Assembly: GCA_003344405.1 (NCBI GenBank)
Contig: NOWV01000011.1
Coordinates: 930,001-994,000, forward strand
Reading direction: 5' to 3'
From: Trichoplax sp. H2
Taxonomy: Eukaryota
DNA length: 64,000 nucleotides
A program made the translations under genes and the position numbers. This document shows, in pieces, positions 1-64,000 of this stretch. Each line of letters begins with the position of its first letter. The stretch's first letter is position 1. Under the pieces are notes generated by a model that worked only from the letters and a program-made list of their open reading frames with translations, ran no database searches and was not told where the DNA came from.

Positions 1-59
1 TGTATGATATTAGTGAAGTTAAGCATTACAACGGCTACTGATATCTAATGAATACTGTT

Positions 60-1376
60 GCTGACTACCTTTTAGAACTACATCATATGGCCTTTGTGTT
101 GTCGCCAAAATCATAATAACTCATAATACTATATAATAATCTTGACTGGTAAACAGAGATACTGAATCTATATTAATATCGACTGTACTCTACAACAATT
201 AATTCTAATCAAAGCCGAGCGCTTGCATCTCGTTGTCGTAAGCCCTAAGTATTCAAAATTGAGTTATATTAATATCTACTGAATATACAGTATATACAGT
301 ACTACAATCTCCAACCCTTCCCCAACGTTCACTCCTTATAAACTCCAGGCTTTTATACCCTCGACGGCTGATTATGCCGTAGTATTTGAAAGTCTTATCC
401 ATTGTGGATCTTCCCCATAATCCTAACATAGCCTTTCTATTTCATACTGCACAGTACTTTAGTAGCCCTTGGTATAAATCGCTTTGTGCAGACTGCATGC
501 ACTAGTAATAGTCAAAACATAGCACTTGAATCTTGTTATCGCAAGCCCCAAGAATGCAAACTTGCGGAGATAGACTACTGAATAGAGAAACTGTATCTAT
601 ATTAATATCTATACTACAATAATCAAAAACATAGCACTTATATCTTGTTATCGTAAACCCTAAGAATGCAAACTTGCGGAGATAGACCACTGAACAGAGA
701 TGCTGTATCTATCTTAATATCTATACAGTACTACAATCATAATCAAAGCATAACAGTTGCATCTTGTTATCGTAAACCCTAAGAATGCAAACTTACGGTG
801 ATAGACTACTGAACAGAGATGCTAAGAATGCAAAATTACGGAGATAGACCGATGAATAGAGATACTATATCTATATTAATATCTATACTACAATAATAAT
901 CAAAGCATAGAAGTTGTATCTTATTATCGTAAACCCTAAGAATGCAAAATTTCGGAGATAGACTACTGAACAGAGATACTGTATCTATCTTTATATCTAT
1001 ACTACAATCATAATCAAAGCATAGCACCTGTATCTTGTTATTGTAACACCTAAGAATGCAAAATTGCGGATATAGACTGATGAAGAGAAATACTGTATCT
1101 ATATTAATATCTCTATACTAACATTATTTTATTTTAATGCTATAACATAATCAAAACGTATCGCTTGTGTCTTGTTGTCGTAACCCCTAAGAATTTAAAG
1201 TTACGGAGATAGACTCGTAAGTAGAAACAGTGTATCTACGGTGTATTAATATCTACGCGTATACTATAATAATAATCAAACTATAGTGCTTGTATCTTAT
1301 TATCGTAACCCCAATGAATTCATAATTGCTAAGTTCCATTGGTAAACAGAGGTACTGTATCTCTATTAATATCTAT
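60..1376. repeat. Degenerate tandem repeat, ~110-125 bp unit, best conserved 500-1380
   Basis: Recurrent unit AAGAATGCAAACTTGCGGAGATAGACTACTGAACAGAGATACTGTATCTATATTAATATCTATACTACAATAATCAAAGCATAGCACTTGTATCTTGTTATCGTAAACCCT. ORFs 502-690 and 836-1027 are translations of this repeat. Confidence 0.9.
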
Positions 1377-2530
1377 GTCATGGCCAATACCGGCAATCAG
1401 GCCTGACCAGTAATGGCCGGCCAGTACCGGTAAGATTTATATCTATGCCAAGGTCGGTGTAAGGATCCGGGCATTCTATTCTACACTGTACAGTACTGTA
1501 CTTTTAAATTCGTTCTCTAGCAGCAATTTCATAAACTACATTTGTTTATTTTGGCCCATGATTCAACTTTCTGTCAGTTGAAGATTCAGACTTTTGCATG
1601 TTAGATACTGTGCAAGTGTATATGTGCTCATATGTCCTGTACATCGATGATTTAACGGTTATTTTACACAGCTCTAACTGTTATATTGTACTCCTAAACG
1701 AATTTGTTCTGGAAGGAACAATTTCAAATCATGTTTATATAGGCCCAATGGAGAAACTTTCTTCAAACTCCAACCAATTCATTAGATCAATGGTTTATTT
1801 ATTTAATAATTTTATTCTATTTTGATACTGTGTATCTAGTACCACGGTTCATAGTTCAAGAGTATAATTGGCAAAATAGTCAGTGAAACACCCTTTCCAT
1901 TAAGATTATTCTGATCAATGTGAGTGGAAAGAAACCAATGGCTGACAATTGGTCGCCATAGCAAGAACCCGTTGAAAAAGCTTTAAGGCCGACCACGCCT
2001 AACAATCCAGTACAGTACTCGATTGTGTTGTACTGTATTGTATAGTACGGTACTGTACAGTACAGGGTACAGGTGTAAACTCAGCAGGCCTGACCATTGT
2101 ATGTTTGCGTGCTGTCATTGGCTCGGCCTAGCCGTGGCCTAGCATGTGACTTCGGATGAACTGGCACAGATCAGCACCGATGATGTGACGCAAACAATAG
2201 AACATGAATAAAAAGAAAGAATACACTTCACTCATAACGTCCCATAGAAAGTCAATTACATCACTTCAGCCTTCAGGTGCTTGACTCTAGAAAAAAATTC
2301 TTCAATTCTTTTCATTGGCTGTTGTTGAGTTCTACTGCAGGGGCAAATTTGGAACGGAAAGTGTCACTCACAGTGTGACACACCACTGTGTAGCCTGATG
2401 CGCGTGCAATGAATGACGACCGTCCACAAGGTCGAGTTCGGTGGACGTGCTCTATGCGCAGGTCCTATGGTAGGGTCAGACAGTACTGTACAAAAGGGTC
2501 TCTGTACAGTACCAACGTCCAACGCACGGG

Positions 2531-2538
2531 TATAAATA
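2531..2538 (+). promoter_or_regulatory. TATA box of ALAS, followed by a non-coding exon 1 (~2560-2642)
   Basis: TATAAATA at 2531. Donor AG|GTAAGA at 2642/2643 and acceptor tttatag at 2940, immediately before the ATG at 2941. Confidence 0.6.
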
Positions 2539-2940
2539 GTAGAGGCTCGCTACACAACTGCTGCGTCTAGGCAAGAGAGCTGTTGTCTAAAACCCCATAG
2601 CATTTCCTCACTTGGTATCTGCTCAAGATTAGTATTTTCGAGGTAAGAAATGCAATCATGGCGAGTTCACTGACAATATCGAGGGAGGAATAACCTTTAT
2701 TTTATGATACTTGATTGCTATAAACCTGCTCAATTTTAGGGTAATTCAATCTTGAGTTATTGACTGCACTATGAGGCGAGAGATAGCCATTCGACGGCCG
2801 CCAGTGCAATAAATTGTACTGGTATTGATCAAAGAAAAAAGGCCGTTTACAACAATTTTCAAAGAGAACACCAGTACATGAGAAGTCTTTGCCCACTGGT
2901 CATTCATTTTTATTTTTGAATTTATTTTCCCAATTTATAG

Positions 2941-5900
2941 ATGGATATTGTCTCAAAATGCCCATTCTTGTCTCGTGTATCGTGCAAGATTTTGACTTCT
3001 AGTCGAGCTGCTGCCATCTTTGATGCTCATGCACCTTTATGCCCGGTATTTTCTCGTACCGTCAGCGTTGATTCAAGATCGATCCAACAAGCTACAAAAG
3101 CGCATGAAAATGATTCCGATAAGAAAAAATCAACAGGTAACTTAGCCAAAGGATAGAAACGAAACTAGTTTGATTGAACATTCACAGCCTGCATGTCATT
3201 TCTTCGTCCATTGGATCGCGTATTGATACTTTAATAGAGGTCATTAAAACACTCATACGGTATGATTGTAATGGGCGTTATTGAACGGATCAATAGCTGC
3301 ATTGCACGTTCCACCAGTATCAATATCATTGAATGAAAGTGTCACCAGGGATGGAACGGATCACCAATCAGTTCTGAATTCAGTACTGAAATAACTTGAA
3401 TGATTATTTATCACAAGTTTTGCAAGCCTTAGTACTATGAACGAGCGGCTTAAGGCTTGGGGAGTTATCCACATTTGAATTTTAACTGTACATCTTCAGT
3501 AACAATTACTGTCTGCTATAGTGTTAAAGTAATGAACTCCTACCAACTCCCTTGGATCAATACAGTACAAAAAGTCCAATTTTTTAAATCCTCCTATCGA
3601 CACTGTGATAAAATGACATTACTGTATAGCAATGACCGAATCAATTCGTTGGTGTGCCGTCCATTCTATCACACTGGAGTCGAAATCGTACATTTCATTC
3701 ATGCTTCACTATGATGAAAAAAAGTAGTTGGCAAGTCGTAATGACTTTTGCCCGATTATTCAACATCACTAGATTACATATTTAAACCATTGATAATAGT
3801 GCACAGTATAGCATGGATTCGATCGAAACAGAACACTTTAATAATCCTTCACCTTCTTTCATTTAAAGTATTCTAATCTTGCTATAAATATTTTCGGCGG
3901 TGAAAATTACAGTATTTCGGTAACGATATAGTAAAGCATTACTTACCAATTTGTTAGTATAGTAGTTTCTGGCAAATGTTTGTACGTTTCACCATAATAC
4001 TCTGGAATAGTATTGACAACTGACAATCAACTAAATCTGCTACGATCGATTGAAATGGAGTTAGGAAATTATTACATAATTCTAATGTATCTTGCTGTGA
4101 AGTAGATGGCCTAAGTAGGACTTTTAGATCCTTTATGCTGTTCTATAGTATACACTGTAGGTTTAAATTTCAGAATTATATAGCTCCAAGCCATAACTTA
4201 CAATAGTATAGGATACAATGCAGTGAAATTCCAGACAACAATAGTGTCCAGGGTTAGGGTTAGGGTTAAAGTAATCATGAAATCGATAATTAAGAGTAGC
4301 TAATAGTGTAAATTCTATGGTCCAATTCGTGATTGATTCTGAGCACGTAGCGTCCTTTATAATACTATAAAGCTAAAGTGTTTTGCAGTACAGTTAATCG
4401 ATATACAGTGTACGGTAGTAGAATAAATAGTGTAATTAATAAATATCGATATGTTACGTGCTCTTGCTGTAAGGCAACAATTATTATCTAAAAATAGACT
4501 CGTAAAAAGTCCAATCGCTGCAACCTAGGGTATCTAGTCAATCGAAGTTATGCACAATTCAGACAAGTATCCCATCTTTTATCTTGGGTTACTGTGCTTT
4601 GGTACCATGTTCTAAATGGCAGACTTGTATTACCTAGATTGATTACCTTGTAGGCTATTTAACTTGCTGCTCTGCTGAAATCTTTTAATCATTATGGTTC
4701 TGGCATTTGTCAGTACAGTACATTAACTTTAGTCATTACTGAATTACTCCATATGACAATATCGAATGAAGATTATGGCGTAATTAAGCTATTAACCTCA
4801 CCCAAAGCGAGTTAGTCTATGGGATGCTTTTCTTTCAATGCTCCAATTGATTCTAATAATGAAGGACATGTTTATCCGTGTTGGATTGATATCCTTTTCT
4901 AACTCTGAATCCGCCCGCCCAGTTTTACAGTTGATAATGTCAACAAACCGTTCATTTACTAATACTTAATATTAGCTCCTACTAAAGAGCCATTATTCTA
5001 TAATGACAGTGTAGAATTAAGAAAAAGGCAAGTTTGTGCAGTCTTCCTATCTACATAATCCACGCACGATAGGTCTGATATTCGAATATATAGACGTACA
5101 ATATCGCCAAGAAAAGGAAGATAACTGAAATTTCCGTTTTACATTTCCCTAATTAAGAAGACGTTATGTTATAATGTAATCCAGATCACAAACACTTGTT
5201 TAGTCATTATCCATTATTGCTTACCTACCAGATAATTCGCAAAAACGTCAATTTCTAATCATTATTATTTAATATGAGATTGACTGACTAATGAGCTATT
5301 AGCCTCTAATTATATATTATGACGTCACATTTTAATATTTAACGTCATAATTTCTTCAGATTAGCTATAGATTGCAGATAGCTATACAACATGCAGCTCT
5401 GTACAATATAATTTTGTAGGATAAATTGAACTGGCTGCTCAGTCCGTGAGTCATAAGCTTTACAATGACTGGCAGACATGTAGATAATTACGTCTAGGAT
5501 GTTATAATTGCACCCAGGAGGGTCACTTTTTCTTACTGATCAAAAGTTAGCTAACCGTGAAAGAAGCAAAGATGTAGATCCAACTTAATGTCAGTAAGGT
5601 AATACGAGTGTAATTATAGATGACAAAACAGCGACATCGTTTATTTACTAAAATACAAGCGTCCCATGAATACACTAGTAACTTAATAAATCAACTACTG
5701 TATGTACTATTTTCGATGACCTCTATAAGCCATAACAAAATAATCGTTTCCAGATGTATTGAGCATATTTCAAATATCTTTGTTTAAAAACAAATTAATC
5801 GTAATTACTTAGTACAAATATTTTGTAAGCTTATCATCTAATAACATATTTTATCTTACTGATTATCCAGCTTATCAATGGCTAGTTGATATTTATATTA

Positions 5901-8900
5901 TTGGAGATATACAGTATAGTACAACGAAACGATGTTAAAATGGCATTTGTGGAATTCGGTTGTTGCTCAATAATTTTACATATCTCGTCATTATAGTAAT
6001 CATTTAATGCCAAAATACCCTTGACATGCATATACTGTACGTAGCATATTTAATATATAGTGTACTTGTAGTGCAATAGCTAAATGAATTACGTTTAAAA
6101 TACACGATAGAAAGTCTGTCATCAACATTGAGCAGATAATTGTTCGAAAGCAGTAAACATACATAAAACGGTTGGAATTAGATGATATTACAACCTGTAT
6201 TATCTTGCTATCGAATAGGAAAAATTTGCTTTTAGGTTGATTTTCCCCTTTTGATCATAGTCAGTTACATGAGTTATGTGTGTTCTCTTATATATCTTCT
6301 AGATTCAGCTTAAATGTCAGTCAAAAATTTACAATTATTTTTCCATTTATCCGTAAAGTATGTTTTCATTGGAAGCAATATGATATTACCATTACAATTG
6401 ATGGATAATTATAGGGACGATAGTACTTATTTGCAACAATTTAGCATAATATTATTAAGATAGTGGAGACTTACATCGACCGGCAGATTATAAAATGCCT
6501 AAAAAAATTAATATTTTGATGCAATAGTTGTCCTGTTATTACATAGGTGCACATAATATGGTCTCCTGATCGACTACTTGCTGTTTTGCAGATTGATCTT
6601 GATTACCTTGATTATTGTTTTAGTTTATTAATAATATGACATGGGTTTGGTCAACTATTTGTTTCATGTATATGTTACGGCTATTCTTAAGAATATAATA
6701 TAATCAGCCTTATTCTTAGGACTGGTCATAACATATTCATGGAACGATCCTTGCCTAAATACGTTAATCTATACAGTAAAGTATTGCTAGGTAGTGATCT
6801 CCATCTTCCGACATATTCAAATTTCATTTCAAGTCTATTTGATATAAAGGATAGAAGTGTAGAGCGAATACGAGTACGTGCTATAAAAATACTCCAAAAT
6901 TTGAAGGCTTTATTTTGGCTTGTATTTTAATATCAAAGAAGTGACTGTTCAAAAACCAGTCCTAGTAATTACCTTTAATCGTACAAATGAATAAATTGTC
7001 ATCGTCGTTAATTCAGTAGTTACAATCCTATACTATCAACTATTTCTTCCTAAATTAATTGTAAGTATTGCAATGTACAGTATATATCTAATGATTACAA
7101 ATGAAAACACGATATACAGATTAATTAACTTCCTTTGGTACTTGTCGTAGTTTATTCGTTTTACTAATTAATGTCTGTGTCAATACATCTTTCCTGCTGA
7201 GATTAAAAATACTGGGATACTTGTACTATCAATATGTAAAATTTTATCGGAATAATGCAGTATGTCATGAAGTTTACTAGCTGTTAAGCTCTTGCACCAA
7301 AACTATATCTAGTGAAAGGCAGGTTCTTCTCACACCTTTCATATTTTATTGTCATTGTTATTTCCAGTAGTTGGAGATTGTGCACAATATCTAATGTTCG
7401 GTCATAGGTCATGCATATTACTATAAGCTTTACAAACAGCAAGAACTTAAGTCATCACGCCCTTCTGAGATACGTTGTCAAAATATTTCCTGTAAACAAA
7501 TCCATTTGTAAACAATATGATAGCCAAAATGATGTTTTATGGAAAAATCTACCACGGCTTTAGCTTAATAACGAACTATTCAGGTTATGAATGAGTCATT
7601 ATCATGTTGTAGTCTTTTACCCACATCTTCTATAAAAAATATCGGTACAGAATTACGTTTGCAAGACAATACTGACAGCTACAGGTGTCCGTCCCTTTAT
7701 GGTGACGTACGATACTTAAGTACCGAACTTAGATGTGGTTGTCTTTAACGCTTACCTGCACAATCATAAGTGCGATTTGATACGGATAAATATTAAGGGG
7801 ATTAATTATAAGCAAAAAAACTAAAAATTGTAACTAACTCTAGTCTTCACCAGGGCAAAAACTAACACTGCAATTGTTATTCATTTATGTATTTTCCTAC
7901 TGTTATTAGCTTGGACAAAGTTATTCAAGTACTCAATCGGTTGACTGTAGTCTCCTTTGTTACTTTGCCTAATAGAGCTAATTCTACGAGACATGACTGC
8001 ATTGACAGCCAGTGGGTTGCCTGAAAATTTTTCTTTTTATTTGTCTGTAAATTACAATAACTGAATAGGACTATAGTGAAAGATAGAAGATTGTGTTATT
8101 GAATTTTAAGAATAATCACCGTTACATTGTCTTACGGCTTTAATGTTATCGCTTACTTGATTCGATACGGATTACTGATGTGAATAATATTTTCTTAGGT
8201 AAGGAGAAAAAACCTGGAGACAAGCTATGCTTTGATAAAGATGCCGGCGACGGTAAGATTAATTTTAAAATGCTAACTATTATATTATATTGTATTGTGC
8301 TATAAGTACTAAGTTAATACCTAAATAATTTTACATTCTCTTTGTTGATACAGACTTCTTTTGCGGTGTGTATAGTATACACTAATACTGTATGTACATA
8401 CCTTGCATGCTTCAATAGATTACACCGCTTGATCAGATATCATTTTTGTCATAACGAATCAACGAGCGAATAAAACTAAAGTATTGTAGTCGTATAATTT
8501 TAAATATGAATAAGAAATGTCTGTTGTAACTTTTAATGTAGTCTACTCTATTATTAATAATTGTCTGCCAGTCTTATATTAATTAATCCCTTTAATTGTA
8601 GCTTTTATTTTGTAACGTAATTACATCTTCTGACCATCGTAAACATTTTAGGCTTTTAACCAATCATGCACTGATTTTGCTAAAATTGATTGTTAAATCA
8701 TGGCATGGTCAGCTAACTATTATTTAAGCCAAGATGTGCCTATGGTTAGCATTATCGTTATTGAAATCTGTAAATTTGTACCATGATGGTATCCAATATC
8801 AGATTCCAACGTTATAAGTTACTTGCTCTCTAGGTTATGATAATAAAAATTGAAGTAGAAATTTTTTCTACATGAAGGCCACTAGGTTACATATCGGAAT

Positions 8901-11596
8901 ACGTATCATGTAATTGTCGCGAGATGTTGCAAATTTGTCTTATTATCGATACTTATTTATACCGATCGCATTCAAAATAAATTTAGTGCAGCTTTACTAG
9001 ATAATTGTTTGGCTGTTATAAAGTATTACCGACATCAAATACGGTACACATGTTTGTACATCTCAATGATGATAGCATGATGCGTTAATGCTCACAATTA
9101 CTCCTGACGTATTACGTAAATAAATGTGGTTACCACAAACCTAGTTCCCTGCTGCGTTGATTCGCTATGACTTGATTTGTTTGTCAAGAAAGTGGCCATT
9201 TTAGTATGATACGCCTCTGTTCAACTTTATTTGTTCACGTTAATGCTTTCAAAAAGCGGAACTGATCATGAGGATATATCCTCGAATTTTTACAGGATTC
9301 AAACGTTGCCCATTTCTGGGTCACTCTTCTCGGACACCCTTCGGCATTCCATACATTAAAAGTGCTAAAATCGTTGATGCATCTAACTTTAACAATCAAG
9401 GTAAGCTAAGTATAAACTATGCAAGTAATGTCTTAAATTATGATGTACGATTTATTATTTGCATTGTTATGGCTAGTTAATATGTAACGTTGTATGAATC
9501 TGTGTTATAGCAAGTGCTCACATGGAAGAAGTATATTTTTCCGGCGAACATAGTGAAAATTCTTCAAGACGACAAGGATTTTCAAACCCAAATCAAAGAC
9601 AGTCGGTCGACCATGAATATAAAACCACTAGAGGTAAGAATTGTAGTAAATTTCTCGTTTTATCGATATTGTCTAGTTGGTAGTAGTTAATTCTTCTTCA
9701 TTAGTGGAGAAACAAAATAGATCAATATGTACTGTAGATTACTGTAATGTACTGAAAGTATAATTTTTAGCATGCAACTTTGATCAAAATGGTAATTATA
9801 GAGTTATTATATATAAAATATCTGTATCCGCATTGTACGAGAATCTTTTCATTTGCTAACCAATCTATTTACGCTCTTTTGAAATAGAGCCGTTATTCAG
9901 TTATAATCAATTCTTTAATGACCAAATTGAACTAAAGAAAAAGAATCATACGTATCGTATCTTCAAGGAAATTAATCGTTCCGCTACAACATTCCCCTTA
10001 GCAAAATGTCATCTTCCTGACCAAACTAGGGATGAAATCACGGTTTGGTGTAGCAATGATTACTTAGGACTGAGTCGTCATCCGAAAGTTATTTCCGCTG
10101 TAACGTATGTAATGATATTTCAAGTAGTAGCTGCATTCTATAATGATTCATTAAAGCTGCCATACATTAAATGGTGCTAATACACTGTACGATTTATCTT
10201 TGTTATTGGATTTAGTGAAGCTCTTAAATGTTGTGGAACTGGGGCAGGAGGTACACGGAACATCTCTGGAACCAACAGTCTTCATCGCCGACTTGAAGCA
10301 GAACTTGCGCAGTGGCATAGAAAGGATGCTGGACTTTTATTCAATTCATGCTATTTGGCAAATGAAACTGCTATATCTACTTTGGCGCAACAGTTACCGA
10401 ATTGTGAGATATTTTCCGATGCTGGTAATCACGCTTCCATAATACAAGGTAGTGAATTGTGCCTTATGTATAAACTCAATAATAGTACACTCTAATATGC
10501 CTCAAAAGATCTTTTGTTATCGTTAATGCATAATATTAATATGTTTATCTGAAAACTTTACGATAGGAATTCGTTTGAGTAAGAGTCCAAAGTTTATATT
10601 TCGTCATAATGATCCTGAGCATCTAGAAGAGCTACTATCGAAATCTGATCGTTGTAAGCCTAAGCTTGTAATATTTGAGTCAGTACACTCTATGACTGGC
10701 GATATAAGTCCAATGAAGCAATTGTGTGACGTTGCTCACAAGTATGGTGCTTTAACATTCATTGATGAAGTTCATGCTATCGGATTATATGGAGATACTG
10801 GTGCTGGTATTGCCGAAATGGAAGATATTATTGATCACGTAGACTTCATTAGTGGTACATTAGCGAAAGCTGCTGGTAACATTGGTGGTTACATTGTTGG
10901 AGATCGTGAAGCTATTGATACCCTGAGGAGTTACTGCCCTGGCTTCATTTTCACTACTTCTCTTCCTCCAGCAACCGTTGCTGGTTGCCTAACTTCAGTC
11001 AATATTTTAAGGGGTGAAGAAGGCAAACAACTACGTTCAAGACTTCATTCGAACGTTGCTACTCTGTTCAATAAACTACGAGCAGTTAATATACCTGCAG
11101 TCAAGACTCCAAGCCATATTATTCCTGTTCATGTGCGTTACTACTTTATAGAGATATAATTACGTCAAAGTGTAGTTCAATTCATCTATCTATAGAGTTA
11201 ATAGCGATTATTTTATAACACTTATTATTTACTATTATTTAGGTTGGGAATGCCGAAGAATGCTTACGTGCAAGTAATGATTTACTTTTGCAGCATAATG
11301 TATACGTTCAGTCCATTAACTATCCAACAGTCCCTGTTGGTCAGGAACAACTAAGGGTTACCACAACTCCTCTACATACTGAAGAAATGATGGATTACTT
11401 AGTTGACTCAATAAGGAGTGTATGGAAGCAGCACAACATTCCATTTTTATGGTCCGTCTGTAATAAATATGACAACTGCTACTGTACCGATGAATCAGCA
11501 ACCGCCCTATGTCGTTACCAAACATATATTCGATCACGTTATAGGCCATCAAATCTAGCTGGAGCATCTTCGATTAGTATACCTATTTCCGCTTGA
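2941..11596 (+). CDS. ALAS: 5-aminolevulinate synthase, mitochondrial (PLP-dependent). Coding exons 2941-3136, 8199-8252, 9296-9400, 9511-9633, 9888-10104, 10216-10448, 10567-11132, 11243-11596
   Basis: Heme-regulatory CP motifs KCPFL, LCPVF, RCPFL in the presequence. Catalytic motifs [56 protein letters not shown] (PLP Lys), [21 protein letters not shown]. All junctions are GT-AG and keep frame. The 54-nt exon is the least certain. Confidence 0.95.
4250..4268 (+). repeat. Short interstitial (TTAGGG)x3 telomere-like tract in the long ALAS intron
   Basis: AGGGTTAGGGTTAGGGTTA read directly. Confidence 0.6.
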
Positions 11597-12453
11597 TTTA
11601 AACTCATAACCTCATTTCTGCCAGGCGAGTAGTAGGCAATCTACTCCTCGGAAATATACTTTTTTTCCAAATTTCGAATATCGGTACATTGTATAGCCGT
11701 GCAGTCTATTGCTTTAGTGATGTGTACTCAAAATTATGCATTGTTCATCACACACATGAAGCGAAATTTGGTTTTCCTTTACAATTGATATCATTTAAAG
11801 ATAGTATAGTATATCTTGAATGCATACATTTATAATATATTACATTCACACCTACAAACGCATATGGTATTGGGTGTCACGGATAAATGACGACGACAAT
11901 GCTTCGAAGTTGGACACTCTGTGATTTATTGACGCTTTATTAACGATAGCAATAGCGATTTTATTACATTACTGTATTATATCACTTATGAAGCAAATGG
12001 TGTTACTGATATTAATTTGTATCAACATATTACCAACTGAATATTTGAAAATATTGTTAAACCGGATTAAATTACGAAGAAAAAATAAAAATGTTTCTGA
12101 TACAAAGACAGCATCGCATTCATAATCTTATGTAGGGTGCAAAACAGAAATCCTATTGTGATGTCAGGCAGGAAGACTACCTGCATGATTACTTATCTAA
12201 ATCTGTAGTGACATTCTTCTATGTTCATGTTTTTACAGAAAATAAGTTTGAAAATTACTTTCAAATTAAGTCTTCGTATAATCTCGATCTCTGCTTCATT
12301 AATAACTACTTGAGAAGGACCAGTCGAGTAAATAAATTATTTGATTTATGCAATGTTATAATATTTTAATTTTTAAATAACTAGCATAGTCAGAATCAAT
12401 CAGTGAATGAATGCATGTTTACATCAAAGATTGCCGTAGACGATAAGCGCGTT

Positions 12454-15292
12454 CTATGTATTGCAGCCGATCTCTTGTGGGGTGGTGGTATTTTCTTCAT
12501 TTTCTTGTAATTTTTCGGTTGTCACATCAGCTAACTCATTATTATCTAAATTACATTCAGCCTGAGATCTAGTAGACCTAAAGTTGTCTATGAGCCAATG
12601 TATTTCTTGTTGAAGAGAAGCCATTTCAACACATATATTGATGGCTGCATAATCGATTATAAAAGTAACTGATCAGTAAATGTTCTATCAAGTGCGAAAT
12701 AAAAGTCTTACTCTTAATAACGATATTACATAGGAAAGATATCGTCTAAAACTTCAAATCTAACCTTTTTCAAAGTCTTTTTGGGCGCTCCTCAAGCATG
12801 GAGGAACAAGAACACCAAACCAGTTCAGTGGATTACCAATTTGATTTGCTTTTTCTTCTTTTTTACTCATTTTCATTTTATCTAAGTCTTGTGCTAACTT
12901 ATCCACGGTTGTCTTATCACCCGATTCCCCTTTACGTCGACGTACTGTTGATTTTGTCTCTTCACCGTTCTTCGTTTTTTTATCGTCTATTCTATCGGAT
13001 ATATTGGAACGTAGTACTCGAAATTCTTCATAATTTGAATCTTTCGATGGACTATAATACAACATTTAAATGCATTCTATTCATTTCAGGAAAGTAAATT
13101 TGAGCTGTACACAGTAAAATCAGGCAATAATAGCTACCATCACAGATTTAATAAAAAGTAGTGCAAGCATGTTAGTAATGCAGTATTATTACAGTAGACT
13201 GTAGCGAAGTATTCAATTACAACAAAATAATCTTATAAATTGCATCATAATAGCATATACGGAGCAACTGCACGTGCATGGATTGTAATCATTTAATAGT
13301 CTATGCCCTTTCAGTAGCATATACGTACAAGTTATTGAACAATTTCAATGACTGTCAGCTGCTAAGCTAACAGTAATAAAACATGCTCATTTGAATAGTC
13401 CATACTGATAGTATCAAGCGTACACGTAGTGTCTATCAGGAGAACCAAGTATATTGGCGCCTAAATCTACTTACTAACGTGGACTACTCACTTTTGACAA
13501 CGAAGTAAACAGCGCTTTCTGTTCTATGGTACTAATTAGCCGCAGCGGTGATGTAATAGTTAACAAACTGCGCACATAGTATAATAAATTTTGGAACATT
13601 TTCTAGATAAAGCTCAGTGTGATATAATCATGAAGAAAACTACTTTGCCGATTAAGGATATATCGGTGATGATCTTAAGTACACCATTGCAGTATTTATA
13701 AGCAACACGCAAACTTACTCGATTACGACACGTGTAATGGCTTCCATGTCTGACGGATACTGCAAGGCAGTAACAGCTTTATTACCCATTGAATAGCGCG
13801 CCTTGGACATATTATAGAAACCCTAAAACAAGATTTTATTCTCAGAACATGATCATAACAAAGTTTGTACAACCATGTACGACTAGCCAAATAAGGGTTT
13901 ATCACTCACTACTGATATTTTGGTAGTCATAAAATTTCAATTAAATGCTAACACTAGAGTTAAGAACAATTTGTAAAAGCTGAATGGACAATGATCATGA
14001 TATTGACATTCAACTATACGCGTTTATTGGAGTTAATTTGTATAACTTATCGACCATTTCAAATACGATTACTTTATAATACTGTAAGTACAGTGCTATT
14101 GGTACAAGACAATAACTCTGTCCTCCTATGTTCATAATACCAAAGTAATGATAACGCAGCAGATTCGAGCGAGATTGGCAAAACTGATACTTTAGTACGA
14201 GTGAGTATACGAAGACATGGTGTAATTTACGGTCTATCAGAATCTGCATTTTAGTAGAACAGTCTGGGCCATGGTAAATGTATACGTAGAAAAAAGCAGC
14301 GAAGAAATTAGCAACTGCAACAATTGCCGTGAGCTAAGTGGTAGTCTTTAGTTAAATTATTTCTAAAAGAATAAAATTACAGAATAGGGTTAGCTAACTT
14401 AAGGGAATGAATTGTAAGAATATCCATCTGATCCAGTCCAAGAGACTGCCAAAGAATACAACAATAATTCAATCAATCAATCAATCTATTCAATCTCGAA
14501 TGCAGAGCGTTATACACCATTTTAAAGCTTTCACTACGTAAATACAATACATTTTAGTCTCAATATTGTAGTATTACCATTATTGCTGATATACATAGTA
14601 TCTATTCATTATCGATTGAGACTGTTGTATACTATTCATAAATCAGCAATATTTTCATCCAAGTTGAGGCAAAGTGCTTTCAACTGGACGTATTGCTGAG
14701 GTGAAAATCTCCATGTTGCATGTTGCATGTTCCTATCTAATGTTTATTAGGTCAGAATATTTGGTAGCCTGCTAGTTATTCATGCTGTTGCAATTGGTAT
14801 GTCAGGATTATAGACTAAAGTTTCAATTTTGTCGAGTGGGAATGTGTAAGCATTAACTCAACTAAACATAGGATCATATTATTATTGCACCATCAGACAG
14901 ACAAAACATCATCACAGGACATACTTTACTTATCGTGCTGCAATGAATCGTTGTTATTCTATTAATTTATAACGTTAATATCATGTCAGGGGTGATCGAT
15001 GCTTGCAAGCCATGGCTACAGCATCCAGTCATGACTACTACTAACAGTATCACTCATTTTTGAAGTGCATTTCAGCCATGGAGGTAAACATTGCCAATAC
15101 AGGATGATTCATTATCCATTGAAAATGCAAGTTCTATTTCTAGCTATTGAAAGTTCTATACTATCAGTAACAACTTGCCTCTTTTAATAAATTTTCTAAT
15201 TGGGTCCATTGCTGTATCCTTTGGTCCAATTTGTCAAATAATGTCAGCAAGGTCCGATCTAAATCGGAGGAGAGCGTGTCTGTGTCCGCCAT
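12454..15292 (-). CDS. CCDC115: V-ATPase assembly factor CCDC115/Vma22. Exons 15292-15179, 13822-13719, 13051-12765, 12644-12454
   Basis: Spliced protein MADTDTL...LENLLKE|GFYNMSKARYSMGNKAVTALQYP...NPLNWFGVLVPPCLRSAQKDFEK|AINICVEMASLQQEI carries the family motifs G(W/F)xxxxKARYxMG and PLxWFGxLVPxxLRxAQ. Confidence 0.92.
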
Positions 15293-15521
15293 ATTTTTCT
15301 GCGACGTGATGACGTATTGATTTCGACTGGCTGGTACAGTACGGTATTGTACCAGTCGATCGGTTACAGTGTACAGTCCGCTACCTCTCAATCCAACCAA
15401 ACCATAGCTGTACAGTACTGTAGATACACCCTACTGTATTGGAAAAATAGTACTTTCTACAGTACTAGTCGACTTTCTTTCTGCTAGTCCTTGGTACTGT
15501 ACTCGTACTGGTACTAATGTT

Positions 15522-15950
15522 GCATCATCCTGGTCATGGCAGAAAGATGTCATGGACTACTTGCAGAAGTGTCGATCTGAGAAAGGTTTTATTCGTAGTT
15601 CCATGACTATTTGTTGTCCACTGTACAGTGTACAATTTGTTCAATCATCTGGTCATGGACTACTGCAGAAGTGTCGATCTGAGAAAGGCTTTATTCGCAG
15701 TTCCATGACTATTTGTTGTCCACTGTACAGTGTACAATTTGTTCAATCATCTGGTCATGGCAGAAAAGATGTCATGGACTACTGCAGAAGTGTCGATCTG
15801 AGAAAGGTTTTATTCGTAGTTCCATGACTATTTGTTGTCCACTGTACAATTGTTTAATCATCTGGTCATGGCAGACAGATGTCATGGACTACTACAGAAG
15901 TGTCGATCTGAGAAAGGTTCTATTCGTAGTTCCATGACTATTTGTTGTCC
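15522..15950. repeat. Tandem repeat, ~4 copies of a ~105-120 bp unit with an internal inverted repeat
   Basis: Unit GTCATGGACTACTGCAGAAGTGTCGATCTGAGAAAGGTTTTATTCGTAGTTCCATGACTATTTGTTGTCCACTGTACAGTGTACAATTTG. ORFs 15552-15827 and 15713-15937 are repeat artefacts. Confidence 0.95.
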
Positions 15951-17142
15951 ATAAGCGCTGTACTGTCTGTCTATCCATCGACTGTTATATCCATTGGAAT
16001 GAAGAGAGGCACATGATTGTCATTTCATGGTCAGATCTAGCACATAGATATTAACAGACAGACAAGTAATCGCATTAATCATAACATGCAAGAGAATGAG
16101 TGCTTATGCTGTCTAGTACTAGTGATACAGTACTACTGTTATATCGGTTGGATGGATCTTCAACTTTCAACTCTTTAAGGTCACATCATGTCATCATCAA
16201 TTTGCATGATTTATGATGTCATCCTTGACTGCAGCATAGGCATAAGCATCGGGAAATGCAAATGAATGCCATGATCAACTAGAGTATAGGTCGAGTGGAA
16301 TCCATGTACATTGTACAGGACTGTTTAGTGTCTACCATAGCCACAGAACCAGGGACTTTTAAGAAGAGAATGTTGATTACTCCCCTCCCTAAACGCCAAA
16401 AAAGCACAAACTTAGTCCATTTCTGCTCATTCTGCTAGACTCTAATGCAGAGATCGTCCATTATACTGTCAGCTGAGTCAACATACGGTACAGTTCCAAG
16501 GAGCAATCAAATAGTCGACTGGCACATTTGGAGTCTAGGCTAAAACAACAATTTTCGGTCTGTCTCTCTTTCCCTTTTTTACTAGTACCGAATAGCTACA
16601 TAAGGCATAGTCGTAGAATGAATAAATAGACCACTGGGTGCAACATCATGGACGAATCCACTCGATACTGTAGATATGGTAGTCCTTGGCAACATACGTG
16701 CATGCAAACAAGATATATAAAGTACAGTATGTATTATACACATTATGTACAGTAAATTCGACATAGTCCACAGCAGAGTATTGGCTAAAACCCCTCAGTA
16801 CAGGACCATCATCAGCCTAATATTATCTACTCTCTGCTGCCACAACAAGTCCCAAGCCATCCTTGTTTGGATGTCTGCCATGATCATGGAGGTAAGCAAC
16901 GTTGACTAATTCATTTTCAGCTATGAATTGCACAATAAATCCATTCCATAACATAGGATAAGAGGAAGCACTCTAGACTTTGTATCCATTGATTAAAAGC
17001 ATTGAGTTAGAACTGCTTAAAAGAAGGATTATTTAGCTGCCGGTTCTTCTACGCCTGCTGAAGACTAGTCTCCTCTTCAATGAGATGCAGTGCTGCTATA
17101 TTCCAATGATTCAATCAATGTCTAATTTGATTTCTACAACAG

Positions 17143-18285
17143 AAACCTAAACGCCCAGCAATTGATATCACGGCCGTACGTGATTTGGAATCACGTGCCA
17201 ATGACATTCGGGATAACCTAAACGAAATGTTAACCAAGTTAAAATCAAATATGGATCAAGTTAGTCAACAAGCTCAGTTTGCAATCAAAATAAACCTACT
17301 CTACTTAATGAAATATCGCATTCTAAACGGTCAATTCGGTATAAATTGACATTGAACACTTCTTTTAGATATCTCAAGTAACGGTGGACGGATTAAAAAT
17401 TTATCAACATAGCGTTGACGATATCTGCGACAGCTTAGATAGAAATATTCACGTAAGTACCAAAAAATACGTCAGTGAACTGAAACTTGTGCAATCTTCG
17501 CTATCAACTGTCCATCCATGCATGAATTTGCATTGTATGGCCTGTAGTATGGGTCAATTACCACTCTTTCGGAAGTAATTTACAGCAGTTTAGCATGAAT
17601 CAATTCAAAGTCGGCCGGTTGTGTGTGTCACGAGTAGTTAATACTTGCTAAACGCAGATGTTGATCAACTTTTACTTTTATTCTGTTGCCATTAATAGAG
17701 CATGTATAACCTAATGTCAAAGTGCGACGAAATTGATCGAAATATGAATCCGTTGTATGAAATGGCTGCCGAAATGTAAGTGCATGAATCGTATGTTCAA
17801 TCTTATTTAGAAAGGAGACCATTGCCGATATAATCATCATGTATAATTCAAATGCAGATACTGGTCATGGCAAGAAATCCCGTACTTATTTATACAGAAT
17901 AGCAAATATTTCTGTGACCAATACAATTATGCACTTGCAATAACTGCTTATTACAGTACTCCAGTTGCTAAATCGAAATACCGCCAAATAGACTATATAG
18001 CATAATTCCACAAATTACATCATTTATTAATTATTATTGTTTATGATATGCTTAGCTAAAACAAATAGTTATATCATGGTACAGTAATACAGCTATATAG
18101 TCATGATATCTTATGAAATTTACCAATTTTCTCGCATCGGTAAATATGCTGCAACCGCAGTCAACGAATATTAGACTGCAAAAACAATCGGTTTCTCATT
18201 GCACAATAACAAATGTTAGCCTATTGCTTTCCATAGAAAACAATTTCAAAAAATACTAACAGAATTAGAAGCTGAATGGAAATAG
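17143..18285 (+). CDS. BORCS6: BLOC-1-related complex subunit 6 (lyspersin) conserved domain. Exons 17143-17259, 17369-17452, 17699-17775, 18237-18285; 5' exon(s) uncertain (candidate donor at 16891/16892)
   Basis: Spliced sequence KPKRPAIDITAVRDLESRANDIRDNLNEML...ISQVTVDGLKIYQHSVDDICDSLDRNIHSMYNLMSKCDEIDRNMNPLYEMAAEIKQFQKILTELEAEWK* follows the recalled BORCS6 C-terminal pattern (D..VL.DLE...Y.D.VD......D..I..MY.L...CEEL...P...LA......L..LE). Junctions are GT-AG and in frame. Confidence 0.85.
17782..18026 (+). repeat. ~245 bp dispersed direct repeat, copy 1 (in the last BORCS6 intron); copy 2 at 25238-25482
   Basis: GCATGAATCGTATGTTCA.TCTTATTTAGAAAGG.GACCATTGCCGATATAATCATCATG...CATAATTCCACAAATTAC.TCATTTA is nearly identical at both sites. 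Confidence 0.92.
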
Positions 18286-19667
18286 AATTCTTTTCAACAA
18301 GATGGATATGCTGTATCAGGTGCAATCACTAGCTGCAGTATTACTAATCAGTTTTATCAATTTAGCTAAAATATAACGAAGTCCAAATGTGATCAAAAAT
18401 CCAATGTTGGAAGTGATACAGAAGTCAGACTTGTAAATTTCTCACTTACAAACTTGTATTGTTTCATGTGCAAATCGTTTCAATCAATGCAATGTTTTAT
18501 TGCAAACGTGGAAGTAAATTCCTATCACCTGTAAATGAAACTTCTGAATATATCCAATCTTCTCTACCAAGCTAGACAACTTTATAAACCTTGTACAGTA
18601 TATCATTAGTGTATTCTATAAATGCGCCTGTAATATACTTATATAATATTCGTGCATAACGTAAACTGTATATACAGCATAAGCCTTTGTTATTCCATGG
18701 TGTATTCCTAAATTCTATCATGTAACTATTGCTCTGTTAACACATTTTGATTGTAATTGCATCATACTGGCTTGGAATAATCTCAGATACAGATCGCATA
18801 CCATTCATTCAAGCTCAGTATGGTGTAGGCTTCGATAAAAAGACCGTACGATTCATTAAGCAACACGATTACATTGAAATACTATTATTTAATTTCATAA
18901 CTGTAATAAAAATTAACTAAAAAATGAATGCAAACATAATAAATTGCACAGATTACATTCCCAGATAAACAAATAAATTTATTTTATTTCTTGACTACAC
19001 CTCTGGACAAGTTTTATAAACACAAAATTATCTAAATTTATCTTTATGAATTTAGATATATCTGTGTAAACGAAAGTATATCTAAAAATTAAAATATTCA
19101 TTGCTGGCAAGCATAAAACATGAATTTCACGAATAAAATTAGAAAGTTATGAAACAAGCTGCACCGGTTCTAGCTGTCATTTAATATATGATACTCGGCA
19201 TAGTATACAGAAAGATAGCATGAAATAAACAACATAATTATATTTGCTTCGACATGCAAGTGCATCCTGAATAAATTATTCATACAACTTTTTAGCCTAT
19301 TTAAAGAGATCCATAGATTTAAGCCTATGTGTATACATCTTAGTGTTTAGGTAGCAATTAATTATTCTTTAAAATTATTTCGTTGTTAAACTTCTATCTG
19401 ATCTATATAAACATCGATACTATTGTAAAGCCTGCCTCTTATTTATTAATTAATGGGTAGTGTTCTATTAGAAATGGAGCTTTGTAATTATCATTGTAGT
19501 ACTGTAATAAACATAACGGGTGAATACGAATGTAGCCATTTATACTTGTTAAGTGATCGATTGAAATTGCATATTTGTGCGAGATAATCTATAGCTTCTC
19601 GTTATTATAATATATCGGTACCTGTATAGTATACAGTGTAGACGTACGAATACTGGCTATCAATATT

Positions 19668-20270
19668 TTATCTATGAATAGGATGAGTGAATGCCATTCG
19701 TACTATTTGAGTAATCGGCTGAAATTCGATACCTCTCTTGCAAAATAAACGATAGCCTCTTCTATATTGTATTAAACTTGCCATCAATACTTCAGTTGTC
19801 GTTTCTTCATCAGGTTCGTTTACTTTAAGATATCTCATAGATAATATCGTAGCGATATAAACTATTGGTGTACTAGCAATAGTTGCATTTAACGATATAA
19901 ATGACCATTTGTTCGAATCCAATAAAACTGTAAATATAAACGTAACAAGTAAACATGTAGTAATTATAATATTATATAAAATTTGCCAAAGATTCAACGA
20001 TACTTCAGGAGCATAGTATCGTATATAATCGAATAGTTCTGAAGGTATTCCAATACACTCACAATCATCGATGTTATTTATTTTGTAATAGACTCGACTT
20101 AACTTAACTCGATAGTATTCGATCTTTTCATCACTTAAGTGTTGACTAATGCATGCTAGCAATTCATTTAATCCATCATTGTATCCATGATAGTAATAGA
20201 TATTATAATCGGGCGATAATGTTACTTGGACAGAATCGTCGACAGTATCATCGTGTAGTGATGCTCCCAT
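19668..20270 (-). pseudogene. 3' fragment of the uncharacterised multipass membrane family (copy G)
   Basis: Contains GIPSELFDYIRYYAPEVSLNLW and YRRGYRLFCKRGIEFQP, matching the intact copies. The 5' part is replaced by unrelated sequence. Confidence 0.85.
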
Positions 20271-20323
20271 ATTTGATTATACGGATAGCTATATTTGATA
20301 TAGTCAGGTTGCTTTGGATAGAT

Positions 20324-20730
20324 ACTAGTATAAACTCCCGTCGCTATGCTGAAGGATTACGTTGTTATAATATTACGAACTCCCGTCGCTTTGCTGATGG
20401 ATTACATTCTTATAATATTATACTTCTAGATTATTATTTTACAATAATACTTTAAACGTAACTCGGCCTTGCATCGCTACGCTGATGGATTACGTTCTAT
20501 ATACTGTACGTTAACGTTACAAAATACATTACTGTTACTATTCAGGAATTTGATTTTACCAAATTTCATTAATATTCATTCACGTTAAAAATGATGATTT
20601 GAACAGCAAAATGCATTGCATGAAGACAATACAAGTAATGAGCTGTTTATTAACATCCATTCACGTTAAAAGTGATGATTTGAACAGTATGTATAATGCA
20701 TTACATGAAGACAATAAAAGTAATGAGCCA
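20324..20730 (-). mobile_element. Helitron-like 3' terminus (hairpin plus CTAG|T) with reiterated hairpins and an internal ~80 bp duplication; 5' end not identified
   Basis: Minus strand reads CCTTCAGCATAGCGACGGGAGTTTATACTAG|T. The hairpin variant recurs at ~20380-20400 and ~20472-20490. Duplication at 20577-20643 / 20659-20729. Confidence 0.45.
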
Positions 20731-21255
20731 TTTACTCTCTTAACAACAAGAAAATTTATATTACGATTATTATTTTCAGTCAAATTAATGCGAGCGATGT
20801 AGAAAATATCATATCTATGACAGTATTCCAGTGCCATCGTAAATAACTATAATAATCATAATTACTATTAGACTCACGTACAGCAACATGGAGTAGTTTT
20901 AATGATATTATATCGCTGTAAATGTATATATATTATACAATTTTAAATCCAAGCAAACGCAGAAGCACTAGATTATACCTTCAATCACTAGCAATATTGA
21001 CATATGATTAGATGACGAAAAGATATTTGACTATATATAGTTTATCATAAGTATATGCATATTGCGAATACAATTACCGTATAATAATCTATTAATAATA
21101 ATTGGATTCGATATTATATTGTTCCCTATGTAGTAACTTTACCAGCTTCCCGTAGCGAGACTCTTCGCTTCCATTTATAAATGTTTATTTACGCCTGCAA
21201 TAATGCAACGCTGAGTAATGGAATAAAATCTATACACATTTTATCTATAGCAACT

Positions 21256-23229
21256 TTAGAATCTTAAAGGTCGAGTTGTAGCTATTCCTTCATTTTCACG
21301 AACTTCTTTAGCTATACTTGAGTAAGCGTCAAAACGGTCTAAACTTCGTTTCGTTATTGCTTCTGCTAAATTTTGTTCAACTCTATCACAACCCTAACAT
21401 GATCAATAAATTATTTTGTTATTCAAGCTCAAATAAAGTAACAACTAAAAGTTATTACCAGTTAATATTATATGCAAACCTCCATACATTCCAAGCTTTC
21501 AGAACTGAATACTACCGATTGCTTTACTTGCTCTAGATAAAACTGCAGCCATGGAGTAAATGTCAATTGTAGCATTAGCTATGCGGTTTAATATAAACTG
21601 CTGATCGATGATATCGCGACCATGTTTAAGTAGTAACTTTTCTATCGTAGCACCAAATTCTTCAACGCGTTGTGTAATCATCTTAGCACAATCGCTAAGT
21701 TCAGGTGCAGTTACTTCGAGTAGCTCTTGACTGTCAGCTATGCCTATAAGACGTTTCGATCGTTTAACACCTTGATCCCATAATGTACCCAAATTGGAGA
21801 TTGGCTGTTGTAACGCTTTCTGTAGTTCTTTCATATTCTTTCCAGCATACTGAATACCATTTAAGGCAATAAATAGGCGTAAAATATCGTTGGTACCTTC
21901 AAATATACGACAAATTCGTATATCTCTCATGAAACGTTCTACTTGATTTTCTCTCATGAATCCCATACCGGCTAATATTTGTATGCAATCGTCGCATACA
22001 TTCCAAGCTGATTCAGAACTGAATATTTTACTGATAGCAGCTTCAACTTGGAATTCTTTAATACCTCTATCCATGTTATTGCTAACAGCATAGGTGACCG
22101 ATTCGACAGCGTAATGAGAGAGACCCATTTGAGCAATTTTTTCTTGTATCGATTGATATTGGATTAAATGTTGGCCAAATTGAACTCGATTATTGGCATG
22201 TTCGATTGTCTTAGCGGTGAACATCCTCATTGCACCAGTCATGGCGGCGCCCATAGCATATCGACCTTCATTGAGTATGTGCATAGCTACTTTGAAACCC
22301 TCTCCGACTTTACCTATCACGTTCTCGACCGGTATCTTCACATTATCGAAATAGACTGCAGCCGTATTGGATGATCTTAATCCCATCTTTTTCTCTGGAG
22401 GACCGCTAGTCACACCTCCGAAATCTCTCTCTACTATAAAAGCTGTCACTGCTTGAGATTGTTGATCGGAATCGTCCTTCTTGAAAGGAACTTGAGCGAA
22501 TACAGTCATAACATCGGCTATACCACCATTGCTAATCCATATTTTGCTGCCATTCAATATATAATGCTTGCCATCGTCATCAAGGACAGCTTTGCTAAGA
22601 ATAGAATTGGCATCCGATCCAGCTGAGGGTTCGGTTAAACAGAATGCAGCAATTTTCTCACCAGTTACTAAACTTGGCAGATACTTTTGTTTTTGTTGCT
22701 CGTTACCGAAGAGTACGATGCCTTTATAACCGATGCCTTGATGACTACCCAGGAATACAGAAATGGATGCATCAAAGGATCCGATGATTTCAGTTATTCG
22801 TGCATATTGTGTTCTCTTTAATTGCATCCCACCATATTCTTGCGGAGCTAGCATACCAAGGGCACCAAGCTCTTTAAGTACTTCTATTGATTTCTTGGGC
22901 AATTTTTCATCCAGATCACATTGTGATGCATCATGAATTTCACGAAAATATTTCTCAAAAGGATCAATCATTAATTTGACAGTATCTTTGGATTCATCAT
23001 CTAATGCATCAGGGTAAGGGAATAGCTGTTGTGTATTGACCTTGCCACAATATAGCCCTAAAGCAAATGAATCATCTCCATCACGGTTTGATGATGGCTG
23101 TTCTGATAGAAGGCGTACACGATTGATTGTCATAGCATGATGATCAATTTTAATGTTATTATAACAGTAGCGTCCAATTCTAGCAGTGGAATTCACAATA
23201 AATCGAAATTGAGACATGGCTGTCGCCAT
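21256..23229 (-). CDS. ACADVL: Very-long-chain acyl-CoA dehydrogenase. One large exon (ORF stops at 21499) plus an out-of-frame terminal exon 21393-21256; possibly truncated or pseudogenising
   Basis: Motifs SFALGLYCG...LFPYP, AFCLTEPSAGSDA, NGSKIWISNGG, GPPEKKMG, IFEGTNDILRLF (catalytic Glu) and the VLCAD-specific C-terminal extension. Likely start MATAMSQ at 23229; the ORF extends to 23298. Confidence 0.9.
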
Positions 23230-24016
23230 TAACCATCGATTCTGTCTGTACTGTACTGTAATCATTCTCATCGTAAGTGCTGGAGCGGTTGTGCGCATAC
23301 GCCCGCCAGCAACTGTTGCCTATTTGTTTTCAATTTGTTAGCCATGACAGCAGTCTATCGGCTTGAAAATAACATGTAGTAATGGATAATGCATACAGTA
23401 TTTTTTGACCTCTTTCAGCTATAGTAAGACGATAATAGTATGGTATCAATTAGTATGAATTAAGATACTTTAAAGCACTAGAGGAAAGTAGATGGAGCAT
23501 GTGATGGCATCTGTCAATAAAGTTGGACTTTGACCCGACGAGAACCAGTGCCGTGCCGTAAAGGTCAAATGCTGTTGTCATGGACGACTACTGCACGGGA
23601 ATCAATCAATTGATTGATAGCTATCGTTACTGGTAAAACTTTGAACTTTAAATTGGATTCGTTTCGCCAATAAATAAATTGGAGAAATGAACATGTCTTC
23701 ACGTAAATGAATTGTCTATCGGTAGTGAGAATAAATTGTGGACGTTACGAGTAAATCAGTAACATGACAACGAAGCAGGAGCGAATCTTGCTTATACTAA
23801 CAGCCGGCACGATACAGTAGTTCAACCTCTAGCGCTTTTTTGCTACAGTATGCTATGCCAATATTATTTGGAGCAATCAAGGCTTCAGTTACTTCCTGTC
23901 TTAGGATTAGCTTAGGGCTAGGTAAGCTATCTCAATATAGCAAGAATTGCTTCAATACTGCGATCAAGTGGACCTAGCAATTGCGGGGGGAATATTTCAA
24001 GTGTGTTCCAGATCTA

Positions 24017-24663
24017 CTAGTATTTGGAAACACATTTTGCAAATTTAGACAGCTCAAAAAATTTCCAATACATCTTGTTACCAGGAACAGGTTCATTTGT
24101 TTGCACAACCATTGGTACGACATCGATTTCAAATAAATTTTGATCTACCAGTGCTGTGTTACCCGCGAAGATGTTATTTTTGCTGATGACAATAATATAT
24201 ATTTGAAGTACGCTTTTGTGGTATTTTTTTTCACCTCCTTCTGTTACCTGTCCCGTCCCGAGATTAATTTACTCATGTATACTTGTTGACGGGCTAAAAA
24301 GTAATCTTTCTTTTGCTCTTGCATTTCAATTGCTATTTTTTGTTTCCCTTTATTTGTACATAAGATATCAATATTATATCTTATACTTGATTGTCTTTTG
24401 TTACCAGAATAATGCACTGTTTGTAGTTGGCCAGAAATGATCTCGACCTGCATAATTTCTTGATCATCTTTGAATCCTAATAAGCTATTCCATAAACTAA
24501 TTAACATCTTCCTTCCTACGTTCACCAAATAATATTCGAAGGCTAAATCATCCTTTAGATCGGTAAAAACTCTCGTGTCCAAATTTTTTTGAATCAGCTC
24601 TATTCTCGCTCTTTTACGATCCACAACCACGTAGAATTTTACACCATCAATTAGATAGCTCAT
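24017..24663 (-). pseudogene. Bacterial-type Rpn/YhgA-like PD-(D/E)XK nuclease family transposase (PDDEXK_2-like), frameshifted
   Basis: Motifs DLKDDLAF, LISLWNSLL, IDILC.......IAIEMQ, YFLARQQVYMSKL. After removing a 5-bp duplication at 24251-24260 the frame continues GQVTEGGEKKY...IYIIVI...WKFFELSKF. No introns. Confidence 0.8.
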
Positions 24664-25237
24664 AAAGTAGAAAATGAAGTGGATTCAACTTAGTTCTATA
24701 GCAGCAATTGTACAACACTGGTATCTAGTGTGATCGTGCCACCACAAACATATTACCAGATCTGGGTATCGTTATGACGCTGTCACATCGTCAGCATAAG
24801 TTATAGATCCTGCTGTCTGACATTTTCATATTACAAGCTTGTAATTAAATCTTGTAATAAGGTCCTGTTTTCTATCATCGCAAAATACCTAACCTTTATT
24901 ATTTACAGGCTCACTGATGTAGATTCACGGCTATTTACACACCTTTGAATTCAAAATTTTCACAACTATTGAAAGCATATTTTGCAGTCTCTATTACAGA
25001 GATTACTATTACGTTTTCTTTACTAATACAATAATAATATTGACAACATTTTTCAGTCAAATAACTATATAACACTATAAAGCGCATTTATTAACAGTAA
25101 TTGCTGTTACATTTTCTTCAATAATACAACGGCAATAGTTACAAATTATTTACAGTTAATAATGTTAATCAACAATTAGCTAACGTGATAGAGTGAGAAG
25201 CTATCACAATTTCAAGTCTGCGATAAAGAAAAGTACC

Positions 25238-25482
25238 GCATGAATCGTATGTTCAGTCTTATTTAGAAAGGGGACCATTGCCGATATAATCATCATGTAT
25301 AATTCAAATACAGATACTGCTCATTGCCCAAAATTCCGTACTAACTTATACAGAATAACAAAAATTTCTGTGACCAACACAATTATGCACTTGCAGTAAC
25401 TGCTTATTACAGTAATTCAGTTGCTAAATCGGAATACCGCCAAATAGACTATAAAGCATAATTCCACAAATTACGTCATTTA
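25238..25482 (+). repeat. ~245 bp dispersed direct repeat, copy 2
   Basis: Near-identical to 17782-18026. Confidence 0.92.
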
Positions 25483-26036
25483 TAGCGATTATTAATTATA
25501 ATGAAAAACAGAGAGTGTAACAAGTTATTGTGTGTGAATGTTAATGACTGAGTCTAAACATAATTTATATGAGATCTCCTGATTTCTGCGAACTTGGAAT
25601 TTAGGATACTATAGAAATATAAGACCTGCTTATGTCAGGACAAATGTTTATGACGTTAAAGTAAATAGATAGCTGTAGTAGAAACAGAGATACTTAGGAA
25701 TTCGAGAGAGAGATAAATAATTCGAGAAATAGCTAACAAGGAGTGCTACTTGTTCTACTATTCTTGATTGTAATTGATTACCATGAACCCTTTTTATGAT
25801 GTAATCAAAACAATTTTATCCTTAACTGGTGTTGGTGATTTATAGAAAAGGAAGATTCAACGATGGTAAATAGTAATAGAATAGTTGTTACTAGTAGTTA
25901 CAATTTGGCATTCGTATAAATGTATATGGATTGACAATGATATAGTTTGTTTATAAGTTCAGCGAAATTAGCAAGTTTATAATCCAGGTTTGAAAGTATA
26001 TCATAGGAGTTTATCCGCACGTGTGCAAGTTAATGC

Positions 26037-28235
26037 CTAAGCTATCACAAAGGAGTCTAATAACTGGTTATAACTTCTTCGATGATGACGACTACGATAA
26101 TGAAAAGCCGTTCTTACCATTTGAGTAATCGGCTGAAATTCATTATCTCTTCTACAGTACGATCGATAACCTCTTCGATACTGAACTAAAGCTGACAATA
26201 ATATTTCTTTGCCTGTTTCTTCTTCGGTTTCAGTTATTTTAAGATATCTCAAGGAAAAGCTTGTGACGATAAAAGCTATTGATGTATTAGCAATTGCCGC
26301 ATTCAATGATGCAAATGACCAATCGCTGGAATCTATCTAGTACGACTCTTAATAGAAATATCGCAAAAACACCAGTAGTGATGCTAATATTAAAGAAAAT
26401 TTTCCAAAGATTCAACGATATTTTGGGTGTATGGTATCGTAGATAATCGAATAATTCTGATGGAATGCCGATACATTCGACACTTTCGATATTAGCAATC
26501 TCGTAGTAGACTTGACTTAACTTTGCATGAAAATCTTCTACTTTATTAATCTGTAAATATTGGCTGATACATGTTAATAATTAATTTAATGCATCGCTGT
26601 CTACTTTTTATAGGTAATTGTCATAATCTTTATGTAATGTGACTTTCACAGTATCATTATCCATTGTAACATATCGAAATGTGACTTTCGATATTCCGTT
26701 TATAAATTCATAATTATTTTGCAACAAAAGTTGTCGAAAGTAATGTTGAATATGTTGTTTTAATTGATAATCTTGTAACATTTCGGGTAAATCTATTATT
26801 ATTATAGGATTATGAATATTATCGGAAACGACGAAATTGACTTCTAATGTTTCTTGCTTAGCGGCTTATATTTGGTCAATTTGTGATTATACATTTTTTC
26901 GTGATTGGACAATACGTTCAGGAAGCTTTTCTTCCTTTCTTATATAAGAATCGATCGTATTTGTAACCTAGTGTATGTAGGGCAAAAAACAACAATTACA
27001 AAACTAAAATGAACAGAATAGGCGAAAAGAAATGTTGCTACATTAATTATGATACGGAATATCAATTGAAATGTTGACCAAAGCTGGATTATGGTAATTA
27101 TAGAATAAAATAATGCGATGCAGAATAAAATGGGTATCAAAATATAATTAATATATTTAAATTTAGGATTTATAAATAAGAATTGACGATTTAGTGTGAT
27201 TGTTAGAAGTTTACATAGAAATAATAGAATTCGTAGAAGTTCCAGAGCCCCGAAAATAAAAAAGGCAAAGAAATTATTAACGTAAGTAGGCTCTTAATAG
27301 ATTTTAAGAAGTTTCAAGATTTTAAATGATTCGTAAGATCTCTTACATAATTTATAAACCGTGGATTTAGTTGCCCGAAGTTCATTTTAGTTAAGATTTT
27401 GTAATTTAATGTCGACAGAGAATGATACCGATGTTGATATTGCAACGAGTTAGTTCGCCAGGATTGTCTTACACGAGCTAGCATTATTATTAATGTTAAA
27501 ATAAGATGACTAACCAAAATACGATAAAAGTCATACTTAATTTTTGATGGCAATCTTCGAATAGATGTGATAATTGACAAATAGGGTAATAGTTATAGTG
27601 TGATGGAAATGAATAATTCCAAAGATCCAATAAAAATCAAGATACACATAAATTTCGTTTAACACCATTCAGCTAGAGATTACCATGCTCACTTTCTCCA
27701 AGACAGAAATATTCAATTGTTTGTAATCTCAGCTTACTCATAACAGAAATGCTGACTGTATCAATTTCCGTTACCCTACAAGAGAAATATAAAAGATATT
27801 GCGGGTAAAAAGGAATACCATTGGCTAATCAACACCGAATAGATGCAGCAATATCATGTAAGCATGCAATAGACTATATTGCTGCGATATAAACTAAATA
27901 ACTGATAAAGCAAGAAGTATTTTATAATTTCACAAGCCTTAACGCTAATTTACCATTTCAATATCACGCATGTTCTAATGAGTTCTGCAACGTTACCTCG
28001 CTGACTTTTCTAAACAGATATTGATGACTTTTACCAGTGTTACTGCAGCCAATGCAGTACTTAAAATAAGGGTAAATATCCTCAGGTATAGTATGCACTA
28101 TCCGCTATTTGCAGGGTTTAAACACGAACTAACATTGATCTTAGAATTGGATTCTTCCATTTCACAACATGAAATGTTCCCGCGAGAGATATAAAACCCA
28201 ATTTTATCCATACGTTGTACAAAGCTGCGCTTATT
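26037..28235 (-). pseudogene. Pseudogene of the multipass membrane family (copy F): exon-1 remnant ~28235-28006, exon 2 27775-26037
   Basis: Remnant KRSF...ISCCE...SCL...*...LRIFTLILSTALAAVTLVKVIN, donor GAAAA|GTCAG, acceptor cttgtag|G GTA ACG GAA ATT GAT. Exon 2 is broken by frameshifts into ORFs 27314-27580, 26940-27140 and 26037-26306, ending YRRGYRSYCRRDNEFQP. Confidence 0.88.
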
Positions 28236-28239
28236 TCTT

Positions 28240-28710
28240 CTGAAGAGGGTTGGACAGGCTGGTCCATAGCAGCTGTTATTGTTGTATATTAGCAGCGTTC
28301 ATTAATACGATTCAGAGGATTGATATCACTGCTTGATATCTTTTAGATACAGAACATTAGTCCTGCACCCTTTATAAAAACTTTGTGTTCGTGACTATTT
28401 CTTTCAAGCAAGTTTATTAACAGGATAAAGTATACGCCTTCTATACTGTTAAGGTGTCCAATTCGGGCTTATTCATATCATTCCAATTATCTATGTGAAA
28501 CAGGCATGGTTGCTATAAATATTGGAACTTCACCAGCTTAGTACCGTGTCCAATTTGTGTTTGTAGTTATTTCTACCAAACGAACTTGTTGTACGCCTAT
28601 ATGATATACGCCTATATTGGTAGGGAGTTCATTTGTGTTTATCTTAAGATACCCATTAACTATTTGAAACATACGAATAGATGATTTCTTAGGCTTAATC
28701 ACTTCATTTA
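28240..28710 (-). mobile_element. Possible highly decayed non-LTR retrotransposon RT remnant replacing the 5' half of copy F
   Basis: Fragmentary translations (KPKKSS..., YLKINTNELPTNIG) resemble the post-YADD region of non-LTR RTs, with many stops and frameshifts. Pattern recall only. Confidence 0.2.
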
Positions 28711-29593
28711 TTGGCAGAAAATTAAGCTAACCTAAATCAACAATATGCAACTAAAAATACATGTAAAAAATAAACAGACATTTGCCCAACTATTTAAAGA
28801 GACTTCAAGTACTCAATATCTCATATGTTTCAACAATTTTGAACGAATTCTGACATATTTATTGTATGTAAAGAAGGCTTACAAATGACAGAAATACTGA
28901 TTTCAATTAGTTTCTCCGCCATACCATTACTTAATTTACTTCAATGCTAGTATAGATGTGGAATAAATAAGTTTATAGCCTCTAAGATTCAAAATTCGAT
29001 AAATTTTAAGCTATTAAAATTAGGGCTAATCCTTAATGTGATATCCAAGTTATCTAAAATTAAACTTTAAAGGTTGATCATCTCGGAAGATAAGCAGAAA
29101 ATCTTAGTACTTAGGTGGAATAATAGCCGCTAGTCGTGTAGTTTAAACTATTGAAACCACTGTAGTGCTTGGGTTTTACAATCCCTTAGGTTCGTAATCG
29201 TCTAGCTCAAAATCTGAGTTATTAAAATTGAGCAAATCTCTAACTTGATAAAAGATTACTTCTAAATGCTACCGTACTTCAGTTACTACTGTAATTAGCT
29301 GAAACTACTACAACCATTAAGTTATCCATAATGAACATTTAGGGTTGACCATCTCGGAAGATAAGCAAAAAATCATAATACTAAGATGGAATGATCGTAG
29401 CTGGTCCAGTAATTTAGTGCTGATTTACGATTTTTTGAACGATGCATTGAATAGTTAAAAAACAATCTACAATATTCCATCGCATTAATGATTGGCTAGA
29501 CACATTTGTTTAATACATGTACAGGATATCTTCTAACCAATTAGTATGGACATACCAAATTAAAATCTATAAGTTCGGAATACTGATGAATGT

Positions 29594-32500
29594 TTAACTG
29601 ACGCTCTGATATTCCAATAAATCAGAATTTCGTCGAGGATTAGGATTAGTAGAGAATATCTGCATCAGTTGTGAAAGAGGCTGAAATTCAATACCTCTTC
29701 TACAAAATAATCGATAGCCTCTTCTGTATAATATTAAATTAGCTAATAATATTTCTTTTGTTATTTCTTCATCAGACTCGGCTACTTTAAGATATTTCAA
29801 AGATAGAACTGTAGCGATATAGACGATTGGCGTATTAGCAATAGTTGAGCTTAACGATGTAAATGACCAACATTTTGAGTCATATAATACTGCCAAAATA
29901 AATGCCAAAAATATGCATGTCGTAACCATGATGTTAAAGAAAATTTGCCACAGACTCAACGATACTTCAGGTGCGTAATATCGTAAATAGCCAAATAATT
30001 CTGATGGAATTCCAATGCATTGACTATCACCGATATTATGGATCTTGTAATAGACTTTACTTAACTTTGCTTGAAAGTATCCTGCTTTCTTACTTTGTAG
30101 ATGTTGACTAATGCATGTTAATAACCCGGTTAAATTGGTGTTATCCGTGAAAAATAGACAGTGATTGTAGTCTTCAGGCAATGTTACATCGACATCAGTA
30201 TCATTGTCATTTATACTGTATTGAAATACAATTCTAGATATTCCATCAGATAATCCATAACCAGTTTGTAACAAAATCTGTTGTAAATATTGTCGTACAT
30301 GTTGTTCTATTCTATCGTCTTGTAACATTTCCGGTAAATCGATTGTTATTATATGATTATCAATACTACCAGAGATGAAGAAATAGACTTCTAACTTTCC
30401 TTGTTTAGCAGTTAAGATATCATCAATTCGTGATTCTACCTTTTGCTGTAAATGGATGATATACCTAGGAAGCATATTTCCCTTCTTTTTATAAGAGTCA
30501 ATCAGTTTCATAATATAATGTACATAAGGTATCACGACGACAATAGTAATGCTAAAATAAACAGAATGGGCGACGATAAAAGTTGTTACATTAATAATGG
30601 TACGGAAAATGACTTGGAAAAAAAGCCAAAATTCGGCTATCGTAAAAACAGAATATGTTAGAGCTACGAGAGATAAGATAGCAGACATAATAGAATTAAG
30701 ATGACGATGTTTAGAATGTGTAAAGAGAAAGTTACGTTTCAATTTAATTGCAAGCACTTCAGAGATAAATAATGTTATTCGTAAAAGTTCGATAGCACCG
30801 AAAATAAAGAAAGGTAAACAAATTATAAATGTCAAGAAGCTTTTGATAAATTTTATCACATGGAAAGATCTCAAATCATTTATTATGTCTTTAATACGAA
30901 TTGTAAGTTGAAAGTGCAACTGGCTATAATTACTTCGCATTAAGATTTTATAATTGAGTGTAGTTAGAGAAGCTCGTTTTAGTTGATACGCTAACGAATT
31001 GGTTAACCAAAATTCTTTTAGGTGAGCCGCAATTATGATTATTGTAAACAATCCATGTAAGATACCAACACCAAAATACCTGAACACTATTGGCTTGGGC
31101 ACTGATAGATGACCGATGAAGGGAAAAACCATGAAAATAGGTGGATAGATCTGTGCTACAACAGACGCATATCCTCCAAAAGCAGCAAGAAAGAACAAAA
31201 CGATATGCATCAGGACATGTTCTATTTGTACCCAACGATTGCTAATTGTACTTTCTCGAAGATAAAAGTATCCGGCTGTCTGCAACTTTAACCGGTTTAT
31301 AATAGAAACGCTTACTGAATCAATTTCCGCTTTTCTATAGTGCAAAGACATAAATTTGCTATTAAGAGCAGAGATTTCGCACTTTAAAATCACACCATCA
31401 GTTACCATCAACTTAATACTTTTACGAATTTTCTGTTATGTGCAGCACTAAAAACTAAGTATTACCTGAAACTGTAAATTATACTTTTAGACTGTATATC
31501 TAGACCGAAATTTGATCTAAATAAATGCAGATATCGCCTTTGGATCTTTAATAGCTAAATGCTAGTTAAAGAACACTTTTCCAAAAATTCTAAATACCAT
31601 CAAAGAACCACTAAAACTAACTTAAATACCATAGCTTTAGCCATAATATACAATTGTTATAGGGTATTCTCGATCAGTTCTTAACTAGCAAATTGCTTGT
31701 AAAGTGAGTATCATTAGTTTATGATCACCGCTTTAACGCTTTAAAATGCAATATTGTAGTTATCTTGAATATCAAATGTTTAGTTAAGCTATAGGTTCCT
31801 TCTTGTGACTTTACGGTATATAACTTCATATGGATTGTGGTAAGGTAATTTTAATAAGGAAATTAGCAAGCAAGTAATTGAGGTGAAAGGAAAAATAGGG
31901 TCCAACTAGTGAAAAAGAAGTCATATAAATAGTATAAGATGCAAATTCACATTGTATAAGAAGATAGAGTGAGACTCTATCATGTAGAAAGTAGGAGTTA
32001 TATTGAAAGAATTATATAATTATAAAAAAAAAAGAACTGTAAAGGAAATATAATATCTATGCTAAATATTCTAAATTGATAGCGAGTAGGATAGAAATAA
32101 AATATAAGGTATTGACTAGAAGTTATTCACAAATGTGTTTACGAAATTGCAGTAGACAAGGAAAGATCTTCAAATTTTTAGTAGTGGAATTGTGTAGAAG
32201 CGAGAAGGTTGTATGCTAGTAACTATTAATTGAATTATCAAAAGAAAATGACAGTCTAAGAACCAATCTTAATATTGAATTTGCTTTAAAAGCTATACAT
32301 GGAGATTACTGTACTCTATTCAAGAATATTGTTTAGTCTGGTACTTTATTACACAGTGATAGACTTAAAAATTAAACGGTAAAGTTCTACAGAGTGATTT
32401 GACTCCATCAGAAATGAAATTGTGTTGCATCTTTTAACAGTTGTAGAAGTTTTAAACAAGAACTTGCTGTCAACTCTATTTGCTACGAGTTCTGTGTGAT

Positions 32501-33315
32501 TATTGTACAGAAAAGAAGCATGTTTATCACATACCCTATAAAAATTATTGATGTTATAGTACTTACTTTTCTAAGGAATCGATATACATATTAACCACCC
32601 TAGTCAAAGCTATTCCTGCCAATGTAGTACTTAGGATGATAGTAAATATTCTCATTAGTGGCGCATACCAAAGTATTTTTTGAGGGGTTAGACATTTATC
32701 AAAATTGATATCATCACTAAGGTCTTCATTTTCGCAGCATGAGTAATCTACGCTACTAATAGAATTTCCTTGGATAGTAAAATTTCTTCTACATAGAGTA
32801 CCATACGGTATCTCCGAAAAATTCTGGTTCTTTTTCAAATTTAAATGAAATACTTTGCTCAGAACTTTAAATATAGTTAATCCTCGACATAAATCAGTGG
32901 TGATGTTACTGTAACAGTCAGTACTAGATTCTGTGATATTAATTCGCAATTCCGATGAGAAGATCGCATAAATACTCAAGCTTGTAGTAATATAATCAGT
33001 AGGTAATGCGAAAATAGCTTCTCCAACATCTTTTCTTAACCATGCATAAAAAATAGGGCTTTCATGGACTGAACTTCGAAGATGGTCATTGCCATTTCTT
33101 TTATAAAGATGAAAAAATACAACTCGAACCGATGGAGATTTAATAATCTTCCTGAAATCATGATATATTCGAGTTTCATTTAGTACGCTCAATTGACAAT
33201 TGGAATGGCACTCAGTCTCCACCCTTTCCAATACTACAAGGTGGAAGGATATAAACAGCCAGAAGATCGATACGCAAGTGAACATGGACAAATTATGCAT
33301 AGACAGAGCCATCAT
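29594..33315 (-). CDS. Uncharacterised multipass membrane protein with Cys-rich ectodomain (copy E, ~829 aa). Exons 33315-32567, 31334-29594
   Basis: Exon 1 ends GAA AA|GTAAGT and exon 2 starts cactatag|A AAA GCG (phase 2, in frame). Signal-like hydrophobic N-terminus and family motifs shared with the paralogues. Confidence 0.88.
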
Positions 33316-33679
33316 TTCAAGGAACACTGTAACCTGAGAAAATACCTAATTGATTATCGGTAATCAAAGTGAGTTACTTCAATATTGATAGAATTTATTC
33401 TTAAACTTTTTTTCACTGCGCTAACTCGACAGTATTTATGCCTTCTGCTTCACCATAAATTTAAATTCATCCAATCCTGCTGGATAAGAATGTTGATCAC
33501 AGGCATTCAAATCTATAGAGTTAATTTATAGCCTTAGTAATGAAATGATTGTGCTCCAAACAAAAAATATAAACAAACATTGAATATAGTAGAGACGGAT
33601 ATCCGGAATGAAAAATTCGCTTGATATATCCTACAGCTTATCTATTCAAATTCTTCATGGTTTTCTATATTTTATTTAT

Positions 33680-34040
33680 TAAAAGCTTTATCTTCTATTA
33701 ATCCACTAGCAAACCCAAATTATTCATATTTTTTTCTTTCTTTAAATTCAAAGGCTTGAGCGTACTTAAAAAATATTGCTATTCATATCATAGATAATAG
33801 GGTAGGATATGATTCAACATAACTTAATCTTTCTAGTAAAAGATGAAAGAGCACCGTCCATGTTTTTATTCTTGAGCTCCACCATCTTTTGGCAAGAATT
33901 ACTCGAGCTAGTTTTACAAATTTACAATAATAATCAATCAATGTTTGCGCTTTGCTATAATTTAAGTTGGAATAAAATATCCGTTAGTGGCATTTTAAGA
34001 TATCCGAGATCCTTTTCTATCATAGATTGGAAAATACACT
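33680..34040 (-). mobile_element. Possible decayed CR1/L2-like LINE 3' remnant
   Basis: Minus-strand fragments IEKDLG and, ~300 bp downstream, NLGL, in the order expected for CR1-type RT C-termini. Heavily disrupted. Confidence 0.2.
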
Positions 34041-36211
34041 CTGATAAAGAAGAAAGATAAAGTAATTATCCAATAATCAACAGGCTTCTTTTGCTTAATT
34101 ACTACTGTAAGTATATGAAATATATTAGAACTGAACCATACTATTTTAAGAATTTAATGACTGATTTATTCTCATTATCTGAGGAAAATTTCAGCGTATT
34201 TTGGTCCATTCACATTTACCGTAAATTGCATAATGCATTCAATCATATGATTGTTATTAAGTTCCTCTTTCATATTATGATTACTAATAACAATGACGTC
34301 AAAGTCATTTAGACTTTTTATTTTGTTCAGCAATGAGGCATTTTGTAGCTTTATTTCACATCATGACAATTTCATAAACGGATATAATTATCTTTGAAGT
34401 GTTAATGAAATGACTGAATGATTTTTCGATTATTTTTTTGATTATATAATTTATAAAAAGCGATATTATTTTTGACTAAATTAGGTTACCATAGCTATTT
34501 AGCAATCGTGCATAATGAAGTACAAAAAATTAGCATTAAAATGATATAATTCTCTATGTCATTTTATAATTATTGACAAGGGCTGCCGTTCTCAGTTTAG
34601 CTATTTTATTAAACCAAATTTTGTTGGTTTCGTAAATAATACATCGATAACAAACTAGTAGTCAGGTAGTGCTTACTTTGACTAAGAAGAACTTATTTTT
34701 GGGGGCCTTTTAAGTCAGCCTTTGACAAATTGTCAAATTTCTATTTTCTCTTATCAATGAAATACGACATTTATTATAGCTGTTAATGGTAGCAACATGG
34801 CAGTTGTAAACACCACGCATTCGCTAAGAATTAAATGTATTTTCCGTTCATTGCCCTATTAAATTACTTTTAAACTGCTCCTTAATATACCGCATGCAGT
34901 GTCATTTAAGCATAGCATTTACAGACTTAATACTTGTTAGTAGCGATGATACAGAAACAATATTCTTCATCAGAAATTTGATCAAGTTCTTGATACTGTA
35001 TCTGTAGATGATCATCATGACTCAAACGATTTTGCTAACTTCGGGTATTAGTAACGGCAATATCTTTGCTGATCTACGCTATTAACTTATTTTTTATCAA
35101 TTCTCGATAATTTAATTCTAATAATTGGTGCCTGTAACTATTTATATAATTTTGACTTATTATGTATTAATTAATATACTGTAAATTGAAATGTGACGCC
35201 ATTTAGGAGTCCCTGTTACAAGATAAATTATCACTGTGAAACCATTCAATCTATTAAAATAGGTCGACAAATTAAAAGAAAATGATATCAGATTTGGTTT
35301 CCATACTATTCATGTGAATCAATGCTATCGTTGATCCCTAATATCAAACGATGCTGAAAAGTGGACAATTTTGCCAAGGTAGATTGGCACACTAGGCATA
35401 AGACCTGATTTAGTACATGCTCAGAATCTGTATTGCAAAATTGTCGATTAACATAAAGGATCATATATTACATTATGACGCTTTATTCCACGATTTTTCC
35501 ACCATTATTTGTACCAGACTATTTCTATTTTATGTCTTATTAGTCCTATTACTAATAGCAATCATAAGATAAAAGACTTTAAGTAGCAGGATATCACAAT
35601 TACTGGTACAGTTTAACAATAAGTATGTAAATATATGTATCTAAGTAAAACTTTCTGCAGTTATGTAGGCAAATTCTTACCAAATGAAGGATCTGATTTG
35701 TTTGCCTATACTTGATGTAAGTACTTTGTTAGCTTAGCAATGCAATAATGAAATTAAGATTTTTTATTAATTCATCTTTGAAAGATAATTTAGTCACAAC
35801 TAATTATGAATTAGGATAACGAAATACGGTACTAAAATCCGATTTAGTTTCATTCAGTATTTTTAATATTTAAGACAAGTAAAAACAAATTAGTACGCGT
35901 CTATCTTTTGATATTCTCTGAAAAGTTAGTTAATAGATTCAAAATGATCAAATTTCTTGTCACTAGTAGCTAAAGCTTATCCTTAAGATAGAGCTTTGAT
36001 AGTGAGATAGTGTTTTTTCCGACTGATCTAAATCAACATTAGCAAGAAATGTGATAACCGAATTCGGAATCTGGAAACTACTGTAGCAAAAATTGAAACT
36101 TTATTAATTCGTAGCATTATGTCTATTATTATTGTGTATTTAGAATTAAGCAAGTACGGTAAGTCAACGCTTCAATGGCTACGAGAAAACTAATAGGCAT
36201 AATTGGCTAAG

Positions 36212-36452
36212 TTATATTGAATATTTGTAAGATGTTTTGAAGATTCTCTTTAATTGTATAAAAGGATGGAATTCAATTCCTCGGGAACAGAAAAATCGAT
36301 AACCTCGGCTATATGGAACTATGTTAGTCAGTACGACCTTATGAGCTTTTTTTGGCTGAGCTTCAGATATAGTTCAATATTTTAAGGCTGTCTTCGTCGC
36401 TAAAAAAAACGATAGGCATATAAGCTATGGCTTCATGAATTGAAGTAATCAT
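36212..36452 (-). pseudogene. Short 3' fragment of the membrane family (copy D), closest to copy C
   Basis: Minus strand with a frameshift and a stop: AIAYMPIVF.ATKTALKY*TISEA...VLTNIVPYSRGYRFFCSRGIEFHPFIQLK, versus copy C IVRYRRGYRFFCTRGIEFHPFLQLK. Not in the ORF track. Confidence 0.85.
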
Positions 36453-36800
36453 GGCTAGGTTATTTCATTATATTTTTTATATTCATTATATACTCATTTA
36501 TTTATTATATTTATTAACATTATATTATATATTTCGTTATACTTTATTTGTTTTCTCACTTCACAACAGCTTACAGCCTTACACGCTGCTCTACCGTAAC
36601 TACGACATTGTACGCAATTATAGTCTTCAATAATAGTATCCTTTTCTACTAAAATCCTAGTGCATTTCTCTACATGGCAGTTAAATCTGCTGCCACTGAC
36701 TTATCGATTCCTTTATCACACTTAAAATTGTAAAAGAATATGCCAGAGAATGCCGATGCATCACAATTATTTTCACGTACCATAACAGCTTAGGTTCAAG

Positions 36801-39770
36801 CTAGAAATTGGCTACATTTATCTTTGCTTGCGCCTGATTAGCTTCAATATCTACGCCTGCACTGCTGGGATATGTTGTAAACATACTCTTTAGTTGTAAA
36901 AACGGATGAAATTCGATTCCTCGGGTACAAAAAAATCGATAACCTCGACGATATCGAACGATATTATTCACTAGGATTTTATCAATCATTTCTTGCTTGA
37001 TTTCAGCTATAGTTAAATATTTCCGGGCAATGGTCGTTGTCACATAGATAATGGGTGCATTAGCAACTGCAGAGCTGATTGAGAATACCGTTGGTGAATC
37101 TGAATCAACTACAACGGTTAATATAAATGTGATAAATAAACCAGTTGTGATAGTAATATTGAAAAATACTCGAGGTAAACTAAGAGATATTTCAGGTGCA
37201 TAGTACCGCAGATAAGAGAACAATTTTGCCGGGATTCCGGTACAGACAAGATCATCAATATCATCCATTTGGTAATAAATTTTAGTTAAATTATTACGAA
37301 ATTCTTGTTCAGTTAAACCTTTCAAGTGAATACCGACGTCTTGAGCCAGTTTTTGTAATTTGTTGCTCTTACGATGGCAAGAGAGATAATTATTATTGCA
37401 CTGGGGCAAAGTTATCAGCATTGTCGTACTTGACGTTTTTTCGTACTGAAATATAACTTTAGATATTCCGTGTGCTAAGACGATTGTGCCATCTCTTATT
37501 AGTTCCTCTAACGTATCCTGAATTTTTTTCTGAATACAATCATCTTTCAACATTTCCGGCACATCAATAATGACATTATCAGTGATAGCATTATCATCCA
37601 ATTTAAAATAGACTTCTAATTTGCCTTCGGTTTGTTCAAGTAGCTCGTCAATTTCTTTCTCAACTCTGTCATGTACTTGGATAATTCGTTGTGGTAGCAT
37701 ATGACCTTTGCTATCATACGCCTCCATAGCCTTAATAACGTAGTGAAAGTAAGGAACGACAATAACTGTTATTACGCTAAAGTAAATGGAATGGGCAATA
37801 ACAAATTCTGCCACGGTAATAACAATGCGAATAATGAGTTGAGTTAATAACCACATTCCCAAAATTGTCAGTGACGAATACAGCAATGAAATAATGAAGA
37901 AAAAAGACGATAATAATCGATATCCGATTGTCTTTGAAGCAGTTGACAGAAAGCTACATCTTAAATGTAATGTTAACGTATCTGTAATAAATAATATAAT
38001 GCGTATAATTTCGATTCTAGCCATAATAGCAAATGGCAATATTATTAGAAATGACAATATCGCCTGCATCATAGCGGTATAACGATGTAACTTTCGGTAC
38101 CGTATTATATCTTTGATGCAATTTTTAAATTGAAAATGTAACTGGCGATGGCTGTTTTCAGTTAAGAACTTGAACGATAAAATCGTAACTTCATCCTGCT
38201 GCTGCGATAGATATGGATAATACTGGCCAAAAAATTGCTGGATGTGCGGGAAGAGAACAAAAAATGTACAAGTGGCATAAATACCAAGGGCGATGTAACT
38301 AGCCAAGGAAGCACGATCGGGTATCTTCCTATTGCGAATGTCAGGATAAATTAAAATAGAATGTGGATAAGCTTGTACTAGAATAGATACAGTAGATCCA
38401 CCGGATGCAATTGCTGATACAGCAATGAACTGACAGCAAAACCAAAGTTGTACCCAAAGACTATTTTTTACCAATTTCCGTAAATAAAAATACCCAATAG
38501 GATGAAATCTTAGTGATGTTAGGATACGAATTTTCTGACCGTCAACTTCAGTTGTTCTGCAGCAAAATAAAATGAAAAAGAGAGTCAATAAGAGCAACTG
38601 GAACTTTATTATAAAAATTTACAATTAGATTACTTTGCTGAACATTATCATGAGAGAACTTGCCGGATTATCAAACTGATTGACAAATACAGCAGTTTAA
38701 ATTAATTAGTTACAGTTGTAAAAACCTTTCGATATTCGTATTATATCTTCAACAGTACTGAGCAAATATACTGTTAGAAGGTTGAAATGACATGGTCATC
38801 AATGGAGTAAGATACGAATAAATTAAAAAGTCAAAGTATACTCATGTATGAAAATGAAATTTACTATAGTTGTAATCTGTCAAGATAGTGACGATAGAGT
38901 AGACTAAGATTTAATTAATTTCGAAAGAGCGATTGAAACTATAGCTTGTATTATGAAATTAAATGATAATTTATTCACCTTCGTATTTACTGTAATTAAA
39001 TCTTTTTTAATTTATATCCATTTATTTTATCTATCAGATTAGACTTACTTTCCTAAAGCGTTCATGACTCTATTGATAATCTTAACCAGTAATGCTCCAC
39101 TAATCGGAATACTGATGATAGCTGTAATTATATTCATAGCTTTGACATACGGTTTGACTGATCTAGGCTCTAAGCATTTCTTAGTATCTACTTCCAATTT
39201 TATAGTATCGCCATCACAACAGGAATAATAGGTAGAACTAGAGTCGTCATCGATTTCCGAATTAAAATCCCTCCTACACACAGTACCGCAATTTTTAGCA
39301 GTGCAATTGTGCATCGTTAGCAATCGAACAAACTTTGCTAAGGTAAAGAAAATAATGTGCCGTTTACATTCCAGAGATGATGCATCGTAGCAGCTTTGGT
39401 TAACTTCTTTGAGATAGATGTTTAAATTGGAGGTAAAAATTGACGTTAAACTCAAAGTGGTGCTCATGTAATCCGTAGGCAAGGCGAAAATTGCTTCGCC
39501 AACATCTTTTCTAATCCATGCATAGAAGATATTCTGTGCCGAATTATAAAGACTATTATTTCCTTTTTGCAGGTGGAAATAAACCACACGGATTGATGAA
39601 ACTCTGACAATTCTACTAAAATTGAGGTAGGACTGTGCCTCGTTTTCAACTTGTAGCTGACATTCCTTCACACATTTCTTGGGGTCTTCGTCGATAGTGG
39701 AAACTTGATTAAAAGTTGAGATAATCCAAAATAGTGTTATCCAATAGAATCTAAAAAGAAAGTATGCCAT
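36801..39770 (-). CDS. Uncharacterised multipass membrane protein (copy C, ~825 aa). Exons 39770-39049, 38556-36801
   Basis: Donor GGA AA|GTAAGT and acceptor ttgctgcag|A ACA ACT (phase 2, in frame). Signal peptide, CxxxCQL, FYAWIRKDVGEAIFALP, CGTVCRRDF, YSCC, PEML, GIPAKLFSYLRYYAP, YRRGYRFFC. Confidence 0.88.
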
Positions 39771-40961
39771 CACTCTATCGGTTTAGACTTGATGCTATCT
39801 TTGTATACCTTGCACCTTCTAAAATTTACTTGTTAGTAAGGTTATATCTTGTAATTTACCGTTCGCTTCCTATTGCTATTTATCCTACTGATCACTAAAT
39901 CAATAATTCCATTACATGAAGAAAATCACTTATTGTTAACTTCATTATTAGCATTAAATCTCGATCTCGACTGAATAATTTTCTATTGATTTAATAATAT
40001 TGTACACAAATAATGGATGATTATTATGTCTATGTGATGTAATAGAAAATTTACCGCCGATATGAAAGTAAATAAGAACTCTTTTCAGTAATTTAACAAT
40101 TAACTAAGATCGATCTATGACTTCTAATTTGCATAAAAGTTTTTCTGTTTTACACTATTGTGGTCAGATCCTGTTAGTACCAATCTTCCCTGATTTGTTA
40201 TGAATAAATCACTACCGGCGGCAATTTTTAATAAAGGCTTTTCTCTCTTACTGGAAGTTTACTCCATCAGTTGATGACTAATTTGAACTCTAATCACATG
40301 GATTATGTGGGTGTTATTCTAAATTTATTTGAAATGGGCAGGAAGCGAAAGGCCTAGTCGGCTGAAGTTTCTTAGTGGCTTAGTCTATACAACAAATTTT
40401 TTACCATTACTTTTATGATAGACATCAATATATTAGTGTCATATACTGTAACAGACTGTATTCATTACAAACATTTTGGAGACTGGAAAAGATTTTATTT
40501 TACTCCTTGAACCTGTACTATTAGCCATGATAGCTTAGTTAGGAATCATTCACCTTAAAAGAGAATTAGATATTAAGATTACACACCTACGTTAGAATCT
40601 GTTCAATTTTCAAAGATCAATTAATCACCTGCTTTCTTTCGATCATCATAGATAGTTATTTATTCAACTATAATTTGAACGGGGTAGATGCGAATATAGT
40701 GGCAGTTATAGTAAATTGGCAATATAATCTTTGTAAAAGTGGAGTTTTTAAAAGTTTACGTAAAAGCAAAAAGTACACCGAAACTGCGCTATTCAATTAT
40801 GGGAAATACACCTTTTATTCTGAATCGTTCATTCTATATCTAATCTGCCTAGCTACAGCAAGGCTACAGTCTAATCTATCATTACAGATCATTAGACAAA
40901 TTAGTTCTAGCCTTACAATCTATTCTAGGCAATTCTAATAACTTCCAAATTAAGAAGAATA

Positions 40962-41673
40962 ATTATGGTAAGATACTAATGCTACAGTGCCACGTTCAAT
41001 ACTATTACTGCCAAATTAAAATCAAAAATATTTTAAAATTAATGAAATCAAATAAGTCCATCATTACAATCTTGTTAAAGAGATCTAATACAGTAAGAAG
41101 TTTCCGATAATCCAAAAGAATTTGAAAACGATAGGGAATAAACCGAAGATGGCCTATGTCGATTTATGATGTTATTTCATGTCATAGAAAAAACAAGTGT
41201 GAATCGTTATCCATATTTTATGTTCCACTAACAGCGATATTATCCTGTTTTTGCTATAAAGAAACACAATGTACTAATATAAAAATTCGCAAGGAAATCG
41301 TATAATAAATAAACTCTCTGCTATGGCACACCTTATTGGAGTTANNNNNNNNNNNNNNNNNNNNATTATGGTAAGATACTAATGCTACAGTGCCACGTTC
41401 AATACTATTACTGCCAAATTAAAATCAAAAATATTTTAAAATTAATGAAATCAAATAAGTCCATCATTACAATCTTGTTAAAGAGATCTAATACAGTAAG
41501 AAGTTTCATGTCATAGAAAAAACAAGTATGAATCGTTATCCATATTTTATGTTCCACTAACAGCGATATTATCCTGTTTTTGCTATAAAGAAACACCATG
41601 TACTAATATAAAAATTCGCAAGGAAATCGTATAATAAATAAACTCTCTGCTATGGCACACCTTATTGGAGTTA
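40962..41673. repeat. Duplication flanking a 20-N assembly gap (40962-41344 / 41365-41673), probably two haplotypes
   Basis: Near-identical copies abut the N run at 41345-41364. Copy 1 carries 74 extra bp bounded by TTTC microhomology. Confidence 0.85.
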
Positions 41674-42884
41674 GAGTTTTAACGCTATCCAAACAACGGA
41701 TTATCCATATTAAAAGAAAGTACAGCAAGCGTTTATAGGTGGCTTATTACTTTATCTGAAACTCAATTAGATGTAAAAAAAGCTACTGGTACCGATAGAT
41801 AATATTCCTTTCATTAACATCCCTAATTAGATTGTAAATAATAAGACTATCGGACAGAGTGCTTATGTTATCAATTTTAAACTAAATTACTATTAATTAT
41901 CCAGGAAATAGACAATGTTTATTCAATAGGTGCCGTCGGTTATGTATATGCTAGATGACATTGACAGAAATGCTTAAATTCATATTCTATCTAATTTTAG
42001 ATGCTTGTAACGTAGTGACTCAATACGGGAAATTGTTATTTTGTTTTTTCATCAGAGATCATGATTTAATGCACTGATAAATAACAAACCCATGCAGTTT
42101 ATTTATTTACTACCTGTGTCTACTTAGACTGTTCATAGTCCTTGTCATTATATTATTTTACACTATCGCTATTAGTTTAGCTAACAAAACGAGGAATGGA
42201 TCGTCATTATTCGAGTAGCAGCAAATAAAAATTCTGGATAATGGGTTTGGATAGTAATTTCGTTATTTTCAATTACAAAATGATGTTTATGGCCTAATCC
42301 TTTATCAAAGATTAAACTGTAGAGACTAGGTAAACTATAACCTTCTTTATGTCGTTAGAATCTTTTAAGACCAGCATCCACAATATTATATTAACCTTCC
42401 AACATTTGATTAATGGTAAAATGCCTTTTATTTTATTCTATCCAAGGTAATTCAACATACTGTGAAATTTAACTTTAACAGAATGATCGGATGATCTTAT
42501 TATCTAGGGCTAAATTGTGAACAATAATCTAGATTGGATTGTGATTAATTACTAGATAGACTAATCAATAGGACAGGACCGTAATTATAAATAGCAATGC
42601 TAATTCAATGTATTAATCTACTGTTACAGAATAAGCTGTATTGCAGCTACCATGAAAAAGCATTACTTCGTCGATATAATTTCTTATTGTCTGAATTAAA
42701 GTGTAACTGACATATTTGTTGGATCGGAGCCTAGGCTTGAATAAGAGCTAGTCAATATGACCCTGATCAATAGCCTTTAATTATTTTATTACCAATTGCA
42801 ATGCTAATCCTATGTCGTTACAATAACTAGCATTAAATCTTGCAAACATGAATAATAACCTTAGTAAATGTATGCGCTTTTACG

Positions 42885-45880
42885 TCAGATATTCTTGCCG
42901 GTAAGTGCAATTTTCACTAGTTTAGACAAAGGTTTATATTCGAGACCTCTTGTACAGAATAACCTATAGCCTCTTCTATAGTGTATCAGATTAGCTAATA
43001 GTATTTCAGATGTTTCTTTCTCGGTTGCTAGAGGAATTTTGAAGTATCTTAGTGTTAGAGTAGTACCAATGAATAGGATAGGTGTGTTAGCAGCAGCAGT
43101 AGTCAATGATGTGAAAGACCAGGAATGAGAATGAAGCAATAGCGTTAAAAGAAATGTCAGAAATAATCCTGTAATAATCAGGAAGTTTACGACAACTGAC
43201 CATAAGTTAAGGGACACTGTAGGAGCGTAATACCGTAAATAATGAAAAAGCTCTAACGGAATCCCAGAATAACGCGCACTATTGATCCTTGTAATGTCAT
43301 AAAATGTTTTCACTAATCTTTCACGATGGGTGTCGATAGAGGTATTTTGTAAGTGTGCACTAATCTCTGTCAATAAATTATCTTTACCTTCACTATTAGC
43401 ACACAGAATAGGATAGTTCTCATTTTCAGGTAGTGTTACCTCAATAATTGTACTGCCATCTCTTCTATAATTTAGGACCATCTGGGACATTCCAACATTG
43501 ATTTCAAATCTATGGTCTTCAACAAGACGTCGTATATAGTTTTGAATTGTAATTTCGATTACAGTTCCCTTTAACATTTCCGGTACATCAACTTCTATAG
43601 CATTATTACTACCAACTAAGAAATCAATTATTAACTTTCCATTTTCTGCATTGAGTATCTTATCAACTTCCTGCTCCACGGCTGAGTCTAACTTCATAAT
43701 AAGTAGTGGTAGTGAGTGTAATTTTTCTGTATAATCATCCAAGTAGGCAATTACGACGTACAAATACGGAATAATCACAACAATAGCGACACTAAAGTAG
43801 ACGGAATAAGTTATAATAAATGTTGTTACAGTAATGATAATACGAAAGAAGGCTTGAAAAATAATCCAAAATTGGAATACTGTTATAACAGAATAGCAGA
43901 AAGCTATCAAAAATAAAACTGGTGCCAGAATGCAATTCAGTACTTTCAATTTGGAGTTGATAGGGAGAAGATGATATTTTAAGCGCAATGTCAATACCTC
44001 CGTTAAAAATATCACAATGGGGATGACAGCGCTTGATTTAGTTAAAAAAAATGGTAGATAGACCAAAACTTGTATTAAATTATTGAAGAATACCACTATC
44101 TTCAATGATAATAAATTTTTCGTCAAATCCGTTATCATATTCTTAAATTGTAAATTTGTTCGCCCAGCGCTCATTGGCGCTAAATATCTATCTTGAGGTA
44201 AAAGTCTGCTTCTATCTTGCCTTTCAGGTTGATGAAGGCAAATTAATTGCTTTAGGTGTGTTATTATAATGATTATGGTAGCAAATAAATGTAATATACC
44301 AGCAGGCACGGTAGCAGCTGTTATAGAAGGCGGTATAGCAACACCGTAAATTTCTGGAACAATCATAAACGCTGATGGATAGATTTGCATCACCAAGGCT
44401 GCATAACCGAATGCAGTTAGCGCGAGCCATAAGATTAAATAGAAGAAGCAGTAATAGGCATGTTTCCAACATGCTCTAGTTGAGCTACCTTGAACGTAGA
44501 AGTATTCGATAGTCTCTAGCCGTAAAGTGTTCAAAATATGGATATGAACAGAATCCATTTTAAAATTTCTAGGAAGGAATAGATCCAACCGAACATAAAA
44601 TAGGAGATAAAAAGCGAATTAGCTGTTATGGTATGCGCCAAAAATACTCTAGAACATGATTGTGAAATAACTACAGCACATATCGAAAATTATTCATTCC
44701 TACTTTTGCACTTAAATATAAAGATATGGCAGAATCAACAATTCTATATGATACTTGCTTAATTTGAGATGTTGTCATGATTTAAAATTCAAAACATTCA
44801 AATCTTTCCGTTGCTAAGTTAATATTTAATAGCTGTGCAGTAAAGTGAAAAAGACAGTACGGCACTTTCCTGTCGCCTCAATATTAACAGAAAGTAATAC
44901 TGGACTAGCTCAATTTCGCTCCTTTCTATATTGCTTGCTTAATCTATAACGACTACGTCATCATTTAATGATAAAAAAATAAATTTGAAATTGCTACTAT
45001 TAAGAATTTTTATTCATTCCAATTAAAAGTATTTCTATTGGTAATTAAAATAGTATCGATAAGGTAATAAGACAGACTTTAATATTTATTAGAGCTGAGG
45101 CTATTAATTATCACGTTACTGTTAGAATCATTTTCCTTTCGTTTACCTCTCCAATGTACCCATGTACATATTGAAAATTTTAACTAACAGAGCGGCACCC
45201 ATTGGGATGGTAAGAAAAATAATGAGGAATTTCAGGAATGGCGCATACCATTTCACTTCTTCAAGAAGTAGACATCGTTGAACATCTACAGGTAATCCTG
45301 GAAAATCTAAATCACAACATGAATATCGAACTTCTTCATGAGCAGTTCTTTCGGTAGCCATGAAACTTCTTCTGCATATATTACCGCAATACCTTCCGGT
45401 ACAGTTGTTGGTTAATCGAGTAAAATTAATTAATGTTTTGAATAAAATAATCGGTTTACTCGGTAGGACCGTCGCGTTTTTAAAGCATCCCTTAGTTGAT
45501 TCTACCAGTTTAATTTTCATACTTGATGTAAAAACTGTGTAAATACTAAGGCCAGTGGTTATATAATAAGATGGCAAAGTAAAAATGGCCTCACCCTGAT
45601 CTTGTTTTACCCACGCATAGAAAACTCCATGCTCTATGAATTGAAGGTGTTGATCCCCAATGTAAATCTTGAAAAATAGGACCTGATTCCACGATAACCT
45701 CGTTGCTTTAACAAAGTTCGCATAGGCTATGGTCTCGTTAACAACGGTAAGTTGGCAACGAGACTCAGATCTTGCAGCAATGGGCTGCAAAAATAGTGCA
45801 AAGCAGATGAGAATAAGCATCTGCCTTACGGCTATCCATTGGATAGGCGATCGGTGATTGCTAGAGCACTCAAATACCAT
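42885..45880 (-). CDS. Uncharacterised multipass membrane protein (copy B, ~785-805 aa depending on start). Exons 45880 (or 45820)-45147, 44568-42885
   Basis: Donor GAG AG|GTAAAC and acceptor ttcctag|A AAT TTT (phase 2, in frame). Signal peptide MLILICFALFLQPIAA and the same family motifs. Confidence 0.88.
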
Positions 45881-47185
45881 AGCTGATAGCAAAGATAACG
45901 AAAACGATTTAGGCAAATAATATAATCAAGAAATTACACCAGCTTAAATACTTCCCATTCAAAAGCTTGAATACTATTTGTGCTGCCATTCATTCGTACA
46001 ATCATATTTTCTATCGACTCTGAACTTATCATTGATGCCTGAATGTGATTTGTTTGACATCCATCAGTACCATCGGTTTCTATTGAATCGTTATTTTGAA
46101 TTCAAACATAGTATAACAAAGCTGAAATATAATATGATAGAATTATTCCTCATGAACTTATAAAGAATTTAATACAGTGATTTAAATTTAGAGATTAGAA
46201 TGGGTGACATTAGGGAGCCAATCTTAAATTCAATATGCAGACAATTATGGTACATTGAATACGAATAAGCATTTGTTTAGTCTTGATTCCCTTTCCGTGC
46301 TATTCATCTCCCATTGCTATCAGTAAAGCAACTAATCAATCTATTACTCAATTGATAATATCTTGAATATTAAGTGTCGTACGGTAAATAAAATGAATGT
46401 TGTCAGATTGATAGTTATAGTCTATCAAAAGATATTATGCGAGTATTATTTAAGTTAAGAGTCCTATTTTTTTATGTTCAACGAGAATTTGATTCATAAA
46501 TTGTTTCCAACAGATTGTAAAACTTTTGTTTAACAATTCTATGGTACGGCTTTGGCCATAATAGTATAAGTTCGTATGAAATAAATGCTGTAATAGATGA
46601 CTGCTGTTTTTTTGCCTTAAACTATCAAACACTTGCTTACCTGAAATCTGAACTAATCTCTAGTTTAACCACTTCAATGAGTCCGTTAATTGCCCGAACT
46701 AATACATAAACATAAATTGACATTGTTTCAATCTTTCCTGAAATCATAATAGATAAAGTGGATATCCATAAATTTTAAAGTACCTTGTGAAACCATGTTA
46801 CAGTTAATAAAGAAAAGTCATTTCTGAATATTATCACTACGTGGTATACTAATCGACCGCTAGGCATATCTTAGGTTAAATTATAAATTATCCAATGAAT
46901 TACAAGCACGTTATGAATTAAAGAAAATTCTTAGCTAATAAGCACTAGAATACAACTCGATTACTTAACGGAAACAAATAAAGAGATATTGAATACAAAT
47001 ATATGAAATTATGATTGCAAATACGACAATTACATTTCTATCTTTCTTAAAACTAAAAGATTGTGCTTCAGTGGTTGGTAGATTGTTATTATCATTAATG
47101 ATAACGACAAGACATCGATTGATTATTCATTAGGTTGTTCAGAATTTGCTCGCTGAGCCTTTTATTGTCTATAAACCTGTATAAG

Positions 47186-48340
47186 TTATATGCTGTCTGG
47201 GTTTGGGGTGAAATTTAAGCGGTTAAAATAAGCTGCTTGTGTCATTTGAGATACAGGTTTGAAGTTAATTCCGACAGTACAAAATAACCGATATCCTTGT
47301 GCTTATCGAATCAAGCTATTTAATATCACTTTCTTGGTAGTCTTATCGTCCACTTAGGTTATTTTTAAATATTTTAACGATAGCGAAGTGACAACGTAAA
47401 AGATCGGTGATAGCCGATAGTAGCTCTTAAAGATTCGATTGTCCAAGAATTAGAATGGAGTGCGATGGTAAGAACCACAATGATAAATAATTCGTTCGCA
47501 ATAATAAGGTTAAACTTTATTTCCCAAAGATTGAGAAAAACCATGGAGCATAATATCTTACGTAAGAATATAACTCATTCCTTTGTCGAAAGTTAGATCA
47601 TGAGCTTATTCGATAATAATTCATTTTATCGATACTCAGCTATCGTAGGAGTATAATTTTCATCTTTGACGATAGTATTGTATGTGTATTGCAGCGAAAT
47701 AACGAATTTCAAACATAATGTCTCTTCGTCGTCAAAAAATTTTTCTCGATGTATTTCTTCAGCCTATGAACAAGACAGCTATTGCTCTTGATTTATTCTA
47801 GCTGCTCTGCTAATGTCAAGAGACTAAACATGCATATTTTACTCAAATTTATAAACATCGCGGTAAATTCACGTTTGCCTTACGCCTAATGGCTTTATTT
47901 ATATAACATATTATCCTTATAAGAATTTCTTTCACGACAAGAAAATTCTTACAAGCATGAAAAGAATTATTATCCATAAGTACACAACCGGACAATTGGA
48001 TCGCATTTTCAACAAATATATATATAAAATGTAGCTCTTACCAACGTTTTACAGCTTGTTTGATAATTTAAAAGTATTTGGTCTGTAAAAATGTAGTAAC
48101 CATTTTCATATCTTTGTCATATGAATTTGTCACAACGAGATGTGTAGAACCGAAGTGATTTGTAAAGATTATACTTTATAATAATAATAGCTTGCATTTC
48201 TAAGTATAATACCTAATGCTGTTAAACATCACAAGATTATGCTTATTCGACAGAAAGTGCCTCTTAAAGCCATACATGCACGTAATGTATTTCGGTATTA
48301 CATATAATGGTCACAACTGATGGTTTCTAGGACGGTGTTT
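47186..48340 (-). pseudogene. Heavily decayed exon 2 of the membrane family (copy A); 5' boundary approximate
   Basis: Minus strand: ELYSYVRYYAP..LNLWEIKFNLII...LHSNSWT...PIFYVVTSLSLKYLKIT*VDDKTTKKVILNSLIR*AQGYRLFCTVGINFKPVSQM. Weaker upstream traces (LETI, LTALG). Not in the ORF track. Confidence 0.8.
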
Positions 48341-48551
48341 TTGTTAAAATATTATCATTACATTGCATTCATCTCTTAAGTAGAGAGCTCTCATACACAA
48401 GTGTACTTAATTCAAAGCAAAAGAGTTCTTGTGATAACAACAGAAGCGAAAATCTTGATATCACTTAAATATTGCAAAATAAGGTAGTCGATTTTTGTAG
48501 AATGCAATAAGCCGTATAAGTTTTCTTCATTTCTCGGACTATTAACAAAAG

Positions 48552-49307
48552 CTAATTGTTACCGTCTGAGGAATACGAGCTCTGTAAGATCTCTTCTGTA
48601 ACATCCTTATTGCCTTGTTTTGGATCCGTAATTCTTATAATCTTCTTTTTACGTACTGGAGGATTTTTTTCCTTTACAATGTTGTTCATGATAGGGGCTG
48701 ATTGTAAGCGCTGCTGTTGTTGTTGCTGTTGTGGTTGTGAGACCATGTTGGAAGGATTGATAGGATTGGAATTAGCTGCATAAGAAGGCCCAAGCCCATT
48801 CCTGATTGCTTCGGTGTACTGACCATTAACCGGCATCATAGCAATGCGAGTGTTAGCGTTTATAACTGGTCGGTAGATCTGTGGTCTTGGAACCGTTGTC
48901 AAATAACCATAAGCTGAAGGAGAAGTTGCACCAGTTGCATGGTGCATTGGCTGATGAGCAACAGGAGTAGCTACTACTGGTGCACTACCGATAGTAGCTG
49001 GCATATAACGCGGGCGTATCATCACACTAGTCGGAGGAAGAAGGCGATGAGCTTGTGATTTAGCATATACATTATTTCCGCTAGGGTTAGCATATGCTAA
49101 GAATCGATCTCCTTCGTTAACACGCAAGCCATGTTCACGTCGTTGTAGCACTGGAAGGATAACGGCATTATTCATTGGTGGAGGTAATGGTGGCGGCGGT
49201 GGACGTGATTGTGGCCTCATGATCGGCTGCCCAACAATTTGTACCGATTCTTGAGGTAGAGGCGACAACGCGTAACTATATGCGTAATGCGGCTTGCTAG
49301 TAGCCAT
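48552..49307 (-). CDS. Pro/Gln-rich protein resembling the eIF4G N-terminus with its PABP-binding motif; truncated, no MIF4G found
   Basis: RKKKIIRITDPKQGNKDVTEEIL matches the eIF4G PABP-binding segment (human [24 protein letters not shown]). The ORF ends just after it, at a possible donor GAC G|GTAAC. Confidence 0.7.
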   Translation of the reverse strand: MATSKPHYAYSYALSPLPQESVQIVGQPIMRPQSRPPPPPLPPPMNNAVILPVLQRREHGLRVNEGDRFLAYANPSGNNVYAKSQAHRLLPPTSVMIRPRYMPATIGSAPVVATPVAHQPMHHATGATSPSAYGYLTTVPRPQIYRPVINANTRIAMMPVNGQYTEAIRNGLGPSYAANSNPINPSNMVSQPQQQQQQQRLQSAPIMNNIVKEKNPPVRKKKIIRITDPKQGNKDVTEEILQSSYSSDGNN

Positions 49308-49689
49308 ACTTGCTACCTAATGTCTTCATATGCTATAGAAAGTTAAACTTGATTGTCATAAAGTATTAAAGCGCTTCCGCTTCCAACTTTTACAGCAACT
49401 CCAGTAGCGGACTAACGCCAGCACTATCTGAGATAGCTGCCTGCTAAGAAATTACATCAGGAAAACGGTAATGAATATAAAATTTCGAACTTTTATTAAA
49501 AGCCGTACATCATATAAGTATTATTGGATATACCAATATATGCATAAAATTTGTTTTACGCGACATTATACGGTATAGTTATCCTATTGAATTATTTACC
49601 AACTAAAACAGAGGTTTACTGCAAGTCGTTCTATTTAATCATCGACACTTGAAGATTCATTTAGGATGTCAAAAAGAATTGTTGCAAGT

Positions 49690-50125
49690 TTTCCTACTAT
49701 GGAAGGGTAATTTGCAATGTAAGATTTGCTATGAGTTTATCCTTCATAGACATTGAAGGGTAATTTACAATGGCAGAAAGATTTGCTACTAATCCTTTAA
49801 CTATCGTCATTAAAAGGGGTAACTTACATTCTAATAGAACGTAAGAATGGCTTTGATGGTCTTTTCTATTATGGACATTGAAGGGAAGTTAGCATAGAAA
49901 AAGATTTGCTACTAGTCCTTCTATTATCGATATTAAAGGGTGATTTAGAATGGTTAAAGGATTTGCTACTAGTCCTTTCATTATTGATATTGAAGAGTAA
50001 TTTATAATGGAATGTAAGAAAGACTGTGAAGATCTTTCTATTACCGACATTGGAAGGTAATTTAAATGTAATCTAAGAAAGATTTTGATGGTCTTTCCAT
50101 TATCGACATTGAAGAATAATACAAT
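49690..50125. repeat. Degenerate tandem repeat, ~55-60 bp unit
   Basis: Recurrent GACATTGAAGGGTAATTT...AAAGATTTGCTACTAGTCCTTT..ATTATC. Confidence 0.8.
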
Positions 50126-51171
50126 TAGAATGTAATAGTATTCTGGTATAGCATTATTCCGTTCCCAAATCCTCATTTAAAGATGAGCTTTATATTACAT
50201 CGGTGTGGATAAGAAATTATAGTATGAACAACAATGACCAGGATAAACTAATTATTTCAAGCAGGAAATATGACGAGATACTTAAACTACAATAGCGATT
50301 CGATAAAGTGTAATGCATCAAATGCGGCAATTAGCGACAACATGAAAAGATTTTGTATGTCAGCATACGTTGAATAACTACAAACTACTGTACTACATTT
50401 CAATATTGTAAACTATTTGATGGTCAAATAAACTGTCTAGAAAATTTGATCCATAATATTGATCAGACTATTCCTTAATCAAGACTATCAAACTGCTTCT
50501 TTCCTTATATATATATATGTGCTATTTAAATAAGCTACAGCAAATTAGAGCGTGAATGATTCCCTATATAATAGTCGTTACTGCAATCTGAACAATCTTC
50601 GATAGAAATTGGAAACGATACTCAGAAAATCAATCTCTACCAGTTAAAGGTAAGTTGTAGTCATCATGGTTTTTTACCTTAAGGTTGGACTTTACACTGC
50701 TGTACAAGTACTCCCTACACTGTTAGATTGCACTATAAACTACCAGAAACTAATTATAGTGTAGAAACCAAGAAACTTATACTGACAGCTAAAAAGTGGT
50801 ATACAGAGAAGTGAGACTTACAGACTAAAAGTTAAATTAATGTCATAGTACTTGTTAGTCATTCCTACTGTGCTCTTTCTTGACTACAATCAGGGACTAC
50901 TCGAAAGAAGAGAAAGGGAGACAGGACACGATCGTTGACGATATGGAGGCCGATTTTTTTGCTAGTTATTTCAACTATACTGACCATCGGTAATTATGGG
51001 CTATACTGTACACGACAGGCTGCAAATTAGCTGCCAAGTTGGTTTAAATGACAGCAAGCCGTTCCTGTTATAATGTGTGGAGACTATGACGATTAGTAAC
51101 ATACAATAATTAGCCACAGACGGCAATTATTTATTTTTACCGCAAAACCACGGTGTAGTTTGTCAAGGATA

Positions 51172-51582
51172 AAGAATAAGAATATACTCGTATACTCCTA
51201 GCTTTAGCCGTGGACCAGTGCCGGTAGTTGAGCACAAGTCTTGCAATAGTACGGTATCCCACTAGCTTGTCATTTAGTTAGGCAGAAGGGTGATTAAATA
51301 AAACTTGAGTAGTGAAATAAAATAATAAGAATATACTCGTATACTCCTAGCCTTTGCCGTAAACCAGTACCGGTAGTTGAGCACAGGTCTTGCAATAGTA
51401 CGGTATCCCACTAGCTTGCCATTTAATTAGGCAGAAGGGTGATTAAATAAAACTTGAGTAGTGAAATAAAATAATAAAAATATACTCGTATACTCCTAGC
51501 CTTTGCCGTGGACCAGTGCCGGTAGTTGAGCACAAGTCTTGCAATAGTACGGCATCCACTACTAGCTTGTAATTTAATTAGA
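51172..51582. repeat. Tandem repeat, ~2.7 copies of a ~150 bp unit
   Basis: AATATACTCGTATACTCCTAGC...CCGTGGACCAGTGCCGGTAGTTGAGCACAAGTCTTGCAATAGTACGGTATCCCACTAGCTTG occurs three times. Confidence 0.92.
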
Positions 51583-53614
51583 AATGCTAATGGTACAGTC
51601 CTATACTGCAAGTAATTTAGGCTAGGCAGGAGAGTGATTCAATTCGTAAAACTTTGAGTAGTGTCACATGGTACGAGCTAGCTAATTTCAATATTGAATG
51701 ATTTGAATCTAAAGTACGGAGAATAGGCGTGAAATCATTGGAAAAATCAATGATAAATTTCCAATCTTTGCAAATGATCGCGATACGTTATCGTATCGAT
51801 TTTTACTATAGATCGCTTCAGAACTTGCCAATTTTCGATCCTATTATCAGTTCAATTCAATCATTTTGTCTATAAGATATTATCTAACGTAGTAAAATAC
51901 TACAGCTGAGTCGGCAATCGCTAATCATATATCCAAGTCATTGTAAAAGTTGCATAAATCGGCAAGATATCGACGATTTTAAAACGAAAAACGACCGAAC
52001 GTATGAAAATGGATTATCGATCATGCCTAATAATACTGGTATACTGTAGAAGCTTCAGAAAAAAAAAGCAGCAGCTTGCCTACTACAGTAGCATAGTAAG
52101 TTGTAGAGAACCGTAGTATCATCGGCCACAGATGGAGAAAAGATCCAATGTAGTTGAACGTTTTATATCCTATCTCGTAGTGCGCGTATTGATATCGAAA
52201 TGGTCAATTCTACTTTCAAACTCTCCTTCTAAAATGACATGAACTCACGACACTATTCTATGGATGAGAAAGGAAGCGAGAATGAACCAATCCAAGTAAT
52301 AGGACAATTTCATTAGCATACGTATTTTAAAAATTAAAAAGAGATGTATAGTATTCACCTCCAAGACATGCTATCAAATTAAACCTGGAGCTATTTGAAA
52401 AGCCTAAAAGTTAGCGATGTTTTGGACAATGTTCGAAAAGTAAACTTTCGCGACGACAATTGAAATAATAATACGTAAGATCATCAACGTATTGTAAACT
52501 AATCATAATGCGGGTGTTAAAGGAAATAGTAGCATGGAAGAAAGAGAGGCTTTGATGTCTTTTGTAACTCTTTGGCTTTGAATAATCTGCTCTAATTTGG
52601 ACACAATGCAAAACGTAATCGTTAATTAGCCGTTTGCTTAATATATTAACCAAAAACAATGGCTAAAAAGCATCATTCCTGCGTGATTTAGAAAAGTGAA
52701 AAAAGCAAACAAACGCAATAGGTACTGATACTTTCGCTCAACTATTCAAATAGTGTAAGCACCCAATATTAGCTATTTCAATGATGGACTGCAGTAGGAG
52801 AAAAGTCTATTCATTTTTATTTAAGAAGGATTATTCATCACCCATACAGTCTTTCATAACCTACAAACTACAGTATGTCTTCGTCTTATCCCAGCATTTA
52901 ATAAACGTAGAAGACCACTATAATTTTTCATGTATTTACGTTATGATCAAGCACTCCTTCACTTGATGTGTTCGCTGCATGGATGACATTATTACTATTA
53001 ACTTGCAAAGCATTATTTTAACGTTTATCCCTAGTCAAGTGCATTGCTGTGAAAAACTTTTACTGAGACATTATTTCAATACGTATACATTATCATAAAT
53101 TAACGTAACAGAGATGTATTTACGTACTATAGGAGTATCGATCATCAGCGATTTCTCGATGAAAATCAATTTTATAAAAAATGAGAAAAAGAGAAGGAAC
53201 GGAAACGAACTTACAGTACTGTACAAACAATGTAGAAGCTGATATTTTTTGACTGTATTATAAAATTGAATTTTTATCGAAAAATTCCTGATATTAACGT
53301 GATTTTAATACTATATTAATAAGAAAAAAAAGAAGCAAGACAACGTAGTGAGTGTTAACCAGCTTCTCAAGTCATGCTGGAATTTCTTATCGGTATAAAC
53401 TTGGATAGTGTGCTAGTTGATCATAAGCGCACATCGTCATCAACTAGCTAATACTGGAAAATGATTGTCAAAGTGATTCCGATATGATAATAACATGACA
53501 AGGCCAGAACATGATTCAAGGTGTAATAAAATACTTCTTGATGCATATCATAAACATACGACAAGAGATGAAAGAAATTGATATGTGTGCATTCTATCCT
53601 TTGCTATTTTTTTT

Positions 53615-54530
53615 TTACAGTCGAGTTATTCTATCTTTGTCAACTATAGGTGAAGAGAAAACTGTTACAGCATTGATCCTTGCTGTTTCATTTCTTACAT
53701 TGCAAAAGCATAGTTGTGCGGATGAAAGTTTCAATGAATTGGATTTTAATTTCAAACGTTGTAATATCCCTTGTGCGTACAAGATTTCTCTACTCTGGAC
53801 GACTAACTTGAATAAAATATCACCGTTCGAATTCAAATACTAGTTAAAGCATGGCATTGAAGTGATACAGCGAATTGCTTACTATTATTGTTGGTAACGG
53901 CAATTTAATCGGTAGTACACGAGTGTCGCCATCCTCCTTTTACAAGGTACATAAACAAGCTCCGGTGTCGTCATGTTGATGTGATGTATTTGGTTGCCCA
54001 AAAATAATATCGAACTATTGCATTCTCTCGACACCAGATTGGATTTCTATTCATTCTGCTCTAGCGTAGACAAGATTAATTAAGCAACAATGGCTGTAAG
54101 CCATACGTATCACTCTTACTCTTGTAGACATGGCATTCAAGTAGTTTGTCGATGACCGATCAAGAAAGTCAAAGCATGCTTTTAGCCAAATCATACGATA
54201 CACCAGGGCAAAAGGAATATATCCAGAAAATAAACTAATACTGCACGCATCAATAGACACAAATGAATCCAATAAGAAATAAAATTAATGTGTTGCTAAC
54301 TATTTCAAGATTGTCTTGTCTAGCACTGGCAGCAATGATTGTGGTTCAAAACGCCATGGTTTTTTCTACCTTGATCTTCTTGGTACTTTTAGTGATCTCC
54401 ATTTACAAAGACTAAGTAAAGTTCAATTGATAGTTTACACTCCAATTTCCATTAGTTTTCCATTTTGATCACATTGTAGGCATACCGAAGCTAAAATCGA
54501 TTAACTACTGTAGACATGGTGATCGTACCG
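53615..54530 (-). mobile_element. Decayed non-LTR retrotransposon RT/thumb remnant
   Basis: Ordered minus-strand fragments LRYAYNV (degenerate YADD context), CKWRSL..KIKVEK, IWCRENAIVRYYFW, TPELVYVP, PIKLPLP resemble invertebrate non-LTR RT C-terminal halves. Many stops; pattern recall only. Confidence 0.3.
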
Positions 54531-54736
54531 CTACCAAGGTAAATATTAGTAGCAATGAGTTCTAGTGAATTAGTCAATGTTTGAGGAATTTCTCAACATG
54601 ATCCATGGTTTTGATCGTTGTAATAGAAATATTAACATTTCTGTAAGAACGATAGCGATCAAAACCGTTGACAATACAGCAAATTTTTTCAACATCGTAT
54701 CGGCACTTGTTAGTCCCTATCGCTCTCTTCAAACGA

Positions 54737-55273
54737 TGGTCTAGCTAGGCCGTAGATAACAGTTAGAGTAGATTAATTTTAATTCAAATTGATTGTACCC
54801 ATCTCTCCGTTTGCTTTCAAGGTTTCGATCCTATTGCCAGTAGCCCTGATTTAGCAGGCAACATGATATACCAGTATTGTAAAGTAGAAGGCAGGCTTTA
54901 TTACTGAAGAAGAAGTCAATTTAATCGATACTAGATTTAGGCGTATTCACTAAGATCGCTAGTCAAGATTGAACGGTTAGATAAAGGTCTCGCGTATCTC
55001 TATTTGGTCTAGCTAGGCTGTAGATAACAGTTAGAATAGATTAATTTAATTCAAATTGATTGTACCCATCTCTCCCATTTGCTTTCAAAGTTTCCATCCA
55101 ATTGCCAGTGCCCCTGATTTAGCAAACAACATGATATACCAGTATTGTAAAGTAGAAGGCAGGCATTATTACTGAAGAAGAAGTCAATCTGATCGATACT
55201 AGATTTAGGCGTATCCACTACGATTGCTAGTCAAGATTGAACGGTTAGATGAAGGTCTCGCGTATCTCTATTT
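54737..55273. repeat. Tandem duplication, 2 x ~268 bp
   Basis: TGGTCTAGCTAGGC.GTAGATAACAGTTAGA...AAGGTCTCGCGTATCTCTATTT present twice, head to tail. Confidence 0.93.
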
Positions 55274-56668
55274 AGGCTGGAAGATGGCCTAGCAGTTGTC
55301 CATTTTGTTCACATGGCGAGTATACTTTACCCTAGTACTATTCGATAGACAGCTCGATCGTGTAAAGCTACAAAGGCAAGCAGGAGTAGAAATGGGTCAA
55401 GACGATCAATCTCCAACCTAATACGGCTGGTCCACAGATCATAGTTGGATTCATTTAAAATCCAATTGAGTTGATGCTCATCTCTGTTTGCTTAAGCCTT
55501 AAGTTTTCACTAGTTTTTTTCCAGTTGGTTCATCTTGTAAGCACATACTGTCCCATTCAATTGTAGGATAGCATAAAGTAGAAAGGCAGACATTAGTAGC
55601 AATGAGTGATAGCAAAATAGTCAATACGTGGACGTCAATAGTGTCTGCATAGACGATACTCCTTTAAATGGGTAAAATGTTCAATTACAAACGTAGAAAA
55701 TAGTCCAAGAATTATCGCTTTAATAGCCCCTCCATTAATGTAGAAGATTGGTAGCATCGACTTGACTATTCGATAGCATGGAATACTAAAAAAGAAGGAT
55801 GATTTGCTAGTTTGGATTTAAACTATGTATGGATTATTGCAGTCTATCAGGGGATGAAGGTGCAATATGGACCAAAGTAAACGATACTCTTTCTCAGACA
55901 GTAAAATGCATGTATTACCTCGATTTTCAGCTACAACCAAGATACAGGCATGGATACCTTGACAGTTGAACAAGAACTACCAATCTACAAGTAGAAAGAA
56001 GCGTTGGGTGCTTGAATGATGAAGAAGTTGGAAAATACCAGCATAAGATTAACAGCCTGGAATCCACTGCAAGTGCTGCCTAATGTCGCCTCATTCAGCC
56101 TTTCCCCTCTATGGTAAAGAGCGATTGCACCCTGGTGTATTAACTGATAGTCAAGTCTAAGTACTACCACCCAGACGACAGTACTAGCGTAGGCTAATCG
56201 CGATATACAAAGTACAATATAGCAACGTATGTCCACATTGGACACTATACAGCAATGGACTTCCTTCGCTGGCATGCTCGCTTTCAATGAATATTGGCTT
56301 TCTGATCGTAGGGTTGCGTCGATTACCTTTCTTCTTTTCCATAGGATTAGTAGAGCATAGGATAATGAATTTGTAGCTTGCAAATCATGCTATACAGTAG
56401 TATAGAGAAGAGCCTCGATAGTTAGACTGGCTTATTATTTTCGCCCTTGGAGTTTTGCTAGTTGCAATCCTTACTGGTGCTACCATCGATCAACTTTAGC
56501 GTATTTTTGAAGATAGTGTTGAAGATCGTTTACAAGTAAAGCAACGTACTTCAACTGAAATTTCTGATCGTCTACTAGCGAGTGATGCTGCTAGGGTAGG
56601 CTACACTGATTCCTCTTCTTTGGACGGCAACATCCACGTCGATCTATGCAAAGGTGGACGTCGATTTA

Positions 56669-57386
56669 TCGCATTGGAAGATCGTCAGCTTGGATGTTTT
56701 AAAAGTAGCAGCATTGGTGCTAAAAACTGAAATTTAGAGTAGCCACCAACTAGTGATTCAACTGTACTTTAGATAGCGATCGATATCGAATCCATATCGA
56801 TGCTTGTAGATCACATTGGAAGATCGTTTGCTTGGATGTACTAAGTGTAGCAGCATTGGTGCTAAAAGCTGAAATTTTACAGCAGCCACCGACTAAGTGA
56901 TTCAACCGCACTTTAGATAGCGATCGATATCTATACTTGTAGATCGCATTGGAAGATCGTTTGCTTGGATGTACTAATTGAAGCAGCATCGGTGCTAAAA
57001 GCTGAAATTTCACAGCAGCGAACTAGTGATTTAATTGTACTTTAGATATCGATTGATATCTAATCCATATCGATACTGGTAGATCGTATTGGAAGATCGT
57101 TTGCTTGCATGTACTAAGTCAAGCAACATTGGTGCTAAAAGCTGAAATTTCACAGTAGCTAACTAGTGATTTAACTGTACTTTAGATACCGATCGATATC
57201 GAATCCATATCTATACTTGTAGATCGCATTGGAAGATCGTTTGCTTGGATGTACTAAGTCAAGCAACATTGGTACTAAAAACTGAAATTTTAGAGCAGCC
57301 ACCGACTAGTGATTCAACTGCACTTTAGATAGCGATCGATATCGAATCCATATCTATAATTGTAGATCGCATTGGAAGATCGTTTG
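56669..57386. repeat. Tandem repeat, ~5 copies of a ~130-145 bp unit just upstream of the Thg1-like gene
   Basis: GCATTGGAAGATCGTTTGCTTGGATGTACTAAG...ATTGGTGCTAAAAGCTGAAATTT...CTAGTGATTCAACTGTACTTTAGATAGCGATCGATATCGAATCCATATC repeated. Confidence 0.93.
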
Positions 57387-57643
57387 ATAGTACAGTAGAT
57401 ACAATTATATTTAATGCAATTCGCGTATATAATCAATCGTTACAATTGAAGCATTCACAATTACGTGTATTGCTGCTGGAAGTGAAATTTCAGACTTTAC
57501 ACCGGCTAGGTAGGGATTTAGCTGGTGTAGGCTGTAGGATAAACGTATCCTGTACTTTGGATAGTAACATCAACATCCATGGCCTTGCTGTATGTACCGT
57601 ACTTTGATTTTGAATCTAGGATTAAAATAGCGACAGAACAACG

Positions 57644-59261
57644 ATGCATCGAATGATAAGTCGAAGTTATCGAAAATGGCCTCTGAAAGAAATCGGAAAT
57701 CGTATGAAAGATTATGAACGACAGATGGAATGGCAAGTACAGGCCAACCAATATTACATCATTCGTTTAGATGGTCATGCTTTTACTAAATATTGCCAAG
57801 GCTTAACTAAACCGTTTGATCATCGCATCTATCTGGCGTTGTTGCATACAGCTGCCGACCTCCTAAACAAATTTGGCTCGAGATCGGCATTCTGCTTCAG
57901 GTATCTCACTCTGTATTATAGCAAAGCTTCCATCTGCAGTTTGCACTCTATTTTGTAATGAATAGCAATTACCTAGCAGAAAAAGCAAGGAGTAGATATC
58001 AAACGCACATTGTGTACTGCCTTGCATAACTAATCCAGATGCACTATCTGTCTTTGATTACATACAAGGCTAGCCTTACATAAGTTGAATTAATAAACGA
58101 TGATGTCACTCATCATAATCATCAAACTACCGTACCATTAACTCGATAGCTTGAACAAATAGTAGTAAAATAACAACAACTTAGACTTACCTATGTACTA
58201 GAACAACAGATGCAATTATTATCCAACACCTACAAATATCATCCACAATGAACAGTTTAAATTGATGACAAATGACTAGCATCGAAATTGTCGACTAGTT
58301 GACAGCTTTGCTTATGCTCTTTAAATCTAAAATATGAATGAATACCACTGTAATTTTTATTTTCATTTTCTATAGTGATGAAATTTCCTTGGTGTTTGCA
58401 CCGACTGAACCATCCCAACGCTCCGATAGAGAAGGAGGCGAAGAAGGAATTATACACTATCAAGGTCGTACGATGAAATTGTGCTCTTTAACTGCTGGTA
58501 TGGCCTCTTCCCGTTTTAACTATTATATGAATATGCAGCAATTCAATGACACGATGGATGCCCTGACATTAGCTAGGATTCAAAGTCACCCAGCAATCTT
58601 TGATTCGCGCCTGTTTTGCTTACCAAATGCTGATGAAGTTGTCAAAAACATTTATTGGAGAGCTCATGATTGCTTAAGAAATTCTAAAATCTGTTAGTCT
58701 ATAAATATATTAATCATATGAATATATTCTTGTTAGTCTATTGAATTATTAAATTATTAGTCGGCTACAATTAGATCAGCAGAATTGATATTCGGTATAT
58801 ATGTATACGAGTACATAATCTTTATTAATAAGAAAAACGACATTTGTAGCTTCGGTAGAAATGTGCTATGGGTAACTTAAATTTGATTATTAATCAAAAC
58901 TAATAGTTTAATTATTGAATATTTTTAAGCATTTGCTCAACATCATGTATCAAGACAGTCATTACACCGTGTCAAAGCATCTGAGGCTATTAAATTAGTC
59001 AAAGACAAGAAAGGCATCAACTACTCGCTTGATACTCCGGATTGGTTTCGGTATGGCACTTTAATCAAGAAAATTTTGGTTGATCATGAAGGTATAAACG
59101 GAAAAACTGGAGAACCTGTCAAAGTAAAACGCTCGAGAATAGCATACGGTAGCATTAACTTTACGTCAAATCTCGCTAGTAATATAGAAGAGATATTACT
59201 AGCTAAGCATGCACCTACCGAGACCAAATTACAATTGCTAAAGCCGACATTAAGTCCGTGA
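57644..59261 (+). CDS. tRNA-His guanylyltransferase family 3'-5' polymerase, Thg1-like protein (TLP) type, ~301 aa. Exons 57644-57900, 58376-58692, 58930-59261
   Basis: Motifs GNRMKDYE, IIRLDGHAFT, KPFD, F|SDEISLVF, GRTMKLCSLTAGMAS, FDSR, WRAHDCLRNS, AQHH.S...LH, PDWFRYGT. Both introns are GT-AG and in frame. Confidence 0.92.
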
Positions 59262-61030
59262 TACTATAGAATATATTGATTAAATAATTGTTGCACCCTG
59301 AAAATCGTACGTCGTTTGCTTTGATCCAGTTGTAGGCTTTATTGCTACATTTTAACCTACAGTACATACGTCGTTTTTTCAATACGATGACATTCGTGTC
59401 ATCAATATTAGCTATTACTTACTGACCTGGCCTACTTCAATCATGGCCCATTGCACAGCTAAATGGTGGAAATTTCAACATAAAATCTCATAAAATCTGT
59501 AAAAAACTGCTGTAAATAATCACAATGACTAATCATTATTTTTGTAAAGACACAATGATTATCCCATGTATAGGTATTTACTGATGCAATTGTATTCGTA
59601 AATCCTCAATTAAATGCATACTTTTAAATAAATCGTTAAGCTTGTAAGGTAAGCGTCACGCCGACCCCTTATGCTGGAATGAACTTGCTCGTGTCATACT
59701 TAAGAGGGATATTCATGCACTACTAGACATAAACAGTTTGTTATTCTACGCAATAAACGTCATATCGTATTTCTATGTTCCCTACCATTCAAATCATTCG
59801 TGCTACTAAAGCGATTTACTACGTGGGTACATTAAATAGCTCACGATGTTAAATGCGATCTGTTTAATCCATCTTTCGCACGAGAAGTAGTAAATAATAA
59901 TGCTTGGCAAATTATGATTCATGAGAACAGTAAAGAAATTGAAAAGGCGATACTTATATGCGGCAGCGGAAATATCTTTTTCAAACTTTGATCAATCATT
60001 TCCGTGTTAAATCATAGTAAGTGCATTAATAATGATAACTACAAGTTACGTAAGAAGTGAAAAGCATTTATGTTAGAAATATACGATATTGTGACAATGA
60101 TCACCAGTACACGGATACTATTTTAACATATACAGTTCTCTAAATATCTGAATTCTATCATCAAAGGTTGCATATGATCAGACTCCTCTTAAAGAACTAT
60201 TTCGCCAGCAATATTGCCGCAGTGTAAACACAACTATCCACCCTACCATTACTGTTTCTATCTCTTCACATCTATCTACCCATTACGTCTATCAACTAGG
60301 GTACAATTATCGAATTCATAACACAATCAATCATTGAGAAATTTAAAGGATAGGTGAACTCAATATAATAGTATTCCATCAACGTATATCATAAATAGAC
60401 TACATTGATATAGATCCTAAGCACACTGTTCTACACAGTATACAGTACAGTAATTCTATGCACAACATTGGAATAAATCTAGTAATCAGGATAGATACGC
60501 TTATACACGTGATCTCATTTCTAGAAGGGGTTTTAATGGCCGAAATTGCAACTTGCAATATGGTTCCATTGAAAAACTCGTATGTTCAATTAAATCGACG
60601 ATTAATCATAGTGTTCTGTATAAAGTATTACAGGTTAGATATAAAATCCCAATCTAACTAAAAATTGACTATTTGCGCATACTTTATGTCATAATTTATT
60701 CTATTGGCGACAACGATACCAACTAAATTAGCAATTCACACGCCATCGATAATTCCAATGTTACCTGCTGTAACACTTCTCTTCACCAGTAGCATCGTTA
60801 GCTTAGATATTTACTAAGAATTGGTAATTCAATCAATCACTTCATGATTTCCAATATCGTGGATCCATGTGATGTAGCTGAAATCTCGAATTGTACTGAA
60901 GTCTAGAGATGAAGGCTGGCTTTTCATTGTCATTCACATACTTGTACACTATATCGATTACTGTTTTATAAAAGACTAGTTACTCTTTCAAAATTCACAT
61001 TTAAATCAAAACCTCTTATTATTACCTTTC

Positions 61031-62558
61031 ATGGATTTCGATTCCAAACCTCTATTTGGAGAGACACCGCCAAAAGTAAGTTTTAAGCATTATAATTTGC
61101 CAAATAATATAGCTAAACCCTAATTATTTTACGTCTTATAACTTGGGCGTCGACTTAAGATCACCCGATTCGTTAATCAAATGCATGGACCGGTCATTGA
61201 ATAAAATCAGATGAATAGAAATTATCATGCCATTGCATGTTAGAAATGATATTCATCTAATATTTTTGATGAGCTTTCTATAAATATAAATCTATTACGT
61301 GATTATGGTTATAATAGATTGTAAGGAGAAAGAGATATAATGCATCTATAATCCAATTCTACCGATTTTAATTCTACTTTTTGTAATAGACGAGCTCGAT
61401 ATATCTTTTGATTGACTTGATTCTCTCTATTATTTTCTATAGTATAAAGCTGTTCATTATGGAACATCTCTCTTTACAACAGCTGCTGTATTGGTAGGAG
61501 AAATTATAGCTACTGCAGCACTTTTGAATGCATAACACGTATATAGAAACAACTATCATAAATAGTGCTAACACATAAGTACAAAATCAGCCTGAATTCA
61601 TGCTATAATTAGTTACATAAGAAATAATTTTCCTCTCTAGTTTACTATGGTGTGCGTCTTTGCGATAAATTGGCCGCCTAAAGGTATCAATATCGTCTTT
61701 TTAGCAGCTATTGTTTTCCAGAGTATATCCCAAATAGTTATGGTGAGTCTGTTATGTAATGATAGCTACCAGTACTATTTGTTAGATTATTTACTTCATG
61801 AGTAAATTCTATCCAATCTATCATTTACTCTAATAAGGATGAAGTACTTTTTTTGAAACGAAACTTTACAAAAGTCATGATTGCGTTTGCTTTAGGGTTA
61901 TTCTTAACCAAACATTATACCCTATACGAAGAAATAACATTCTAAAATTTGTTTAGATTTTGGCCTAGGGGCTATATTACCGCACTACTATGCAGTCATT
62001 ACTAAAATAATTTTGGTAGTAATTCTGTCTTTATGTAGAAAATGTAACAGTCAAAAATTTCCCGATACTATAATAGCTAAAATTCTACAGATTATATTTA
62101 TTTATTGTATGCAGCTGATGGATTTTTATCGTACATATAGATAATGGATTGTGACAATTCTTCCGAATATCATTTACTATTTCTAACTTGAGCAATATGA
62201 CAATTCTTTAATTATACTGTATGGATTATATCTCTATAATTAGTAAGAAGTATTCTTTCTTACATACGTCCTATTAAAGCTAATAACGATTTTCAATCTA
62301 TACTGCAGTGAGATTCTGTATACTATATACTGTATTGTCTCGTTTTGCATATAGTTAATGATTGCAAAGGTTCCAATTTAGATGCAATAATTCTTAATCA
62401 TATTATTTTCGTCGCTAACTATTCGTAATCTTTAGATTCGTTGGTATCGTGAGGGTGACGTCGATCCGAAATTTTTAAAACTTATCTACTATAACACATT
62501 TGTACTGTTACTGTTTTGCTTCTCATGTAACTTGTACGCCTTTAATGTGAAATTTTAA
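61031..62558 (+). CDS. TMEM243: Transmembrane protein 243 (~106 aa). Exons 61031-61075, 61443-61493, 61641-61742, 62436-62558
   Basis: Spliced MDFDSKPLFGETPPK|YKAVH...|...WPPKGINIVF...|IRWYREGDVDPKFLKLIYY...CNLY matches TMEM243 motifs PLFGET, PPK.LNI, WYRQGDLEPKF. All introns are phase 0 GT-AG. Not in the ORF track. Confidence 0.9.
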
Positions 62559-64000
62559 ATTAAATGTAGAACCCGATTTGCTATAAAAGATCTATATATT
62601 ATTAGATGAAACGCTATAATAATTAATTCACCTAGAAAAAATGAATATGAAACAAAGTTACTACTGTTTCAGAATTAATTTTCACTTGTTTTAATATCTA
62701 CAGTAATGTGTAAAAACTGGTTTGCTTACAGATCATATTTATCAACATATTCCGTACTAATTCATGATAATATTGAGTAATCTATGACCATTTCCACACT
62801 CGTTTTAATATCTGATGTGTAAAAAGCTGGTCTACCGAAAAATTATCAATATATCTCATGCTACTTCATGGTAATAATTACTAGTCATGAGTATCGTTTA
62901 TTTTTAGATTCAGTTTACTTTATAATGTAAATGCAATAATGATAATAGTATTGCCTTATTATCATAATGAATTTGGACTTGTAAGCATACTCGTATAAAG
63001 ATCGCATAATCTTCAAAACTATCTTGAATTTTACAAATTTAATAGCTAGAACTTAACCCATTTAAATTCTAGAATATATCAGAATGCAAAGTCATGGATA
63101 ATTTGGATGTTTATGCTCAAACTTTGTTTATATATATCAATAGGATGTCATACTCTAGCTTCTACATTTTGTTTGCAATAAGCCCCATTTAATAGAGCAT
63201 ATTTGGGTAGCTGACATTGTATAATTAATTTTTAGAAAGATCGAAATTGTCTTTAATGTAACCCTGATGATTTAACTACAATCAGTTGATACAAACATAA
63301 TTATTGCTGCGATAGATAAAAGTTTCATAGTATAAAATATTACACTATTTATTCGCTATAAAATTGATGAAAGCCCGCTTTCGCCAAAGTTGTCATTACA
63401 TTTGTTACAAAGATAGACAAAATTTATCTTAAATAAAACTTGACCATATTAAATTATACATAACTGCGAAAATAAAATGACATCCAAGCGTATTACAGAA
63501 TTTGTTTTGCTAAAGTCTTTTGGTCTATATTCAACACAGCAACAATAAGCATATAATTATTAAAGCTAAAATAATATACAGTATCACCATAAGGATGATT
63601 AAAAATTTTGATTCTGCTAATAAGACCGTTATCAGACATGTAATTATGATATATTTACAATATACATGGTATAGTCTTTACTTGCCCTCATGTCTCATGT
63701 CTCCCTATACTTACCCTCATGCCTTCATGTATTCAAAATTACAGAAATAATTTAAAAAAAACTCAAAGTATCCTTCAGGCAAGTCACAAGATATAATAAC
63801 TACAAATATTTCCTATTCTGACATTAGAGACCAACGTACATACACTAGTTAAATAAATAAAATTGTATTGTATACGGTCATAAGCATGGTATCTGTCACA
63901 TTTGTTAAATCACCTTTATTATGATAGCTAACTTTATCTTCTTTGGTTATAAATCAAGCTTGATTGTATTGGCTTTCTAATGTATGGTCATCAGTGGTAC

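What the first reader, a model, noticed from the sequence alone, without database searches (positions are those of the whole stretch)
19668..48340. Tandem array of an uncharacterised receptor/channel-like family: seven copies undergoing birth and death
Seen: seven same-strand copies. Three are intact (29594-33315, 36801-39770, 42885-45880) and four are broken (19668-20270, 26037-28235, 36212-36452, 47186-~48340). Intact proteins are ~800-830 aa: signal peptide, ~200 aa Cys-rich domain (CQL.V.NE, FYAW...D.GEAIF.LP..Y, G..CRR.F, YSCC, CL), a TM helix, ~6-7 more hydrophobic segments, a ~200 aa soluble domain (PEML; GIP..LF.YLRYYAP.[VI]SL), two more TM segments and a strongly conserved tail YRRGYR[LF]FC.RG[IL]E[FY].P. 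I recognise no named family; the layout is not a standard 7TM GPCR. Inference: divergent ectodomains on a conserved membrane core, with frequent pseudogenisation, suggest a sensory, immune or allorecognition receptor/channel repertoire. I recall similar unannotated proteins in cnidarians and molluscs but cannot verify this.
Basis: partly seen in the sequence, partly recalled or inferred. Interest (0 to 1): 0.9.

Follow-up and report, generated by a model that had tools for sequence, protein, structure and literature searches.

The report
Placozoan-only membrane protein gene array
This stretch of Trichoplax DNA holds a cluster of three working and four decayed copies of a large membrane-protein gene that is known by name only from placozoans and resembles no characterised protein, so what it does is still unknown.

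Summary
Four degenerate copies lie beside them. The genome is Trichoplax. g1 and g2 are orthologues of the T. adhaerens proteins TRIADDRAFT_55304 and 55305, both annotated "uncharacterized".

An RNA-seq contig carries exactly the predicted g2 intron junction, and RNA contigs also cover g1 and g3.

The proteins have a signal peptide, a glycosylated ectodomain with 6 invariant Cys, about 9 membrane helices (N-terminus out, C-terminus in), a roughly 150-aa cytosolic alpha/beta domain before the last two helices, and a conserved tail.

A profile search of 1.84 billion representatives gave 36 hits. Every named one is Trichoplax. There is no Pfam, PDB-sequence or Foldseek match, although the AF2 model is usable (pLDDT 79, pTM 0.73).

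The claim of "divergent ectodomains on a conserved core" fails: ectodomain identity is 36%, TM4-7 is 38%. Differences between close lineages are 24 nonsynonymous to 9 synonymous.

Function is unproven. A receptor or sensor is my best guess (about 0.35).

The parts
29594..33315 (-). g1: intact two-exon gene, 829 aa. Exon 1 is 33315-32567, the intron is 32566-31335 (1232 nt), exon 2 is 31334-29597, and the stop is 29596-29594.
   Evidence: ORFs and splice model. T. adhaerens TRIADDRAFT_55304 (P0041, 828 aa) has the same exon junction and differs at 8 of 828 residues. RNA contigs lie at 30107-30425, 30717-31256 and 30879-31334; the last ends exactly at the acceptor.
36801..39770 (-). g2: intact two-exon gene, 825 aa. 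Exon 1 is 39770-39049, the intron is 39048-38557 (492 nt), exon 2 is 38556-36804, and the TAG stop is 36803-36801.
   Evidence: RNA run X15 has a contig joint 38556->39049 that skips 492 nt with CT..AC ends, which is the predicted intron. TRIADDRAFT_55305 (P0042, 825 aa) differs at 7 of 825 residues.
36210..36800 (-). g2 3'UTR with an intron (36780-36400, GT..AG). It splices onto a decayed partial copy of g2's own C-terminus, the relic at 36230-36406.
   Evidence: Joint 36399->36781 skipping 381 nt in RNA runs X16 and X17. Donor and acceptor were read. The relic gives tblastn E=1.7e-15 and 55% identity to g2 aa 745-802. It is 75% identical in DNA to 36872-37037 (D9) and has one in-frame stop.
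42885..45880 (-). g3: intact two-exon gene, 805 aa. Exon 1 is 45880-45147, the intron is 578 nt, and exon 2 is 44568-42888. The start may instead be the second ATG at about 45820.
   Evidence: RNA contigs lie at 42838-43015 and 43023-43318 (X16) and at 45286-45825 (X15). No splice joint was recovered for this gene.
19659..20276 (-). C-terminal fragment: an open 202-aa ORF covering the end of the cytosolic domain, TM8-9 and the tail. There is no upstream part in the window.
   Evidence: tblastn gives 60% identity to g1 aa 623-821 and 96.8% to aa 625-781 of TrispH2_011856 (P0002). P0002's first 624 residues have no near-identical match in the window. The tree pairs the fragment with 011856 (SH-aLRT 100), and the fragment has the longer end branch, 0.057 against 0.009.
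26073..28268 (-). Pseudogene of the g1 clade, covering aa ~170-808. It has frameshifts and stops, and the N-terminal ~170 aa are missing.
   Evidence: The HSPs fall in at least 4 different frames. There are 5 in-frame stops in 26335-26985. The weak N-terminal end at 28268-28113 has E=0.003.
47195..47579 (-). Relic of the last ~120 aa of a lost copy, with frame changes and 2 stops.
   Evidence: tblastn E=1e-18 to g1 aa 694-815. Nothing further upstream matches at E<=1. Stops are shown.

Best explanation
This is an old tandem cluster of a taxonomically restricted placozoan gene family.

Shown:
- Each intact gene has two exons and encodes an 805-829-aa membrane glycoprotein.
- The protein starts with a signal peptide and a ~180-aa ectodomain with 6 invariant and 2 nearly invariant cysteines and about 4 N-glycosylation sequons.
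- About nine membrane helices follow, with the N-terminus outside and the C-terminus in the cytosol.
- A ~150-aa alpha/beta domain (motifs DVPEML and GIPxELFxYLRYYAP) lies on the cytosolic side between helices 7 and 8.
- An ordered basic-aromatic tail (YRRGYR[LF]FC) ends the conserved part.
- The genes are expressed and spliced.
- Neighbouring copies have decayed.
- The family has no detectable relative outside Trichoplax-like sequences and no recognisable fold.

Inferred:
- The protein most likely sits in the plasma membrane or a secretory-pathway membrane.
- It most likely acts as a receptor or sensor: the disulfide-braced ectodomain binds an external ligand, and the signal passes through the helix bundle to the cytosolic domain and tail.
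- Amino-acid turnover between close lineages is fast, as in other environment-facing receptor repertoires.

My confidence is about 0.9 for the descriptive part and about 0.35 for the receptor mechanism.
For: Gene models and copies.

Independent annotation: TRIADDRAFT_55304 and 55305 agree with my g1 and g2 models apart from 8 of 828 and 7 of 825 residues.

Expression: the spliced RNA contig joint 38556->39049 in run X15, the 3'UTR joint in X16 and X17, and RNA contigs on g1 and g3.

Topology:
- Hydropathy and the AF2 helices.
- K+R density is 0.15-0.19 in the loops assigned inside, against 0.07 and 0.0 in the TM2-TM3 loop (305-321) and the 493-497 turn; the two other outside loops, only 4-5 residues long, score 0.16 and 0.12.
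- The ectodomain averages 4.4 sequons and 9.0 Cys. The soluble domain averages 1.1 sequons.

No known relatives:
- Pfam 0 hits, or only single non-recurring weak hits.
- PDB sequences: 1 hit at E=0.61.
- Foldseek best E is 0.45 (PDB, full length), 0.19 (BFVD) and 0.29 (PDB, ectodomain alone).
- ESM Atlas: no usable hit.

Restricted distribution: 36 hits among 1.84e9 representatives; 10 are named and all are Trichoplax.

Long-term constraint: 57 columns are invariant across 8 members that are otherwise ~35% identical.

Short-term turnover: the listed differences between the window and the RNA contigs are 24 nonsynonymous and 9 synonymous. That gives omega of about 0.74. Omega of 0.2 is rejected at p=3e-4, and neutrality is not rejected (p=0.41).
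Against: No ligand, partner, localisation or cell type is known.

The ectodomain is no more variable than the rest of the protein, unlike many recognition receptors.

Most g1 substitutions are conservative hydrophobic swaps in TM2-3, which fits relaxed constraint as well as adaptation.

The N:S count has several weaknesses. It rests on contigs and not reads. 16 differences were not listed. There is no control gene. The contigs could be alleles or recent paralogues.

Conserved polar residues inside helices (Q, R, H and S in the FQxxFRxIITVTxFIxAHSVYFS stretch) would suit a channel, transporter or enzyme equally well.

Foldseek is weak on all-helical bundles, so a distant 7TM or transporter relationship is not excluded. 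GPCR chains appear only at E 1.3-2.4.
Confidence: 0.35

Rival explanations
1. It is an ion channel or transporter. The nine-helix core forms or lines a permeation path, and the ectodomain and the cytosolic alpha/beta domain are regulatory, as in OSCA/TMEM63-type channels.
For: Invariant or nearly invariant polar residues lie inside membrane helices: Q303, Q479, S496, and R/H in the FQxxFR...AHSVYFS stretch. AF2 predicts a very long (45-residue) hydrophobic helix at 450-494 with pLDDT 88-94. A cytosolic domain is inserted between helices. TM8-9 and the tail are the most conserved parts, at 46% and 43%.
Against: No Pfam, PDB-sequence or Foldseek similarity to any channel or transporter. The RND pump hits have E 0.45-2.4 and TM below 0.1. 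No oligomer was tested. A tandem array with many pseudogenes and an N:S near neutrality is unusual for core transport functions.
Confidence: 0.25
2. It is a resident of an internal compartment (ER, Golgi, lysosome or secretory granule) that acts in cargo handling or organelle biology. It would be comparable in layout to luminal-domain-plus-multipass proteins such as TM9SF or GPR107/TMEM87, with the tail serving as a sorting signal.
For: The layout of signal peptide, ~180-aa luminal/extracellular domain and about 9 helices. The conserved tail contains G-Y-[RQK]-[LF]-F. This fits the GYxx-hydrophobic tyrosine sorting signal of lysosomal membrane proteins; that motif definition is recalled, not tested here.
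Against: No EMP70 or Lung_7-TM_R type Pfam hit. The tail segment is modelled as ordered (pLDDT ~88-92 for residues 761-780), not as a free linear motif. Housekeeping trafficking proteins are normally single-copy, conserved across animals and under strong constraint, whereas this family is placozoan-restricted, multi-copy and fast-changing.
Confidence: 0.2
3. It is a polymorphic self/non-self or microbe-recognition receptor locus, with haplotypes that differ in gene content.
For: TrispH2_011856 is full-length on a separate 13,256-bp contig. Its last 157 aa are 96.8% identical to the window's truncated copy at 19.7-20.3 kb. Its neighbour 011857 has no close counterpart in the window; the best match is 48%. 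An RNA contig over g1 differs by ~2% with 10 nonsynonymous to 1 synonymous changes, while the T. adhaerens reference protein is identical to the window over that same stretch. That suggests a third allele.
Against: The 13-kb contig may be a paralogous region or an assembly artefact, and I had no DNA of it. The ectodomain is not hypervariable among paralogues. The counts are small. No homophilic or ligand binding has been tested.
Confidence: 0.12
4. It is a family drifting towards loss, with no important present function.
For: 4 of 7 copies in the window are dead. The N:S ratio is not distinguishable from neutrality.
Against: Three 805-829-aa frames stay open although they have diverged to 32-39% identity. 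57 columns are invariant, including 6 Cys. Orthologues are intact in T. adhaerens. The genes are spliced and expressed.
Confidence: 0.04

Closest known systems
T. adhaerens TRIADDRAFT_55304 / 55305 and paralogues (55380, 60552, 60554, XP_002116602, 60899, 60900), and Trichoplax sp. H2 008792/008795/011856/011857/012031
   Same: They belong to the same family. 55304 and 55305 are the orthologues of g1 and g2, about 99% identical and with the same exon junction. The others are paralogues on at least two further scaffolds.
   Different: All are annotated only as 'uncharacterized', 'predicted' or 'hypothetical' protein. The full-text search for six of these locus tags found 0 papers. The window's own annotation splits g1 into two models, P0040 (249 aa) and P0001 (604 aa).
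Lineage-specific GPCR expansions of placozoans (Najle et al. 2023, PMC10580291; two passages read)
   Same: Both are large placozoan-only repertoires of multi-pass membrane proteins. In this family, the ectodomain plus the first seven helices has the N-out orientation of a GPCR.
   Different: No 7tm Pfam model hits any of 30 members. Foldseek hits to GPCR chains have E 1.3-2.4 and probability <=0.07. There are two extra helices, and a 150-aa cytosolic domain is inserted before them.
OSCA/TMEM63 mechanosensitive channels (architecture recalled, not fetched)
   Same: Both are multi-pass proteins with a ~150-200-aa cytosolic alpha/beta domain inserted between membrane helices.
   Different: In OSCA the domain lies early in the protein (recalled as between TM2 and TM3). 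Here it lies between helices 7 and 8. OSCA has no Cys-rich ectodomain. No Pfam or Foldseek match was found.
TM9SF/nonaspanins and GPR107/TMEM87-type proteins (architecture recalled)
   Same: All have a signal peptide, a ~200-aa luminal or extracellular domain, and then 7-9 membrane helices.
   Different: Those families are conserved across eukaryotes. They have no inserted cytosolic domain and have their own Pfam models, none of which is hit here. There are no structural matches.

Membership tests
7TM GPCRs (rhodopsin, secretin/adhesion, class C, Frizzled) | Match to a 7tm Pfam profile | tested here: not met
   No 7tm family appears among the Pfam hits of 30 members at E<=5. No family at all was hit by more than 1 member.
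7TM GPCRs (rhodopsin, secretin/adhesion, class C, Frizzled) | Seven-helix bundle superposable on solved GPCRs | tested here: inconclusive
7TM GPCRs (rhodopsin, secretin/adhesion, class C, Frizzled) | Exactly seven membrane helices, N-terminus out, C-terminus in | tested here: not met
   About nine helices, with a cytosolic domain between the 7th and 8th. The orientation does match (N out, C in).
OSCA/TMEM63, TMEM16/anoctamin, TMC | Match to the family's Pfam profile or to a solved structure | tested here: not met
   No Pfam hit. None of these appear among the Foldseek PDB hits shown, where the best E is 0.45. No PDB sequence hit.
Insect OR/GR seven-transmembrane ion channels | N-terminus inside, seven helices, ~400 aa, family Pfam profiles | tested here: not met
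   There is a signal peptide and a glycosylated Cys-rich N-terminal domain, so the N-terminus is outside. No Pfam hit. No Foldseek hit.
CALHM / pannexin / innexin / LRRC8 | Four-helix subunit and family Pfam profiles | tested here: not met
   About nine helices. No Pfam or Foldseek hit.
DC-STAMP | DC_STAMP Pfam profile | tested here: not met
   No Pfam hit in 30 members. The fold could not be compared: I know of no solved structure (recalled), and no AlphaFold DB library was available.
TM9SF (EMP70) and GPR107/TMEM87 (Lung_7-TM_R) | Family Pfam profile; conservation across eukaryotes | tested here: not met
   No Pfam hit. There are only 36 relatives in 1.84e9 representatives, and the named ones are all Trichoplax.
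Pfam PF28478 (identity unknown to me) | Profile match | not testable with these tools
   A precomputed PF28478.1 label is attached to 2 of the 5 proteins (P0002, P0005). The model is absent from the local Pfam copy, and no paper holds the accession. It may be a family built on these very proteins.

The most novel reading that the evidence does not exclude
The family would be a new membrane-protein superfamily with a fold of its own. It would serve placozoans as a polymorphic recognition system (self/non-self, symbiont or prey sensing). Haplotypes would differ in which copies are intact. The 011856/011857 contig against the truncated copy in the window, and the 10N:1S allele of g1, would be the first signs of this.
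Probability: 0.12. Interest if true: 0.8.

Novelty: categorically new. Interest (0 to 1): 0.5.

Why it matters
Placozoans are among the simplest animals and have no neurons, so how they sense food, microbes and each other is largely unknown.

This is an expressed multi-copy family of ~800-aa, nine-helix glycoproteins. AF2 gives a usable model (pLDDT 79, pTM 0.73). No relative turned up in Pfam, PDB or BFVD. That makes it a concrete candidate for a lineage-specific sensing or transport system, and possibly a new membrane fold.

Some context tempers this. Eitel et al. 2018 (PMC6067683; passages read) report that 19.0% of T. adhaerens proteins have no BLAST hit to other metazoans and that placozoan-specific duplications are common. 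An orphan tandem family is therefore not surprising in itself. Its value lies in its size, its modelled fold and its testability.

Tried and rejected
- Own-genome search: no genome is held for this window, so no genome-wide copy count could be made from DNA.
- ESM Atlas: no usable hit for P0004 or P0041. The Atlas's own model of P0041 is poor (pLDDT 0.38), so its structure neighbours (TM <=0.2) mean nothing.
- Word-indexed searches with the alignments A2 and A4 were swamped. A2 returned 2 proteins, one of which was the useful TRIADDRAFT_55305. A4 returned only its own first sequence. The taxon of the most distant clade (8 unnamed ENA/Logan proteins) therefore stays unknown.
- One search was meant to include five database proteins as queries. 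A sub-shell error meant only g1-g3 were used.
- Earlier findings of this scan: nothing by place, sequence or words.
- Literature: 0 papers for PF28478 and 0 for six TRIADDRAFT locus tags. The broad placozoan search gave only background.
- Parts of the genes have no RNA contig cover (for example g1 exon 1, and g3 43343-44676). With contigs this proves nothing.
- The pseudogene at 26-28 kb had no RNA cover apart from a trace in X17. This is not evidence of silence.
- MHC-like, proteasome and RND-pump Foldseek hits were rejected as noise: E>=0.29 and TM<=0.2.
- I considered a homo-oligomer prediction and did not run it. The full-length dimer exceeds the size limit, and a pass on truncated pieces would not separate receptor from channel.
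Full report
**What is there.** The window is AT-rich eukaryotic DNA, 28-40% GC in 2-kb windows. Stop-to-stop ORFs on the minus strand come in three pairs: a 245-260-aa ORF followed 430-1130 nt downstream by a 577-613-aa ORF. Each upstream ORF ends in ...AA|GTAAGT or ...AG|GTAAAC. Each downstream ORF contains a pyrimidine-rich tract plus AG in the right phase.

Splicing these gives:
- g1: 33315-32567 plus 31334-29597, 829 aa.
- g2: 39770-39049 plus 38556-36804, 825 aa.
- g3: 45880-45147 plus 44568-42888, 805 aa.

tblastn of the three products against the window also finds the four broken copies:
- 19659-20261: an open 202-aa ORF, covering the last quarter of the protein only.
- 26112-28190: HSPs in at least four frames. 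One search shows five in-frame stops in one HSP. extends it weakly to 28268.
- 36230-36406: one stop.
- 47195-47579: frame changes and two stops.

A possible eighth relic at 28738-28860 has E=0.11 and is not significant.

**Whose genome, and are the models right?** The best database hits are all Trichoplax. The cluster of the window's own g1 exon-2 model (P0001, 604 aa) also holds the exon-1 model P0040 (249 aa) and T. adhaerens TRIADDRAFT_55304 (P0041, 828 aa). P0041 equals my spliced g1 from its second Met, with the same junction (...DSLEK|KAEIDS...) and 8 differences in 828 residues. TRIADDRAFT_55305 (P0042, 825 aa) equals g2 with 7 differences in 825. The window is therefore a Trichoplax genome about 99% identical in these proteins to the T. 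adhaerens reference. Its own annotation splits g1 in two.

**Transcription.** I laid the contigs of three RNA-seq runs (X15-X17) and one run of uncertain type (X12) on 26001-46000.
- X15 has a contig joint 38556->39049 that skips 492 nt with CT..AC ends. This is exactly the predicted g2 intron.
- X16 and X17 have a joint 36399->36781 (381 nt, CT..AC). Reading the sequence shows the g2 TAG at 36803-36801, a GTACGT donor 20 nt later, and an AG acceptor at 36401-36400.
- The g2 3'UTR is therefore spliced onto the relic at 36230-36406. That relic is a 75%-identical partial copy of g2's own 3' end (D9).
- A minor joint 38556->39368 (X15, depth 5 against 21.6) would shift the frame.
- RNA contigs also lie on g1. 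One of them, 30879-31334, ends exactly at the acceptor.
- RNA contigs lie on both exons of g3, but no joint was recovered for g1 or g3.
- Contigs cannot give expression levels.

**Architecture.** Hydropathy, AF2 of the paralogue P0004 with a 30-row alignment (mean pLDDT 79.2, pTM 0.73) and loop statistics on 8 full-length members agree. The layout, in P0004 numbering, is:
- An N-terminal hydrophobic signal-like segment.
- An alpha/beta ectodomain of ~180 aa, with 6 invariant and 2 nearly invariant Cys and on average 4.4 N-x-S/T sequons.
- Helix 1 (209-240), then a short hairpin.
- Helices 275-304 and 322-351.
- A K/R-rich loop with an amphipathic helix (375-395).
- Helices 398-416, 421-441, a 45-residue helix at 450-494, and 496-533.
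- An alpha/beta domain at 550-690.
- Helices 698-723 and 729-752.
- An ordered tail, modelled to about residue 783.

K+R density is 0.15-0.19 in the loops I place inside. It is 0.07 and 0.0 in the TM2-TM3 loop (305-321) and the 493-497 turn, which I place outside. The two other outside loops (417-420 and 724-728) are only 4-5 residues long and score 0.16 and 0.12, so they carry little weight. This puts the N-terminus outside, and the soluble domain and tail in the cytosol, with about nine membrane spans. A second AF2 run on the window's own g1 exon 1 gave the same ectodomain secondary structure (pLDDT 73, pTM 0.68).

**Relatives.** A profile of 7 sequences was scored by HMMER against 1.84 billion representatives and gave 36 proteins at E<=0.001.
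- 33 were looked up or already labelled.
- 10 of those carry names, all Trichoplax adhaerens or Trichoplax sp. H2.
- 23 are unnamed ENA/Logan proteins.
- 3 were not looked up.
- In T. adhaerens the named members sit on three scaffolds: 55304, 55305 and 55380; 60552, 60554 and XP_002116602; 60899 and 60900. The family therefore has at least ~9 genes per genome in at least 3 places. This is a lower bound.

No cnidarian or mollusc protein appeared. The taxon of the unnamed proteins, in particular a distant clade of eight, is unknown, and one search did not resolve it.

**No known family or fold.**
- Pfam gave nothing for the window's exons or the database relatives apart from isolated weak hits.
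- Across 30 members at E<=5, no Pfam family was hit by more than one member.
- The profile against all PDB sequences gave one hit, at E=0.61.
- Foldseek with the full model gave a best E of 0.45 in PDB and 0.19 in BFVD. With the ectodomain model the best was 0.29 in PDB. All had TM<=0.2, and none reached E<=0.001.

Two caveats apply. First, Foldseek is weak on helical bundles. Second, a precomputed label PF28478.1 on 2 of the 5 proteins refers to a Pfam model that I could neither see nor find in print.

**Evolution.** The intact copies are 32-39% identical. An ML tree (39 rows, quick search, SH-aLRT) gives these groupings:
- g1 with the 19-kb fragment, H2_011856 and the 26-kb pseudogene (support 98).
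- g3 with P0003 and the 47-kb relic, in the next clade out (97).
- g2 with the 36-kb relic, P0006 and H2_011857 (99).

Branch lengths between paralogues are 0.3-0.6. The array is therefore old. Decay is evident, but no recent birth of an intact gene is seen.

Per-domain identity among 8 full-length members is 36% for the ectodomain, 27% for TM2-3, 25% for the following loop, 38% for TM4-7, 36% for the cytosolic domain, 46% for TM8-9 and 43% for the tail. The 'variable ectodomain, conserved core' picture is therefore wrong.

I classified the 33 listed nucleotide differences between the window and the laid contigs that fall in the three CDSs. 24 are nonsynonymous and 9 synonymous: 10:1 in g1, 12:6 in g2 and 2:2 in g3. 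With an N/S site ratio of 3.59 this gives omega of about 0.74. That is compatible with neutrality (p=0.41) and incompatible with omega=0.2 (p=3e-4).

Four limits apply to this estimate:
- 16 further differences were not listed by the tool.
- There is no control gene.
- The data are contigs, not reads.
- Most g1 changes are conservative hydrophobic swaps in TM2-3.

Seven of the g2 differences are the same seven that separate g2 from TRIADDRAFT_55305. The g1 differences are absent from TRIADDRAFT_55304 and so mark a further allele or a recent paralogue.

**An unexplained point.** TrispH2_011856 (P0002, 781 aa) lies on a 13,256-bp contig next to 011857. Its residues 625-781 are 96.8% identical to the window's fragment at 19770-20240, but residues 1-624 have no close match in the window (best 59%, to g1). 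The neighbour 011857 matches nothing in the window better than 48%. The window has continuous sequence, without N, from the fragment to an ACAD9-like gene 1.2 kb upstream. This could be a divergent haplotype with an intact gene, a paralogous region, or an assembly problem. I had no DNA of that contig with which to decide.

**What it most likely does.** The following points are shown:
- It is a membrane glycoprotein.
- It is conserved in motifs over long times.
- It is expressed.
- It is multi-copy.
- It turns over quickly at the amino-acid level.
- It is restricted to placozoans among named sequences.

From this I infer a receptor or sensor that couples an extracellular domain to a cytosolic domain (about 0.35). 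The rivals are a channel or transporter (0.25), an endomembrane or trafficking protein whose GY[RQK][LF]F tail acts as a sorting signal (0.2; the motif rule is recalled), a polymorphic recognition locus (0.12) and a decaying family (0.04). None is tested functionally.

**Context.** Eitel et al. 2018 (PMC6067683; passages read) report that 19.0% of T. adhaerens proteins lack BLAST hits to other metazoans and that placozoan-specific duplications are abundant. Najle et al. 2023 (PMC10580291; two passages read) describe placozoan-specific GPCR expansions in peptidergic cells. Their supplements, which I could not open, may hold the cell-type expression of these genes.

**Verdict.** The family lies outside every known family that I could test, but it is already present in databases as uncharacterised proteins, and its function remains open. 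Interest is moderate (0.5).

Noticed in passing
window 21499-23319 (-): A single uninterrupted 606-aa ORF for an ACAD9/VLCAD-type acyl-CoA dehydrogenase sits inside the array, between the 19-kb fragment and the 26-kb pseudogene. Pfam hits are Acyl-CoA_dh_1 (1e-40) and ACAD9-ACADV_C (6e-31). It appears to have no intron, unlike its neighbours.
   Followed up: partly
window 24244-24684 (-), also 24017-24268 (-): An ORF fragment matches PD-(D/E)XK nuclease family transposase (PDDEXK_2, E=6e-11, profile positions 16-94 of 229). That family is mostly bacterial (recalled). This could be a decayed mobile element or a transfer from a symbiont. NCBIfam gave nothing useful.
   Followed up: partly
window 17782-18027 and 25238-25483: A 246-nt direct repeat, 92% identical, brackets the block that holds the 19-kb fragment, the ACAD gene and the transposase fragment. 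It is a possible rearrangement or insertion boundary.
   Followed up: no
window 40962-41673: A 20-N gap at 41345-41364 is flanked by near-identical duplicates: 41175-41344 against 41504-41673 (99%), and 40962-41117 against 41365-41520 (96%). This looks like an assembly artefact at a gap.
   Followed up: no
window 29161-29416: All four laid runs pile up here (depth up to ~60 in X12), with many loose ends and a joint 29185->29283. An 83-nt repeat lies at 29063-29145 and 29334-29416 (80% identical). It is probably a dispersed repeat or a small expressed element just downstream of g1.
   Followed up: no
window 38556-39368 (-): There is a minor alternative splice of g2 from a donor inside exon 1 (joint 38556->39368, X15, depth 5). 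It would shift the reading frame.
   Followed up: partly
window 40467-40813 and 33338-33854: RNA contigs lie 0.7-1 kb upstream of the g2 start. They also lie just upstream of the g1 start, where identical loose ends at 33788 and 33854 occur in all three RNA runs. These may be 5'UTR exons or separate transcripts.
   Followed up: no
window 10181-11593 (+); 57626-58694 (+); 48552-49316 (-): The flanking genes are a class I/II aminotransferase (three exon ORFs), a tRNA-His guanylyltransferase Thg1 (two exon ORFs), and a P/Q-rich 254-aa ORF with no family hit.
   Followed up: partly

What the first reader, a model, noticed from the sequence alone, without database searches (positions are those of the whole stretch)
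57644..59261. Bacterial-type Thg1-like protein with spliceosomal introns and a mitochondrial-like leader in an animal genome
Signatures RMKDYE, KPFD, WR..D..RNS and AQ.H.S...LH are TLP-type. Canonical eukaryotic Thg1/THG1L has SKFEYVR.FE, KPND and WRQADCHINN instead. The catalytic DG and SDE acidic residues are intact, and two introns show it is a host gene rather than contamination. The N-terminus MHRMISRSYRKWPLK is Arg/Ser-rich with no acidic residues, like a mitochondrial presequence. Established: TLPs carry out templated 3'-5' repair of tRNA 5' ends, e.g. mitochondrial tRNA editing in Dictyostelium. Inference: this animal may have 5' tRNA editing/repair or G-1 addition by a TLP, either retained anciently or acquired horizontally.
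Basis: partly seen in the sequence, partly recalled or inferred. Interest (0 to 1): 0.75.

Follow-up and report, generated by a model that had tools for sequence, protein, structure and literature searches.

The report
Thg1-like reverse polymerase gene in Trichoplax
A placozoan animal carries and expresses an intact gene for a Thg1-like 3'-5' RNA polymerase, an RNA-end repair enzyme so far described in bacteria, archaea and protists, while its working site and substrate in the animal remain untested.

Summary
Window 57644-59261 (+) is a three-exon gene whose spliced product is letter for letter the 301-aa NCBI protein RDD46002.1 of Trichoplax sp. H2. It is 300/301 identical to T. adhaerens XP_002111372.1. 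Assembled contigs from three studies lack both GT..AG introns, and one run on record as RNA joins intron 2.

The protein is a Thg1-like protein (TLP), not a canonical Thg1:
- It has KPFD, not KPND, and LRNSKIS where canonical Thg1 has HINNLYN.
- It gives no Thg1C Pfam hit.
- Its best solved-structure relative is the Bacillus TLP.
- It separates from canonical Thg1 with full support in trees.

All family-invariant residues are kept, including the metal carboxylates and the R/D/N helix.

"Bacterial-type" is imprecise. The nearest relatives are eukaryotic TLPs from amoebozoans, Euglena, a haptophyte, Corallochytrium and nectriaceous fungi. They score 135-188 bits against at most 106 bits for 80 labelled prokaryotic TLPs.

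Three points stay open. Vertical retention versus protist-to-animal transfer is unresolved (AU p 0.29). The mitochondrial leader is only about 13-19 residues and untested. Whether Trichoplax also has a canonical THG1 could not be determined. I found no printed report of an animal TLP.

The parts
57325..57643 (+). 5' untranslated part of the transcript, as far as the assembled contigs reach. An in-frame stop at 57623-57625 precedes the ATG. A short upstream ORF in another frame (ATG about 57579, within the frame listed at 57543-57656) overlaps the start.
   Evidence: Contigs of X5, X7 and X8 all begin at 57325 (table 8). The start at 57325 may be an assembly break at the upstream repeat, not the true 5' end.
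57644..57900 (+). Exon 1 (codons 1-85 plus 2 bases). It carries the basic N-terminal 15 residues, RMKDYE, LDGH (Asp43) and KPFD.
   Evidence: Pfam Thg1 4e-14. The joint 57898/57900 to 58374/58376 is seen in 3 runs.
57901..58375 (+). Intron 1, 475 bases, GT..AG, phase 2.
   Evidence: Skipped in single contigs of X5, X7 and X8 (table 5). Retained in one contig of X13. Together with intron 2 its GC is 29.6%, against 39.8% for the coding sequence.
58376..58692 (+). Exon 2. It carries SDE (Asp87, Glu88), the 96-112 insert relative to bacterial TLPs, FDSR and WRAHDCLRNS (Arg181, Asp184, Asn188).
   Evidence: Pfam Thg1 7.5e-10. Invariant columns. An exon-2-only homologue, P0073, is 63% identical over residues 86-191.
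58693..58929 (+). Intron 2, 237 bases, GT..AG, phase 1.
   Evidence: Skipped in contigs of X5, X7, X8 and of X13, which is on record as RNA (table 5).
58930..59261 (+). Exon 3, the C-terminal (fingers-like) domain, ending in stop TGA at 59259-59261.
   Evidence: It has no Pfam Thg1C hit. It is modelled at pLDDT mostly above 90 and superposes on TLP and Thg1 structures over 268-276 alignment columns.
59262..59775 (+). 3' untranslated part, as far as the longest contig reaches.
   Evidence: The X7 contig reaches 59775, X5 reaches 59615 and X8 reaches 59572 (table 8).

Best explanation
This is an expressed nuclear gene of the placozoan Trichoplax. It encodes an intact 'repair-type' Thg1-like protein (TLP), a palm-domain 3'-5' RNA polymerase.

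By homology, which is inferred and not assayed here, the enzyme should work in two steps. It activates a 5'-monophosphate RNA end with ATP (adenylylation). It then adds nucleotides in the 3'-5' direction, one Watson-Crick pair at a time, using the opposite strand of a helix as template. A typical template is the 3' half of a tRNA acceptor stem. The result is restoration of 5'-truncated tRNAs or other small structured RNAs. [quoted passage not shown]

The gene belongs to a eukaryote-wide TLP clade and has been ameliorated to host composition, so it is an old resident of the placozoan genome. I lean towards a general RNA 5'-end repair or quality-control role, like DdiTLP4 or the bacterial TLPs, with possible mitochondrial import (about 40%). 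I think an obligatory mitochondrial tRNA 5'-editing pathway is less likely. The compartment and the substrate are open.
For: Shown:
- The exon join equals NCBI protein P0001.
- Both introns are removed in contigs 1536-1745 nt long from 3 studies, and intron 2 is removed in a run on record as RNA.
- Pfam Thg1 scores 1.2e-30.
- PDB by sequence: Bacillus thuringiensis TLP 4kgk 3.3e-15, M. acetivorans TLP 5axk 2.9e-9, Candida Thg1 3wbz 9.5e-5, human Thg1 not listed at E<=1.
- The AF2 model has pLDDT 91.9 and pTM 0.90. Foldseek's top hits are 4kgm/4kgk and 5axk, then Thg1 structures.
- All 19 invariant columns of a 60-sequence TLP alignment are kept, including D43, D87, E88, R181, D184 and N188.
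- The Thg1-specific KPND and HINNLYN are absent. [quoted passage not shown] It also reports that DdiTLP2 departs from the universal Asp150 and the KPxD loop; the Trichoplax protein does not depart.
- Trees: canonical Thg1 versus TLPs SH-aLRT 100; the clade of 56 rows versus 10 prokaryote rows 100/98.
- Blastp bits: named eukaryote TLPs 135-188, best of 80 prokaryote rows 106, canonical at most 55.5.
- CDS GC 39.8% and GC3 35.8%, against 39.9% and 31.5% for the neighbouring ACAD9-like gene.

Inferred: the two-step templated mechanism, from TLP biochemistry in PMC6471195, PMC5041481 and PMC4284800 (passages read).
Against: - No activity, substrate or localisation was tested.
- The family is defined by biochemistry I cannot assay.
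- The C-terminal domain gives no Pfam Thg1C hit, although it folds like one.
- A 17-residue insert (about 96-112) is partly low-confidence in the model.
- Only about 17 of the rows in its clade carry an organism name. One cluster (P0126) carries the label 'MAG... [archaeon]', so the clade is not proven purely eukaryotic.
- The 80 prokaryote loci were the best matches to a prokaryote-type query (P0192), not to P0001.
- If Trichoplax lacks a canonical THG1, which is undetermined, this protein might have to serve tRNAHis after all.
- The spliced contigs of X5, X7 and X8 come from runs whose RNA label is a guess.
Confidence: 0.7

Rival explanations
1. One reading: a mitochondrial TLP that repairs 5' ends of mitochondrially encoded tRNAs (5' editing as in Dictyostelium and Acanthamoeba), or adds G-1 to mt-tRNAHis.
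For: The N-terminus is basic and hydroxylated, with no acidic residue before E16, and is unstructured in the model (residues 1-13). It extends 19 residues before RMKxYE, against a prokaryote median of 9. Some clade members have clear presequence-like leaders (Clydonella, P0021, Chrysochromulina). Placozoan mtDNA encodes 24 tRNAs, so substrates exist (PMC1781491, passages). DdiTLP3 and DdiTLP2 are mitochondrial (PMC5041481, passages). Nearest named relatives include amoebozoans, and 5' editing is documented in other Amoebozoa (Physarum, Dictyostelium, Polysphondylium; PMC4284800, passages).
Against: The leader is very short, and the conserved first helix starts at residue 14. Other clade members have acidic N-termini (Euglena, the fungi) or an NLS-like one (Corallochytrium), so localisation is not a clade trait. 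The passages read report only cox1 mRNA U-to-C editing for Placozoa and no tRNA editing (PMC5633667). PMC1781491 mentions no mismatches. The review PMC4284800 (passages read) discusses metazoan mitochondria under 3'-end, not 5'-end, tRNA editing. The special DdiTLP2 features (Arg in place of Asp150, KLERHD loop) are absent. No targeting predictor could be run and the mtDNA could not be fetched.
Confidence: 0.25
2. It is simply the animal's tRNA(His) guanylyltransferase, as the UniRef name 'Probable tRNA(His) guanylyltransferase' implies, adding G-1 to cytosolic tRNAHis.
For: The database name. It is a member of the Thg1 superfamily. I could not show that a separate canonical THG1 exists in Trichoplax (one search gave no verdict).
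Against: It lacks KPND and HINNLYN, which PMC12632743 (passages) describes as Thg1-specific and required for the non-templated addition opposite A73. It is 21% identical to canonical Thg1. It is separated from canonical Thg1 by a fully supported branch. [quoted passage not shown]
Confidence: 0.07
3. Origin rival: the gene entered the placozoan lineage by eukaryote-to-eukaryote transfer from an amoebozoan-like protist, rather than being retained from the opisthokont ancestor.
For: In FastTree and in the careful IQ-TREE it sits with unnamed rows P0024 and P0087 and near amoebozoan TLPs, not with Corallochytrium or the fungi. PMC5041481 (passage) says most metazoa encode a single family member, a Thg1, so vertical descent needs many losses.
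Against: The supports are weak (73/94 for the trio, lower beyond). In the quick tree its position collapses. Holding Trichoplax and Corallochytrium together costs 10.2 lnL units, p-AU 0.29, so it is not rejected. TLPs of the same clade occur in a holozoan and in fungi. Two introns and host-like composition argue against anything recent.
Confidence: 0.3
4. Bacterial contamination of the assembly, or a recent bacterial transfer.
For: The best solved-structure relative is bacterial.
Against: Two spliceosomal introns are removed in transcripts. The gene lies on megabase contigs in two species, beside ACAD9-like and ALAS-like genes. Composition is host-like. No close relative turned up in the pattern scan of prokaryote genomes. 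In 401 genomes of one bacterial phylum, 3 had a match, the best at 98 bits and 32% identity. All 80 prokaryote rows score at most 106 bits and fall outside its clade.
Confidence: 0.02

Closest known systems
Bacillus thuringiensis TLP (PDB 4kgk/4kgm) and Methanosarcina acetivorans TLP (PDB 5axk)
   Same: These are the best sequence matches among solved structures (3.3e-15 and 2.9e-9) and the best Foldseek matches (2.5e-15 and 3.8e-14). The protein shares a KPxD loop without Asn, SDEIS and WR..D..RNS. The templated 5'-end repair chemistry is inferred to be the same.
   Different: Only about 23-26% identical in the structural alignment. The Trichoplax protein has a longer basic N-terminus, an insert at about 96-112, a longer C-terminus and two introns. 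It belongs to a separate, eukaryote-populated clade.
Dictyostelium DdiTLP3 and DdiTLP4, Acanthamoeba AcaTLP1 and AcaTLP2 (eukaryotic repair TLPs)
   Same: They have the same kind of enzyme signature: Asp at the 'D150' position and a DC(K/L)R helix turn (the paper gives DCKR; Trichoplax has DCLR). The named nearest relatives of the Trichoplax protein are amoebozoan TLPs.
   Different: I could not place the Dictyostelium or Acanthamoeba proteins themselves in the tree. None was recognisable among my rows. Orthology to the mitochondrial TLP3 versus the cytosolic TLP4 is therefore unknown. The host is an animal, where no TLP has been described in the papers I could search.
Canonical eukaryotic Thg1 / human THG1L (PDB 3otb, 7cv1; Candida 3wbz)
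   Same: Same superfamily and fold (Foldseek about 1e-13). Same metal-binding carboxylates.
   Different: Lacks KPND, HINNLYN, the SKFEYV start and the Pfam Thg1C signature. 21% identity. Separated by a fully supported branch. Expected to be unable to add G-1 opposite A73.
Dictyostelium DdiTLP2 (mitochondrial tRNAHis G-1 adding TLP)
   Same: A TLP with a proposed organellar role. Templated G-1 addition opposite C73 would be chemically possible for any TLP.
   Different: DdiTLP2's hallmark changes (Arg187 for the universal Asp, KLERHD for KPxD; PMC12632743, passages) are not present in the Trichoplax protein.

Membership tests
Thg1 superfamily (3'-5' polymerases, Pfam PF04446) | Significant match to the Thg1 catalytic domain profile | tested here: met
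   PF04446 scores 1.2e-30 and 106.6 bits against a cut-off of 29.2, covering profile positions 2-130 of 130.
Thg1 superfamily (3'-5' polymerases, Pfam PF04446) | Metal-binding carboxylates and other family-invariant residues | tested here: met
   D43, D87 and E88, plus 16 further invariant columns of a 60-sequence alignment, are all present.
Thg1 superfamily (3'-5' polymerases, Pfam PF04446) | Palm-like fold of Thg1 and TLP structures | tested here: met
   The AF2 model has pLDDT 91.9. The 32 PDB matches at E<=0.001 are, as far as the listing shows them, all Thg1 or TLP chains; the next match is at 1.8e-2. The model was built from an alignment of family members.
Canonical eukaryotic Thg1 (tRNAHis guanylyltransferase) | KPND loop (Asn46) | tested here: not met
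   KPFD at 56-59. K, P and N are invariant in 8 canonical ORFs. Thg1-specificity is as stated in PMC12632743 (passages).
Canonical eukaryotic Thg1 (tRNAHis guanylyltransferase) | HINNLYN motif | tested here: not met
   LRNSKIS stands at the aligned columns.
Canonical eukaryotic Thg1 (tRNAHis guanylyltransferase) | Pfam Thg1C (PF14413) C-terminal domain signature | tested here: not met
   No hit at E<=0.01 for P0001. A canonical ORF (L088) scores 2.1e-41.
Canonical eukaryotic Thg1 (tRNAHis guanylyltransferase) | Groups with canonical Thg1 in a phylogeny | tested here: not met
   8 canonical rows are split from 96 TLP rows at SH-aLRT 100. 18 canonical rows are monophyletic in FastTree.
Canonical eukaryotic Thg1 (tRNAHis guanylyltransferase) | Non-templated G-1 addition opposite A73 | not testable with these tools
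   Needs an enzyme assay or yeast thg1-delta complementation.
Thg1-like proteins (TLP), repair type | Closer to characterised TLPs than to Thg1 by sequence, and placed among TLPs in trees | tested here: met
   4kgk 3.3e-15 against 3wbz 9.5e-5. Blastp: TLP rows 100-188 bits, canonical at most 55.5. Trees.
Thg1-like proteins (TLP), repair type | Universal R147/D150/N154 helix and KPxD loop retained (unlike DdiTLP2) | tested here: met
   R181, D184, N188, and K56 P57 D59. The criterion comes from PMC12632743 (passages).
Thg1-like proteins (TLP), repair type | Watson-Crick templated 3'-5' addition to 5'-truncated tRNA | not testable with these tools
   Biochemical. Inferred only.
Mitochondrial tRNA 5'-editing system (Amoebozoa and chytrids) | Mismatches in the first three acceptor-stem pairs of mtDNA-encoded tRNAs | not tested
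   Placozoan mtDNA is not held by any tool. The passages of PMC5633667 and PMC1781491 that I read report none.
Mitochondrial tRNA 5'-editing system (Amoebozoa and chytrids) | Mitochondrial localisation of the TLP | tested here: inconclusive
   The N-terminus is basic and free of acidic residues, but only about 13 residues precede the fold. No targeting predictor was available.

The most novel reading that the evidence does not exclude
Placozoans might rely on this TLP in a way no animal is known to. One form: it is their only Thg1-family enzyme, with canonical THG1L lost, so that tRNAHis identity is set by templated addition, an encoded G-1 or a G-1-independent HisRS. The other form: it is the polymerase of a mitochondrial tRNA 5'-end repair or editing pathway inherited from the unicellular ancestors of animals. 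Neither is excluded, because I could search neither the rest of the genome nor the mtDNA.
Probability: 0.12. Interest if true: 0.8.

Novelty: new member of a known kind. Interest (0 to 1): 0.55.

Why it matters
The 3'-5' polymerase field treats animals as carrying a single family member, the canonical Thg1. [quoted passage not shown] PMC4338351 (passage read) discusses metazoa only in terms of the presence or absence of Thg1.

An intact, expressed repair-type TLP in an early-branching animal adds a new lineage. Relatives occur in a unicellular holozoan and in a few fungi. Together these suggest that TLPs were present in the opisthokont ancestor and were lost repeatedly.

The gene also offers a simple animal in which to ask what TLPs do where no mitochondrial 5' editing is known. 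That question, the physiological substrates of TLPs outside editing organisms, is described as open in PMC4284800 and PMC6471195 (passages read). In addition, the finding corrects a misleading database name, 'Probable tRNA(His) guanylyltransferase'.

Tried and rejected
1. Whole-genome search for a second (canonical) THG1: no genome is held for the window.
   - As a substitute I fetched canonical Thg1 ORFs from metagenome contigs with a degenerate motif pattern.
   - I then searched the protein collection with an 8-sequence canonical profile. It found 5527 hits among 8000 scored candidates, but only the best 120 were listed. Most named ones are flowering-plant proteins and no Trichoplax row was visible. 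This is no verdict either way.
   - tblastn of 6 canonical ORFs against the window found only weak matches on the TLP exons and one chance-level match elsewhere.
2. Earlier findings of the scan: three look-ups, nothing.
3. The prokaryote genome scan with P0001 peptides gave 38 pattern matches, none confirmed. Alignment A1 was too diverse to give patterns. The smaller alignment A2 worked.
4. The viral-contig scan for the canonical motif gave one locus (L081). It holds only a C-terminal Thg1-like stretch fused in frame to unrelated sequence. It was not used.
5. NCBIfam gave no family. The ESM Atlas gave only Thg1-family clusters with uninformative taxa.
6. I tried to recognise the Dictyostelium TLP2 and TLP4 proteins among my rows by the loop motifs printed in PMC12632743. 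There were 0 rows, so no orthology to TLP3 versus TLP4 can be stated.
7. The Jackman, Gott and Gray 2012 review, which I recall as holding the family's taxonomic survey, is not held. Its figure could name Trichoplax without my knowing. Supplements of all papers were closed.
8. Literature searches for a printed report:
   - 'thg1-like'+'trichoplax': 0 papers.
   - 'thg1'+'trichoplax': 0 papers.
   - Accession numbers and locus tags: 0 papers.
   - 'thg1-like'+'metazoa': 7 papers listed. In the passages of the three I read, none describes an animal TLP.
9. The tree position inside the eukaryotic clade is not resolved. The FastTree sister P0024 (support 95) was not recovered as a direct sister in the quick IQ-TREE. 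In the careful tree it is recovered only at 73/94, with P0087.
10. In run X13, the parts without cover and one contig that retains intron 1 were not used as evidence of anything beyond unspliced RNA or DNA being present.
Full report
**What is there**

Reading the window and its frames shows three open stretches on the + strand, joined by two GT..AG introns:
- Exon 1 is 57644-57900.
- Intron 1 is 57901-58375.
- Exon 2 is 58376-58692.
- Intron 2 is 58693-58929.
- Exon 3 is 58930-59261, ending in TGA.

A search with exon 2 alone found one protein of 301 aa at 100% identity. It is named 'Uncharacterized protein TrispH2_001806 [Trichoplax sp. H2]'. Its cluster holds RDD46002.1, on a contig of 1,025,724 bases. 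It also holds T. adhaerens XP_002111372.1 / UniRef B3RUJ1, 'Probable tRNA(His) guanylyltransferase', on a scaffold of 8,164,392 bases. The two proteins differ at 1 of 301 residues. Joining the exons by coordinates in a script reproduces P0001 exactly. The window is therefore placozoan nuclear DNA. Neighbouring ORFs are an ACAD9/VLCAD-type acyl-CoA dehydrogenase and an ALAS-like aminotransferase.

**Expression and splicing**

Of 23 listed public runs, 20 hold part of the stretch. I laid four runs from four studies.
- In X5, X7 and X8, single contigs of 1579, 1745 and 1536 nt run from 57325 to 59572-59775 and skip both introns exactly (475 and 237 bases, GT..AG).
- In X13, the only run on record as RNA, a contig joins across intron 2, and another contig retains intron 1.
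- The RNA label of X5, X7 and X8 is a guess by the tool. However, intron-less contigs in three studies are what a spliced mRNA gives.
- X13 carries the coded label 'organism B' and differs at five positions and one 2-base deletion. The only difference inside the coding sequence, at 57718, changes GAA to GAG, which is synonymous.
- The coding sequence has GC 39.8% and GC3 35.8%, like the ACAD9-like neighbour (39.9% and 31.5%). The introns have 29.6%.

Contamination and recent bacterial transfer are therefore excluded for practical purposes.

**Which family**

- Pfam gives Thg1 (PF04446) at 1.2e-30 over the whole profile, but no Thg1C. A canonical Thg1 ORF gives both.
- Against the sequences of solved structures, the order is Bacillus thuringiensis TLP (3.3e-15), Methanosarcina TLP (2.9e-9) and Candida Thg1 (9.5e-5). 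Human Thg1 is not listed at E<=1.
- I fetched canonical Thg1 ORFs from metagenome contigs by a motif pattern. Aligned with them, the Trichoplax protein is 21% identical. It has KPFD for KPND and LRNSKIS for HINNLYN, and it lacks the SKFEYV start.
- A 2025 preprint (PMC12632743, passages read) states that KPND and HINNLYN are Thg1-specific. It states that HINNLYN holds residues essential for the non-Watson-Crick addition of G-1 opposite A73, and that such Thg1-specific sequences are not found in bona fide repair TLPs. It also states that R147, D150 and N154 of one helix are nearly invariant in all family members except DdiTLP2, which has Arg for D150 and KLERHD for the KPxD loop.
- The Trichoplax protein has R181, D184, N188 and K56-P57-F58-D59. 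It reads as a repair-type TLP, not as a Thg1 and not as a DdiTLP2-like enzyme.
- All 19 invariant columns of a 60-sequence TLP alignment are kept, including D43, D87 and E88.
- An AlphaFold2 model from that alignment has pLDDT 91.9 and pTM 0.90. Only residues 1-13 and about 100-110 are poorly defined. Foldseek puts the bacterial and archaeal TLP structures first and the Thg1 structures within one to two orders of magnitude. The fold confirms the superfamily but does not by itself separate TLP from Thg1.

**Who its relatives are**

HMMER against 1.84 billion representatives gave 4207 proteins at E<=0.001. The best scored 2.7e-49 at about 39% identity.

I looked up 20 of them. Ten carry an organism name. 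Nine of these are eukaryotes:
- Planoprotostelium (two paralogues)
- Clydonella
- Protostelium
- Arcella
- Stygamoeba
- Euglena gracilis
- Chrysochromulina parva
- Corallochytrium, read from the gene prefix Clim_evm

The tenth is a cluster member labelled 'MAG... [archaeon]' on a 3.8-kb contig. The word-based search added three nectriaceous fungi and a marine protist transcriptome.

I added 80 named prokaryotic TLP loci and 18 canonical ORFs to 212 P rows (fragments under 200 aa left out), 310 rows in all.
- FastTree puts Trichoplax in a 173-row clade (support 87) that holds 0 of the 80 prokaryote rows.
- IQ-TREE (quick, 104 rows) gives canonical versus TLP at 100, and a 57-row clade without labelled prokaryotes at 98.
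- The careful search (66 rows) splits 56 rows from 10 prokaryote rows at 100/98.
- By blastp, named eukaryotic TLPs score 135-188 bits, the best prokaryote row scores 106 and canonical Thg1 scores at most 55.5. The first prokaryote row ranks 177th of 306.
- In 401 genomes of one bacterial phylum, 3 had any match, the best at 98 bits.

There is one caveat. The 80 loci were the best matches to a prokaryote-type query, and most rows of the clade are unnamed metagenome proteins.

**Origin**

Inside the clade the position is soft.
- The careful tree puts Trichoplax with unnamed P0087 and P0024 at 73/94, then near amoebozoans with low support.
- The position is unresolved in the quick tree.
- Forcing Trichoplax and Corallochytrium (both Holozoa) together costs 10.2 log-likelihood units, p-AU 0.29. 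Against the quick tree the held tree was even better, p 0.83.

The data thus reject neither vertical descent within Holozoa nor a protist donor.

An unnamed 116-aa ORF (P0073) is 63% identical over residues 86-191. It begins and ends exactly at the exon 2 borders. This fits a diverged genomic homologue with the same exon structure. I do not know its organism.

**Function**

Shown: an intact, transcribed, spliced TLP gene.

Inferred from the family's biochemistry (PMC6471195, PMC5041481 and PMC4284800, passages read): ATP-dependent activation of a 5' monophosphate, then template-dependent 3'-5' addition that restores 5'-truncated tRNAs or other small RNAs.

Three eukaryotic precedents exist in Dictyostelium:
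- TLP3 is mitochondrial and repairs mt-tRNAs during 5' editing.
- TLP2 is mitochondrial and adds G-1 to mt-tRNAHis.
- TLP4 is cytosolic and acts on non-tRNA substrates (PMC5041481).

TLP2-likeness is disfavoured by sequence.

For the mitochondrial reading, the N-terminus has five Arg/Lys and no acidic residue in 15 positions. It extends 19 residues before RMKxYE, against a prokaryote median of 9.

Against the mitochondrial reading:
- The conserved first helix begins at residue 14.
- N-termini in the clade range from presequence-like to acidic.
- The passages I read report only cox1 mRNA editing in placozoan mitochondria and no tRNA editing (PMC5633667; PMC1781491).

No targeting predictor and no placozoan mtDNA were available. 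I put mitochondrial import at about 40% and obligatory 5' editing at about 25% or less.

**What stays open**

Whether Trichoplax also has a canonical THG1 is open. No genome is held. My profile search listed only the best 120 of 5527 hits, mostly flowering-plant proteins. PMC4338351 (passage) says C. elegans is the only well-sequenced metazoan lacking an identifiable Thg1. I cannot tell whether placozoans were examined there, or how this gene was counted.

**Novelty**

The gene model is in public databases under a generic or misleading name. I found no paper that mentions it or any animal TLP. The 2012 review of the family and all supplements could not be seen. I file it as a new member of a known kind in an unexpected lineage.

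Noticed in passing
window 56668-57386: A 140-base tandem repeat, 5.2 copies at 85% matches, ends just upstream of, and slightly overlaps, the start of the assembled transcript contigs (57325). Short contigs of the laid runs pile up on it at higher depth, and one joint 'goes back 280' within it. The copy number may therefore vary, or the repeat may occur elsewhere.
   Followed up: partly
window 29594-31435, 36801-38618, 42885-44618 (-), each followed by 32563-33345, 39045-39782, 45143-45925 (-); also 19668-20276 (-): There are three tandem pairs of paralogous single-exon ORFs. One member is about 580-610 aa with many hydrophobic stretches. The other is about 245-260 aa and Cys-rich, with a C-terminal hydrophobic stretch. 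A further 202-aa ORF resembles the C-terminal part of the large one. The two members I scanned have no Pfam family. It looks like a lineage-specific expanded gene pair.
   Followed up: partly
window 57543-57656 (+), other frame: A short upstream ORF (its first Met codon lies about 57579; ...MALLYVPYFDFESRIKIATEQRCIE*) lies in the 5' UTR and overlaps the TLP start codon. It might dampen translation.
   Followed up: no
L081 9709-11163 (viral contigs): In a contig filed as viral, an open frame runs from unrelated sequence straight into a canonical Thg1 C-terminal stretch (WRQADCHINNLYNTTFW...). This may be a chimeric assembly or a captured eukaryotic fragment.
   Followed up: no
proteins P0163, P0166, P0171, P0167; P0007: A few nectriaceous ascomycetes (Dactylonectria, Thelonectria, Fusarium lateritium) and the unicellular holozoan Corallochytrium carry TLPs of the same clade as Trichoplax. 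Fungi are said to have only a canonical Thg1 as a rule. This patchy opisthokont distribution deserves its own survey.
   Followed up: partly
window 48552-49316 (-): A 254-aa open frame is rich in Pro, Gln and Met, with a poly-Gln run and no Pfam family. It is probably an exon of a low-complexity regulatory protein.
   Followed up: no
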